A DNA stretch of 41,538 bases from Actinomycetota bacterium (GTDB lineage: Bacteria > Actinomycetota > UBA4738). Numbering within the stretch: the first letter of the stretch is position 1; each line of letters opens with the position of its first letter. This document shows positions 1 through 41,538 of this stretch, piece after piece. A program made the position numbers and the translations under genes. The stretch is taken from NCBI GenBank assembly GCA_036721725.1, contig DAIMKN010000003.1:1-41538 (forward strand). Direction: 5' to 3'. The notes beneath the pieces were generated by a model, which made no database searches, was not told the origin of the DNA, and was given only the letters and a program-made list of their open reading frames with translations.

Positions 1-2
1 CG

Positions 3-53
3 CCGCGCGGGACGAAGTTCTGTCCCGAATGCGGGACCTCGCTGGCGTCCTGA
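3..53 (+). CDS. 3' end of a zinc-ribbon protein gene (5' part outside window)
   Basis: Frame 3 reads PRGTKFCPECGTSLAS, then TGA at 51-53. The CPxC knuckle is typical of zinc-ribbon termini. GAGG at 79-82 could then serve ATG 91. An alternative frame running to TGA 92-94 (ATGA overlap with the next gene) cannot be excluded. Confidence 0.3.
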   Translation, partial: PRGTKFCPECGTSLAS

Positions 54-90
54 GCTTTCGCCCGGCGGCCCGCGTGGCCGAGGTCGTGCG

Positions 91-1431
91 ATGACGGTTT
101 ATCCGGGACAGGTCGCCGTCACGGAGCCCGGGGGGGTGGCCGGCGCGTTCGCGCCGGCCACCGTGGAGCCGGGAGACAAGGCCGTGACGATCCTGGTCGC
201 CGGCGCCCCGCCCCTCGAGCTCCCCTACACCGACATCGACGACCTGTTCGACGACGACTACACGCTCCGGCTGACGGACTACACGGGCCGGCGCTACGAC
301 CTGTCGATGTTCGGCAAGGCCTACGGCCAGATCGCCGCGGACGTGGCCGGGCGCCGCCGGGACCGTCTCCAGCACGACCTCCTGCTGACCGGAACGGGCG
401 AGTTCGAGCCGTTCCCGGGGAGCGTGTTCGGACCGGACGGGCAGCCGGCCAAGGCCGAGCTGCGGCTGTTCGACGACCTGCTGGTGGCGATGCCCGAACG
501 CGGCCTGATGTGGGGCCTGCCGTATTCCTTCATCGACCGCGTGGAGTGGGACGCCGAGCAGTACCGCGTCCGCGTGGTGGATGACGGCGGGGTCGTGCAC
601 GAGTTCGGCTGGCTGGCCAAACGGAGCGAACAGTTCCGCGACATGCTCCAGCGCCGGCTGGACGAGCTTGCAGCACGAACGGCTCGAACGCTCGGCGCCC
701 TGCTGCCCGGGGTGGACCCGTCGGTGCTCGGCAGGCTGGCAGCCGTCATGCGGGACGGCCGGGCCGTGCAGCAGCGAACGGTCGAGGCCATCGACCCGGC
801 CATTTGGCCGCGGCTGGAGGCCTTGGTCGTGGAGAGGGAGGACCTGCGGGCCAGCTACGAGGTGCTGCGTTCGATGTCACCGCCCGGCTGGGCGGCGTTC
901 GGCGTGAAAGCGATCGACCCGAAGACGGACGACGCGGGCCCTGCTGCGGGTCCGCCGCTGGATCCGAACGCCGCCGCCGTGGCAGCGTCGAACGCCGGTG
1001 AGGCGCTCCCCGCGGATGAGCCGCCGGGCGCTCCCACCGCGCGGCTGTGGTACTTCTGCCCCCTGGCCCGGGACGGGCGGCCGCTCAACGCCGTGGCCCA
1101 GGAGATCACCTCCGAGGGGGGTCACGCCACCTACGTGTTCCGCCTGATGGAGTCCGAACGGTTCGCCGCGCTGGCCTCTGACGCGGCGGAGGCCGAGGTC
1201 GCCGCCGCCGTGGCCAGGCTCAACCGGGCCCTGCTCACCCTGAACTTCCGCCGCGAACCCATCTACACCTCCGACGAGCAGATCCAGGCGGGGCCGTTCG
1301 GCCGGTACCGCGTGGCGCTGCGCAAACTCGACTACCTGCAGTGGGCCCGGAAGGCGTTCCTGGGCCGGGCGCTGCACACCGATCCGGCCGCGTGGCGCTC
1401 CCAGCTCGACGCGGCGGTCGAACGCACGTAG
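91..1431 (+). CDS. hypothetical protein, 446 aa, no family recognised
   Basis: Long ORF with high GC3 and native hexamer usage; ATG start, TAG stop. No motif I can assign. Confidence 0.6.
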   Translation: MTVYPGQVAVTEPGGVAGAFAPATVEPGDKAVTILVAGAPPLELPYTDIDDLFDDDYTLRLTDYTGRRYDLSMFGKAYGQIAADVAGRRRDRLQHDLLLTGTGEFEPFPGSVFGPDGQPAKAELRLFDDLLVAMPERGLMWGLPYSFIDRVEWDAEQYRVRVVDDGGVVHEFGWLAKRSEQFRDMLQRRLDELAARTARTLGALLPGVDPSVLGRLAAVMRDGRAVQQRTVEAIDPAIWPRLEALVVEREDLRASYEVLRSMSPPGWAAFGVKAIDPKTDDAGPAAGPPLDPNAAAVAASNAGEALPADEPPGAPTARLWYFCPLARDGRPLNAVAQEITSEGGHATYVFRLMESERFAALASDAAEAEVAAAVARLNRALLTLNFRREPIYTSDEQIQAGPFGRYRVALRKLDYLQWARKAFLGRALHTDPAAWRSQLDAAVERT

Positions 1432-1447
1432 ATCCCGGCCGGCCGGT

Positions 1448-1714
1448 TCACTCGGCCGGAGTGGCGTCCTCCGACGTTCGATGTTCGACCTCGAGCTCGC
1501 CGGTGACGGCCGTCTCGTCCAGGCGGGGGCCACCCACCTCGTGGCCGCAGGAGTACGTCACGACCTGGCTCGTGTCGGCTTCCTGGATCCGTTCGTCGGG
1601 CACGGCCCGCGAGCTGGCGTTGAAGCTCACGTCGACGAGTGTGCCCTGGCCGCAGATCGGGCAGGACTGAGGCATTCCCGGGGTGGTCTCGTCGGGGTGT
1701 GTCATGGCGCTCAT
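1448..1714 (-). CDS. small Cys-rich (zinc-ribbon-like) hypothetical protein, 88 aa
   Basis: I trimmed the track ORF 1448..1987 to ATG 1714 (MSAMTHPDE...). It contains CPICG ... SCGH. It is divergent from the gene starting at 1753. Confidence 0.45.
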   Translation of the reverse strand: MSAMTHPDETTPGMPQSCPICGQGTLVDVSFNASSRAVPDERIQEADTSQVVTYSCGHEVGGPRLDETAVTGELEVEHRTSEDATPAE

Positions 1715-1752
1715 GCTAACGTCCCCACGCCCAGCCAGGAGAGGTGCAGGAT

Positions 1753-2358
1753 ATGGGTCGTTGGCGACGGGGGGTCCAGCTGGGGGTAGGGCTGATCCTG
1801 GGCCTAGCCCTTCTTGGCGTCGCGTTTTGGCGCGGAGCGGGGCCACCTGCGCCGCGAGCGGCCCCGGGACCCGGCGTGGGCTATCCCTTGAACCTGCCTG
1901 CGTTCCAGGGCGCGCACCCTGTGACGCTCGAAGCGGCTCGAAGCGCGATGGGCGGCAGCCTCCCGCTCCCGAACTCTGCCGATGCATCGACCGCCGACGT
2001 CCAGAGCGTCTGGCTCAATTCCAGCACGGCCGAAGTGGACATCTACTTCGGGTCCGGGGTGCGGTTGCTCGAGGAGCCAGGCTCGGGCGAGTCTCAAACC
2101 GTGATCCAGGCGGAAGACCAAGCAGCCGTGCAACAGAACGGAGGCGACTCGAAGCTCGCCACGATTGATGGGGTCACGGCTGTTGTAACCGCCCGAGATT
2201 TCTCTGGGAACGGCCAGTGTGGGACCCCGGGCGTCGACTGCATCCCCCCGCAGCAGAACCCGAGCGATGTCACCATGATCCTTAACGGATTCTCGGTCGA
2301 ACTTACCGCGGATTGGCCAGTAGATCAGTTGGTCGCGGTGGCGAACACCCTGTCATGA
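1753..2358 (+). CDS. membrane-anchored or secreted protein, possibly DUF4367/LolA-like C-terminal domain
   Basis: AGGAGAGG at 1736-1743 precedes ATG 1753. The N-terminus MGRWRRG plus a hydrophobic stretch (LGVGLILGLALLGVAF) looks like a signal anchor. The C-terminal ...VELTADWPVDQLVAVANTLS resembles DUF4367 ends, from memory only. GC and GC3 are lower than in neighbouring genes. Confidence 0.5.
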   Translation: MGRWRRGVQLGVGLILGLALLGVAFWRGAGPPAPRAAPGPGVGYPLNLPAFQGAHPVTLEAARSAMGGSLPLPNSADASTADVQSVWLNSSTAEVDIYFGSGVRLLEEPGSGESQTVIQAEDQAAVQQNGGDSKLATIDGVTAVVTARDFSGNGQCGTPGVDCIPPQQNPSDVTMILNGFSVELTADWPVDQLVAVANTLS

Positions 2359-2491
2359 AACACGAGTCCGGGAGAGGAAGCTCCCGAATGCTTGCTCTCC
2401 CGCAGGTTCGCCGAGCCAACTGGCTCGCAGAAGTCCCCGAGTGTTTGGGCGACGCGCGCCGTCCTCACCTAGCTCCTCGTTGACCGGAACG

Positions 2492-2719
2492 ATGCGTGGT
2501 CTGTACTGGTTGGCGGCTGGTGTCGTCCTAGCCACGTTTGTCATCGCGGTCCTCCTTCCACATCACTGCTACTATCCGCTCGGCCCCCCGGCCAAGCCTG
2601 GCTATTGCACGGGTGCCGGTTCGTTGCTTCGGAGCGGCATCGTTCTTGGTGGCATCATCGCTGGCGTTCTCGTCGGAGTAGGCGCGCGCTGGCTGGGACG
2701 AAAGGCGAAGCGACGATAG
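2492..2719 (+). CDS. small two-helix membrane protein, about 75 aa
   Basis: ATG 2492 (MRGLYWLAAGVVLATFVIAVLL...) with a second hydrophobic segment GIVLGGIIAGVLVGVGA and a basic tail. Atypical composition; no family assigned. Confidence 0.35.
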   Translation: MRGLYWLAAGVVLATFVIAVLLPHHCYYPLGPPAKPGYCTGAGSLLRSGIVLGGIIAGVLVGVGARWLGRKAKRR

Positions 2720-2962
2720 CGAGGAGTTCATGCTGCTCGCTCTGGCTGTCTCGTCCCGGCCTCAACCAACGCTGCTGGTATCCCGCGTCTGAAGTCGTTT
2801 GACACCGCCGAGCCGACGCGCTGCTCTGGCGGTCATGTCTGGGCAGCGGCGCGGGAAGAAGTTTGGAACAATGGGAGGCGTTCGACCTGAAGGCCCGTTC
2901 GAGCGGGCCGAACGCGGGCGCCGAGGCCACATCGATCCACCGACGGAAGGAGTGATTCGAAC

Positions 2963-3925
2963 ATGCCGGACATGGAGACCCCGCACTACGAGAAGATCGC
3001 CCGGGTCGGCTATTCGGGGAGCCTGTACATCCTGGCGTTCGACCACCGCGGGTCGTTCCAGAAGAAGATGTTCGGCATCCCCGGCACGCCGAACGCGGAG
3101 GAGTCGGCCCGGATCTCCGACGCCAAGACCCTCATCTTCGAAGGCTTCCAGGAGGCCATCGCTCAGGGCGCTCCCAGGGATGCCGCGGGCCTGCTGGTCG
3201 ACGAACAGTTCGGCGCGGAGATCGCCCGAACGGCCAAGCATGAGGGGTACCTGTTCGCGATGCCGGTGGAGAAGTCGGGGCAGGACGAGTTCGACTTCGA
3301 CTACGGCGAGGACTTCGGCACGCACATCCTGGACTTCGATCCGACGTTCTCCAAGGTCCTGGTGCGCTACAACCCCGACGGCGACCGGGAGATGAACGCG
3401 ACCCAACTGGTCAAGCTGAAGAAGCTCTCCGACTGGCTTCACGACAATGGCCGGAAGTTCCTGTTCGAGCTCCTGGTGCCGGCCGAGCCCGCCCAGCTCG
3501 AGAGCGTCGGCGGCGACGCGGGCCGCTACGACAAGGAGGTCCGTCCGGGACTCATGGTGACCGCCATCCGCGACATCCAGGCCGGCGGGGTGGAGCCCGA
3601 CATCTGGAAGATCGAGGGCATCGACACGGCCGAGGACTGCCAGAAGATCGCGGCGCAAGCGAGGTCGAACGGCCGCGACGACGTGGTCTGCGTGGTCCTG
3701 GGGCGCGGGGCGAACGACGACGCGGTGGTCAACTGGCTGCAGCAGGGTGCGAGCGTCCCGGGCTACGTGGGGTTCGCCATCGGCCGGACCATCTGGTGGG
3801 ACGCGCTGAAGGCCTACCTGGCCTCCGAGACCGACCGCAGCGCGGCGGTGAAGCAGATCGCCACGAACTTCCTTCGGATGATCGAGGTCTACACCGCCGC
3901 GTCGGGGGACCAGAACCACATCTAG
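2963..3925 (+). CDS. DUF2090 / Cgl0159-family (beta/alpha)8 aldolase-like protein
   Basis: GGAAGGAG precedes ATG 2963. The 320-aa product (YILAFDHRGSF..., VLVRYNP..., FLFELLVP..., DIWKIEG..., GFAIGRTIW) matches my recollection of the IolC C-terminal / DUF2090 class I aldolase-like family. Confidence 0.7.
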   Translation: MPDMETPHYEKIARVGYSGSLYILAFDHRGSFQKKMFGIPGTPNAEESARISDAKTLIFEGFQEAIAQGAPRDAAGLLVDEQFGAEIARTAKHEGYLFAMPVEKSGQDEFDFDYGEDFGTHILDFDPTFSKVLVRYNPDGDREMNATQLVKLKKLSDWLHDNGRKFLFELLVPAEPAQLESVGGDAGRYDKEVRPGLMVTAIRDIQAGGVEPDIWKIEGIDTAEDCQKIAAQARSNGRDDVVCVVLGRGANDDAVVNWLQQGASVPGYVGFAIGRTIWWDALKAYLASETDRSAAVKQIATNFLRMIEVYTAASGDQNHI

Positions 3926-3963
3926 AGGTCGGCGTTCGCCACGTGAAGGGAGGGAGTGAGGGG

Positions 3964-4167
3964 ATGTCCGTCATCAAGACGATCGACCTGGTCGGCGTAT
4001 CGTCGAAGTCCTGGCGCGACGCGGCCGAACAGGCGCTGGCCGAGGCGACCAAGACGCTCCGCGGCGTGGAGGGTATGGACGTCCTGGAGACCAGCGCCGT
4101 GGTCGAGGGCGACCGGATCAAGGAGTTCCACACGCACGTCAGGATCCGGTTCCGCATCGAACGCTGA
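3964..4167 (+). CDS. dodecin family flavin-binding protein, 67 aa
   Basis: GAAGGGAGGGAG precedes ATG 3964. MSVIKTIDLVGVSSKSWRDAAEQALAEATKTLRGV...FHTHVRIRFRIE follows the dodecin pattern (compare the M. tuberculosis Rv1498A-type sequence). Confidence 0.8.
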   Translation: MSVIKTIDLVGVSSKSWRDAAEQALAEATKTLRGVEGMDVLETSAVVEGDRIKEFHTHVRIRFRIER

Positions 4168-4185
4168 AACCGAATAGGGGGAGCG

Positions 4186-5178
4186 ATGGAGTTCGGCGTC
4201 TGCTTCATGTGCGACCCGCCCGTGTCGCGGGTCGTGGCGATGACCCAGCGTGCCGAGGCCGCCGGGTTCGACTACACCTGGCTGTGGGACTCCCACATCC
4301 TGTGGGAGGAGGTCTATCCGATCTTCGCGCTCATGGCCACGGGTACCGAACGCATCCGGATCGGTCCCTGCGTGACGAACCCGGCCACCCGCGACGTCAC
4401 GGTCACCGCGAGCGCCATGGCCACGCTGAACGAGATCTCGCAGGGGAGGATGGTCGTCGGGATGGGGCGGGGCGACAGCGCGCGGCGGGTCATCGGCAAG
4501 AAGCCCGTGTCGGTGGAGGAGATGGAGCTGGCCTGCCGCCGCATCAAGGACCTGGCCGAGGGCCGGGAGATCGACTATGACGGGACGCCGCTCACGCTGA
4601 AGTGGTCGCAGGGCCATCCGCTGGAGATCTGGGTGGCGGCGTACGGCCCGAAGGCGCTGCGCGCGGCGGGACGGGTCGCCGACGGCCTCATCATGCAGCT
4701 CGCCGACCCCTACATCGTGGAGTGGTCGCTCCCCTACCTCCGCCAGGGCGCGGAAGAGGCCGGCCGCGACCCGGCATCGATCAAGCTGATGTGCGCGGCC
4801 CCCGCCTACATCACCGACGACCTGGCTCATGCCAGGGACGAGGTTCGGTGGTTCCCGGCGCTCGTGTCGAACCACGTGGTCGACCTGGTGTCGCGCTACG
4901 CGGAAACCGAGCTGCCCAGGGAGCTCACCGATTTCATCGCCGCCCGCGACCACTACGACTACGCCGACCACGGGCGGACCGGCGCCGAACACGCCGCGTT
5001 CGTCACCGACGAGGTGGTGGACCGGTTCTGCGTGCTGGGGACGGCGGAGGAGGTTCGACGCAAGCTCTCGGAGTTGCAGGGGCTCGGCATGGACCAGTTC
5101 AACATCTACTCGATGGTCGATGATCCCGAGGGGGTCATCGACGCGTTCGGGCGTGACATCATCCCGGCCTTCACATAG
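4186..5178 (+). CDS. luciferase-like (LLM) oxidoreductase, Mer-like / putatively F420-dependent
   Basis: 330-aa TIM-barrel LLM pattern (FDYTWLWDSH, IRIGPCVTNPATR, GRMVVGMGRGDS, WVAAYGPKAL) and a length typical of the Mer/F420 LLM clade. Cofactor assignment is inference. Confidence 0.8.
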   Translation: MEFGVCFMCDPPVSRVVAMTQRAEAAGFDYTWLWDSHILWEEVYPIFALMATGTERIRIGPCVTNPATRDVTVTASAMATLNEISQGRMVVGMGRGDSARRVIGKKPVSVEEMELACRRIKDLAEGREIDYDGTPLTLKWSQGHPLEIWVAAYGPKALRAAGRVADGLIMQLADPYIVEWSLPYLRQGAEEAGRDPASIKLMCAAPAYITDDLAHARDEVRWFPALVSNHVVDLVSRYAETELPRELTDFIAARDHYDYADHGRTGAEHAAFVTDEVVDRFCVLGTAEEVRRKLSELQGLGMDQFNIYSMVDDPEGVIDAFGRDIIPAFT

Positions 5179-5206
5179 AGGGCGGGAGGGAGAGAGGAGG
5201 CAAAAC

Positions 5207-6052
5207 GTGGCCACGGTTCGAGCGGCCGTCATCCAGTGCAACGCGAACATGCCCAAGCAGGAGGCCATCGACAAGCACATCGAGCTGATCGCCAAGGCCG
5301 CCGCCGACGGCGCGGAGGTCACCTGCCTCCAGGAGATCTTCCACGGCCCGTACTTCCCGGCCGAACAGGACCCGAAGTGGTACGACACGGCCGAGCCCGA
5401 GGACGGCCCGACCATCACCCGGATGCGAGAGGTGGCCGCGCAGCACGGCATGGTCCTGATCGTCCCGTGGTACGAGGAGGCCCAGACCGGCGTCTACTAC
5501 AACTCCGCGGTGGTCATCGAGAAGGACGGCTCGGTGGCCGGCAAGTACCGCAAGTCCCACATCCCCCACGTCGGCCCGTGCTTCTGGGAGAAGTTCTACT
5601 TCAAGCCGGGGAACCTGGGCTACCCGGTGTTCGACACGAGCGTCGGGCGGATCGGACTCATCATCTGCTACGACCGGCATTTCCCGGAGATCGCTCGAGC
5701 GCTCGGGCTGAAGGGCGCCGAGCTGGTGTTCAACCCGAGCGCCACCGTGGAGTCGCTCTCGAAGTACCTGTGGGAGCTCGAACAGCCCGCCCATGCCGTG
5801 GCGAACGGGTTCTGGATCGGCGCCGTCAACCGGGTGGGTGTGGAAGCGCCGCTGTCCACCGCGAAGTTCTACGGTTCGAGCTACTTCTGCAACCCGCGCG
5901 GGCAGATCGTGGCCCAAGCCTCGGACACCGAGGACGAGGTCCTGGTGGCGGACCTCGACCTCGGCATGATCCGGGAGGTCCGCAACACGTGGCAGTTCCT
6001 CCGGGACCGCCGGCCCGAGACCTACGGTGAGCTGACGGAGATGCTGCCATGA
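5207..6052 (+). CDS. nitrilase-superfamily amidohydrolase, beta-ureidopropionase (N-carbamoyl-beta-alanine amidohydrolase) type
   Basis: GAGAGGAGG precedes GTG 5207. The Glu-Lys-Cys triad context is present (CLQEIF, YRKSHIP, LIICYDRHFPE). The gene is operonic with dihydropyrimidinase-pathway genes. Confidence 0.8.
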   Translation: MATVRAAVIQCNANMPKQEAIDKHIELIAKAAADGAEVTCLQEIFHGPYFPAEQDPKWYDTAEPEDGPTITRMREVAAQHGMVLIVPWYEEAQTGVYYNSAVVIEKDGSVAGKYRKSHIPHVGPCFWEKFYFKPGNLGYPVFDTSVGRIGLIICYDRHFPEIARALGLKGAELVFNPSATVESLSKYLWELEQPAHAVANGFWIGAVNRVGVEAPLSTAKFYGSSYFCNPRGQIVAQASDTEDEVLVADLDLGMIREVRNTWQFLRDRRPETYGELTEMLP

Positions 6053-7374
6053 CCTCCGGGTCCGACAGCGGAGCGGATGGGGGGGCGGCGGAGCTGCTCG
6101 AACGGACCCGCAAGGTCCTGCCGAACTGGCTGGCCATCTACTACAAGGAGCCCATCGAGCTCGTTCGAGGCGAGGGCGCGCACGTGTGGGACTCGGCCGG
6201 ACGCGAGTACCTGGACTTCTTCGGTGGGATCGTCACCACGATCAGCGGCCACGTCGTGCCGAAGCTGGTCGAGGCGCTGACGGAGCAGGCGAACAAGATC
6301 GCCCACACCTCGACCGTGTACCTGATCCGGCCGATGGTCGAGCTGGCCGAGAAGCTGACGGGCCTGTCGCCGGTGGAGATGCCGGCCAAGGCGTTCTTCG
6401 TCGGCAGCGGGACCGAGGCGGTGGAGGCGGCGCTGCTGTTCGCCACCACCTGGCGGCGGTCGAACGAGATCATCGCGCTGCGCAACTCGTACCACGGGCG
6501 GTCGTTCGGCGCGATCGGCGTGACCGGGAACAAGGGCTGGTCGGCCACGTCGTTCAGCCCGCTCAACGTGAGCTACGCGCTGGCGCCGTACTGCTACCGG
6601 TGTCCGTTCGGGCTGACGTATCCCTCGTGCGGCGTGGCGTGCGCCGAGGACCTCCGCAACGTCATCGAGACCACCACCACGGGTGAGCCCGCCGCCATGA
6701 TCGCCGAGCCCATCCAGGGCGTGGGCGGGTTCGTCACGCCGCCGCCCGAGTACTTCGGCATCGTGAAGTCGATCCTGGACGAGTTCGGCATCCCGTTCAT
6801 CGCGGATGAGGTCCAGACCGGGTTCGGACGGACGGGCGAGGCGTTCTGGGGGATCGAGAGCTACGGCGTGGCGCCCGACGCCATCGTGTGCGCCAAGGGG
6901 CTCGGCAACGGCATGGCCATCGGCGCGGTGGTGGCGCGGGAGGACATGGTCGACTCGATCCGTTCGAACTCCATCTCGACGTTCGGCGGCAATCCGCTCC
7001 AGGCCACGTACGCACTGGCGAACCTGGCGAACATCGAGGAGAACGATCTGCAGTCGAACGCCCGGCGGGTCGGCAAGTATCTGATGGAAGGGTTGAAGGA
7101 GCTTGAGGACCGCTACGACGTGGTCGGGGAAGTGCGCGGTAAGGGCCTGATGATCGGCGTCGAACTGGTCAAGGACGGCGAGTCGAAGGCGCCGCATCCC
7201 GACGGCGCCGCCCAGACCATGGAGTCCGCGAAGGAGCAGGGACTGCTGCTCGGCAAGGGCGGCCTGTACGGCAACGTGTTGCGCATCTCCCCGCCGCTGG
7301 TCATCACCGAAGAAGACGCCCAGCGCGCCATCGAAACCCTCGACGTCGCCTTCCGCGAAGTCCAGGCCGGATAG
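6049..7374 (+). CDS. class III PLP aminotransferase (beta-alanine/aminoisobutyrate:pyruvate or 2-oxoglutarate type)
   Basis: ATGA overlap with the upstream gene. Motifs GSGTEAVE, DEVQTGFGRTG and the PLP lysine in CAKGLGNG are present. Confidence 0.9.
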   Translation: MTSGSDSGADGGAAELLERTRKVLPNWLAIYYKEPIELVRGEGAHVWDSAGREYLDFFGGIVTTISGHVVPKLVEALTEQANKIAHTSTVYLIRPMVELAEKLTGLSPVEMPAKAFFVGSGTEAVEAALLFATTWRRSNEIIALRNSYHGRSFGAIGVTGNKGWSATSFSPLNVSYALAPYCYRCPFGLTYPSCGVACAEDLRNVIETTTTGEPAAMIAEPIQGVGGFVTPPPEYFGIVKSILDEFGIPFIADEVQTGFGRTGEAFWGIESYGVAPDAIVCAKGLGNGMAIGAVVAREDMVDSIRSNSISTFGGNPLQATYALANLANIEENDLQSNARRVGKYLMEGLKELEDRYDVVGEVRGKGLMIGVELVKDGESKAPHPDGAAQTMESAKEQGLLLGKGGLYGNVLRISPPLVITEEDAQRAIETLDVAFREVQAG

Positions 7375-7378
7375 GTCG

Positions 7379-7804
7379 TCAGCCAGCGGAGGCGGGGAGG
7401 AGTTCGAATGCTTCGACGTGCCTGGGACGAACGACCGTGAAGTGGCGGCGGTCCAGCGTGGCGATCTTCGGCTCGCCCAAGCGCTCCGCGATGGCCACCA
7501 CCGCGGCGTCGACGAACCCGAGGTCGAGGTCCGCGTACCGGTCCATCAAGTCCGTCACCCGCGAATAGTCCTCGGCGAGAAGATCCTCGACTCGATAGGC
7601 GCCCGTTCCGATGTCCGCGAGGAGCGCGATCATCGCGCCCGGCCCGAGGCGTTCGGATGCCAGGTAGTCCACCTCGGGGAGGACGGGAGAAGGGATCACC
7701 AGAGGCTCAGTGGCCTCCTCGATCAGCTTCCGGCAGGCGCGATGGGCCCTGTCCCGTCGGTCGAGGGACGCGTACAGCGGTCCTGCGTCGAGGATCAGCG
7801 CCAC
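7379..7804 (-). CDS. vapC: PIN-domain ribonuclease toxin VapC
   Basis: 141 aa. The N-terminal LILDAGPL acidic residue, the mid LPEVD and the C-terminal FVDAAVVAIAERL...TLDRRHF are typical of PIN. It overlaps the upstream antitoxin by 10 nt. Confidence 0.85.
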   Translation of the reverse strand: MALILDAGPLYASLDRRDRAHRACRKLIEEATEPLVIPSPVLPEVDYLASERLGPGAMIALLADIGTGAYRVEDLLAEDYSRVTDLMDRYADLDLGFVDAAVVAIAERLGEPKIATLDRRHFTVVRPRHVEAFELLPASAG

Positions 7805-8019
7805 GACCGGGGAGGGACCCGCTTCGTGGCAGTCGTCTCCGCGGTTCGGTTCGGCGACGAGGATCCGACCCCAAGGCTCCGCGGCCGGGGCCGGTACTCA
7901 TCGGCCTTCGCCTCCAGCGCTTCTCGCATCACGAACGCCAGCGACACCCCTCGATCCCGCGCCAGCGCCCGAAGGCGCTGTAGCGTCTCTTCGTCCGCCA
8001 TGATCGTGGTGCGCGTCAT
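7795..8019 (-). CDS. vapB: ribbon-helix-helix (CopG-like) antitoxin VapB
   Basis: 74 aa. ...ADEETLQRLRALARDRGVSLAFVMREALE is an RHH pattern. It lies directly upstream of, and overlaps, the PIN gene. The start could also be ATG 8001. Confidence 0.75.
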   Translation of the reverse strand: MTRTTIMADEETLQRLRALARDRGVSLAFVMREALEAKADEYRPRPRSLGVGSSSPNRTAETTATKRVPPRSWR

Positions 8020-8163
8020 GCCAGCATTATGCCACAGATGTCATCACGCGGGGAACGTCCGGGTGAGGCTGGTTACGGGCTGCGTAGTCCGGGCCGCCAG
8101 ATCAGCGGTTAGATGGGTGGATCACCGCCCCGCGGTTGTCGAGCTCGCACGGCGAGGCCAACT

Positions 8164-8210
8164 GATCGACCGCCACCAAGCGAGCCACCCTTGCATCAAG
8201 GCGGTCGATC
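8164..8210. promoter_or_regulatory. perfect 11-bp inverted repeat GATCGACCGCC-N25-GGCGGTCGATC in the vapB / dihydropyrimidinase intergenic region
   Basis: Arms at 8164-8174 and 8200-8210 are exact reverse complements. The region is non-coding and lies between divergent transcription units. Confidence 0.3.
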
Positions 8211-8369
8211 TGCTAAGGCCCGCGTCCGCATGGTCGCCGCCGCTGGCGCAAGCGTGGAGGCGCCGCGAGCCTCGCAAGCCCAGCCCGTCCTCAACTGATC
8301 GTCGAGTGTTTGCGATGAGGAGCGGGGTGTCCATAGACTGCCGAAGCACGAGTAGGAGGGGTGGGCTCG

Positions 8370-9743
8370 ATGCGGACGTTGATCGCGAACGGGACGGTGG
8401 TGACGGCCGCCGAAACTGTGCGGGCTGATGTGGTGATCGAGGACGAGAAGGTCGCCGCGGTGGGGCTCGGGCTCGACGTGACGGCGGACAAGGTGATCGA
8501 CGCTACCGATCGCTTCGTGATGCCGGGGGGCGTGGACGTTCATACACACTTCGACCTCCCGTTCGGGGGGTCGTTCTGTTCGGACGACTTCGGCACGGGG
8601 ACGCGGGCGGCGGCGTTCGGTGGGACCACCACGTGCATCGATTTCGCGGTGCAGGACGCGGGCGGGTCGCTGCGGCAGGGCCTGGACACGTGGTTCGCCA
8701 AGGCCGAGAAGGCGCAGATCGACTACGGCCTCCACGTCATCATCCGCGAGGTCAACGACGAAACGCTCAAGGAGATGGACGAACTCGTCGGCGAGGGCGT
8801 CACGAGCTTCAAGTTGTTCATGGCCTACCCGGGCGTGTTCATGTCCGACGACGCGTCGATCTTCCGGGCCATGACGCAGGCGGCGGCGAGCGGCGCGACC
8901 ATCCTGATGCACGCGGAGAACGGGGGGCCCATCGATGTCCTCGTTCAGCGTTCGTTGGCGGCCGGGAAAACGGATCCGATCGACCACGGACTGACCCGTC
9001 CTGCGTCCATGGAGGGCGAGGCCGTGCATCGGGCGTTCGCGCTTGCGGAGCTGGCGGGCTGCCCCACTTACATCGTCCACCTGTCCAGCCGCGACGCTTT
9101 GACCGAGGTGCAGGAGGCCCGGGCCCGGGGGCAGGCCGCGTTCGCCGAGACCTGTCCCCAGTACCTCTACCTGAGCCAGGACGACATGGCCAGGCCGGGG
9201 TTCGAGGGGGCGAAGTTCGTCTGTTCGCCGCCGCTCCGAACGGCCGACCATCAGGAGGATCTGTGGAAGGGCCTGGCGAGCGGCGACCTCCAGGTGGTCT
9301 CCACCGACCACGCGCCGTTCAACTACCACGGCCAGAAGGACCTGGGCGTGGGCAACTTCGCCAAGATCCCGAACGGCCTGCCCAGCGTGGAGGACCGGTT
9401 CACGCTCATGTACCAGGGCGTGGTGAACGGCCACATCGGGCTGAACCGGTTCGTCGATCTGGTGGCGACCACGCCGGCCAGGATGTTTGGGCTGTATCCG
9501 CGCAAGGGGACCATCGCCGAGGGGTTCGACGCGGATATCGTGGTGTTCGACCCGAATCACGAACGAACGATCTCGGCGGCCACGCACCACATGAACGTGG
9601 ACTACTCGTGCTACGAGGGGTTGTCCGTGAAGGGGCTGCCCGAGGTCGTGCTGCAGCGGGGCAAGGTTCTGGTGGAGAACGGCGCGTGGCACGGCAAGGA
9701 GGGCGGCGGGAAGTTCCTGCCTCGCAGTCGGATGACGACATGA
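8370..9743 (+). CDS. dihydropyrimidinase / D-hydantoinase
   Basis: AGGAGG at 8354-8359 precedes ATG 8370 (the track start GTG 8361 is less likely). Metal ligands GGVDVHTH and the carboxylated-Lys motif SFKLFMAY are present, plus HAENG and STDHAPF. Confidence 0.9.
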   Translation: MRTLIANGTVVTAAETVRADVVIEDEKVAAVGLGLDVTADKVIDATDRFVMPGGVDVHTHFDLPFGGSFCSDDFGTGTRAAAFGGTTTCIDFAVQDAGGSLRQGLDTWFAKAEKAQIDYGLHVIIREVNDETLKEMDELVGEGVTSFKLFMAYPGVFMSDDASIFRAMTQAAASGATILMHAENGGPIDVLVQRSLAAGKTDPIDHGLTRPASMEGEAVHRAFALAELAGCPTYIVHLSSRDALTEVQEARARGQAAFAETCPQYLYLSQDDMARPGFEGAKFVCSPPLRTADHQEDLWKGLASGDLQVVSTDHAPFNYHGQKDLGVGNFAKIPNGLPSVEDRFTLMYQGVVNGHIGLNRFVDLVATTPARMFGLYPRKGTIAEGFDADIVVFDPNHERTISAATHHMNVDYSCYEGLSVKGLPEVVLQRGKVLVENGAWHGKEGGGKFLPRSRMTT

Positions 9744-9762
9744 CGACGACGGGGGAGAAGCC

Positions 9763-11259
9763 ATGACCGATGCACGCGTGCAGAGCTTCATCGGCGGACG
9801 GTGGACCGATTCCGGCTCGGACGACGGGCAGGTCGATCCGATCCCCAACCCCGCCACCGGCGAGACCCTTGCGCTCCTGCCCTATTCGAGCGCCACCGAG
9901 ATCGAGGCGGCGGTTCGGGCTGCGCGCCAGGCGTTTCCGGCGTGGGCGAACACCCCGGCACCCGAACGCGCCCAGATCATGTTCCGGCTGAAGCAGCTGA
10001 TGGAGGACCACTTCGAGGAGATGGCCCTGCTGGTGACGCGGGAGAACGGGAAGACGCTCCCCGAGTCGCGGGGCGAGGTGCGGCGCGCCATCGAGGTGGT
10101 GGAGGTGGCGTGCGGCGCGCCGATGCTGCTCATGGGCACCAACCTCGACCAGATCGCCGACGGCATCGATGAGGAGCTCGTTCGATTTCCGGTCGGCGTG
10201 GTGGCCGGCATCACGCCGTTCAACTTCCCGAACATGGTGCCGCTGTGGATGATCCCGCTGGCCCTGGTGTGCGGGAACACGTTCGTCCTCAAGCCGTCGC
10301 AGCGGACGCCGCTGTCGGGCGTGAAGATCGGCGAGCTGCTCCACGCGGCGGGCGTCCCCGAGGGCGTGTTCAACATCGTCCACGGAGGCAAGGAGGCCGT
10401 GGACGCGCTGCTGAGCCACCCCGAAGTGGACGCGGTGTCGTTCGTCGGTTCGGCCCAGGTCGCCGCGTACGTCTACGCGACCGGAGCTTCCCACGGGAAG
10501 CGGGTCCAGGCGTTGGGCGGGGCGAAGAACCACCTGCTGGTGATGGACGACGCCGACCTCGAGAAGAGCGTCACCGCCCTGATCTCCTCCGCGTTCGGCA
10601 ACGCAGGGCAGCGCTGCCTTGCGGGGAGCGTCGCCGTCGGCGTCGGTTCCGTGGGGGACGCTCTGGTCGGGGAGCTGGTCGAACAGACGGGCCGGCTGAC
10701 GCTCGGGCCCGGCGAGGACCCGGCCACCGACATGGGCCCGGTCATCCGCGACGAACGCCGCAAGGAGCTCATCGGCTACATCGACCAGGGCCGGGAGGCG
10801 GGCGCCGAACTTTCCGCCGACGGCCGCGGCCTCGGGCCGAGCGACGGATTCTTCCTGGGCCCCACCATCTTCGACAAGGTGACGCCGGATATGGCGCTGT
10901 GGCGCGACGAGATGTTCGGCCCGGTGCTCTCGGTGGTGCGGGCCGCCGACATCGACGAGGCGCTGAAGGTCCTGAACGCCAGCACGTACGGCAACGCCGC
11001 CTCGATCTTCACGGCCTCCGGCGCGAACGCCCGCGAGTTCAAGCGCCGGGCCGAAGCGGGGATGCTGGGCGTGAACGTCGGGGTCGCCGCGCCCATGGCC
11101 TTCTTCCCGTTCACCGGGTGGAAGTCGAGCTTCTACGGCGACCTCCACGCCACGGGCGCGGACGGCGTTCGGTTCTACACGCGCCAGAAGGTGGTCACCA
11201 GCCGGTGGTGGCTCGCTGCGAAGGTCGACGCCTCCGCGCCGGAGGGCCGGGGCGCCTGA
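9763..11259 (+). CDS. mmsA: CoA-acylating methylmalonate/malonate-semialdehyde dehydrogenase
   Basis: 498-aa ALDH with FNFP, VCGNTFVLKPS, the catalytic GQRCLAG and the MmsA-type end FPFTGWKSSFYGDLH. Confidence 0.9.
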   Translation: MTDARVQSFIGGRWTDSGSDDGQVDPIPNPATGETLALLPYSSATEIEAAVRAARQAFPAWANTPAPERAQIMFRLKQLMEDHFEEMALLVTRENGKTLPESRGEVRRAIEVVEVACGAPMLLMGTNLDQIADGIDEELVRFPVGVVAGITPFNFPNMVPLWMIPLALVCGNTFVLKPSQRTPLSGVKIGELLHAAGVPEGVFNIVHGGKEAVDALLSHPEVDAVSFVGSAQVAAYVYATGASHGKRVQALGGAKNHLLVMDDADLEKSVTALISSAFGNAGQRCLAGSVAVGVGSVGDALVGELVEQTGRLTLGPGEDPATDMGPVIRDERRKELIGYIDQGREAGAELSADGRGLGPSDGFFLGPTIFDKVTPDMALWRDEMFGPVLSVVRAADIDEALKVLNASTYGNAASIFTASGANAREFKRRAEAGMLGVNVGVAAPMAFFPFTGWKSSFYGDLHATGADGVRFYTRQKVVTSRWWLAAKVDASAPEGRGA

Positions 11260-11267
11260 CCGCCTGG

Positions 11268-13271
11268 TCACACCTTGAACTCGAAGGCTCCGATGTCGCA
11301 GGCCGGGCCTTGGGGCCGGGTCACGCCCCGCTGATCCACCGGGACGAGGCATCCCACCGTCGGGATCGTATCGATGGCCGGACTCCCGGTCAGGAGCGCC
11401 AGCGTCAGCGTGGGTCCCCCGTTGTTCGCCAGTGCTCCCAGCTTCGGATCGATCTTCAGCTTGTCGGTGGGCTTGGAGGCGAACGTGCACCCGGCAGTCG
11501 TGCCGAGGAGATTGTGGCCGCCCGAAGCGATGTTCCCGGAGCAATCCGGTCCATCTCCGCCAGACTGGGCCTTGTTCAACGCCAGGATCGTTGCGCGCAG
11601 CGTGATGGTGCCGGGGCCGTCCTGGAGCAGGCCGCCGCCGTGCTGGGCGATCACGCTACCTGTGCCGCTCACGACGTTTCGGGCCACCGTTGAGTTCGTC
11701 AGCACCATCGTCTGGACGGCGGCGTCGATCCCCCCGCCGAGGATGACGCTCCCCCCGGTGGCGGGCGGCGAGTTGGAGCTGATCCCGTTGCCGGTGATGG
11801 TGGAGTTCGTAAACGAGACGGGCGAAGAGGAGGACTGGAGGTCGACCCCGCCCCCGCCACTCCAAGCCGTATTCGACCCCTGAGCACTGGCGTTGATCGT
11901 GTTCCGGCTGACCGTCGAACTCGTCATCACGAGCGCTCCGGACACGAGGATCCCCCCGCCAAGCCCCTTCGAGTTCGAGCCGCTGGAGTTCACGCTCAAC
12001 CCATCTTGGTCGAAGGTGGAGAGGCTGACCTTCACGCGCTCGCCGGTCTGGTCGAACAGCCCGCCGCCTTCGGCGAACGCGGGCGACGCCCCCGAGGCCG
12101 TGACCGTGTTCATGGAAATGGACGAGGAGGTGATGGACAGGGTACCGGCGGCGACGTCCAGGCCGCCCCCTTCCCCCACCCCCTCGTCCGAGGCGGCGGC
12201 CACGACGTGGTTGTCGACCACCTGCACCCCACTGAGCGTGGTCGAGACCGCTGAGGTCGAAAGCGCTCCGCCGACCGCGACCGCGCCGTCGCCGTCGCCC
12301 GTGGCCCATGCTCGGTTGTTCGCGAACGTGGAGTCCGAGAGGGTCACGGTTCCGGGAGCGACGCTGAGGTACACAGCCCCGCCGTAGGCCGAAGCGTCGA
12401 CACCCGAGCTCGTGGCGGTGGTCACGTTGCCGCTCGCCGTCGATCCCGTGAAGCTCACGGGGGTGCCGGAGGCTTCGGCCTCCACCGCGGCCCCGAACGC
12501 GTTCGCCGACGAGGCGGCCGAGGCGGCGGCGCGGTTCCCGTCGATGTGGCTCGAGGTGACAACGAGGGGCGCGCTCGACTCGTGCTCGATGCCGCCGCCG
12601 AACGCGTCCGCGGCGGTCCCGAAGGCGACGGGCCCTGTGGATAGGGCCGCGGCCTCGTTCGAGCTCACGGTGGAGTTCACCAGCGTGAGCGGCCCGTTGG
12701 AGAGGATCCCGCCGCCCAACGCGTACACCACGCCTTCCCCGGTGCTCGACGCCTCAGCCCGGTTGTCGACGACCGAAGAGGACCTGAGAGTGATCGATCC
12801 GCCGGTCGAGGAGATGCCTCCCCCGCTCGCGATCGTCGGGCCCATCGCCACGTTGTCCTGGACGGTGACCGATCGCAACGAGAGCGCTCCGCCGGCATGA
12901 GAGATCCCGCCGTCGTTCGGACTCGAGCCACCGGTGATCATCAGATCGATCAAGTGGACCGTTGGCGTACCCGAGATCGTGAGGGTCGACCCCAGGCCTT
13001 AACCGTCGAGCGTCGCCGTGGTCGACCCCTGGAGCGTGAGGTCCTTGTCGATGGTGAAGTTCCCAGAGCACCTGCCCTCGACGGACAGCGTGCTCCCAGG
13101 GGTCGCAGCGGTGATCTTCGCCTGGAGGTCTTGGCTCGAGCAGTTCACCTTGATGGTGGCGGCAGCCGCGGGCGAAGCCCATACAGCCAATGCGGCCACG
13201 AGGGTGGCCGAAACGAAGGATGCTCCCCTCCGCCGAGATCGCGACCCGGGGCTCACGGTGTGCTGACTCAC
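11268..13271 (-). pseudogene. secreted right-handed beta-helix (Pmp-repeat) protein with a choice-of-anchor-Q-like C-terminus, interrupted by one in-frame TAA
   Basis: GGGAGGAGAG precedes GTG 13271. The signal peptide is SRRRGASFVSATLVAALAVWASPAAA. Many GGGI/GGAL beta-helix repeats are present. The C-terminus is ...GGHNLLG...DPKLGALANNGGPTLTLAL..GSPAID...DQRGVTRPQGPACDIGAFE. Track ORFs 12999..13376 and 11268..12953 are in the same frame and are separated only by TAA (12999-13001): ...TTATLDG*GLGSTLTISG... Confidence 0.7.
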
Positions 13272-13452
13272 GCTCTCCTCCCGTCGGCTGTCGGTGCCAT
13301 CTTGCCAAACGCATGTGGGTCTGTAAAGACGTGACGGTCGGGACCGCTCGATTCCCATTGTTTCGAGTCTTAGCAATCGCCGAGCGATGCCCGAGCATCC
13401 CTCCGGGTCCTGCCGGCTGTGGTTGCCCTGGATAGTCCCGTTCGCGGCAGTC

Positions 13453-14293
13453 TCAGCGCTTGGTGGCGCGGAGGCCGAACAACACGGGGAGGTCCTGCCC
13501 GCCCACGGGCAGCCGGTAGCGACCGTCGGCGTCTTTCGCCAGGACGCCCCCTCTCGGATCGAACGCGTCGTCCATCCATTCGGTCAGGGCGTCCATGCGC
13601 AGGCCGGCGTTCGACGCGGCGGTGACGATCTCCCCGAGACGATGGGGTTACTGCACGGTTGCGTTGGCCGTGGTCGGGGCGTCCATGTCGGCGTAGGACC
13701 CCGGCGAGTCGAACCGCAGCGGTTCGGCCCCCTGGTAGGGGAAGTCCAGCACGAGCGGATCCACCGAGTCGAACATCACGTACAGCGGGTGCAGGTCGAT
13801 CAGCACCAGCTTCCCGCCCGGCCGGAGCGCCGCGGCCGCCGAACGCATCCACGCCCCGAGGTCGCCGATCCAGCAGAGCACCCCGTACGACGCGAACGCC
13901 ACGTCGAACCGCCCGGCCAACTCCGCAGGGAGGGCCTGCGAGTCGCCCCCCACGAACTCCGCCGCCAGCCCCGTTCGCTCGGCCAGGCGGCGGGCGCGTT
14001 CGATGGCAACCCTCGAGAAGTCCACCCCGACCACGCGCGCCCCGAGACGCCCCCACGACAGCGTGTCCATGCCGAAGTGGCACTGGATGTGGAGCAGGTC
14101 GAGCCCTTCCACCGAACCGATGGCGGCCGCCATCTCGCTCAGCTCGCGTTCGTGTAGGGAGGAATCGCCGTCCAGGAAGCCCGGCCACGTCGTAGTACTT
14201 ATCGGCGGCGTCTCCCGGTCCGTGGAGGGTCGCGAGTTCGTCCCACCGCAGCCGGTTCAGGGCGAGCGCATCCAGTTCGTCGGAGGAGGTCAT
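13453..14293 (-). pseudogene. class I SAM-dependent methyltransferase, disrupted by a frameshift and an in-frame TAA
   Basis: The N-terminus (MTSSDELDALALNRLRWDE...KYYDVAG) is in one frame. The core (FLDGDSSLHERELSEMAAAIGSVEGLDLLHIQCHFGMDTLSW...VGVDFS...LRPGGKLVL) is in another. The switch is at the CCC run at 14180-14182. The core then reads ...NATVQ*PHRLGEIVTAASNAGLRMDAL... through TAA at 13648-13650 to TGA at 13453-13455. Confidence 0.7.
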
Positions 14294-14384
14294 GGCGATG
14301 CGAGTCTACGGAGGTTCTCGCCTCACCAGATCCGATGAGGCTGTCCGATCTAGAGTGGCCGAACCAGGTCCGAGGAGTGAGAAG

Positions 14385-14831
14385 GTGCGGCTCGGTCCGT
14401 GGGCAGCGGCGCTGGTGGTGAGCCTGATCGTCGTCAGCTGCGCGCACGCGACCGCACAGGTTCGGTCCCCGAGCGCCTCCCCTCAAACGCCCACGCCTAC
14501 CCGCGACCCACACTGTCTGTCACCAGATCGGCCAGGGCTGATCACCTGTGAAGAGGCGATACGCCGGGCGAACGAGGAGGGCGGGCAGGGACCGGACCGG
14601 CCGTTCGACGCGAAGCTCCAGCCCTATCGGTATCACCGCGACAGCAAGCCCGTCCTGGCGTGGGTGGTGACCTGGCACGGGGTCCAGCACGAGTTGAGCG
14701 GCGGCACGACCTACACGAGTCCTCCGGAGTGCGTGCTCGTGGACGATGGTGTGGTGTTGGACGCGCACAGCGGGGCGTTCTACGTCGAGGGTTTCAGTTC
14801 GACCGGACCGATGTCGCCCTGCCCAAGCTAG
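14385..14831 (+). CDS. putative lipoprotein, 148 aa
   Basis: GTG 14385 follows GAGGAGTGAGAAG. The N-terminus VRLGPWAAALVVSLIVVSC carries a lipobox-like VVSC. No family recognised. Confidence 0.5.
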   Translation: MRLGPWAAALVVSLIVVSCAHATAQVRSPSASPQTPTPTRDPHCLSPDRPGLITCEEAIRRANEEGGQGPDRPFDAKLQPYRYHRDSKPVLAWVVTWHGVQHELSGGTTYTSPPECVLVDDGVVLDAHSGAFYVEGFSSTGPMSPCPS

Positions 14832-14861
14832 GGCTGCCGAACGCCCCCCGGCCGCGCCCGG

Positions 14862-14867
14862 TAGAAT
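14862..14867 (+). promoter_or_regulatory. -10-like TAGAAT 6 nt upstream of the purA GTG (leaderless-type promoter)
   Basis: The TANNNT hexamer ends at 14867 and the start codon is at 14874. There is no Shine-Dalgarno sequence in between. Confidence 0.4.
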
Positions 14868-14873
14868 GCCCCC

Positions 14874-16151
14874 GTGCCGCTCTCGATCCTGGTGGGAACC
14901 CAGTGGGGCGACGAGGGCAAGGGGAAAGCCACCGACCTCCTGTCCGCCCGCAGTGACTTCGTCGTCCGCTATCAGGGCGGCAACAATGCCGGCCACACGG
15001 TCTCGGTCGGCGGGCAGCTCTTCAAGCTCCACCTCATCCCCTCCGGCGTCCTGTATCCGCACGTCACCCCCGTCATCGCCGATGGCGTGGTGGTCGATCC
15101 GAACGTCCTGCTGGCGGAGATGGACGCGCTGGCCAAGCGAGGCGTCGATCCCTCGCGGCTGAAGCTCAGCGGCAACGCCCACCTCATCCTGCCCTACCAC
15201 CTGGAGCTCGACAAGCTGACCGAACGCTACCTGGGCAAGCACGCCCTGGGCACGACCAAGCGCGGCATCGGCCCGGCCTACGCGGACAAGGCCTCGCGCA
15301 TCGGCCTGCGGGTCCAGGACCTCACCGACCCCCGGATCTTCCGCGAGAAGCTCGACGTGGTCCTCAAGGAGAAGAACCTCCTGCTGACCAAGGTCTACAA
15401 CCGCCTCCCCATGAAGGCCGAGGAGATCGCCGAACAGTACCTGGCCATGGGCGCGCGCCTCGCGCCCCACATCACCGACACCAGCGGGATGCTGTGGCGG
15501 GCGCTCCGCGACGGCAAGCGCGTGATGCTGGAGGGCGCCCAGGGAACGCTGCTCGACATCGACCACGGGACGTATCCGTTCGTCACGTCGTCCTCGCCCG
15601 TGGCGGGAGGGGCGCTCGCCGGGAGCGGGCTGGGACCGAAGGAGGTGGACGCGGTCATCGGCGTGGCCAAGGCCTACGTGACCCGCGTCGGATCCGGGCC
15701 GTTCCCCACCGAGGATCTGGGGCCGGCCGGGGCGCACCTCGGCGACGTGGGGCAGGAGTTCGGCACGACCACGGGACGGGCCCGGCGGTGCGGGTGGTTC
15801 GACGCGGTGCTGCTGCGCTATGCGGCGCGGGTGAACGGCCTGACCGAACTGTTCGTGACGAAGCTGGATGTGCTAAGCGGCTTGGAGGAGATCAAGGTGT
15901 GCACGGCGTACCGCTACGAAGGGCAGCGGTACGAGGACTTCCCGCCCCACCAGTCGATCTTCCACAAGGCAGAGGCGATCTACGAGGAGGTCGAAGGCTG
16001 GACGGAGGACCTCACCGGCGTCACGCGGTTCGAGGACCTCCCCCCCGCGGCGGCAAAGTACGTCCGGCGGGTGGGCGACCTGGCGGGGGTGCCCGTTCGG
16101 CATCTCTCCATCGGGCCGGCCCGGGAACAGACGCTCACGGTGGAGGACTGA
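14874..16151 (+). CDS. purA: adenylosuccinate synthase
   Basis: N-terminal GTQWGDEGKGK P-loop, GGNNAGHTV, TKRGIGPAY, GTTTGRxRRCGW. Confidence 0.95.
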   Translation: MPLSILVGTQWGDEGKGKATDLLSARSDFVVRYQGGNNAGHTVSVGGQLFKLHLIPSGVLYPHVTPVIADGVVVDPNVLLAEMDALAKRGVDPSRLKLSGNAHLILPYHLELDKLTERYLGKHALGTTKRGIGPAYADKASRIGLRVQDLTDPRIFREKLDVVLKEKNLLLTKVYNRLPMKAEEIAEQYLAMGARLAPHITDTSGMLWRALRDGKRVMLEGAQGTLLDIDHGTYPFVTSSSPVAGGALAGSGLGPKEVDAVIGVAKAYVTRVGSGPFPTEDLGPAGAHLGDVGQEFGTTTGRARRCGWFDAVLLRYAARVNGLTELFVTKLDVLSGLEEIKVCTAYRYEGQRYEDFPPHQSIFHKAEAIYEEVEGWTEDLTGVTRFEDLPPAAAKYVRRVGDLAGVPVRHLSIGPAREQTLTVED

Positions 16152-16156
16152 GGTCC

Positions 16157-17446
16157 GTGAAGGTGCTGGTGGTCGGGGGCGGCGGACGCGAACACGCGCT
16201 GTGCGCATCCCTCGCCCGCCGCGAGGACGTGGACCACCTGTTCGCCGCGCCCGGCAACGCCGGCATGGCCGAGATGGCCACGCTCATCCCCATCTCGGCG
16301 GGCGACGTGGAGGGGCTGGTGGAGTTCGCCGAACGCGAATCGATCGATCTCACGGTGGTCGGGCCGGAGGCCCCGCTGGTGGCGGGCCTGGCGGACGAGA
16401 TGACGCTGCGCGGCCTCCCCGTGTTCGGCCCGACCAGTGACGCGGCGCGGCTGGAGGGCTCGAAGGCGTGGGCCAAGGACCTGTGCCGGCGACACGGCAT
16501 CCCCACGGCGGGCTCGGAGGAGTTCGAGGCGTTCGACGCGGCGATGGCCTACGTCGAACAGCTCGAGCCGCCCATCGTGGTCAAGGTCGACGGGCTCGCG
16601 GCGGGCAAGGGCGTCACGGTGGCTGAGGACCATCACCAGGCCGAACAGGCCCTCCGGGGCGCGCTAGTCAACAAGGTGTTCGGCGAGGCGGGGCTGAAGG
16701 TGCTGGTGGAAGAGTACCTCACCGGCATGGAGGTCTCCGCGCTGGCACTGACCGACGGCATGACGGTCCGGCCGCTGGCCCTGGCCCAGGACTTCAAGCG
16801 AGCGATGGACGGCAACCGGGGGCAGAACACCGGTGGCATGGGGGCGTTCAGCCCGCTGCCGTTCGTGGGCGGCGACATCGAAGCGCGCATCACCGTGGAC
16901 ATCCTGGAAGCGGTGGGACGCGCGTTGCGGGACGAGGGCGTGGAGTTCCGTGGGGTGCTGTTCGCCGGCGTCATGCTGACCGACGCCGGTCCCCGGGTGC
17001 TCGAGTTCAACTGCCGGTTCGGCGATCCGGAGACCCAGGTCATCCTGCCCCGGCTGACCTCGGACCTGGCCGGCGCCTTGCGGGCGTGCACGAACGGCAC
17101 GCTCGCGGACCACGAACTCACGTGGACGCCCCAGGCGTGCGTGGGCGTGGTGGTGGCCTCCGCCGGTTACCCCGGTCCGGTCCAGGCGGGCAGGCCGATC
17201 GCCGGCCTGGCGTCGGCGGCCGAGGTGGACGGGGTACAGGTGTTCCACTCGGGAACGTCGGTGCGCGACGGGCAGGTGGTGACCTCCGGCGGGCGGGTGC
17301 TGACCGTGACCGCGCTGGGCTCCGATCAGGAAGAGGCTCGCGCCCGCGCCTACGAGGCCTGTTCGCGGATCCGGTTCGACGGAATCACCTATCGGCGCGA
17401 CATCGCCCGGGTGACGGGCGGCGTGAGGATCGAGGGAACGGCGTGA
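16157..17446 (+). CDS. purD: phosphoribosylamine-glycine ligase
   Basis: I trimmed the track ORF to GTG 16157 (VKVLVVGGGGREHAL...). ATP-grasp motifs are present: VVKVDGLAAGKGV, NTGGMGA, EFNCRFGDPE. Confidence 0.9.
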   Translation: MKVLVVGGGGREHALCASLARREDVDHLFAAPGNAGMAEMATLIPISAGDVEGLVEFAERESIDLTVVGPEAPLVAGLADEMTLRGLPVFGPTSDAARLEGSKAWAKDLCRRHGIPTAGSEEFEAFDAAMAYVEQLEPPIVVKVDGLAAGKGVTVAEDHHQAEQALRGALVNKVFGEAGLKVLVEEYLTGMEVSALALTDGMTVRPLALAQDFKRAMDGNRGQNTGGMGAFSPLPFVGGDIEARITVDILEAVGRALRDEGVEFRGVLFAGVMLTDAGPRVLEFNCRFGDPETQVILPRLTSDLAGALRACTNGTLADHELTWTPQACVGVVVASAGYPGPVQAGRPIAGLASAAEVDGVQVFHSGTSVRDGQVVTSGGRVLTVTALGSDQEEARARAYEACSRIRFDGITYRRDIARVTGGVRIEGTA

Positions 17447-17967
17447 GCGAACCGACGTCCGGGGCTTCCGAGTCACCGGATCAGCAGCGGTGGCCGGAGG
17501 AGGGCCAGCCGCTCGTCGGCATCCTGGTGGGTTCGGCCTCCGACCTGCCGGTGATGCAGCCCGCCTCCACCATCCTGCGGACGCTCGGCGTCCCGCACGA
17601 GCTGCGCGTCGTCTCGGCCCACCGCAACCCCGACCTGGTCGACGAGTACGCCCGGACGGCCGACGAACGCGGCATCGTCGTCCTGATCTGCGGCGCGGGG
17701 ATGGCGAACCACCTGGCGGGCGCGGTTGCGGCTCGAACGGCCCTGCCGGTCATCGGCGTGCCGCTGTCCGGTTCGAAGCTGCAGGGGATGGACTCGCTGT
17801 TGTCAACGGTGCAGATGCCGAAGGGCGTGCCGGTGGCTACGGTGGCGGTGGACGGCGCGGTCAACGCGGCCATCCTCGCGGCGCAGATCCTGGCCGTTCG
17901 GGACCCCGACATGAAGGCAAAGCTCTACACGTTCAAGGACCACCTCGCCGCGGGCTACAAGCCGTGA
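17443..17967 (+). CDS. purE: N5-CAIR mutase (class I PurE-like)
   Basis: GTGA overlap with purD. Motifs VGILVGSASD, SAHR and GAGMANHLAGAVAARTALPVIGVP are present. Confidence 0.85.
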   Translation: MSEPTSGASESPDQQRWPEEGQPLVGILVGSASDLPVMQPASTILRTLGVPHELRVVSAHRNPDLVDEYARTADERGIVVLICGAGMANHLAGAVAARTALPVIGVPLSGSKLQGMDSLLSTVQMPKGVPVATVAVDGAVNAAILAAQILAVRDPDMKAKLYTFKDHLAAGYKP

Positions 17968-19283
17968 TCCCTCGCTACACATTGCCTGAGATGGCCGCGG
18001 TGTGGTCCGAGGAGTCGAAGCTGGCCGCCTGGCTCCGCATCGAGATCCTGGCGTGCGAAGCGTGGTCCCGCCTGGGTCACATCCCGTCGGAGGACATGGC
18101 GCAGATCAAGGAGCGAGCGGTCGCTCCCACGCCGGAGCGGGTGGCCGAACTGGAGGCGGTGACCCACCACGACGTGGCGGCGTTCGTCCAGGCGGCGGCC
18201 GAACCCATCGGGGAGGCCGGACGGTGGATCCACTTCGGCCTGACGTCGTCGGACGTGCTGGATACCGCGCTGGCATTGCAGTTGCGCGAGGCCGGTGACC
18301 TGCTCTTGGCCAAGCTCGAACACCTGTTGGCCGTGGTGAAGCGGCGGGCGCTGGAGCATCGCGACACCTTGTGCATCGCTCGAACGCACGGCGTCCACGC
18401 CGAACCGACCACGTTCGGCCACAAGTTCGCGTTGTGGGCGTTCGAGCTGGACCGCGACCGGTCGCGGCTGCGGACGGCGCGGGAAGCGGTGAGCGTGGGG
18501 AAGCTGTCGGGCGTGGTCGGGACGTACTCGCAGATCGACCCGTCGGTGGAGGAATACGTCTGCGCCGCACTGGGATTGCGCCCGGCGGAGGCCGCGTCGC
18601 AGGTGGTGCAGCGCGACGTTCACGCCGAGTTCATGTGGGCCCTGGCCATCACAGCGGCGACGCTGGAGAAGATCGCGCTGGAGGTCCGCCACCTGGCTCG
18701 AACGGAGGTCCGGGAGGTAGAGGAGCCGTTCGGCCCGGGACAGAAGGGTTCGAGCGCCATGCCCCACAAGCGCAACCCCGTTCTGTCCGAACGCATCTGC
18801 GGCCTGGCCCGCGTCATCCGGGCGAACCTCCAGCCGGCGCTGGAGGACGTGGCGCTGTGGCACGAACGCGACATCTCCCATTCCAGCGTCGAACGCGTCA
18901 TCCTCCCCGACTCCACACTGGCCCTCGACTTCCTGCTGCACGACACGGCTCGGTTGCTGGACGGTCTGCGCGTCTTCCCCGACCGGATGTGGTCGAACAT
19001 GGAGAGCACCGGCGGGTTGTTCTTCTCCCAGAAGGTGCTGCTGGCGTTGATCGACGCCGGCCTGTCCCGGGACGACGCCTACGCCATCGTCCAGCGCGCC
19101 GCAGCCGAGACGTGGGAACGCGGCGCGCACTTCAAGGAAGCCGTGTGGTCCGAACTCTCCTCGAAGGCCTCGCCACCACTGTCGAAGGAGGCGTTCGACG
19201 CGCTGTTCAAAGTGAAGCCCTTCGTCGAACACCTCGACGGCGTGTTCGCCCGTGTCGAGAAGCTGGAGGTGGCCGAACCGTGA
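17964..19283 (+). CDS. purB: adenylosuccinate lyase
   Basis: GTGA overlap with purE. Fumarate-lyase signature GSSAMPHKRNP, plus THHDV and LTSSDVLDT. Confidence 0.95.
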   Translation: MIPRYTLPEMAAVWSEESKLAAWLRIEILACEAWSRLGHIPSEDMAQIKERAVAPTPERVAELEAVTHHDVAAFVQAAAEPIGEAGRWIHFGLTSSDVLDTALALQLREAGDLLLAKLEHLLAVVKRRALEHRDTLCIARTHGVHAEPTTFGHKFALWAFELDRDRSRLRTAREAVSVGKLSGVVGTYSQIDPSVEEYVCAALGLRPAEAASQVVQRDVHAEFMWALAITAATLEKIALEVRHLARTEVREVEEPFGPGQKGSSAMPHKRNPVLSERICGLARVIRANLQPALEDVALWHERDISHSSVERVILPDSTLALDFLLHDTARLLDGLRVFPDRMWSNMESTGGLFFSQKVLLALIDAGLSRDDAYAIVQRAAAETWERGAHFKEAVWSELSSKASPPLSKEAFDALFKVKPFVEHLDGVFARVEKLEVAEP

Positions 19284-20182
19284 CGACCCCGATGGCCGAG
19301 TTGCACGCGCAGGGGAAGGTCCGCGACATCTACGAGGCGGGGGACGACCTGCTGCTGGTCGCCACCGATCGCATCTCGGCGTTCGACGTGGTGCTGCCGA
19401 CGCCGATCCCGGACAAGGGCCGGGTGCTGACCGGGGTATCGCTGCACTGGTTCGAACTCACCAAGAATCTCGTGGCGAACCACCTCCTCACCGCCGACGT
19501 GTCCGAGTATCCGGCGGCGTTCGCCGATCGTTCGGAGGAGCTGGCGGGGCGTTCGATGCTCGTCAAGCGCGCCCAGGTCGTGCCGATGGAGTGCGTGGCC
19601 CGCGGCTACATCACGGGCAGCGGGTGGAAGGACTACCAGCGCTCCGGCCAGGTGTGCGGCATCCGGCTCCCCGAAGGGCTGCGGGAGTCCGAACGCCTCC
19701 CCGAGCCGATCTTCACCCCGACCACCAAGGCCACCGCCGGCCACGACCTGCCACTCACGCCGGAGGAGGCGGCCGAGCTCGTCGGCCGAGGGCTGGCCGA
19801 GCGGCTCAAGGAGCTGACGCTCTCGCTGTACGAGTTCGGGGCCGAACATGCCCGGCAGCGCGGAATCATCCTGGCGGACACCAAGTTCGAGTTCGGCTTC
19901 GCGGACGGCGAGCTCATCCTCATCGACGAGGTGCTGACGCCCGACTCGAGCCGGTTCTGGCCCGCCGATCGCTACGAGCCAGGGCACGGCCAGCCGTCGT
20001 TCGACAAGCAGTACGTCCGGGACTGGCTCGACGCGAGCGGTTGGGATCACGAACCGCCCCCACCGGAGCTCCCCACCGACGTGGTCGAACAGACCGTCAA
20101 ACGGTACCGCGAGGCGTACGAACGCATCACCGGCGAGACGTTCGACGCGTACCTCTCGCGGATGGCGGTCGCGGCGAAATGA
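19280..20182 (+). CDS. purC: SAICAR synthase
   Basis: GTGA overlap with purB. Motifs GKVRDIYE, ATDRISAFD, LADTKFEFG and DSSRFWP are present. Confidence 0.9.
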   Translation: MTTPMAELHAQGKVRDIYEAGDDLLLVATDRISAFDVVLPTPIPDKGRVLTGVSLHWFELTKNLVANHLLTADVSEYPAAFADRSEELAGRSMLVKRAQVVPMECVARGYITGSGWKDYQRSGQVCGIRLPEGLRESERLPEPIFTPTTKATAGHDLPLTPEEAAELVGRGLAERLKELTLSLYEFGAEHARQRGIILADTKFEFGFADGELILIDEVLTPDSSRFWPADRYEPGHGQPSFDKQYVRDWLDASGWDHEPPPPELPTDVVEQTVKRYREAYERITGETFDAYLSRMAVAAK

Positions 20183-20448
20183 GGTTCGACGTCCGGCTCG
20201 TGGTCTCGTTGAAGGACGGCCTGCTCGACCCGCAGGGCAAGGCGGTGGAGGGCGCGCTCCCCGCGCTGGGCTGGTCGAACGTCGACCACGTCAAGGTCGG
20301 CAAGTACATCGAACTCCACGTCGACGCGGACGACGAGGCGGCCGCTCGGGACCAGATCGAACAGATGGCCGTTCGCTTCCTGACCAATCCGGTCATCGAG
20401 GACTTCACCGTCCTGGACGTCGCTCCCACCGAGAGCGCCCCCGCCTGA
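20179..20448 (+). CDS. purS: FGAM synthase subunit PurS
   Basis: ATGA overlap with purC. The 89-aa product has LKDGLLDPQGKAVEGAL...LGW...V.VGKYIEL, typical of PurS. Confidence 0.85.
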   Translation: MRFDVRLVVSLKDGLLDPQGKAVEGALPALGWSNVDHVKVGKYIELHVDADDEAAARDQIEQMAVRFLTNPVIEDFTVLDVAPTESAPA

Positions 20449-20451
20449 GGC

Positions 20452-20603
20452 GTGTCGTACCCTCTCGGTATCGTCCGGTGAGTGGACGAGGGGGTCACGA
20501 CATGGCCACGCAGCCGAAGACGCTCTACACGTACGCGGACCTCGAACGCCTCCCGCAGGACAACCTCCGCCGCGAGATCATCGACGGCGAGCTCGTCGTG
20601 ACG
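20452..20603 (+). repeat. copy 1 of a duplicated leader plus 5' coding segment shared by the two Uma2 genes
   Basis: Aligns with 21797-21949 at roughly nine of ten positions by eye. It starts a few nt after the upstream stop codon and runs through the first ~34 codons (MATQPxTLYTYADLERxPxDNLRREIIDGELxVT). Confidence 0.8.
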
Positions 20604-21074
20604 GCCGCCCCGATCCCGCGCCACCAGCGAGCGGTCGTTGAACTGACCGTCGCCTTCCATTCCTACGGGGGTCAACACGGAGGCCAGGTGTACCCCGCGC
20701 CGACGGATGTTTTCTTCAGCGACTCGAACGTGGTCGAGCCGGACGTGCTGTTCGTCGCTGCAGATCGTCTCGCCCAGGTCGAGAAGAAGTTCGTCCGATC
20801 GGCACCGACCGTCGTCGTGGAGGTGTCCTCGCCCTCCACGCGAAGGCTGGACCTGGTACGGAAGCGGGACCTCTATGAGAGGTTCGCGGTGCCGGAATAC
20901 TGGTTCGTCGACCTCGACGGGGATCGGGTCGAGGTCTACCGCCTCGACCCTGCAGGGAGGTACGGATCCCCCGTCATCCTCGATCGCGGAAACCACGTGG
21001 ACAGTCCGCTTCTCCCAGGGTTCGTGCTGCCGGTGGATCGGGTACTCGGCCCGCCCGAGGAGGAGGACGCATGA
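20502..21074 (+). CDS. Uma2 family (DUF820) PD-(D/E)XK endonuclease-like protein, copy 1
   Basis: GAGGGGG precedes ATG 20502. The pattern ...ELIDGEL..., PDV.FV, E.SP.....D...K...Y...GV.EYW.VD is typical of Uma2. Its stop overlaps the purQ start (ATGA at 21071-21074). Confidence 0.85.
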   Translation: MATQPKTLYTYADLERLPQDNLRREIIDGELVVTAAPIPRHQRAVVELTVAFHSYGGQHGGQVYPAPTDVFFSDSNVVEPDVLFVAADRLAQVEKKFVRSAPTVVVEVSSPSTRRLDLVRKRDLYERFAVPEYWFVDLDGDRVEVYRLDPAGRYGSPVILDRGNHVDSPLLPGFVLPVDRVLGPPEEEDA

Positions 21075-21790
21075 CGGATCGCCGGCCGCGCGTCGCCGTG
21101 GTGACGTTCCCCGGCTCGAACGACGACCGGGACGCGCAGCGGGCGGTGGCCACCATGGGGGGGGAGCCGGTGGCCGTGTGGCACGCCGACCGAGACCTCC
21201 AGGGCGCCGACGCGGTCATCCTGCCCGGCGGGTTCTCCTACGGCGACTACCTCCGGACCGGCGCCATCGCCCGCTTCGCGCCGGCCCTGGCGGCCGTCAG
21301 GGAGTTCGCCGAAGACGGCGGGCCCGTCCTCGGCATCTGCAACGGTTTCCAGATCCTGTGCGAGGCGGGCATGCTGCCGGGCGCGCTCATCCGCAACCGG
21401 GGGCTGGCGTTCGTCTGCAGGTGGGTCAACGTGAAGGTCGAACGCGCCGCCGACGGCCTGCCCGCCGGGGAGATCCTGCAGATCCCCATCAAGCACGGCG
21501 AGGGGCAGTTCGTGGCCTCGCCGCCCGAGCTGGACCGGCTGGAGGCCGGGGGGCTCGTGGCCTTCCGGTACTGCTCGCCCGAGGGCTTCGTGGACGACGC
21601 GTTCAATCCGAACGGTAGCACCGGGGCCATCGCCGGCATCCGCAACGAACGGGGCAACGTGCTCGGCATGATGCCGCACCCCGAACATGCGGTGGACCCC
21701 GACCTCGGCCCGACCGGCGGCCAGTCGCTGTTCGCCTGGCTGCTGTCGGCCGCCCGCCGCGCGGACTCCATGCCCGCGTTCGTCCGGTAG
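21071..21790 (+). CDS. purQ: FGAM synthase glutamine amidotransferase subunit
   Basis: Motifs VVTFPGSNDDRD, LPGGFSYGDYLR, catalytic GICNGFQIL and MMPHPEH are present. Confidence 0.95.
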   Translation: MTDRRPRVAVVTFPGSNDDRDAQRAVATMGGEPVAVWHADRDLQGADAVILPGGFSYGDYLRTGAIARFAPALAAVREFAEDGGPVLGICNGFQILCEAGMLPGALIRNRGLAFVCRWVNVKVERAADGLPAGEILQIPIKHGEGQFVASPPELDRLEAGGLVAFRYCSPEGFVDDAFNPNGSTGAIAGIRNERGNVLGMMPHPEHAVDPDLGPTGGQSLFAWLLSAARRADSMPAFVR

Positions 21791-21796
21791 GGAGCG

Positions 21797-21949
21797 GTGT
21801 CGTAAACCTCTCGGTATCCTCCGGTGAGTGGACGAGGGGGTCACAAGATGGCGACGCAGCCGCAGACGCTCTACACCTACGCCGACCTCGAACGGTTCCC
21901 GGAGGACAACCTCCGCCGGGAGATCATCGACGGCGAGCTCATCGTGACG
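21797..21949 (+). repeat. copy 2 of the duplicated Uma2 leader plus 5' coding segment
   Basis: See 20452-20603. It begins 7 nt after the purQ stop codon. Confidence 0.8.
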
Positions 21950-22413
21950 CCTTCGCCGGTCACGCGCCACCAGGACGCGGTCATGACCCTCGGCGGCGAG
22001 CTGTACCAGTACGTCAAGGCCCACGGCGGCAAGGTCTACCCCGCCCCACTGGACGTCTTCTTCTCGGATCACGACGTGGTGAAGCGGACGTGCTGTTCGT
22101 TCGGCCCGAGCACCTCGAACGCGTGGAACGGAAGTTCGTCAGGGCCGCCCCCGATGTCGTGATCGAGGTGTGCGCACCCTCCACCCTCAGGCTGGATCTG
22201 GTCCGCAAGCGGGAGCTGTACGAACGGTTCGGCGTGCCCGGGTACTGGTTCGTCGACCTCGACGCCGACCGGCTGGAGGTGTACCGGCTGGACGAACAGG
22301 CCCGTTACGGCCCGCCCCGGCTGTGGGCTCGAGCGGAAACCTTCGAAAGCCTCGAGGTCCCCGGATTCCGGTTGGCGGTGGACGACATCCTGGGTCCGGC
22401 GGACGAGGACTGA
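21848..22413 (+). pseudogene. Uma2 family endonuclease-like gene, copy 2, with a 1-nt frameshift
   Basis: Track ORFs 21824..22162 and 22090..22413 together make one Uma2 protein. Compared with copy 1 (GTGGTCGAGCCGGACGTGCTG), copy 2 reads GTGGTGAAGCGGACGTGCTG and lacks one C near 22085/22086. This switches frame before the conserved PDVLFV motif. Confidence 0.75.
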
Positions 22414-22443
22414 GCCATCGTCGCCCGGTAGGCTGGGGCGCAA

Positions 22444-24693
22444 ATGGCCACGGGGGATGGCGTCATCACGGGCCGGGCGGGGGACACGGCAGAGCCTCGC
22501 CACCGGGCGCTCGCCCTCACCGACGAGGAGTACGAACGCATCGTGGCACGCTTGGGCCGTGAGCCGAACGCCGCCGAGCTCTCCATGTTCGCCGCGATGT
22601 GGTCCGAACATTGTTCGTACAAGTCCTCGAAGATCCACCTGAGGACGCTCCCCACCAAGGGCCCCCAGGTCCTGGTCGGACCGGGCGAGGACGCCGGTGT
22701 GGTCGACCTGGGCGACGGCATGGCCTGCGTGTTCAAGCTGGAGTCGCACTCGCACCCGTCGGCCGTCGAACCGTTCCAGGGCGCCGCCACCGGCGTCGGG
22801 GGCATCGTCCGCGACATCCTGTCGATGGGGGCGCGGCCGGTCGCGCTGCTCGACCCGCTGCGGTTCGGACCGCTCACCGCGCCCCGCAACCGCTACCTGT
22901 TCGCCGGCGTCGTGTCGGGCATCGGGCAGTACGGCAACTCGATCGGGGTTCCCACGGTGGGGGGCGAGGTAAAGTTCGCCGCCTGCCACAGCGCCAATCC
23001 CGTCGTGAACGTCATGTGCGTGGGGTTCGCCGCCGCGGGCGCGCTGCTCCGGGGCAAGCCCGGCCGCGACGGCAGCGTGCTGGTCCTGATCGGCGCCAGT
23101 ACCGGCCGCGACGGCATCGGCGGCGTCTCCGTCCTGGCCTCCCGGACGCTGGAAGAGGACTCTCATGCCTCGCGGCCCAGCGTCCAGGTCGGCGACCCGT
23201 TCTCCGAGAAGCTCCTCATCGAGGCCTGCCTCGAACTGTCCGAACGCGGCCTGCTCCAGGGACTGCAGGACCTGGGCGGCGCCGGACTGACGTGCGCGGT
23301 CTCCGAGTCCACCGCGCGGGCCGGCTTGGGCTGCGACCTGGACCTCGACGCCGTTCCGCAGCGGGAGCCGAACATGGAACCGTTCGAGATCCTGGTGTCG
23401 GAATCGCAGGAACGGATGCTGGCGGTGGTCCGGCCCCAGGATGTCGAAGCTGTCACCGGGCTGTGCGCGAAGTGGGGCCTGTCCGCCTCACCGGTCGGGA
23501 GGTTCCGGCCCGGCGGCGCGCTCACCGTTCGCCATCACGGCGAGGTCGTGGCGGAGGTTCCGGCCGTCGCCCTGACCGAAGAGGGGCCCGAGTACCGCCG
23601 GCCCGCCGCCAAGCCCTCCTGGCTCGACGCCGCGCACGCCGACGACCCCGCCGTCGCGCCGCTCCAGGGCTCACTGGAGGAGGCGTTCGTCGCGGTCCTG
23701 GGGTCGGCGAACATCGCCAGCAAGCGATGGGCGTTCGAACAGTACGACCACCTGGTGCAGGGTCAGACGGTGGCCGGGCCAGGATCGGACGCGGCAGTCG
23801 TTCGGCTGGAGGGAACGCTGAAGGCGGTGGCGGTGTCCTGCGACGGCAATGGCCGGTACGGTCATCTGGACCCCTACCGTGGTGCCCTGCACGCCGTGGC
23901 GGAGGCCGCCCGCAACGTGGCCGCGGTCGGCGCGCAACCGCTCGCCATCACGAACTGCCTCAACTTCGGCAACCCCGAACGGCCCGAGGTGATGTGGGCG
24001 TTCGCCGAGACCATCCGGGGGATGGGCGACGCCTGTCGCGCCTTTGCCACGCCGGTCACCGGCGGCAACGTCAGCTTCTACAACGAGTCGGGCGACTCGG
24101 CCGTGTGGCCGACCGCAGTGGTCGGGGTGGTGGGCCTGATCCGGGACTACCGGCTCCTGCTCCGCCCCAGTTTCCCTTCCGTCGGCCTGCCGATCTACCT
24201 GTTGGGTCGAACGCTGAACGAACTTGGGGGGAGCGAGTTCGCCGAAGCGGTGCTGGGGAAGGTGACCGGTCGTCCGCCCGTCCTGGACCTGGAGGCGGAG
24301 GCGTCGTTGCACCGGTTGCTGCTGGAGGCTGCCCGCGACGACCTGCTGGCCTCCGCCCACGACTGCAGCGACGGCGGCCTGGCGGTGGCGCTGACCGAAT
24401 GCGCCATCGCCGGAGGCCTCGGTTTCACCGTCACGCTGCCCGACGCACCCACGCCGCAGGCCGCGCTGTTCTCCGAGTCCGCGTCACGCTGCGTCGTCAC
24501 GAGCCGACTGGGAAGGGAGTCCGAACTCGCGGCGCTCGCCGCTCGGCACCGCGTTCCGCTGGCCCGGCTCGGGACCACCGGCGGGGGGCGGTTGCGCTTC
24601 GGACGGTTGTTCGAGACGAACCTCTCGGACGCCATCGTCATCCACGAGGGAGCCATCCCCCGCCTGATGTCGGGGACCGTCGAACACGGCTGA
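22444..24693 (+). CDS. purL: FGAM synthase large subunit (PurL, short form)
   Basis: 749 aa. Motifs FAAMWSEHCSYKSS, ESHSHPS and two PurM-like domains (GNSIGVPTV, GLQDLGGAGL) are present. Confidence 0.95.
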   Translation: MATGDGVITGRAGDTAEPRHRALALTDEEYERIVARLGREPNAAELSMFAAMWSEHCSYKSSKIHLRTLPTKGPQVLVGPGEDAGVVDLGDGMACVFKLESHSHPSAVEPFQGAATGVGGIVRDILSMGARPVALLDPLRFGPLTAPRNRYLFAGVVSGIGQYGNSIGVPTVGGEVKFAACHSANPVVNVMCVGFAAAGALLRGKPGRDGSVLVLIGASTGRDGIGGVSVLASRTLEEDSHASRPSVQVGDPFSEKLLIEACLELSERGLLQGLQDLGGAGLTCAVSESTARAGLGCDLDLDAVPQREPNMEPFEILVSESQERMLAVVRPQDVEAVTGLCAKWGLSASPVGRFRPGGALTVRHHGEVVAEVPAVALTEEGPEYRRPAAKPSWLDAAHADDPAVAPLQGSLEEAFVAVLGSANIASKRWAFEQYDHLVQGQTVAGPGSDAAVVRLEGTLKAVAVSCDGNGRYGHLDPYRGALHAVAEAARNVAAVGAQPLAITNCLNFGNPERPEVMWAFAETIRGMGDACRAFATPVTGGNVSFYNESGDSAVWPTAVVGVVGLIRDYRLLLRPSFPSVGLPIYLLGRTLNELGGSEFAEAVLGKVTGRPPVLDLEAEASLHRLLLEAARDDLLASAHDCSDGGLAVALTECAIAGGLGFTVTLPDAPTPQAALFSESASRCVVTSRLGRESELAALAARHRVPLARLGTTGGGRLRFGRLFETNLSDAIVIHEGAIPRLMSGTVEHG

Positions 24694-24799
24694 CGACCTT
24701 ACTGGTGGTACGGCCGCCTTGTGCGTAGTTCTGGCGCGAGCCTCGCGTCTTGTCACTCCGGTGCTTCGGCGGGGCGGGAGTTCCGGGTGGGGGCGGTGC

Positions 24800-24805
24800 T
24801 AGGCT
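24800..24805 (+). promoter_or_regulatory. -10-like TAGGCT 6 nt upstream of the purF GTG
   Basis: The TANNNT hexamer ends at 24805 and GTG is at 24812, with no SD in between. The same hexamer TAGGCT also occurs at 22428-22433 before purL and at 38900-38905. Confidence 0.4.
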
Positions 24806-24811
24806 GAACCG

Positions 24812-26212
24812 GTGGACGGGGAGAGCCCCAAAGAAGCCTGCGGCCTGTTCGGCGTCTGGGCCCCCGGTGAGGAGGTTGCCCGCCTCACGTTCTTCGGGTT
24901 GTTCTCGCTGCAGCATCGCGGTCAGGAATCTGCCGGCATGGCAGTATCCGACGGTTCGAACATCCTGGTCTATCGCGAACTGGGGCTGGTGTCCCAGGTG
25001 TTCAACGAGGGCACGCTGGCCACGCTGCAGGGCGATCTGTGCGTTGGGCACACCCGGTATTCGACCACTGGTTCGACCACCTGGGACAACGCCCAGCCCA
25101 CGTTCAAGACGCACGGCCGCCGTGGTCTCGCCCTGGGCCACAACGGCAACCTGATCAACACGTTGGAGCTGGCGGCGCTGGCCGGCGGGGAGCCCCGCGG
25201 ACGCGCCACCACCGACTCCGATCTGGTCGCCGGGCTCATGGCCCGCCATCTGGACGACGGGCTCGAGGCAGCCGCGCTGCGCGTGCTTCCCCAGTTGAAG
25301 GGCGCGTTCTCGTTCGCGTTCATGGACGAACGAACGCTGTTCGCGTGCCGCGATCCGCACGGCCTGCGGCCCCTGGCGCTGGGCCGGCTGCCGGGCGGGT
25401 GGTGCGTGGCATCCGAGACGTGCGCGCTGGACGTGGTCGGAGCCACCTACGTTCGAGAGATCGAGCCGGGAGAGATGGTGGCCATCGACGAACGCGGGGT
25501 GCGTTCGATCCGCTTCGCGGATTCGCCCCGCCACGCGCTCTGTCTGTTCGAGTTCGTCTACCTCGGCCGCGCCGACTCCCGGCTGTACGGGCGTTCGATC
25601 CACGCCGCTCGCGTGGAGATGGGCCGCCGTCTGGCGGCCGAAGCGCCGGTGGACGCGGACATGGTCCTGCCCGTCCCGGACACGGGAAGGTCTGCGGCCC
25701 AAGGGTATTCGGAAGGGACGGGCATCCCGTGGGGCGAGGGGCTGATGAAGAACCGCTACATCGGCCGAACGTTCATCGAACCCACCCCGGCGCTCCGGGC
25801 CCGCGGGGTGAAGCTCAAGCTGAACCCCGTCCCCGAGGTCATCGCGGGGAAGCGCGTGGTGGTGGTGGACGACTCGATCATCCGGGGAACGACCACCCGC
25901 CAGATCGTGCAACTGCTCCGAGAGTCTGGGGCGACCGAGGTGCACTTGAGGATCGTCTCCCCGCCTGTGCAGTGGCCGTGCTTCTACGGCATCGACATGT
26001 CCACCCGGGACGAACTCGTCGGGGCACAGCACGATGTCGACGGCATCCGGCGGCTGGTCGGCGCGGACTCCCTGGCGTACCTGTCGCTGGACGCCGTGGT
26101 GGCCTCGACCGGCGCGCCGAAGAACGCGTTCTGCCGGGCCTGTTTCGACGGCGAGTACCCCATCCCGGTGGGCGAGGCCGAGCCGTCGAAGTTCGCGCTG
26201 GAGCCGCGGTAA
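24812..26212 (+). CDS. purF: amidophosphoribosyltransferase
   Basis: A short propeptide precedes the catalytic Cys (PKEACGLFGV). SLQHRGQESAGM and the PRPP motif VVVVDDSIIRGTT are present. The stop is TAA at 26210-26212. Confidence 0.95.
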   Translation: MDGESPKEACGLFGVWAPGEEVARLTFFGLFSLQHRGQESAGMAVSDGSNILVYRELGLVSQVFNEGTLATLQGDLCVGHTRYSTTGSTTWDNAQPTFKTHGRRGLALGHNGNLINTLELAALAGGEPRGRATTDSDLVAGLMARHLDDGLEAAALRVLPQLKGAFSFAFMDERTLFACRDPHGLRPLALGRLPGGWCVASETCALDVVGATYVREIEPGEMVAIDERGVRSIRFADSPRHALCLFEFVYLGRADSRLYGRSIHAARVEMGRRLAAEAPVDADMVLPVPDTGRSAAQGYSEGTGIPWGEGLMKNRYIGRTFIEPTPALRARGVKLKLNPVPEVIAGKRVVVVDDSIIRGTTTRQIVQLLRESGATEVHLRIVSPPVQWPCFYGIDMSTRDELVGAQHDVDGIRRLVGADSLAYLSLDAVVASTGAPKNAFCRACFDGEYPIPVGEAEPSKFALEPR

Positions 26213-27249
26213 CGAACGCTCCGAACGGAGCTCCGGGGAAGGACGCCGGCGCGCGGGCCTACGCCGCGGCCGGGGTGGACCTGGGGGCCGCGGCGGAGGC
26301 GGTGGCTCGCATCCGTGAGGTCGCCGCCGCGGTCGTTCGTTCGCCGGACGCCACCCGCACCATCGGCGGCATCGGAGGGTTCGCCGGCCTGATCCGTCTC
26401 GGCGACGGGCGCGTCCTGGCGGCGGGGACGGACGGCGTCGGAACCAAGATCGAGATCGCCCGGGCGCTGGGCCGCTACGACACGGTGGGGATCGATCTGG
26501 TGGCGATGTGCGCGAACGACGTCGTGTGCACCGGCGCCGCGCCGCTGTTCTTCCTCGATTACCTGGCAGTCGGCCGGGTCGATCCCGAACGGGTCGCTGC
26601 CATCGTCGCCGGAGTGGCGGAGGGCTGCCGGCGAGCCCGGTGCGTCCTGCTGGGCGGTGAGACCGCCGAACATCCAGGGGTCATGGCCGACGACCAGTTC
26701 GACCTGGCCGGGTTCTGCGTCGGCATGGGGGAAGAGGCGACGCTGTTCGACCCGGCCGATGCGAGGCCCGGCGACGTTCTGATCGGGCTGCGTTCGACCG
26801 GCCTGCATTCGAACGGATTCAGCCTGGTCCGCGCGGCGTTCGACGGCCGAGCCCTGGACCAGCACGTGGACGAGCTCGGTCGAACGTTGGGCGAGGAGCT
26901 CCTCGAGCCCACCGCCATCTACGTCGACACGGTGCTGGCGCTGCGCGGTCTGGCCGTGTCGGTTGCGCACATCACGGGCGGCGGTCTCCACGAGAATCTT
27001 CCGCGAGCCCTTCCCAACCACCTGGGTGCAGTGGTACATAGGGACACGTGGCCGGTCCCACCGATCTTCGAACTGGTGGCAGAGGCGGCCGGCGTTCGTC
27101 CCGACGACCTGTTCGGCGTGCTGAACATGGGCATCGGGATGATCGTGGTGGTGCATCCGGCGGACGCCGAGGAAGCGCTCCGGGTGGCGGGTGACGGTGC
27201 GGTCGCCATCGGCTCGGTGCGCGCAGAAGCGGGGGTGTCGCTAACATGA
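26209..27249 (+). CDS. purM: AIR synthase (phosphoribosylformylglycinamidine cyclo-ligase); apparent non-canonical GTA start
   Basis: Conserved sequence runs from ...TNAPNGAPGKDAGARAYAAAGVDL... onward (DGVGTK, DLVAMCANDV, GGETAEHPG). There is no ATG/GTG/TTG in frame between the purF stop and the conserved Y-x-x-AGVD motif. The codon aligned to the initiator of homologues is GTA at 26209-26211. The 5' boundary is therefore uncertain. Confidence 0.8.
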   Translation, partial: VTNAPNGAPGKDAGARAYAAAGVDLGAAAEAVARIREVAAAVVRSPDATRTIGGIGGFAGLIRLGDGRVLAAGTDGVGTKIEIARALGRYDTVGIDLVAMCANDVVCTGAAPLFFLDYLAVGRVDPERVAAIVAGVAEGCRRARCVLLGGETAEHPGVMADDQFDLAGFCVGMGEEATLFDPADARPGDVLIGLRSTGLHSNGFSLVRAAFDGRALDQHVDELGRTLGEELLEPTAIYVDTVLALRGLAVSVAHITGGGLHENLPRALPNHLGAVVHRDTWPVPPIFELVAEAAGVRPDDLFGVLNMGIGMIVVVHPADAEEALRVAGDGAVAIGSVRAEAGVSLT

Positions 27250-27725
27250 ACACCAGGGTGAGCCAGATCGATGCCGGGTCCGAGCAGGTGGTGTCGTCGA
27301 ACGCCTTCAGGATGCCCCAGATCGCTTTGACGCCCCAAGCCGCCGCCCAGGCCGTGGGTGGCAAGCGCGTACTGATCGCCGAAGACGAGGTGGACCTGGC
27401 GTGGGTCGAACGCTTCAACCTCGAAGCCGAGGGCTATGAAGTGGAGTGGGCCGAGGAGGGCCGCCAGACGCTCGCGGTGCTCGAGTCGTTCGATCCACAC
27501 CTGCTGATCCTCGACGTGATGCTTCCCTACGTGGACGGATGGTCGGTGCTGGCCAGGCTCCGCGAGTGGCCCGACGAACGCCGCCCCAAGGTCATCGTGG
27601 TGTCAGCGGCGACCGGGCTGGCCGATCAGGAACGGGCCCTGACCCTCGGGGCGCGGTCGTTCCTGCCCAAGCCGTTCGACATGGACGACCTGCTGGAGCT
27701 GGTGGCGACGACGCTCGCTACCTGA
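27246..27725 (+). CDS. stand-alone response-regulator receiver domain protein (CheY-like)
   Basis: ATGA overlap with the purM stop. The receiver core is KRVLIAEDE...LLILDVMLP...KVIVVSA...KPF. The real start may be the internal ATG at 27312. Confidence 0.8.
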   Translation: MNTRVSQIDAGSEQVVSSNAFRMPQIALTPQAAAQAVGGKRVLIAEDEVDLAWVERFNLEAEGYEVEWAEEGRQTLAVLESFDPHLLILDVMLPYVDGWSVLARLREWPDERRPKVIVVSAATGLADQERALTLGARSFLPKPFDMDDLLELVATTLAT

Positions 27726-27741
27726 GCGGCGCGACCGCTCA
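27723..27741. terminator. hairpin TGAGCGG-cgcga-CCGCTCA spanning both convergent stop codons
   Basis: 7-bp perfect stem (27723-27729 with 27735-27741) and a 5-nt loop. The stem includes the TGA of the response regulator and the TGA (antisense) of the 70-aa gene. There is no U-tract. Confidence 0.35.
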
Positions 27742-27951
27742 GCCCGGGATCACCTTCCCGAACCGAACACCCAGCGCAGGCACCCGGCTCAGTTCGCCCT
27801 TGCGGTCACGGACCATGTAGGTGTTCGCCGCCTCGTCCCAGGACTCGAGGACGCCCACCGCCTCGCTGACGTAGCCGTTCGGGAGTTCGTACTGGAACGA
27901 CACGCGCTTGCCGATGTCCGTGGATCGAACGGAGTTCTGTCGCGGCGGCAT
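27739..27951 (-). CDS. small SH3-like hypothetical protein, 70 aa
   Basis: High GC3. RVSFQYELPNG.VSEAVGVLES.D....Y.VRDRKGELSRVP...VRFGKVIP resembles the N-terminal SH3-like module of Rv0428c-type acetyltransferases, from memory only. Confidence 0.55.
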   Translation of the reverse strand: MPPRQNSVRSTDIGKRVSFQYELPNGYVSEAVGVLESWDEAANTYMVRDRKGELSRVPALGVRFGKVIPG

Positions 27952-28094
27952 GCCTCCAACCTACCCGCTGCGAAGGCGGTCTCCAAGCGCGGGGCTGCGT
28001 CGCTCTCGCCAACGTATGACGCCATACGTTGATGCGAGTGAGCCCTGCCGGTGGGTGGTGGAACCGGGCGCCTACAGGAAGGAGACTGCATGCT

Positions 28095-29243
28095 ATGGCG
28101 GAACGGGGGCTCCCGCGGATGGGCTACTACGCCCGCATCACCCTGACGGTCATCGCTGTCTCCGCGGTGGTCGCCGCTGCGTGGTCCGTTCGGAACATCA
28201 TCCTGCTGGTCGTGGTGGCCGCGGTGCTGGCCGTCGGGCTCGACCCCGCGGTGCGCCGGCTCGAACGCCTCAAGCTCTCCCGTGGCTGGGCCGTTCTGAT
28301 CATCTTCCTTGCGGCCATCGCGTTCCTCGCCCTGTTCGGCTGGCTGGTCATCCCCCCGCTGGTGCGGCAGGTGACCTCGCTGGCCGGGCAGATCCCCGAC
28401 TATGTGCGACGGCTCCAGCACGACAATGGGTTCTTCGGCAACCTCGAACGCAAGTACCACCTCTCCACCAAGCTGAAGGACCTCACGCAGCACCTTCCGG
28501 CCGCTGCGTCGGCGTCGCTGTCGAAGATCCTCGGGCTCACCAAGAGCATCGCCGCCGTGGTGTTCAACCTCCTCACCATCGGCATCCTCACGATCTACTT
28601 CCTGCTGTCGCTCCCCAAGACCGAGGACTTCGCCGCGACGCTCCTGCCCGAGGACAACCTGGCCCGGAACGCGCGAACGCTGCAGGAGGCACTGACCCGG
28701 ATCGGCGGCTACGTTTCCGGCAACATCGCGGTGTCCATCATCGCGGGCGTCGGGGCGTTCATCGCCCTCGAGATCATCCGGGTGCCGTTCGCCGCGGCCC
28801 TGGCCATGTGGGTGGCGGTGGCCGACCTCATCCCGACCGTCGGGGCGACGCTCGGCGCGGTGGCCGCGGTCATCGTGGCCGCGTTCTCCGGGTGGGTGCC
28901 CGCCATCGCCACGACCGCGTACTTCGTGGTGTACCAGCAGGTGGAGAACTACCTCATCGTGCCGCGGGTGATGAAGAAGGCCGTCGACCTGTCGCCGGCC
29001 GCGGTCATCGTGAGCGTGCTGGTCGGCGGCAGCCTGGCCGGGTTCGCCGGGGCGCTGCTGGCGCTCCCCGTCGCCGCCGCCGCCAAGGTGGTCATCCACG
29101 AGGTGTGGCTCGGGCCCCGTTCGGCGCGCGTCGCCGACGCCGAACACGCCCCCGTCGCCGACGCCGAACACGCCCCCGTCGCCGACGCCGAACACGCCCC
29201 CGTCGTCCTATCGCCCCCGCCGACCTCCGCTCCCTCGGGGTGA
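28095..29243 (+). CDS. AI-2E family (PerM/UPF0118) transporter
   Basis: AGGAAGGAGAC precedes ATG 28095. It has multiple TM helices and the characteristic ...ADLIPTVGATLGAV... and YQQVENYLIVPRVM motifs. Confidence 0.85.
   Translation: MAERGLPRMGYYARITLTVIAVSAVVAAAWSVRNIILLVVVAAVLAVGLDPAVRRLERLKLSRGWAVLIIFLAAIAFLALFGWLVIPPLVRQVTSLAGQIPDYVRRLQHDNGFFGNLERKYHLSTKLKDLTQHLPAAASASLSKILGLTKSIAAVVFNLLTIGILTIYFLLSLPKTEDFAATLLPEDNLARNARTLQEALTRIGGYVSGNIAVSIIAGVGAFIALEIIRVPFAAALAMWVAVADLIPTVGATLGAVAAVIVAAFSGWVPAIATTAYFVVYQQVENYLIVPRVMKKAVDLSPAAVIVSVLVGGSLAGFAGALLALPVAAAAKVVIHEVWLGPRSARVADAEHAPVADAEHAPVADAEHAPVVLSPPPTSAPSG
29130..29205 (+). repeat. 24-nt perfect tandem repeat x3 (GTCGCCGACGCCGAACACGCCCCC) encoding VADAEHAP x3
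   Basis: Units at 29130-29153, 29154-29177 and 29178-29201, plus a 4-nt partial unit. The repeat lies inside the C-terminal cytoplasmic tail of the AI-2E transporter. Confidence 0.9.
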
Positions 29244-29259
29244 CGACAGACGTCGAACG

Positions 29260-29769
29260 TCATCCCTTTGCGTCTCCGTCCAGCGTCAGGAGGACTCCCT
29301 CGACCCTGGTGCCGGCCGGGTTGATCCACCCGTCGTCGTCGTTCGAGACCCTGAACCCACATCTGTCCAGGACGCGAAGAGACGCGACGTTGTGCTTGGC
29401 GACGCGGGCGTAGAGAGGCCGAGTGGGGTCATGATGCAGGAACAGCGACAGCGCCTCCGAGGCGATGCCCTGGCCCCAGAAGCTCCGACCGATCCAGTAC
29501 CCCACCTCTCGCTCACCATCAAGTTCGAAGCTCACGACATTGCCGGCGACCTGCCCGCCGAACACGATGGCCTTCTTGATGATTGCCTCGTCGGCCAGGA
29601 TCTTGGCCCAGTGCGACATGAACGCCTCGCGGTCCCGGGCCGGGAAGGCGGCCATCCGGTTCGCGTCCGGGTCCCGCTGGTGTTCGAACAAGACGGGGAG
29701 GTCATCCTCGGTCAGGTCGCGCAGGAAGAGTGGTGTCGTGGAGGCGGGAGCCCTGGGTTGAAGGGGCAC
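29260..29769 (-). CDS. GNAT family N-acetyltransferase (RimJ/RimL-like)
   Basis: 169 aa. The acetyl-CoA motif is YWIGRSFWGQGIASEA, followed by N.AS.RVLD.CGF. Confidence 0.8.
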   Translation of the reverse strand: MPLQPRAPASTTPLFLRDLTEDDLPVLFEHQRDPDANRMAAFPARDREAFMSHWAKILADEAIIKKAIVFGGQVAGNVVSFELDGEREVGYWIGRSFWGQGIASEALSLFLHHDPTRPLYARVAKHNVASLRVLDRCGFRVSNDDDGWINPAGTRVEGVLLTLDGDAKG

Positions 29770-29772
29770 GAG

Positions 29773-30687
29773 CTACCCGCGAACGCGGGTGATGGCGTCG
29801 GCGGAGGGGCGGGGGAACGAGTCCGGGTGGACGGCCCAGGCCAGGATCTCCAGGCCGTCCACCAGCCGCGGTCCGGGTCGCGAGAAGTACGACGAGGCGT
29901 CGACCGCGAACACGTCGCCGTTGCGCGCGGCCGATGTTCCGGCGAAGTCGGGTTGGGCGTAGAGGCGTTCGGCCTGCTCCTGCGCCTCGTCCAGGTAGAA
30001 GCCGCACGGCATCACCACGATGACCTCCGGAGTGGCGTCGGCGATCTCGCGCCATCCGGCTCGGCGCGACGGCTGGGCAGGTTCGCTCAGCAGGTTCGTG
30101 CCGCCGGCGATGGTCACCATCTCCGGGACCCAGTGGCCGCCGATCCACGGCGGGTCGCTCCACTCGAGCGCCAGCGTGCGGATGGTGGGAAGTCGAACAG
30201 CCTTGGTTCGAACGCGTTCGATCCGGTGTCGGAAGCCCTCGACCAGCTCGGTGGCGAGCGCTTCCGTGCCGGTGGCCCGGCCCACCTCGGCGATCCCTTT
30301 CCACACGTCCTCCAGCGTGTGCGGGTCCAGCGAGATCACCTGCGACGAACAGCCGAGCTCCTTCAGCGCGTCCTGCACCTGGCCTGATGGGACGGCGCAC
30401 ACGCGGCACAGGTCCTGGGCCAGGATGAGGTCGGGCTGGATTCGCTGGATGAGGTCGCGGTCCAGACGGTAGATCGATTCCTGTCGGTCCATGAACCCGC
30501 CCACCATCGCGTCGATCTCGGCGGGCGAGAGCAGCCTGTCCTGCGGCAGCGCGGTCTCCGACACCACGGGCTTCGAGGTGGCCTCCGGCGGGAAGTCGCA
30601 CTCGTACGTCACGCCCTCCAGCTGGTCGCCGAGGCCGAGCGCGAACACGATCTCGGTGGCCGACGGGAGCAGCGAGACGATCTTCAC
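29773..30687 (-). CDS. BtuF/TroA-like (PF01497-type) binding protein without a signal peptide
   Basis: It starts VKIVSLLPSATEIVFALGLGDQLEGVT directly, with no hydrophobic leader or lipobox. This is the cobalamin/siderophore-binding fold pattern. GTG start at 30687. Confidence 0.75.
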   Translation of the reverse strand: MKIVSLLPSATEIVFALGLGDQLEGVTYECDFPPEATSKPVVSETALPQDRLLSPAEIDAMVGGFMDRQESIYRLDRDLIQRIQPDLILAQDLCRVCAVPSGQVQDALKELGCSSQVISLDPHTLEDVWKGIAEVGRATGTEALATELVEGFRHRIERVRTKAVRLPTIRTLALEWSDPPWIGGHWVPEMVTIAGGTNLLSEPAQPSRRAGWREIADATPEVIVVMPCGFYLDEAQEQAERLYAQPDFAGTSAARNGDVFAVDASSYFSRPGPRLVDGLEILAWAVHPDSFPRPSADAITRVRG

Positions 30688-30702
30688 GGAGGGCTCAACG
30701 GC

Positions 30703-31998
30703 TCAGCGGGGGAGCGCGCCGAGCCGGAACGGGCTCTCCAGCAGCTCGCCCAGGGTCTTGAGGGCACGGCCCGCCTCCGCGCCGTCCATGACCCGGTGGT
30801 CGAACGACAACGAGAGCGTGGCAGCCGAACGAGCTACCACGTCGCCGTCCACGACCAGCGCGCGCGGTTCGATGACGCCCACCGCAAGGATGGCCGCCTC
30901 GGGGTGGTTGATGATGGGCGTGCCGAACTCCGCTCCGAACGTCCCCACGTTCGACACGGTGATGGTGCTGCCGAACAGCTCGTTCGGCCCGGCCCGGCCG
31001 GTCCTGGCGGCCTCCACCAGGCGGGCCATCTCCCCGGCCAGCTCCAAGATGCCGAGCGAGCCCGCGTCGTGGACGACGGGAACCATCAGGCCCTGTTCGG
31101 TGTCGGCGGCGATGCCCACGTGGACCTGGCCGAACACCTCGATGGTCGGGCCGTCGTCCTGCCACGTCGCGTTCAGCATGGGGTGGTCGCGACACACGTC
31201 GACCAGGGCTCGAACGATGATCGGAAGCGGCGTGATCCGCGAGCCGGACTGGCGGCTGAGCTCCTCGCGGAACGCGAGCAGCCACGTGCAATCCACGGTG
31301 AGGAACGTCGTGACGTGTGGGATCTCCCGCACCGAGCGCGCCATCTTCTCGGCGACCAGCCGCCGCACGCCGCGAACGGGGATCGCAGGCGACTCGCCGG
31401 TGATCAACGTGAACGGCCGCCGACCCTCGTCGTCGGCAGGCCCGATGCCGGCGTAGAGATCGGCTCGGCGTTCCGCGCCGGGCGTCGAACCTCGGTGCGA
31501 AGCGTCCTCGACGTCCGTTCGGGTGATGCGGCCGTTCGGACCGGTGCCGCTCACCGTCGCCAGGTCGATCCCCATCTCCTTGGCCAGACGACGAACGACC
31601 GGGGTGGCTCGAACCCGCTCCGCGCCACGCGGGGCGCGCTTGCGGGCGACCGGTTCGGGATGGGTCTCCTCGTCCTCCGCCACGCCGTAGCCGACCAGGA
31701 CCGCGCGGCGTTTCGGCTTGGCTTCCGTCGGGGCTACGGCCTCCTCGGTGATATCTTCGGCCACGTCGATCGTCACCAGGGGCTTGCCCACCTCCACCAC
31801 GTCTCCGTCGGCCGCGTGGAGCGTTCGAACCACCCCTTCCCACGGCGAGGGGATCTCCACCAGCGCTTTGGCCGTGTTGACCTCCACCAGCACCTGGTTC
31901 AGTTCGACGCGGTCGCCCTCCGCGACCTTCCACGCCACGACCTCGGCGTCCTCCAGCCCCTCGCCGAGGTCCGGGAGGAGGAACTCTCGAACGCTCAC
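30703..31998 (-). CDS. bkdC: branched-chain 2-oxoacid dehydrogenase E2 (dihydrolipoamide acyltransferase)
   Basis: Lipoyl domain ...VEVNTAKALVEIPSP..., an E3/E1-binding domain (ATPVVRRLAKEMGIDL) and the catalytic end LSLSFDHRVMDGA. Confidence 0.9.
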   Translation of the reverse strand: MSVREFLLPDLGEGLEDAEVVAWKVAEGDRVELNQVLVEVNTAKALVEIPSPWEGVVRTLHAADGDVVEVGKPLVTIDVAEDITEEAVAPTEAKPKRRAVLVGYGVAEDEETHPEPVARKRAPRGAERVRATPVVRRLAKEMGIDLATVSGTGPNGRITRTDVEDASHRGSTPGAERRADLYAGIGPADDEGRRPFTLITGESPAIPVRGVRRLVAEKMARSVREIPHVTTFLTVDCTWLLAFREELSRQSGSRITPLPIIVRALVDVCRDHPMLNATWQDDGPTIEVFGQVHVGIAADTEQGLMVPVVHDAGSLGILELAGEMARLVEAARTGRAGPNELFGSTITVSNVGTFGAEFGTPIINHPEAAILAVGVIEPRALVVDGDVVARSAATLSLSFDHRVMDGAEAGRALKTLGELLESPFRLGALPR

Positions 31999-32387
31999 GC
32001 CTCACCTGCGGTGGAGTGCTTCCGCCGCGAGTACCACTCGCGGTGCTCGCGACAGAGACCATCATGGCCGAACGTGGCGATGAGGACGCCGTCAAGCTGG
32101 ACGTGCTGCGAGGGGTCGTCACGAGGGACGAAGCCCACCCGCCAGTGGGCGATGCCCATGTCGCCGGACACCGCTAGCGCCTCGAACGAGGACGTCACGT
32201 TCGTCTGGTTCTCCGGATCGGCGATCCACCGTTCGGCGATCTCGTCGCGGCCCTGCCAGGGTTCGCCGAACGGTCCGATGGCGTACGTGGCGTCCTCGGC
32301 GAACAAAGCCTCCACGGCGGAACGGTCGTTCGACGCCCACGCCTCGAAGTAGCGTGCCAGCCAGGCCTCGAACGCAGCCCGGTCCAT
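31995..32387 (-). CDS. NTF2-like / SnoaL-like small protein embedded in the bkd operon
   Basis: 130 aa. The pattern ...FEAWLARYFEAWASNDRSAVEALFAEDATY...WQGRDEI... is a SnoaL/NTF2 pattern. GGGAGGGG precedes ATG 32387. Its stop overlaps the E2 GTG (GTGA). Confidence 0.65.
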   Translation of the reverse strand: MDRAAFEAWLARYFEAWASNDRSAVEALFAEDATYAIGPFGEPWQGRDEIAERWIADPENQTNVTSSFEALAVSGDMGIAHWRVGFVPRDDPSQHVQLDGVLIATFGHDGLCREHREWYSRRKHSTAGEA

Positions 32388-32401
32388 GCCATCCCCTCCC
32401 A

Positions 32402-33391
32402 TCAGTAGTTCGTCACCACCTCGACCGCGGCCAGGATGCGTTCGACGCTTGGGACGTAGTGCTCCTCGATGGTGGCGGGCGGGTACGGCGTGTCGAACCC
32501 CGTCACGCGCAGGACCGGCGCCTCCAGATCGTCGAAGCAGTCCTCCATGATGCGCGCCACGACCTCCGCGCCGAAACCGAGCGTCATCGGTGCCTCGTGT
32601 ACGACGACGGCGCGGCCAGTGTCGCGGACGGCATCGGCCAGCATATCGAGGTCGAGCGGCACCAGCGAACGCAGGTCCAGGACCTTGAGGTCGGGGCCGT
32701 CGTCGTCGGCGGCGGCGCGTTCGGCGGCCGCCACGCAGCGAGAGACCATCGCGCCGTAGGCGATGAGCGTGCAGTCGGTTCCCTCGCGGACCACGCGGGC
32801 CTTCCCGATGGGCAGCGCCGAGCCGTTCGACGCGCCCAACTCGCCGCGTTCCTTGGACCAGTAGCGGCTCTTCGGCTCCAGGAAGATGACCGGATCGGGG
32901 TCGGCGATCGACGCCCGGAGCAGATCGTAGGCGTCGAGCGCCGACGACGGCACGACGACCTTGAGGCCGGCCGTGTGCGCGTAGTAGGTCTCGGGGCTCT
33001 CCGAGTGGTGTTCGGCCGCGCCGATGCCGCCGGCGAACGGGATCCGAACGACGACCGGCATGGGCTGGTGGCCGCGGGAGCGGTATCGGTACTTCGCGAT
33101 GTGGCTGATGATCTGGTCGAGCGCCGGGTAGGAGAACCCGTCGAACTGCATCTCGGACACCGGATGCCAACCCGCCAGGGCCAGGCCGACGGATGCGCCC
33201 GCGATGCCGGCCTCCGCCAGCGGCGTGTCGAAGACGCGTTCGATGCCGAACTCGTCCTGCAGGCCGTCCGTCACGCGGAACACGCCGCCGAGGGCGCCGA
33301 CGTCCTCGCCCAGGATCAGCATCCGAGGGTCGTCGCGCAGCGAGTGGCGGAGGGCCTCGTTCAGCGCCTGGACCATGGTCACGTCAGGCAT
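32402..33391 (-). CDS. bkdB: 2-oxoisovalerate dehydrogenase E1 beta subunit
   Basis: 329 aa. Motifs ...LGEDVG..GGVFR.T.GL...FG..RV.DTPLAE... and HSESPE are present. Confidence 0.9.
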   Translation of the reverse strand: MPDVTMVQALNEALRHSLRDDPRMLILGEDVGALGGVFRVTDGLQDEFGIERVFDTPLAEAGIAGASVGLALAGWHPVSEMQFDGFSYPALDQIISHIAKYRYRSRGHQPMPVVVRIPFAGGIGAAEHHSESPETYYAHTAGLKVVVPSSALDAYDLLRASIADPDPVIFLEPKSRYWSKERGELGASNGSALPIGKARVVREGTDCTLIAYGAMVSRCVAAAERAAADDDGPDLKVLDLRSLVPLDLDMLADAVRDTGRAVVVHEAPMTLGFGAEVVARIMEDCFDDLEAPVLRVTGFDTPYPPATIEEHYVPSVERILAAVEVVTNY

Positions 33392-34499
33392 GGTCGCCTC
33401 CGGACTCCCCGGAGAACCGCAGCATGTCGTCGCGCTGACGGGCCAGATGCTGGGGGAGCCCGCCGGCGGCGTCGAACACCCACTCGAAGAGCTCGGCCAC
33501 CGGTCGCGGCCCCGACCCGGTCACTCCCGCCCGCATCCGGGCCGCGAACCCCTTCGCCTCCTCCTCGATCTCCGCCAGGAACGCGTCGTCGCCCACGCCG
33601 GAGGCCAGGAGCCACGTTCGATACCGCGTCAGCGGATCCAGCGCCTGCCACGGCTCCAGGTCGCTCGCCGCGCGGTACTTCGACGCGTCGTCGGCAGTCG
33701 AATGGGGGCCCATGCGGTACGTCAGCGCCTCGATGAGCGTGGGCGTTCCGTGGTCGCGCGCGAGGGCCGCGGCGTCGCGGGTGGCCTGATACACGGCCAG
33801 CACGTCGTTCCCGTCGACCAGGACGCCGGGGAATCCGTACGCCTCGGCCTTCTTCCAGATCGGCGCGACGGTCTGGGCGGAGAGCGGCACGGAGATGGCC
33901 CACTGGTTGTTCTGGCAGAAGAAGACAACGGGCGCGCCGAACACCGCCGCGAAGTTGCACCCCTCGTGGAAGTCGCCCTCCGAGGTGGCGCCGTCGCCGA
34001 AGTAGGCCAGCGAACACACCCCCGAGCCGTCCAGCTTCGCTCCCATGGCGTAGCCCACGGCGTGGATGATCTGCGAGGCTACCGGCACGCTCACCATGCC
34101 GAACCGGTGGACGTTCGAGTCATACGTCCCCCCGTGCCAGGTGGCCCGGTAGAAGTGCAGGTACTCCACGAGGTCGACGCCCCGCACCAGCGCCGCCCCC
34201 AACTCCCGGTACGACGGGAAGATCCAGTCCGACTCCTGCAGCGCGAACGCCGAACCCACCTGAGCCGCCTCCTGGCCGAGCAGCGGTGGGTAGACGGCCA
34301 GCTCGCCCTGGCGCTGCAGCGCGGTCGCCTCCAGGTCCGCCCGCCGGGTCAGTGCCATCAGACGGTACAGCTCGCGGAGCTCTTTCTCCGTGAGGCCGAG
34401 CGCCCCGAGGTCCGGGTCGGGGTGGCCCTCTGCGGGGAGCACGCGCAGAGGTTCGGCGCCGGGGTCGTAGGCCCCCGCCCGCGGGACCGGCGCGGTCAT
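33384..34499 (-). CDS. bkdA: 2-oxoisovalerate dehydrogenase E1 alpha subunit (TPP-dependent)
   Basis: I trimmed the track ORF to ATG 34499 (ATGA overlap with ldh). The TPP motif is YFGDGATSEGDFHEGCNFA...FFCQNNQWAIS. Confidence 0.9.
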   Translation of the reverse strand: MTAPVPRAGAYDPGAEPLRVLPAEGHPDPDLGALGLTEKELRELYRLMALTRRADLEATALQRQGELAVYPPLLGQEAAQVGSAFALQESDWIFPSYRELGAALVRGVDLVEYLHFYRATWHGGTYDSNVHRFGMVSVPVASQIIHAVGYAMGAKLDGSGVCSLAYFGDGATSEGDFHEGCNFAAVFGAPVVFFCQNNQWAISVPLSAQTVAPIWKKAEAYGFPGVLVDGNDVLAVYQATRDAAALARDHGTPTLIEALTYRMGPHSTADDASKYRAASDLEPWQALDPLTRYRTWLLASGVGDDAFLAEIEEEAKGFAARMRAGVTGSGPRPVAELFEWVFDAAGGLPQHLARQRDDMLRFSGESGGDHA

Positions 34500-35602
34500 C
34501 CCTTGGCCCAGATGCGGGCCCACCCGCGGCCGCCCGGCACCCAGTACAACCGGACCCGGCCGAGCTTGCCGATGCGTTCCTCGGCGAACGTGTCGGCGGC
34601 CGCGGCGGTGCTGACGTGGCGGTCGCGGGCCACCCCGAAGATCTGGCGGAGCGTGCGGTAGATGCTCTCCACCGAGGCATTGGCTCGAACGGGGTCGTAG
34701 CCCTTGAGCTCGTCGGCGACGTTGATGAGTCCCCCCGAGTTGATGACGTAGTCCGGCGCGTAGAGGATGCCGAGTTCGTCGAGCGCGTCCCCATGTTCGG
34801 GCCCGCCCAGCTGGTTGTTCGCCGAACCGGCGATGACCCGGCACTTCAGCTCGGGGATCGTGTCGTCGCGGATGACGCCGCCCATGGCGCACGGCGCGAA
34901 GATGTCGCATTCGACGGCGTGGATCTTCTCCGGCTCGGCGGTCTCCACGTCGAACTCCTTCACCGCACGAGCCACGGCGTCGACGTCCACGTCGGACACG
35001 ACGACGTGCGCGCCGGCCTCCACCAAGAGCTTCACCAAGTGGTAGCCGACCTTGCCCACGCCCTGCACGGCGACGCGCCGGCCCTCCACGCCGTGCTCCT
35101 GCCATGCTTCCTCGGCGCACGCCTTCATCCCCAGGAACACGCCGTACGCGGTGACCGGCGAGGGGTCGCCGGAGCCGCCGAGCTCGGGCGCCACGCCGGT
35201 CACGTAACGCGTCTCCCGCCGGATGATGTCCATGTCGTCACGCGAGGTTCCGACGTCCTCCGCGGTGATGTAGCGACCGCCGAGGGTCTCGATGAACCGG
35301 CCGTAGGCCCTGAAGAGCTCCTCGGACTTGATGCGCTTGGGGTCGCCCCAGATGACGGCCTTGCCGCCCCCGAGGTCGAGCCCTGCCGCCGCCGCCTTGT
35401 ACGTCATCCCCCGGGACAGACGCAGAACGTCCTGCAGCGCAGCCTGTTCGGACTCGAACGCATAGAAGCGCGTGCCGCCCAGGGCGGGACCGAGGGTCGT
35501 GGAGTGGATCGCGATGATGGCGCGTAGCCCGGACGGCGGGTCGTGGAAATACACGACCTCTTCGTAGCCGTCGGCCAGTTGTTCGAACACGGAACCTGCC
35601 AT
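34496..35602 (-). CDS. ldh: leucine (branched-chain amino acid) dehydrogenase
   Basis: Motifs GLRAIIAIHSTTLGPALGGTRFY, the catalytic-Lys context LDLGGGKAVI and the Rossmann motif VQGVGKVG are present. ATG at 35602. Confidence 0.9.
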   Translation of the reverse strand: MAGSVFEQLADGYEEVVYFHDPPSGLRAIIAIHSTTLGPALGGTRFYAFESEQAALQDVLRLSRGMTYKAAAAGLDLGGGKAVIWGDPKRIKSEELFRAYGRFIETLGGRYITAEDVGTSRDDMDIIRRETRYVTGVAPELGGSGDPSPVTAYGVFLGMKACAEEAWQEHGVEGRRVAVQGVGKVGYHLVKLLVEAGAHVVVSDVDVDAVARAVKEFDVETAEPEKIHAVECDIFAPCAMGGVIRDDTIPELKCRVIAGSANNQLGGPEHGDALDELGILYAPDYVINSGGLINVADELKGYDPVRANASVESIYRTLRQIFGVARDRHVSTAAAADTFAEERIGKLGRVRLYWVPGGRGWARIWAKG

Positions 35603-35676
35603 CAATGGGGCGTGCGAAGCGGCGTCGATGTACGGATCACGGCCCCTCCCGAGTGCGAGGTTCGCAAGCGTCGGCG

Positions 35677-35682
35677 ACTATA
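35677..35682 (-). promoter_or_regulatory. -10-like TATAGT upstream of the ldh-bkd operon
   Basis: This is the best TATAAT-like hexamer in the 126-nt divergent intergenic region. It would give a ~70-nt leader. No clear -35 element. Confidence 0.3.
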
Positions 35683-35715
35683 GCAGGCGCCCTCGTTCGT
35701 TCTGGTGCGGAGTCC

Positions 35716-35721
35716 TACACT
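35716..35721 (+). promoter_or_regulatory. -10-like TACACT 7 nt upstream of GTG 35729
   Basis: TANNNT followed by a start codon without an SD, the same geometry as at purA, purF and nadE. Confidence 0.35.
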
Positions 35722-35728
35722 GAGCCCC

Positions 35729-36544
35729 GTGATCCCCTGCGCGTACCTGCGGGTGTTCCGACCCCTCGACGCCTTCCCGGACGCCGAACGCGCCCACTGG
35801 GAGCGCTTCATCGTCGACGGTGGCCATCCCCGGCCCCCGCGTCCCGTGTACCGGCAGGAGTCGTTCGACCGGCGAGGCAAGCTCGGCTTGCTGTCGTCCG
35901 CCGAGGGTGAGTACGCGGACGTTCGGCTGATCGACGCCACGTACTACGTGTGTCCGTGGCGGACGCGCCTGCGGGAGCTCGCCAGCCTGTTGTCGCTGCG
36001 GGAGAACACCGCGGCGGAGGTGGCGGAGGCGTTCATCCCCGAGACCGAGGTTCGCCGGGCGGCTCGCGAGCTGGCCAGATTGAAGCGTCGCGAACCGTCC
36101 ATGGTGCCCTCCATGCTGCAGAGTCCCTGGCACGTCCCCGTCCGGTGGTTCCTCCTGGTGGACGAGGACGAACGGCGGCTCGTCCAGTCGCCGGAGGGCG
36201 AGCCTCGGCTCTCGTACTGGACGCCGCTCGTGCCGGCCAAGCGCCGCGTCGAACGAGCCCTCCAACTGCTGCGGCGTTCGGATCTCTCCGGCGTGGCCGA
36301 GACGGTGCACGACCTGGCCGAGTGGCTCTCCGCGTTCGGGCCGCGTTCGATGGTCGAACTCGACTACGACGGGGTGTCCGGCCTGTTCACCTGGGACGAG
36401 CTCGACAACGACCGCAGCGGGCGGGACATGCAGCAGGCGGTCGCGGCGCTGGGACGGCCCGGCGGGATGGCCGAGGCCATGGAGCTGTACCAGGGGGTGG
36501 CCTGGCGATGGGCGGAGGCCCGGCAGCGAGAGTCGCTCAACTGA
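35729..36544 (+). CDS. conserved hypothetical protein, about 271 aa
   Basis: The long high-GC3 ORF starts VIPCAYLRVFRPLDAFP... No family name recalled. Confidence 0.6.
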   Translation: MIPCAYLRVFRPLDAFPDAERAHWERFIVDGGHPRPPRPVYRQESFDRRGKLGLLSSAEGEYADVRLIDATYYVCPWRTRLRELASLLSLRENTAAEVAEAFIPETEVRRAARELARLKRREPSMVPSMLQSPWHVPVRWFLLVDEDERRLVQSPEGEPRLSYWTPLVPAKRRVERALQLLRRSDLSGVAETVHDLAEWLSAFGPRSMVELDYDGVSGLFTWDELDNDRSGRDMQQAVAALGRPGGMAEAMELYQGVAWRWAEARQRESLN

Positions 36545-36559
36545 CCGAAAGGCTTCTTC

Positions 36560-37894
36560 TTGCAGCCAGAAACCCGTTATGCCAGGGCCGGAGAGGACGT
36601 TCACATCGCCTTTCAGACCGTGGGCGCCGGCCCCATGGATATCACACTCGTGGACCAGTGGTTCAGCAACGTCGTTGCGCAGTGGCGGCTTCCACCCCTG
36701 GCCCGGTTCATCGATCACCTGGCCTCGTTCAGCCGGGTCATCCTGCTGGACAAGCGGGGGACCGGGGTTTCGGACCCCGTCCCGCTGGGTGGCTTGCCCA
36801 CGCTCGACGAGTGGATGGACGACATCCGGACGGTCCTCGATGCAGCGGGCTCCGAGCGAACCGCGCTCCTGTCCGGGGCGGGAGCGTCATTCCTTACGAT
36901 CCTGTTCGCGGCGACGTATCCAGACCGAACATCGGCCCTCATCCTGGTGGACGGGTACGCGCGGACCAGCGCGGCTCCCGGCTACGTGCCGGGCCTGCCG
37001 CCCCGTCTGCCGGAGGAAGACGCCGAACGGATCAGGGCCGGCTGGGGACACGGAGCGCTGCTCGACATCCTGGCCCCGGGAGAGGCCGGCGATGTCTTGC
37101 TCCGCAAGAGCTATTCGGAGTACGAAAGCCTATCGGCGAGCCCCGGCATGGCCGTCGCCATGATCCGCATGCTCTACGAAAGCGACGTTCGCCACGTGCT
37201 CTCGGCTGTCCGCGTCCCGACGCTCATCATCCATCACGCGGATTCCGCGCGGATCCCTCCCGCCCTGAGCCGCTACCTGGTCGAGCACATCACCGATGCC
37301 CGCAGCGTCGAGCTCCCCGGAAGTACCAACCTGATCTGGGCCGGCGACCAGGAGGCGGTCCTCGGCGAGGTCCAGGAGTTCCTCACCGGGGTGCGCCCGC
37401 ACGCGGAGTCGGACCGCGTGCTGGCCACGGTCCTGTTCACCGACATCGTGGGCTCCACCGCTCGCGCCGCCGAGCTTGGCGACGCCCGGTGGCGCCACGT
37501 GCTGGAGTCTCATCATCAGTTGGTCCGGGCCGAGCTCGAACGGCACCGCGGTCGCGAGATCGACACCATCGGCGACGGGTTCCTCGCGACGTTCGACGGC
37601 CCGGCCAGGGCCATCCGATGTGCATCAGCGATCCGCGACTCCGTCCGCTCGATCGGCTTGGAGGTGCGCGCCGGGTTGCACACGGGGGAGGTTGAGCTCA
37701 TGGATGGCGACGTGGGGGGGATCGCCGTCCACATCGGCGCCCGCGTCGCGGCCCTGGCCGGTCCCGGTGAGGTGCTGGTTTCCAGCACCGTCAAGGACCT
37801 GGTGGTGGGTTCGGGGATCGAGTTCGACGATCGCGAAACCTACCAGCTCAAGGGCGTTCCGGACGCCTGGCACCTGTTCGCCGCAAGAATGTGA
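36560..37894 (+). CDS. alpha/beta-hydrolase domain fused to a class III adenylate/guanylate cyclase domain (LipJ/Rv1900c-like architecture)
   Basis: The N-terminal half is hydrolase-fold-like (ILLDKRGTGVSD...). The C-terminal half has cyclase motifs VLFTDIVGST, DTIGDGFLATFDGP, RAGLHTGEVE and GIAVHIGARV. The proposed start is TTG 36560. Confidence 0.8.
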   Translation: MQPETRYARAGEDVHIAFQTVGAGPMDITLVDQWFSNVVAQWRLPPLARFIDHLASFSRVILLDKRGTGVSDPVPLGGLPTLDEWMDDIRTVLDAAGSERTALLSGAGASFLTILFAATYPDRTSALILVDGYARTSAAPGYVPGLPPRLPEEDAERIRAGWGHGALLDILAPGEAGDVLLRKSYSEYESLSASPGMAVAMIRMLYESDVRHVLSAVRVPTLIIHHADSARIPPALSRYLVEHITDARSVELPGSTNLIWAGDQEAVLGEVQEFLTGVRPHAESDRVLATVLFTDIVGSTARAAELGDARWRHVLESHHQLVRAELERHRGREIDTIGDGFLATFDGPARAIRCASAIRDSVRSIGLEVRAGLHTGEVELMDGDVGGIAVHIGARVAALAGPGEVLVSSTVKDLVVGSGIEFDDRETYQLKGVPDAWHLFAARM

Positions 37895-38209
37895 GCAAGC
37901 GTCCCAAGTGCCACCTCTCCGGACCACAACACACATCATTCGCTCCGGCTCGGGGAAGAACTCGCCCATCCTTCAGGCAACCTCTCGATGCGCTCACTGG
38001 GGCGTCGAATCGTACCTTCCGGCCAGGACCTCCCGGATCTGCTCCCCTGATCTGCCAGCCATGGTGGCAGAGATGGGTTCTTGCTTGCCTTCCTAGTTCG
38101 AAGTGGGGATGGAAAAATGGCCCGTGTTGCCTATATCACCGACTGGCGGAGTAGGTGACAATTCGCCAGAATCGCGTGGATGACCCACCGTGAGCCAGGG
38201 GAGGTACGC

Positions 38210-38410
38210 ATGAACAGAACGCAGGGAGAGGGCGAGAAGCTCCTCACGCCTGCCGAGGTCGCCGCGATGTTTCGGGTCGACCCGAAGACCGTGACCCGGT
38301 GGGCGAAGTCAGGGAAGCTGTCCTCGATCCGGACGCTCGGCGGTCACCGCCGGTATCGCGAGGCGGAGATCCGCGGCCTGTTGGATGAATCGACGAGCGG
38401 CAAGCTCTGA
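38210..38410 (+). CDS. bldC: BldC-type MerR/excisionase-like small DNA-binding regulator
   Basis: GGGGAGG precedes ATG 38210. LLTPAEVAAMFRVDPKTVTRWAKSGKLSSIRTLGGHRRYREAEIRGLL is nearly the BldC consensus. Confidence 0.85.
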   Translation: MNRTQGEGEKLLTPAEVAAMFRVDPKTVTRWAKSGKLSSIRTLGGHRRYREAEIRGLLDESTSGKL

Positions 38411-38443
38411 GTTCGCCCGCTCCACCCCATATCGACGACCTGG

Positions 38444-38480
38444 AGACCGCGAGCGCCGCACGACGCGCCGCGGTCTTTCG
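38444..38480 (+). terminator. intrinsic-terminator-like hairpin after bldC
   Basis: AGACCGCG (38444-38451) pairs perfectly with CGCGGTCT (38469-38476). Further GC pairs form inside the loop. The hairpin is followed by TTTCGG. Confidence 0.45.
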
Positions 38481-38515
38481 GTGTGTGCGATGCGCGAACG
38501 GATGGCCTTCAGGAG

Positions 38516-38588
38516 TGGCGAGGGGCAGAATCGAACTGCCGACACCGCGGTTTTCAGCCGCGTGCTCTGCCAACTGAGCTACCTCGCC
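38516..38588 (-). tRNA. tRNA-Phe (GAA)
   Basis: The reverse complement GGCGAGGTAGCTCAGTTGGCAGAGCACGCGGCTGAAAACCGCGGTGTCGGCAGTTCGATTCTGCCCCTCGCCA folds as a cloverleaf. The anticodon loop is CTGAAAA. CCA is not encoded. Confidence 0.9.
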
Positions 38589-38645
38589 GCGCGTTCACGT
38601 TCGCACCTGTTCGCGAAGCCGCGCGCGAACCGGGCCGAGCGTCTC

Positions 38646-38721
38646 GCGGTCCCGACCGGATTTGAACCGGCGATCTCCGCCTTGACAGGGCGGCGTGTTA
38701 AGCCTGACTACACCACGGGAC
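38646..38721 (-). tRNA. tRNA-Asp (GTC)
   Basis: The reverse complement GGTCCCGTGGTGTAGTCAGGCTTAACACGCCGCCCTGTCAAGGCGGAGATCGCCGGTTCAAATCCGGTCGGGACCG has anticodon loop CTGTCAA. Confidence 0.9.
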
Positions 38722-38735
38722 CATATGCGGTTTTC

Positions 38736-38808
38736 GTGCCCCCAGCGGAGTTCGAATCCGCGTTACCGGCTTGAAAGGCCGGCGTCCTAGGCCACTAGAC
38801 GATGGGGG
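38736..38808 (-). tRNA. tRNA-Glu (TTC)
   Basis: The reverse complement GCCCCCATCGTCTAGTGGCCTAGGACGCCGGCCTTTCAAGCCGGTAACGCGGATTCGAACTCCGCTGGGGGCA has anticodon loop CTTTCAA. Confidence 0.9.
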
Positions 38809-38875
38809 CGAACGTCAACCCCGCCCAAGGGCAGCCGAGGGATTATACCGCCGGGGCTTCGCCTGCCCGGCGGCG

Positions 38876-38905
38876 TTGGTGAAGCGAGGCAAGCTCCGGT
38901 AGGCT
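38876..38905 (+). promoter_or_regulatory. candidate promoter TTGGTG-N18-TAGGCT upstream of the CADD/PqqC-like gene
   Basis: The -35-like hexamer is at 38876-38881 and the -10-like TANNNT at 38900-38905. The gene itself has an SD (CAGGAGGGAAG) before ATG 38945. Confidence 0.3.
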
Positions 38906-38944
38906 CCTGGCACGCGTCCGAACTCGAACAGGAGGGAAGCAGCC

Positions 38945-39622
38945 ATGGTGCAGCCGAACGGTGTCGTGTCGATCATCGACGAGTTGATCCGGGATCGAAG
39001 CCTCCTGAAGCACCCGTTCTACCGGCGCTGGACCGCCGGGACGCTCTCGGCCGACGAGCTTCGTGACTACACGGGCCAGTACTACGCGTTCGAATCGGCG
39101 CTCCCTCAGGTGCTCTCGGTGCTGCTGTCGCGAACGACGCAGCCCGAACACCGCCAGGCCATCCTGGAGAACCTGTGGGACGAGGAGCACGGCGCGGACA
39201 ACCATGCCGAGCTGTGGCTTCGCTTCGCCGACGGCCTGGGGATGGACCGCACCTCTGTGACCGGAGCCGAGCTGAACCCGTCCACCCGCGACCTGGTGGA
39301 TTCCTACCGCGAGACGGCCCAGGACGCGCCGGTCTCGGCTGGCATCGCGGCGCTCTACGCCTACGAGTCGCAGCTTCCGGAGGTCGCCACGGTCAAGCTC
39401 GCCGGGCTGGACCCCTACGGCGTGCCCGAGGAGTCCCGAACGTTCTTCAAGGTCCATGCCCACCTCGACCTCGAACACTCCGCCGCCGAGCGCCGCATCA
39501 TCGAGGACGCCGAACCCGACGAACACGAGGCGGCCATCGCGGCGGCCGTTCGAAGCCTCGACGCCTGGTGGTCGTTCCTGGACGCCGTCGACTCTCTCAG
39601 CGAGCGTTCCTCGAGGGCGTGA
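38945..39622 (+). CDS. heme-oxygenase-like di-iron oxidase family protein (CADD / PqqC / TenA-like fold)
   Basis: 225 aa. Motifs HPFYRRW..G.L....L..Y..QYY.FE, NLWDEE.G...H.ELW..FA..LG and YAYESQ.PEV...K match the 'iron-containing redox enzyme' / CADD family as I recall it. Confidence 0.7.
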   Translation: MVQPNGVVSIIDELIRDRSLLKHPFYRRWTAGTLSADELRDYTGQYYAFESALPQVLSVLLSRTTQPEHRQAILENLWDEEHGADNHAELWLRFADGLGMDRTSVTGAELNPSTRDLVDSYRETAQDAPVSAGIAALYAYESQLPEVATVKLAGLDPYGVPEESRTFFKVHAHLDLEHSAAERRIIEDAEPDEHEAAIAAAVRSLDAWWSFLDAVDSLSERSSRA

Positions 39623-39647
39623 CGCTCAGCGGTGTGAAGGGTTGCGG

Positions 39648-39719
39648 TGGGCCGTGAAGGGATCGAACCTTCGACACGAGGGTTAAAAGCCCCCTGCTCT
39701 GCCACTGAGCTAACGGCCC
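39648..39719 (-). tRNA. tRNA-Lys (TTT)
   Basis: The reverse complement GGGCCGTTAGCTCAGTGGCAGAGCAGGGGGCTTTTAACCCTCGTGTCGAAGGTTCGATCCCTTCACGGCCCA has anticodon loop CTTTTAA. Confidence 0.9.
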
Positions 39720-39748
39720 TTCCGGGCGCCAGTATCTCTCAGCTGTCG

Positions 39749-41476
39749 CTACGGCTCACGGGTGGAGGCGGGTCCCTCTGCCGCCATCGGCGGCGCACTC
39801 CGCCGGTAGCCGTTCGTGATGGGCAGGCGGCGGTCCCTGCCAAACGCCTTCGGGGTGATCTTGACGCCGGGCGGGGCCTGACGGCGCTTGTACTCGGCGC
39901 GGTCGACCATGCCGGCCACCTTCCATACCAGGGCTGGGTCGGCGCCGCCGGCGATGAGGTCCTCCGGCGAACGGTCCTCCTCCACGTAGTCCTCGATGAC
40001 CGCATCCAGTTCGTCGTACGGCGGGAGCGAGTCCTGGTCGGTCTGGCCGGGACGGAGTTCGGCGCTGGGCGGCTTGGTCAGGACGTGCTCGGGGATAGGT
40101 GGGCGTTCGGCGCGGTGTTCGGCGTCCTGGTTCCGCCACCGGCAGATCTCGTAGACGAGCGTCTTGGGGACGTCCTTGATGGGGGCGAAGCCGCCGGCCA
40201 GGTCGCCGTACAACGTTGAATACCCCACGGCCATCTCGCTCTTGTTGCCGGTCGCCAGCACCAGCGAGCCGAACTTGTTCGACATCGCCATCAGCAGGTT
40301 GCCGCGGATGCGCGCCTGGAGGTTCTCCTCGGCCACGTCCTCCTGCGTGCCGGCGAACACCTCTTGCAGCGCGTCGCGGTAGGCGGTGAACACGGCGTCG
40401 ATGCGGATGGTGTCGAGTCGAACGCCGAGGCGCTCGGCCACGTCGGCGGCGTCGGTCAGGCTGTGGCCCGAGGAGTACGGCGAGGGCATGGCCACGGTTC
40501 GAACCCCTTGCGGCCCAAGCGCATCCGTCGCCAGCGCCGCCACCAGCGCGGAATCCACGCCGCCGGAAAGGCCGATGACGACCTCCTTGAACCCGTTCTT
40601 CCGAACGTAGTCACCGAGGCCCAACGTCAGCGCGCGATAGACCTCCTCCGGTCCTTCCGGCCAAGGGGCGCGTTCGGATGCGGGCAACGGCGGTCGCGTG
40701 GCGGCTGCGCCGACCGACGGGCCGGGGAAGCCCTCCGGCGGCGGTGGCGTGTCGATGTCGACGATCAGCAGGTCCTCGTCGAACATCGCGGCGTGCCACA
40801 CAAGGTCTCCGTTCGGCGCGACGACCATCGAGCCGCCGTCGAACACCAGCTCGTCCTGCCCGCCGACTGCGTTGACGTAGACGATCCACGCGCCCGTCTC
40901 GGCGGCCCGGGCCTGACAGACCTTGAGACGCTCGGCGCTCTTGCGGCGGTGGTAGGGCGAGGCGTTGATGTTCGGGATGACCTGGACACGGTCGGCGGCG
41001 TAGTCCGTCCACGGCCGGCCCGGACTCCACGCGTCCTCGCACACCGTGATGCCAAGCGCGGAGGACCCCAGCCGGAGCGGACAGGCTGCATCCCCGGGCA
41101 CGAAGTAGCGCTGCTCGTCGAACACCCCGTAGTTCGGCAGCTTCACCTTGTGGTAGCGGGCTGTTACGTGGCCACCGGAGAGCAGCGCTGCTGCGTTGTG
41201 AAGGCCGCGGTCCGAACGGTCAACGAAGCCGGTCAGGATCGCGCAGCCATGGGCGGTCCGCCGAGCCAGATCGTGCAGAGCCGCCAGGTTGTCCGCGACG
41301 AACCGCGGCCGCAGCACCAGATCCTCGGGCGGGTAGCCGGTGATTGCCAGCTCCGGGAAGCACGCCAGATCCGCGCCCGCGTTGGACGCCTCCTCCGCAG
41401 CGACAACCATTCGTTCGACGTTGCCCTGGAGGTCGCCGACCGTCGTGTTGATCTGCCCCAACGCGATCCGCACCAT
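39749..41476 (-). CDS. nadE: glutamine-dependent NAD+ synthetase
   Basis: 575 aa. The N-terminal CN-hydrolase domain has FPELAITGYPPEDL and GITVCEDAW. The C-terminal ATP-pyrophosphatase domain has GLSGGVDSA. Confidence 0.95.
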   Translation of the reverse strand: MVRIALGQINTTVGDLQGNVERMVVAAEEASNAGADLACFPELAITGYPPEDLVLRPRFVADNLAALHDLARRTAHGCAILTGFVDRSDRGLHNAAALLSGGHVTARYHKVKLPNYGVFDEQRYFVPGDAACPLRLGSSALGITVCEDAWSPGRPWTDYAADRVQVIPNINASPYHRRKSAERLKVCQARAAETGAWIVYVNAVGGQDELVFDGGSMVVAPNGDLVWHAAMFDEDLLIVDIDTPPPPEGFPGPSVGAAATRPPLPASERAPWPEGPEEVYRALTLGLGDYVRKNGFKEVVIGLSGGVDSALVAALATDALGPQGVRTVAMPSPYSSGHSLTDAADVAERLGVRLDTIRIDAVFTAYRDALQEVFAGTQEDVAEENLQARIRGNLLMAMSNKFGSLVLATGNKSEMAVGYSTLYGDLAGGFAPIKDVPKTLVYEICRWRNQDAEHRAERPPIPEHVLTKPPSAELRPGQTDQDSLPPYDELDAVIEDYVEEDRSPEDLIAGGADPALVWKVAGMVDRAEYKRRQAPPGVKITPKAFGRDRRLPITNGYRRSAPPMAAEGPASTREP

Positions 41477-41482
41477 CCCACC

Positions 41483-41489
41483 TAGCGTA
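41483..41489. promoter_or_regulatory. overlapping divergent -10-like boxes: TAGCGT on the + strand (41483-41488) and TACGCT on the - strand (41484-41489)
   Basis: The minus-strand box lies 7 nt upstream of the nadE ATG (41476). The plus-strand box lies 8 nt upstream of ATG 41497. Only 20 nt separate the two start codons and neither has an SD. Confidence 0.3.
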
Positions 41490-41496
41490 GCGCTCC

Positions 41497-41538
41497 ATGG
41501 CTGCCGCGCTTCGGCGGTTCAACTCCCCTCTCCTCCAC
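41497..41538 (+). CDS. possible 5' end of a divergent gene (14 codons, runs off the window)
   Basis: ATG 41497, MAAALRRFNSPLLH..., high GC3. Too short to verify. Confidence 0.2.
   Translation, partial: MAAALRRFNSPLLH

Follow-up and report, generated by a model that had tools for sequence, protein, structure and literature searches.

Why should a single hexamer, CGAACG with its complement CGTTCG, recur in every reading frame of this DNA, even at the expense of normal codon choice? The stretch analysed here, called the window throughout, comprises 41,538 nt of contig DAIMKN010000003.1 (assembly GCA_036721725.1) of an Actinomycetota bacterium (UBA4738) from an uncultured, high-GC lineage. An initial annotation, made from the letters alone, described the hexamer as strongly over-represented. 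The counts bear this out: there are 119 CGAACG and 111 CGTTCG, and their sum of 230 makes this the most frequent hexamer in the window. Base composition predicts 28, i.e. one per 1.5 kb, as the initial annotation had roughly estimated, and dinucleotide-preserving shuffles (n = 100) gave 54.9 ± 7.8 with a maximum of 78. Markov models of orders 2, 3 and 4 predict 134, 181 and 229, respectively. The earlier hand counts needed one small correction, the 9 CGAACG in positions 1-3000 being accompanied by 8 and not 7 CGTTCG; the ten or so hexamers given for purB were recounted as 10, and the eight or so for each of two adjacent genes as 8 in 11268-12953 and 8 in 12954-14293.

A five-base word in all phases and both orientations

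The enrichment is thus real, but the hexamer is not the unit. CGAACG (8.1-fold) is matched by CGAACA (8.7-fold), with CGAACT (5.8-fold) and CGAACC (3.1-fold) also enriched, and the true word is the 5-bp CGAAC/GTTCG. Only 230 of its 505 occurrences are extended to the hexamer. Its density is about 12 per kb (12.2), or about one per 82 bp, which is 6-8 times the base-composition expectation. A search for longer extensions, suggested at the outset, found none in the window: flank composition is at background, with no information past ±1 and at most 0.06 bits everywhere except at -1 (0.23 bits), where there is a weak preference for T (84/230) and against G; C is disfavoured after the word. Ranked by order-1 z-score, TCGAAC/GTTCGA comes first among the hexamers (173 vs 28). 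A dispersed repeat, MITE or REP element was rejected because no sequence is conserved outside the core. It is of note that CGATCG is somewhat depleted in the window (0.58).

Table 1. Positions of the word, of example sites and of genes referred to in the text
Feature	Position	Strand	Description
Word field	1..41538	both	248 CGAAC + 257 GTTCG on the + strand = 505
Example gene	91..1431	+	no Pfam family; 21 pentamers, 12 hexamers, three phases
Phase 2 example	495..500	+	CCC GAA CGC, rare Glu codon GAA
Phase 0 example	676..681	+	CGA ACG (Arg-Thr), rare Arg codon CGA; likewise 685-690 and 775-780
Phase 1 example	965..970	+	CCG AAC GCC; NCG rather than NCC before Asn
Longest pentamer-free stretch	12915..13440	.	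525 bp; random placement gives 426-743 bp
Small class-I SAM enzyme	13648-14133		sole methyltransferase in ~53 kb
purB (adenylosuccinate lyase)	17991..19283	+	22 pentamers, 10 hexamers; anchor gene for every comparison with relatives

Phase independence had been taken to point to a DNA-level signal, and this reading holds: the word turns up in each phase and either orientation, and in intergenic DNA as well. Within the example gene of Table 1, the hexamers at 495, 676, 685, 775 and 965 lie, as described earlier, in phases 2, 0, 0, 0 and 1. For the genes together, sense CGAACG is distributed 21/36/49 over the three phases and sense CGTTCG 17/59/28, so that all six phase-by-orientation classes are filled, and on the sense strand the two orientations of the pentamer number 219 and 240. 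Twenty hexamers fall outside called genes, and intergenic enrichment is 3.7-4.9 times the base-composition expectation. Strand symmetry, phase independence and intergenic presence together indicate a process acting on duplex DNA. Every called gene carries the pentamer, at 8-25 per kb. Its spacing is Poisson-like (CV 0.99, Fano factor 0.8-0.9), and no preferred spacing or pairing between pentamers, nor any inverted pairs at terminators, was found in the window.

Codon choice, site saturation and relatives

Do the encoded proteins account for the excess? Null models were applied inside the 38 called genes, which contain 210 hexamers. Shuffling codon order left 48 ± 6 hexamers and shuffling synonymous codons within genes 68.1 ± 6.2; preserving the protein and all dinucleotides gave 94.5 ± 6.5, with a maximum of 116. 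When protein, codon usage and dinucleotides are kept, the control that had been proposed at the outset, the ratio of observed to expected is far from 1: about 2.2-2.3 (2.26) for the hexamer and 1.7 (1.71) for the pentamer. Against the synonymous shuffle the pentamer is 2.4-3.3-fold in excess.

The word acts through codons that are otherwise rare. GAA supplies 64-86% of its codon choices in the word context (86% in C-GAA-CG) vs 12% when the next codon lacks an initial C. Its share is 0.64 when C stands on both sides; it drops to 0.18 if G replaces the preceding C and to 0.12 if another base replaces the following C. The two positions, four bases apart, interact by about +2.1 ln units. Since flanks this far apart act only jointly, the word is read as a unit; the rare GAA at 495..500, for instance, is used because it completes C-GAA-C. 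Similarly, GTT reaches about 70% (0.69), only in C-GTT-CG, vs 2%; CGA reaches 53-55% before ACN vs about 3-9% elsewhere (0.03-0.04 before AA or AT); and NCG reaches about 87-89% before AAC vs about 45-48% otherwise (0.45 before AAG). Of the three disfavoured codons named in the initial annotation, GAA and CGA are used as it said and GCT plays no part, the codons at 965-970 being CCG AAC GCC. Five independent classes of change, including C-to-G transversions, G-to-A transitions and changes to T, shift alike (ln odds ratios 2.1, 2.5, 3.3, 2.6 and 3.5), so the log-odds shift of about +2 to +3.5 is similar whichever base must change. Protein sequences are barely affected: potential sites number 68 per 1000 codons here and 60-66 in other lineages. 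The word fills 57% of protein-compatible sites in the window, across all frames and both strands.

Whether related genomes share the bias was a question raised at the outset. The word occupies a fraction of 0.57 of compatible sites in the window, 0.36 in the nearest relative, 0.23-0.31 (about 0.27) in further relatives, and 0.13-0.15 (a baseline of about 14%) in Solirubrobacterales, Dehalococcoidia and Acidobacteriota. The bias is thus shared, in weaker form, by relatives at 61-78% PurB identity; it is absent from 101 high-GC control loci and from Rhodococcus, Nocardioides and Thermus. Neighbouring low-GC3 genes that are apparently foreign carry the word at baseline density only. Individual sites are not conserved in position beyond chance at this high divergence (about 70% amino-acid identity): stratified co-occurrence with relatives equals independence (e.g. 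143 observed vs 142.5 expected; z -1.0 to 1.4).

These data show that a process in this lineage treats the duplex word CGAAC/GTTCG as a unit and pushes protein-tolerant sites towards it. They also show that the 57% saturation is an equilibrium against GC3 pressure, other high-GC bacteria standing at 13-15%, and that the process is genome-wide, stochastic (Poisson-like spacing, no positional conservation) and inherited within the clade. The excess points to a DNA-level force like those behind HIP1 or uptake sequences.

Possible causes

The best explanation as a whole, which we hold tentatively and rate as quite possible though short of probable, is this word-level process, whose agent would be a CGAAC-targeting modification or repair system passed on vertically. 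Such an agent would be a sequence-specific DNA modification system, a short-patch repair system, or both. Either weak selection acting on site density or a correction or protection biased towards the cognate word might maintain the excess, by analogy with the logic put forward for HIP1 and its methyltransferases. From sequence alone, mutation cannot be told apart from selection, biased repair or site-specific protection. Restriction sites are usually avoided, and an enriched modification target is the opposite, which counts against a modification system. No DNA-acting methyltransferase, dnd/ssp, Vsr or competence gene was seen in the ~53 kb of this organism that could be read. Single-base variants, scored against the synonymous-shuffle null (TGAAC 1.27, CGAAT 0.53, CAAAC 0.55, CCAAC 0.51, CGAAG 0.66), show no clear T:G-specific (Vsr-like) signature, non-T variants such as CCAAC and CGAAG being equally depleted.

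Could the word instead be a neutral genome signature, one in which no protein recognises the word and CGAAC is an equilibrium attractor by virtue of a context-dependent bias, specific to the lineage, in mutation or proofreading? The bias is indeed genome-wide and stochastic, lacks positional conservation, is missing from apparently foreign genes and is graded across the clade; moreover, the excess over a maximal-order Markov model is small (505 pentamers observed, 415 expected), and Haloferax pHV3 attains 9.4 CGAAC per kb from dinucleotide biases alone. We nevertheless consider this unlikely, since the dinucleotide signature of the window is close to that of bias-free controls, the excess outlasts the dinucleotide-preserving null, the choice at each position depends in a strongly non-additive way on bases up to 3-4 nt off, and at least five chemically unrelated types of substitution would have to be biased towards one word. 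Codon-pair bias in translation, or dipeptide composition (Glu-Arg, Arg-Thr, x-Asn, x-Phe), can be given next to no weight. Amino-acid order makes a small contribution (the codon-order and synonymous shuffles differ, 48 vs 68), but 210 hexamers stand against 68 with the proteins fixed, potential sites per codon are as in bias-free lineages, and enrichment extends to sense and antisense, three phases and intergenic DNA; the synonymous-shuffle and orientation tests thus refute this reading, dipeptides included, which had been raised as an alternative at the outset.

Direct selection is the basis of another reading, which we find improbable: that weak selection maintains dense sites for an abundant DNA-binding protein, for instance one of the nucleoid or a winged-helix protein resembling LexA. 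The SOS box of actinobacteria and Gram-positives is TCGAAC-N4-GTTCGA, of which TCGAAC is exactly the half-site. The preference for T at -1 and the top rank of TCGAAC/GTTCGA fit this, and the uniform log-odds shift would suit a per-site benefit. On the other hand, there is no preferred spacing or pairing, sites are no more evenly spaced than random, the count of GAAC-N4-GTTC is unremarkable, and we know of no abundant DNA-binding protein that prefers CGAAC. A LexA (SOS/Cheo) box as such was rejected: CGAAC-N4-GTTCG does not occur in the window (about 1.5 expected, as estimated from counts). Molecular drive of the uptake-sequence type, in which a competence machinery prefers CGAAC-containing DNA and recombination spreads the word, would account for the equal orientations, the use of all frames, the overriding of codon choice and the lineage specificity, all classical properties of USS and DUS. 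It is very improbable, however. Just 5 bp are specified, with nothing beyond ±1, and since any high-GC DNA has about 3 CGAAC per kb, uptake discrimination would be poor; inverted pairs at terminators and, in the ~53 kb, competence genes are lacking, and to our knowledge natural transformation is not known in this clade. A Chi-like recombination hotspot or other replication-oriented signal is almost certainly not the cause. Chi sites are over-represented, and that of Bacillus subtilis is likewise 5 nt, but such a signal would be skewed in orientation; the suggested check for strand skew found none on the + strand of the window (248 vs 257), even though G exceeds C there (14558 vs 14036).

Returning to modification or repair, it is conceivable, though rather unlikely in so specific a form, that an uncultured Actinomycetota clade has evolved a 5-bp HIP1/USS-like word targeted by a core modification of backbone or base, inherited vertically, or by word-directed repair. 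Such a system would actively write the word into over half of all permissive positions in the genome; dense, genome-wide phosphorothioation of CGAAC/GTTCG is one example. If true, this would be a new case, with a new motif class, of genome sculpting driven by modification or repair. Because saturation falls in steps (57%, 36%, ~27%, 14% baseline), the cause can be tested directly, through phylogenetic profiles of modification and repair genes and through mapping of the methylome or of phosphorothioates. Whatever the agent, CGAAC gives the clade a strong signature for binning and host assignment, and its density flags apparently foreign genes; codon-usage and selection analyses that ignore it will be distorted.

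Comparison with known word systems

Few short words are hyper-abundant in the manner of HIP1 and USS/DUS, and the mechanism behind HIP1 has stayed unresolved for decades. CGAAC is an unusually clean case, being very short, non-palindromic and extremely dense, with a per-site force that can be quantified (ln-odds +2 to +3.5). A literature search found no description of CGAAC hyper-abundance in bacteria and, in agreement with the initial annotation, no described function for the word. The same word is known from haloarchaea, where CGAAC/GTTCG lead the high-frequency 5-mers by which halophilic archaea are best distinguished (PMC7962313). The high raw frequency is common to both, but in Haloferax it arises through dinucleotide effects only: under the protein- and dinucleotide-preserving null its observed/expected ratios are 1.15 (5-mer) and 0.97 (6-mer), and its GAA use follows the next base only. 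In the window the same ratios remain 1.7 and 2.3, and nothing short of the whole word suffices, so a haloarchaeal-type signature was rejected.

USS of Pasteurellaceae and DUS of Neisseriaceae resemble CGAAC in occurring equally in both orientations and in all frames, in being lineage-specific, and in that a directional drive without per-site function could explain them. They are 9-12 bp long, occur about once per kb and are often paired at terminators, whereas CGAAC is unpaired, occurs about once per 82 bp and lacks an extended consensus. The Dcm/Vsr system of E. coli offers a parallel to the proposal made here, in that a repair system recognising a short word can enrich that word genome-wide. 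What Vsr does is modest, and it is confined to T:G mismatches; with CGAAC all word positions are affected and T variants do not clearly stand out.

Dnd-type backbone phosphorothioation is the leading concrete candidate, as a lead, not a finding. The Dnd core site is GAAC/GTTC; in vivo, GAAC is preferentially preceded by M (-1) and GTTC followed by K (+1), which has been described as 'possibly 5 bp target recognition' (PMC9521924). The window word contains this core, its extra base fits both preferences, and CGAAC makes up 69% of all GAAC in the window; the likeness is one of sequence only. Known Dnd hosts modify <20% of sites, target enrichment is not reported for them, and dnd clusters are usually sporadic islands, whereas the CGAAC trait looks old and vertically inherited.

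A close precedent is HIP1 (GCGATCGC), with the alternate cyanobacterial HIPs. Modification-linked hyper-abundant words are not without example, and models for HIP1 invoke cognate methyltransferases and modification-dependent repair that creates sites, its function being still unresolved (PMC4390886, PMC5861425). Like CGAAC, these are short, lineage-specific, hyper-abundant words that lie in genes and in all frames, override codon choice and exceed codon-preserving nulls. HIP1, however, is palindromic and 8 bp long, its over-representation is 15-300-fold and its sites are conserved from one genome to another, whereas CGAAC is a 5-bp non-palindrome, less over-represented (2.4-3.3-fold over the synonymous null) but far denser (12 per kb), with sites not conserved beyond chance.

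The excess and its unit

CGAACG (119 copies) and its reverse complement CGTTCG (111 copies) together form the commonest hexamer in the window. Their total of 230 compares with 28 expected from base composition, with 134, 181 and 229 expected under Markov models of orders 2, 3 and 4, and with 54.9 ± 7.8 (maximum 78) in dinucleotide-preserving shuffles. Within the 38 genes called from codon statistics, which cover 86% of the window, there are 210 copies, spread over all three phases in both orientations (21/36/49 and 17/59/28); the other 20 lie outside genes. Shuffling synonymous codons within each gene gave 68.1 ± 6.2 hexamers and shuffling codon order gave 48 ± 6. A further null preserved both protein and dinucleotides, third positions being swapped only between sites that share amino acid, first two bases and following base; it gave 94.5 ± 6.5 (maximum 116). 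The initial annotation had proposed a phase-independent excess of the hexamer from hand counts. Those counts, with their coordinates and phases, were essentially correct on recount, and the observed/expected (O/E) ratio under the last null is clearly not near 1.

When k-mers were ranked against codon nulls, the pentamer CGAAC came first (219 versus 73, z = 17) and GTTCG second (240 versus 113), above any hexamer. The two strands together carry 505 copies of CGAAC, about 12 per kb, as against 82 predicted by base composition and 132 by dinucleotides. The enrichment is 8.7-fold when the word is followed by A, 8.1-fold by G, 5.8-fold by T and lower (3.1-fold) by C; ahead of it T is preferred and G is seldom found. 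No information was detected in the flanks beyond these adjacent bases, so that the word is not a repeat element or part of a longer signal. The feature is the bare word H-CGAAC-D. Of the window's AA/TT dinucleotides 27% fall within it; in GC-matched controls the figure is 7%. In total AA/TT and in dinucleotide signature the window otherwise largely resembles those controls.

The word is equally frequent in sense and antisense orientation in genes (219 versus 240) and on the two strands (248 versus 257), and has no strand or replichore skew in the window. Every gene carries it, at 8–25 copies per kb, as do three of the four tRNA genes, with one copy each; in intergenic DNA the pentamer is 3.7-fold and the hexamer 4.9-fold over base composition. 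Spacing is Poisson-like (CV 0.99, Fano factor 0.8–0.9), the largest gap is as expected, and no periodic or even spacing was found in the window, nor is any distance between copies favored, whatever their relative orientation. TCGAAC is the half-site of the actinobacterial SOS box. Copies in the window are not paired as in that box, and the LexA-box arrangement CGAAC-N4-GTTCG is absent from it.

A scan for restriction-site avoidance returned only CTAG (0.29 of expectation) and mild depletion of CGATCG, AGATCT and CAGCTG. Separately, CGCGCG is strongly depleted in the window (60 versus 195 expected from dinucleotides; 23 versus 48–59 under codon nulls); in most Solirubrobacterales control loci, by contrast, no hexamer is commoner than CGCGCG/GCGCGC. 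CCAGG/CCTGG stands at about twice its dinucleotide expectation in the window and in relatives.

Codon choice and the complete word

The word is present at 57% of the positions where synonymous choice permits it, and codon usage is overridden accordingly. Glutamate is written GAA in 86% of C-GAA-CG contexts and 64% of all C-GAA-C contexts, as against 12% ahead of codons that begin with another base. Valine is written GTT in 69–70% of C-GTT-CG contexts versus 2%, arginine CGA in 53–55% of cases before ACN versus 3–9% elsewhere, and arginine CGT in 65% before TCG versus 5%; the codon ahead of AAC or TTC is NCG in 87–90% of cases versus 48% overall. Permissive positions number 68 per 1000 codons, close to the 55–67 of other lineages, so that the bias leaves the proteins themselves almost untouched.

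These preferences appear only where the entire word results. GAA makes up 0.64 of glutamate codons flanked by C on both sides. The fraction is 0.18 when G precedes and C follows, 0.12 when C precedes and a base other than C follows, and again 0.12 when neither flank is C. On a logit scale these flanking positions, which lie four bases from each other, add almost nothing singly and about +2.1 jointly. CGA is raised before AC and not before AA or AT; among NNA codons before AC, CGA is raised, GGA weakly, and the others are not. NCG is likewise raised before AAC and not before AAG. Five chemically distinct types of change, C-to-G transversions, G-to-A transitions and changes to T among them, shift towards the word to a similar degree (ln odds ratios 2.1, 2.5, 3.3, 2.6 and 3.5). 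A single advantage conferred by having the full word would be expected to give this pattern.

Source organism, relatives and turnover of sites

The window (41.5 kb, 68.8% GC) comes from an uncultured Actinomycetota bacterium present in JGI metagenomes, in which four contigs, drawn from four samples, match it at 99.6–99.9% identity. The NCBI MAG GCA_036844605.1 (DAIUFM01), of the same species, has a NadE identical to that of the window; DAIUAM01, DASWKD01 and DATBLY01 are relatives. Its gene content is of ordinary housekeeping functions. The closest genomes by PurB (66–75% identity) are MAGs labelled merely 'Actinomycetota bacterium', followed by Solirubrobacterales and other phyla at about 50–57%.

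Features of the window and of contigs adjoining it
Feature	Position	Strand	Remark
Purine operon (purA, purD, purE, purB, purC, purS, purQ, purL, purF, purM)			
Branched-chain 2-oxoacid dehydrogenase complex; NadE; aldehyde dehydrogenase; aminotransferases; four tRNA genes			
ORF, 561 aa	11268-12953	minus	GC1 = GC2 = 0.59, GC3 0.88; weak beta-helix match in Pfam
Long ORF	13370-14293		As a whole without Pfam match
Class-I SAM methyltransferase, 161 aa	13648-14133		Other reading frame, inside span of the long ORF
Substitution tract	15584-15635		12 changes in 52 bp against strain contig L003
Substitution tract	19717-19771		7 changes in 55 bp against strain contig L004
Uma2-family gene, first	20502-21074		Between purS and purQ; intact; stop codon overlaps purQ start
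Uma2-family gene, second	21797-22413		Between purQ and purL; appears frameshifted, only C-terminal half (22090-22413) in frame
tRNA-Phe(GAA)/tRNA-Asp(GTC)/tRNA-Glu(TTC) cluster	38515-38809	minus	
tRNA-Lys(TTT), separate	39646-39719	minus	
Lower-GC3 block, contig L169	3-3222		Just past right end of window; CGAAC 1.6-5.3 per kb
Lower-GC3 block, contig L171	935-2676		Upstream of left end of window; CGAAC 3.6-6.8 per kb

The 561-aa ORF, of odd composition, had been described as decayed. It is unbroken in the window, and L001 too has it as a called gene of 561 residues. The two Uma2-family genes (PF05685, putative PD-(D/E)XK endonuclease) inside the purine operon are 76% identical over 505 bp of DNA. 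Neither is found at the same operon position in the relatives L005, L007 and L085–L100, and both therefore look like mobile insertions.

Could any high-GC genome show such an excess? Among 101 control loci above 64% GC around purB, mostly from Solirubrobacterales, order-1 O/E averaged 1.12 for the pentamer (maximum 1.79) and 0.98 for the hexamer (maximum 1.61), as against 3.8 and 4.2 in the window. About 120,000 Solirubrobacterales codons showed no context effect (O/E 1.0 under codon nulls), and O/E was 0.9–1.5 in Rhodococcus and Nocardioides plasmids and 0.5–0.6 in Thermus. These controls rule out a general high-GC effect. Relatives at 61–78% PurB identity have an intermediate bias. CGAAC is the top pentamer in the nearest of them (L005) and within the top seven in the others, and the fraction of protein-compatible sites filled is 0.36 in L005, 0.23–0.31 in the other relatives and 0.13–0.15 in outgroups. 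The trait is therefore clade-wide and graded, and strongest in the window organism. No phage locus with a window-like signature was found among at least 120 loci listed.

Individual sites are another matter. Crude co-occurrence of the word at conserved amino-acid triplets in the window and its relatives gave odds ratios of 4–13, but this is an artefact of mixing site classes (bias-free Solirubrobacterales gave 8), and the HIP1-style positional conservation it would imply was rejected. Once sites are stratified by class, the word co-occurs as often as independence predicts (143 times versus 142.5, for example), so the sites are not conserved; permissive sites seem to be filled independently of one another. 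The roughly 43 substitutions among five co-occurring strains (99.6–99.9% identical) neither make nor break a pentamer, but a rough estimate puts the expected number of such changes at only 2–4 and the SNPs are clustered, so that this comparison has little power. Some of these substitutions fall in short tracts (see table), which suggests recombination patches, or a contig-end effect in L004, rather than point mutations.

Lower-GC3 genes just outside the window (GC3 0.68–0.86) carry the word only at baseline, as against 8–25 per kb in window genes. These genes, among which are TPR/MalT-like, SnoaL/TusA and DsrE genes as well as an ECF sigma factor and the genes next to it, are probably recently acquired. 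Baseline density is the pattern expected of foreign DNA not long exposed to the process, and these blocks are useful as an internal control for it.

Candidate agents and known systems

The data show a directional force that is strand-symmetric, phase-independent, genome-wide and inherited in the lineage, that acts on the whole word, and that amounts to about 2–3.5 ln-odds units per site. From this we infer a protein system recognizing CGAAC. It could act through weak selection for site density, through biased correction towards its cognate word (a model put forward for HIP1 with its methyltransferases; PMC4390886), or through protection of that word from mutation; the sequence alone does not separate these three versions. 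A word-recognizing modification or repair system in general is our tentative choice of agent, at somewhat under an even chance. A purely mutational signature is an unlikely alternative, since nearest-neighbor context effects would not give similar shifts in five types of change. The remaining readings are each less probable than that.

Any single named agent is much less certain than this general model of a word-recognizing system. The most concrete lead, judged from sequence resemblance, is Dnd phosphorothioation. The Dnd core target is GAAC/GTTC, and genome-wide mapping of modified sites showed a preference for M at -1 and K at +1, for which its authors suggest possible 5-bp recognition (PMC9521924); the preferred 5-bp site is precisely CGAAC/GTTCG. 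The fullest version, in which phosphorothioation or another single named agent acts on CGAAC, is nonetheless doubtful, about on a par with the mutational signature. The approximately 11 kb beyond both window ends hold no modification, repair or competence genes, and genes for any of the proposed systems are absent from the approximately 53 kb of this organism that was read, so the agent's identity is hypothetical.

Full-text literature searches gave no report of bacteria in which CGAACG or CGAAC is over-represented. A k-mer survey places CGAAC/GTTCG at the head of the high-frequency 5-mers that serve best to tell halophilic archaea apart (PMC7962313), and the word reaches 9.4 per kb in Haloferax volcanii pHV3. 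The Haloferax excess, however, is gone under dinucleotide preservation (O/E 1.15 and 0.97), GAA use depends solely on a following C, and NCG is favored before most A- or T-initial codons. Haloferax thus has a junction-dinucleotide effect whereas the window has a whole-word effect, and the two are not the same phenomenon. CGAAC in the window belongs with the hyper-abundant short genomic words such as HIP1 and USS/DUS. HIP1 sites are conserved between genomes (PMC5861425), unlike those of the window, and besides this lack of site conservation CGAAC differs from HIP1 and USS/DUS in its length (5 bp), asymmetry, density and host phylum.

Follow-up and report, generated by a model that had tools for sequence, protein, structure and literature searches.

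Gene layout of the cluster

The window analysed here, 41.5 kb in length, is one entire metagenomic contig from a soil actinobacterium, and any absence reported for it applies to that contig only. Between positions 2963 and 11259, genes for a DUF2090 protein, a dodecin, a luciferase-like (LLM) oxidoreductase (the LLM), a CN hydrolase, a class-III aminotransferase, a dihydropyrimidinase and a methylmalonate-semialdehyde dehydrogenase (MMSDH) follow one another on the plus strand (Table 1). Profile searches recovered in place every gene that an earlier note on this DNA had listed. They also bore out its claim that steps 2-5 of the reductive pyrimidine (Pyd) pathway are all encoded, each by the expected family.

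Table 1. Features of the cluster in the 41.5-kb window
Feature	Position	Strand	Evidence
DUF2090 class-I-aldolase-like protein	2963..3925	+	PF09863, E 2.4e-38
Dodecin, flavin-binding dodecamer subunit	3964..4167	+	PF07311, E 1.2e-19; PDB dodecins match
TIGR03842-family LLM F420-type oxidoreductase, 330 aa; proposed F420H2:uracil/thymine reductase, functional analogue of PydA	4186..5178	+	PF00296; TIGR03842, 451.9 bits vs cutoff 295
CN-hydrolase-family N-carbamoyl amidase, probable beta-ureidopropionase (PydC function)	5207..6052	+	PF00795, E 4e-68
Class-III (GABA/beta-alanine-type) aminotransferase, probable beta-alanine/beta-aminoisobutyrate transaminase	6049..7374	+	PF00202, E 2.5e-98
VapC-type PIN-domain toxin, inserted on the opposite strand	7379..7804	-	ORF translation; PF01850 on the identical gene in L083 and L084
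VapB-type ribbon-helix-helix antitoxin	7795..8019	-	ORF translation; PF01402 RHH_1 (weak) on the identical gene in L084
Dihydropyrimidinase (PydB)	8370..9743	+	TIGR02033, 578.7 bits vs cutoff 393
CoA-acylating (methyl)malonate-semialdehyde dehydrogenase (MMSDH)	9763..11259	+	TIGR01722, 613.5 bits vs cutoff 448.5

The DUF2090 and dodecin genes are 38 nt apart, the dodecin and LLM genes 18 nt, and the LLM and CN hydrolase genes 28 nt; this last value agrees with the tight spacing previously claimed. The CN hydrolase and aminotransferase genes overlap by 4 nt. The aminotransferase gene is divided from the dihydropyrimidinase gene by a minus-strand vapBC pair, which the earlier note had missed, and a 341-nt gap, and therefore the cluster comprises at least two transcription units and not one operon. 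A PIN gene lies at the equivalent position in L001 and L085 (77-78% identical relatives). The plus-strand ORF at 7418-8428 was rejected as a wrong-frame artefact. An alternative GTG start of the dihydropyrimidinase lies at 8361, and the start chosen by the gene caller in L083 corresponds to window position 8370.

The nearest solved relatives of the CN hydrolase are N-carbamoylputrescine amidase (E 2.5e-56) and the fly and human beta-ureidopropionases (E ~5e-50), and D-carbamoylases are also among its PDB relatives. The closest PDB relatives of the aminotransferase include GABA aminotransferases and amino-acid racemases. The DUF2090 protein matched weakly to the aldolase half of an IolC-aldolase fusion model, and no sequence relative of it was found in the PDB. 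Beyond the window, the dodecin was restricted to L083 and L084, two contigs of the same species. The DUF2090 gene was likewise confined to that species, and neither gene was present in any other related locus examined (0 of 81 in the first set). The two genes, previously treated as members of the system, are species-specific neighbours outside the conserved part of it.

Conserved neighbourhood and the missing dehydrogenase

No PreT or PreA homologue was found in the whole window by tblastn with the E. coli PreT and PreA queries (E<0.01). Pfam scans assigned the remaining large ORFs of the window to purine-biosynthesis, BCKDH and other genes, with no DHO_dh or Fe-S protein among them. The first enzyme of the pathway, dihydropyrimidine dehydrogenase (DPD; PydA/PreTA), is missing from the window, as had been claimed. 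The electron donor of the known PydA variants is NADPH, NADH or ferredoxin, and PydA usually co-localises with PydB, with 3419 cases reported (PMC7332683).

We compared the cluster with 81 related loci from Actinomycetota, Chloroflexota, Dormibacterota, Acidobacteriota, Binatota and Bacillota, whose LLMs are 51-78% identical. A dihydropyrimidinase lay near the LLM in 59 of the 81 loci, and a beta-ureidopropionase-type hydrolase in 71. Among the 41 loci with at least 5 kb on either side of the LLM, one or both of these enzymes were present in all 41 and both in 37, while three had no nearby dihydropyrimidinase. MMSDH (15/81) and the aminotransferase (3/81) were less often nearby. The family of the hydrolase alternated while the LLM stayed constant: 47 loci had a CN hydrolase, and 26 had a hydrolase of the unrelated peptidase M20 family. 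In 16 of 18 relatives with both genes on the same strand, the CN hydrolase gene followed the LLM gene at a distance of 17-61 nt. Other neighbours were NCS1 nucleobase permeases, NMT1-type ABC transporters, nucleoside hydrolases, pyrimidine-nucleoside phosphorylase (PYNP), NupC and DeoC. In Streptomyces sp. BHT-5-2, the genes are arranged as CN hydrolase-aminotransferase ... dihydropyrimidinase-LLM. Some loci with a 'hydA' gene clearly represent something other than a Pyd cluster. Overall, the linkage of the LLM to Pyd genes spans at least seven phyla. The earlier note had proposed a non-orthologous uracil/thymine reductase, dependent on deazaflavin or flavin, as the function of the LLM. A lack of conserved linkage to dihydropyrimidinase had been named beforehand as part of the ground for rejecting this proposal, and that objection fails.

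The flanks of the LLM loci (1.28 Mb) contained no PreA or PreT homologue, and the same PreA query recovered Deinococcus PreA at 307 bits as a positive control. No other conserved oxidoreductase was found in any LLM locus. In a homologous Deinococcus plasmid cluster (preA-hydA-ABC-M20), preA stands where the LLM clusters have the LLM; both kinds of cluster encode a dihydropyrimidinase, an NMT1-type ABC transporter and an M20 hydrolase, the last with 52% identity.

An operon cofG-cofH-cofD-cofC-cofE-npdG(Fno)-LLM, with the LLM at its end, occurs in Paracoccus alcaliphilus and on ten Leisingera plasmids. In Leisingera, cofGHDCE-npdG-LLM is divergent from pntAB-aminotransferase-M20-hydA-NCS1, and no preA or preT was annotated in the 28 kb covering this locus. 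In P. alcaliphilus, no dihydropyrimidinase was found within 10 kb of the operon, which counts against the reductase proposal, as do the three well-flanked loci with no nearby dihydropyrimidinase. F420 is an obligate hydride carrier with an E0' of -340 mV, slightly below that of NAD(P)H (PMC8498797).

The LLM might instead be an F420-dependent enzyme of the pathway that acts on another substrate, such as a modified pyrimidine, a hydantoin-like ring or a C3 intermediate further down the pathway (malonate semialdehyde or 3-hydroxypropionate), while a canonical DPD encoded elsewhere handles uracil and thymine. Such a role is favoured by the window being an entire contig, with the rest of the genome outside view, by the presence of alcohol and hemiacetal dehydrogenases such as Adf, Fgd and fHMAD among the characterised F420-LLMs, and by the non-Pyd 'hydA' loci. 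Fno is reversible, so its position beside the Leisingera LLM does not fix the direction of the reaction. Gene context leaves both the direction and the substrate of the LLM unfixed. However, the LLM tracks dihydropyrimidinase and beta-ureidopropionase and not MMSDH or the aminotransferase, and the semialdehyde is already served by the MMSDH of the window. The absence of PreA/PreT and of another conserved oxidoreductase from the LLM loci, as well as the place of preA in the Deinococcus cluster, also argue against another substrate, and the nucleoside hydrolase, PYNP, NupC and NCS1 neighbours indicate an ordinary supply of uridine and uracil. We therefore consider a different substrate unlikely.

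Family, fold and active site of the LLM

TIGR03842, the family of the LLM, is a hypothetical equivalog in NCBI with biological process unknown. Of the NCBIfam models that matched the LLM at E<=0.001, 17 of 25 represent F420-dependent LLM families or enzymes. The PDB matches at E<1e-7 were all structurally characterised F420-dependent enzymes (Mer, FGD2/fHMAD, Adf and Fgd), with Mer 1z69 the nearest in sequence (E 2e-39; ~35% identity as estimated from the HMMER alignment). Foldseek ranked Mer first against the AF2 model of the LLM (pLDDT 84.7; TM 0.78-0.83), followed by other F420-LLMs, with FMN-LLMs last.

The LLM shares with Mer (PDB 1z69, 8qpl) a common fold and the GPxVTN segment, in which a non-prolyl cis-peptide acts as a backstop beneath F420. 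Asp97 and Gln171 are also conserved, and their Mer equivalents contact the pyrimidine ring of the pterin and F420. In contrast, the Mer models scored below their cutoffs on the LLM (159.5 vs 348.7 and 172.7 vs 276). The catalytic Glu6 of Mer, whose Gln variant retains 0.4% of kcat (PMC11094777), is replaced by Cys6 in the LLM and is not conserved across the family. Conserved residues particular to the LLM family are W40, R95, S98, R101, W140, Y153, R217, R221-W222-F223 and N229-H230. The family also carries a YDYxxH insertion, absent from Mer, and occurs among genes of pyrimidine catabolism and not of C1 metabolism. A Mer-type methylene-tetrahydropterin reductase is accordingly a very improbable identity for the LLM, even though Mer is its nearest characterised relative. 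The same holds for a non-pyrimidine enzyme that adjoins the cluster by chance, since chance cannot yield a linkage over at least seven phyla in which the order of the genes varies and the third enzyme is exchanged.

The earlier note had also offered a RutA-like, FMN-dependent oxygenase acting on the pyrimidine ring or a pathway intermediate. RutA is likewise of the LLM superfamily and has uracil in common with the proposed reductase, but it is an FMN-dependent monooxygenase with oxygenative and not reductive chemistry. BLASTP gave a weak, superfamily-level match between the two proteins (31 bits, 24% identity), and no RutA model was among the 25 NCBIfam matches. Homologues of RutB, RutC, RutD, RutE and RutF (flavin reductase) were not found in the cluster, and a search of the window and 84 loci for Rut partners gave isolated, unlinked weak matches only. 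In both sequence and fold searches, FMN-dependent LLMs fell below all F420-dependent ones, and relatives of the LLM share an operon with F420 biosynthesis genes. A dihydropyrimidinase is present, and therefore the route is reductive and not of the Rut type. These results leave the oxygenase alternative with hardly any credibility.

Proposed reaction and comparison with known systems

Every comparative test that we ran supported the uracil/thymine reductase proposal at the level of genomic inference: the linkage across phyla, the lack of PreA/PreT in LLM loci, the Leisingera cof/Fno operon and Mer as the closest sequence and fold. We found no report of an F420-type Pyd cluster in the open literature. 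In Chloroflexota, reductive uric-acid clusters encode an LLM that has been proposed, solely on gene-neighbourhood evidence, to be an F420-dependent 'yanthine reductase' (PMC12507026, 2025). The idea is the same as here, in that an F420-type enzyme of PF00296 would take over from a DPD-like flavoenzyme (YgfK/UacX), and a uracil-like ring would be reductively dearomatised ahead of an amidohydrolase. That system differs in belonging to a purine/uric acid pathway with SsnA as the partner amidohydrolase, and an F420 variant of the Pyd pathway is absent from that paper (PMC12507026).

Characterised F420H2-dependent C=C reductions are mostly carried out by FDOR/PPOX-fold enzymes. SSGG-03002/NpsU, a putative F420/FMN-type enzyme with genetic evidence, reduces C5-C6 of the uracil ring in mureidomycin/napsamycin; its substrate is a uridyl peptide in antibiotic biosynthesis, and in-vitro activity was not obtained (PMC10714638). 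Reduction of the uracil C5=C6 bond is common to NpsU and our proposal, but the detectable relatives of NpsU belong to the PPOX class of F420 enzymes, whose fold is a split beta-barrel, and not to the LLMs. That the one genetically supported uracil-ring reductase is of the PPOX class counts against the LLM proposal, and so does the predominance of FDOR/PPOX-fold enzymes in such C=C reductions.

Taken together, the genomic evidence suggests that the LLM is probably an F420H2-dependent uracil/thymine reductase that replaces the Fe-S flavoprotein DPD in this Pyd cluster. Step 1 is the sole reduction ahead of ring opening in the Pyd pathway. The LLM would convert uracil or thymine with F420H2 to dihydrouracil or dihydrothymine, with F420H2 regenerated by an Fno or Fgd whose gene would lie elsewhere in the genome. 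If binding resembles that in Mer, the pyrimidine ring may be stacked on the deazaflavin, on the C-terminal side of the TIM barrel, with the conserved Asp97 and Gln171 holding it. Family-specific Arg, Asn, His and Tyr residues, including those of the YDYxxH insertion, may also hold it. The dihydropyrimidinase would then open the ring, and the CN hydrolase would probably decarbamoylate the product to beta-alanine or beta-aminoisobutyrate. The aminotransferase is the likely catalyst of the transamination, and MMSDH would oxidise (methyl)malonate semialdehyde to acetyl- or propionyl-CoA. Compared with canonical Pyd systems (PydA/PreTA, PydB and PydC, extended by PydD and MSDH), the cluster has the same expected families at steps 2-5, and LLM clusters share transporter types with them, as in the Deinococcus plasmid. 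In place of the DHO_dh/Fe-S/FAD enzyme, the LLM cluster has a TIM-barrel LLM with predicted F420.

Pyrimidine-degradation genes of the window

The window is a whole metagenomic contig of 41.5 kb with a G+C content of ~69%. Its host is an uncultured actinobacterium of soil or biocrust; the closest protein relatives are found in Actinomycetota MAGs, and soil and biocrust metagenome runs contain DNA near-identical to the window. The same species has been assembled two further times, as the ENA contig L083 and as contig L084 of the NCBI assembly GCA_003531005.1. Using Pfam and NCBIfam profiles, we found every gene that the earlier note had listed, all on the plus strand of the region it had flagged (Table). 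The dihydropyrimidinase (PydB) of the reductive pathway that degrades pyrimidines (Pyd) was identified at the equivalog level, and the downstream aminotransferase and methylmalonate-semialdehyde dehydrogenase (MMSDH) were both present.

Table. Features of the window and the matches that identify them
Feature	Position	Strand	Match or remark
ORF, 446 aa	91-1431	+	coding-like GC3; no Pfam/NCBIfam match
ORF, 204 aa, probably secreted	1744-2358	+	coding-like GC3; no Pfam/NCBIfam match
Membrane protein, 92 aa	2441-2719	+	coding-like GC3; no Pfam/NCBIfam match
DUF2090	2963-3925	+	Pfam
Dodecin	3964-4167	+	PF07311
LLM oxidoreductase, 330 aa	4186-5178	+	PF00296, TIGR03842
CN hydrolase	5207-6052	+	solved relatives are N-carbamoyl-amine hydrolases
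Class-III aminotransferase	6049-7374	+	PF00202, family level only
vapC (PIN)/vapB (RHH) toxin-antitoxin pair	7379-8019	-	
ORF, 336 aa	7418-8428	+	rejected as a pathway gene
Dihydropyrimidinase	8370-9743	+	TIGR02033, 578.7 bits (cutoff 393.25)
CoA-acylating MMSDH	9763-11259	+	TIGR01722, 613.5 bits (cutoff 448.5)
Beta-helix protein	11268-12953	-	
purA, purD, purB, purS, purL, purF run	14874-26212	+	
Over-long ORF	19252-20448		purS embedded
Alpha/beta-hydrolase fused to adenylate/guanylate cyclase domain	36560-37894	+	
RutD-like match	36734-37318		weak; far outside the cluster
Four tRNA genes	38516-39719	-	

The CN hydrolase matched the fly and human beta-ureidopropionases at E ~5e-50 and N-carbamoylputrescine amidase slightly better, and it reached no equivalog cutoff. 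Its relatives in the PDB are N-carbamoylputrescine amidase, the same fly and human enzymes, and D-carbamoylases. From its gene context, it is predicted to act as the beta-ureidopropionase (PydC).

The luciferase-like oxidoreductase (LLM) had been described as co-operonic with the cluster. The tight spacing around the LLM was confirmed, but a single operon for the whole cluster was not, because aminotransferase and dihydropyrimidinase are split by the minus-strand vapBC pair and a 341-nt gap. In two related loci (L001, 14528-15162; L085, 14877-15511), the same position holds a PIN gene and, upstream of it, a small partner. Since this position is kept in relatives whose cluster proteins are only 77-86% identical, the insertion is old and retained. 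In these relatives, the aminotransferase is separated from the PIN gene by an ABM-domain (antibiotic biosynthesis monooxygenase-like) gene and/or an MFS transporter (L085, 13165-14868; L001, 13463-14521), both of which are absent from the window. The plus-strand 336-aa ORF opposite vapBC is an Arg-rich wrong-frame translation with no Pfam/NCBIfam match. Neither promoter/terminator nor Rfam scans of the cluster yielded any signal beyond chance level.

Dodecin and DUF2090 had also been counted as part of the system, and both are tightly spaced with the LLM. The dodecin matched PF07311 across the entire domain of ~65 residues (70.8 bits; residues 3-66 aligned to model positions 1-64) and dodecins of the PDB with E 1.6e-6. 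However, the two genes were found only in the same-species contigs L083 and L084. They were absent from all 81 related loci examined and from two relatives 77-78% identical, in which a PAS-GGDEF-EAL gene lies upstream instead. Restriction to one species indicates that dodecin and DUF2090 do not belong to the conserved system. Any role for them is speculation, be it buffering of flavin or deazaflavin by the dodecin or involvement of the aldolase-like DUF2090 protein in malonate-semialdehyde metabolism.

Around 2-4 kb, the G+C content of the window falls to ~65%. The purine biosynthesis run lies directly downstream of the pyrimidine cluster and the beta-helix gene.

Linkage of the LLM gene to pyrimidine genes and the missing dehydrogenase

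A scan of one genome per species yielded at least 599 relatives of the LLM, and the best 80 of these together with one JGI contig were analysed as 81 loci, in which genes were counted by tblastn with the window proteins. These loci come from Actinomycetota, Chloroflexota, Dormibacterota, Acidobacteriota, Binatota, and one Bacillota MAG, and their LLMs are 51-78% identical to that of the window. A dihydropyrimidinase was encoded near the LLM in 59 of the 81 loci, a CN hydrolase in 47, and a peptidase M20 hydrolase in 26, so that a beta-ureidopropionase-type hydrolase of either family was present in 71/81. Among the loci with at least 5 kb on each side, all 41 contained one or more pathway genes, 38/41 contained a dihydropyrimidinase, and 37/41 contained both a dihydropyrimidinase and a hydrolase. 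Conservation of the LLM-dihydropyrimidinase neighbourhood is thus very strong and extends over several phyla.

Peptidase M20 is a second, unrelated family that supplies beta-ureidopropionase. The CN hydrolase is lacking in Gaiellales, Rubrobacteraceae, Thermoleophilia, Solirubrobacteraceae, and some Chloroflexota, and in those lineages an M20 "Zn-dependent hydrolase" is usually encoded just upstream of the LLM. It is directly adjacent in three loci (L067, L068, and L046), up to ~2-3 kb away elsewhere, and once downstream on the opposite strand. As the third enzyme was exchanged between unrelated families while the LLM was kept, chance adjacency cannot explain the linkage. NCS1 nucleobase permeases occurred in 33 loci, and NMT1-type ABC transporters also recurred. 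Neighbours in Acidobacteriota included nucleoside hydrolases, pyrimidine-nucleoside phosphorylase, a NupC-type nucleoside transporter, DeoC aldolase, and PfkB kinase. The aminotransferase (3 of the 81 loci) and MMSDH (15 loci) were far less conserved, which indicates that the LLM tracks the core ring-opening steps.

The LLM and CN hydrolase genes lie on the same strand in 18 loci, which belong to Actinomycetota, Chloroflexota, Dormibacterota, and the Bacillota MAG. In 16 of them, the LLM precedes the co-directional hydrolase by 17-61 nt, and in the other two by 102 and 319 nt. In Acidobacteriota, it is divergent from the dihydropyrimidinase. This variation in gene order between phyla argues for repeated selection for proximity. 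The cultured Streptomyces sp. BHT-5-2 has the order CN hydrolase-aminotransferase ... dihydropyrimidinase-LLM. The locus of the Bacillota MAG (L020, Centralia) reads LLM (60% identity)-CN hydrolase (80%)-dihydropyrimidinase-M20, and reflects either horizontal transfer or a mis-binned contig. Plasmid "hydA" loci in Paraburkholderia and Arthrobacter belong to other hydantoinase contexts and were uninformative here.

The first enzyme of the canonical pathway is dihydropyrimidine dehydrogenase (DPD; PydA/PreTA or PydAc), which combines a DHODH-like FMN domain and 4Fe-4S ferredoxin domains and may or may not have an FAD/NAD(P)H subunit. The earlier note had reported that DPD is absent from the window, and this held: tblastn with E. 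coli PreT/PreA gave no match in the window, and Pfam scans of its remaining large ORFs identified purine biosynthesis, branched-chain keto-acid dehydrogenase, a transporter, and others, with no DPD. Across the 81 LLM loci (1.28 Mb), no PreA/PreT homologue was found at E<1e-5, the exception being one 46-bit generic pyridine-nucleotide-oxidoreductase match. As a positive control, E. coli PreA detected the PreA of a Deinococcus plasmid with 307 bits, which demonstrates that the search is sensitive across phyla. That canonical Deinococcus cluster comprises dihydropyrimidinase, an NMT1-type ABC transporter, an M20 hydrolase, cytidine deaminase, and preA. Its M20 hydrolase is 52% identical to the LLM-linked ones and the NMT1-type transporter is also common to both cluster types, whereas preA stands where the LLM clusters have the LLM. 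In the cluster of this plasmid (L093, Deinococcus psychrotolerans, NZ_CP034185.1), preA is annotated alone; preT is lacking, and an SDR gene lies upstream. It has been reported that for 3419 bacterial PydA candidates a PydB candidate lies no more than ten ORFs away, and that PydA enzymes use three types of donor, NADPH, NADH, and ferredoxin (PMC7332683). We propose that the LLM has a PydA-like function without being a member of the PydA family.

Family, predicted F420 site, and F420 operons

Profile searches against the LLM subfamilies assigned the window protein to TIGR03842 (F420_CPS_4043) with 451.9 bits (E 1.2e-135; residues 2-329 against model positions 1-329; cutoff 295.45); it matched PF00296 with E 4e-60 (Pfam). 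NCBI lists TIGR03842 as a hypothetical equivalog of unknown function, with the biological process unknown in RefSeq, and more than 8000 close homologues are present in the protein collection. The LLM is not an orthologue of Mer, since it scored 159.5 (cutoff 348.7) and 172.7 (cutoff 276) against the Mer models TIGR03555 and NF002619 and lacks the catalytic Glu6. A RutA-like oxygenase had been offered as an alternative. No RutA model was among the 25 NCBIfam matches of the protein, its identity to E. coli RutA was 24% (31 bits), and the cluster contained no Rut homologue. RutB, RutC, RutE, and RutF homologues were found nowhere in the window, the sole Rut match being the weak RutD-like one. The RutA-like alternative was therefore rejected.

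In a PDB sequence search, every match with E <1e-7 was a structurally characterised F420 enzyme, in the order Mer (E 2e-39), F420-dependent hydroxymycolic acid dehydrogenase, Adf, and Fgd. The AlphaFold model (pLDDT 84.7) had Mer as its closest fold (TM 0.78-0.83), and Foldseek ranks 1-17 were all F420-dependent LLMs, with FMN-dependent LLMs ranking lower. We then aligned 80 family members with Mer and interpreted the alignment with a mutational study of Mer, in which Glu6 at the end of beta-1 of jMer is the catalytic residue (PMC11094777). The F420 backstop loop, which contains a non-prolyl cis-peptide in Mer, is kept as GPxVTN (Cys62-Val63 in the window LLM). Asp97 and Gln171, which match Mer residues touching the pterin pyrimidine ring and the deazaflavin, are conserved. 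Glu6 is replaced by Cys6, at a position that varies among the 80 members, and the family has its own invariant residues (R95, R101, W140, Y153, R217, R221-W222-F223, and N229-H230) and a YDYxxH insertion that Mer lacks. These results suggest that the LLM has a Mer-like predicted F420 site with a different substrate pocket.

Beyond homology, gene context in plasmid records points directly to F420 as the cofactor. A TIGR03842 gene is the last gene of a cofG-cofH-cofD-cofC-cofE-npdG operon, which encodes complete F420 biosynthesis and the NADPH:F420 oxidoreductase Fno, in ten plasmids of Leisingera and one of Paracoccus alcaliphilus. The RefSeq-annotated TIGR03842 proteins of these plasmids are 43-45% identical to the window LLM. 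In Leisingera caerulea, the cof-LLM operon is divergent from pntA-pntB-class-III aminotransferase-M20 hydrolase-hydA-NCS1 permease, and no preA or preT is annotated in 28 kb. This gene content indicates an island that combines uptake, every Pyd step except the canonical first enzyme, the LLM, F420 biosynthesis, and a means of making F420H2 with NADPH. The island lies at 197.6-214.3 kb of the plasmid record NZ_CP081088.1 (L090; see also L087 and L088). A DUF1330 gene flanks it in Leisingera and Paracoccus. The cof-LLM operon of Paracoccus alcaliphilus has an ABC transporter downstream and no dihydropyrimidinase within 10 kb.

Among the ORFs scanned in the window, a single contig, no cof/fbi genes were seen. 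F420 biosynthesis genes have been reported in Chloroflexi, Acidobacteria, Firmicutes, and Actinobacteria (PMC8498797), a distribution compatible with that of the LLM clusters. F420 is an obligate two-electron hydride carrier with an E0' of -340 mV (PMC8498797), slightly more reducing than NAD(P)H, the donor of the canonical enzyme.

Proposed function and its significance

The earlier note had proposed that the LLM is a uracil/thymine reductase replacing DPD, and this reading gained strong genomic support from the linkage, the lack of DPD in the loci, and the cof-Fno-LLM operons. Ahead of dihydropyrimidinase, the pathway requires one reduction only, saturation of the C5=C6 bond of uracil or thymine, from which steps for the LLM can be proposed. 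F420H2 would donate a hydride from its C5 to the pyrimidine C6, a family-specific acid would protonate C5 of the pyrimidine, and the four annotated Pyd steps would follow. Instead, the LLM may be an F420-dependent enzyme whose substrate is another ring or a C3 intermediate, DPD being encoded elsewhere. The data fit this reading less closely: it is PydB and PydC, not the downstream genes, that the LLM accompanies, and an MMSDH is already present in the window. For the uracil/thymine reductase, the substrate, the direction, and the residues involved are predictions from sequence and context, and the host would lack DPD in the rest of its genome as well.

We consider it probable that TIGR03842 enzymes are F420H2-dependent uracil/thymine reductases, defining a widespread, unrecognised F420-dependent form of the Pyd pathway in soil Actinomycetota, Chloroflexota, Dormibacterota, Acidobacteriota, and others, and that some Alphaproteobacteria, as it appears, carry a plasmid F420 operon with Fno chiefly for this enzyme. 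The genomic evidence strongly supports the F420-type LLM cluster as a putative new form of a known pathway. Searches of the open full-text literature found nothing that links an F420-dependent LLM to the Pyd pathway; subscription journals lay outside this search, and earlier publication is possible. A comprehensive 2021 review of F420 does not mention pyrimidine catabolism, the word "pyrimidine" appearing only in connection with photolyase and the biosynthesis of FO; according to this review, the biochemical or physiological role of F420 had been addressed by no experimental study in bacteria other than Actinobacteria (PMC8498797). Two reports come closest. In 2025, a putative F420-dependent LLM was suggested from gene neighbourhoods to replace the DPD-like YgfK in uric-acid clusters of Chloroflexota (PMC12507026). 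The other report gives genetic evidence that the uracil ring of mureidomycins is reduced by a putative F420/FMN enzyme of the PPOX class (PMC10714638). That enzyme (NpsU/SSGG-03002) was ruled out as an LLM by the PPOX-class relatives in the BLAST table of the paper (PMC10714638).

If the proposal is true, a function would be given to a large orphan family, annotated in RefSeq only as "TIGR03842 family LLM class F420-dependent oxidoreductase", and the missing first step of pyrimidine catabolism would be filled in several abundant soil phyla. F420 would be a fourth type of electron donor beside those of the NADPH, NADH, and ferredoxin forms of DPD, and the complete F420 island of some Rhodobacterales would be explained. 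The enzyme would also be an Fe-S-free biocatalyst for the reduction of pyrimidines, possibly including 5-fluorouracil-type compounds. The role of F420 would then extend beyond methanogens and mycobacterial redox stress to central nucleotide and nitrogen recycling.
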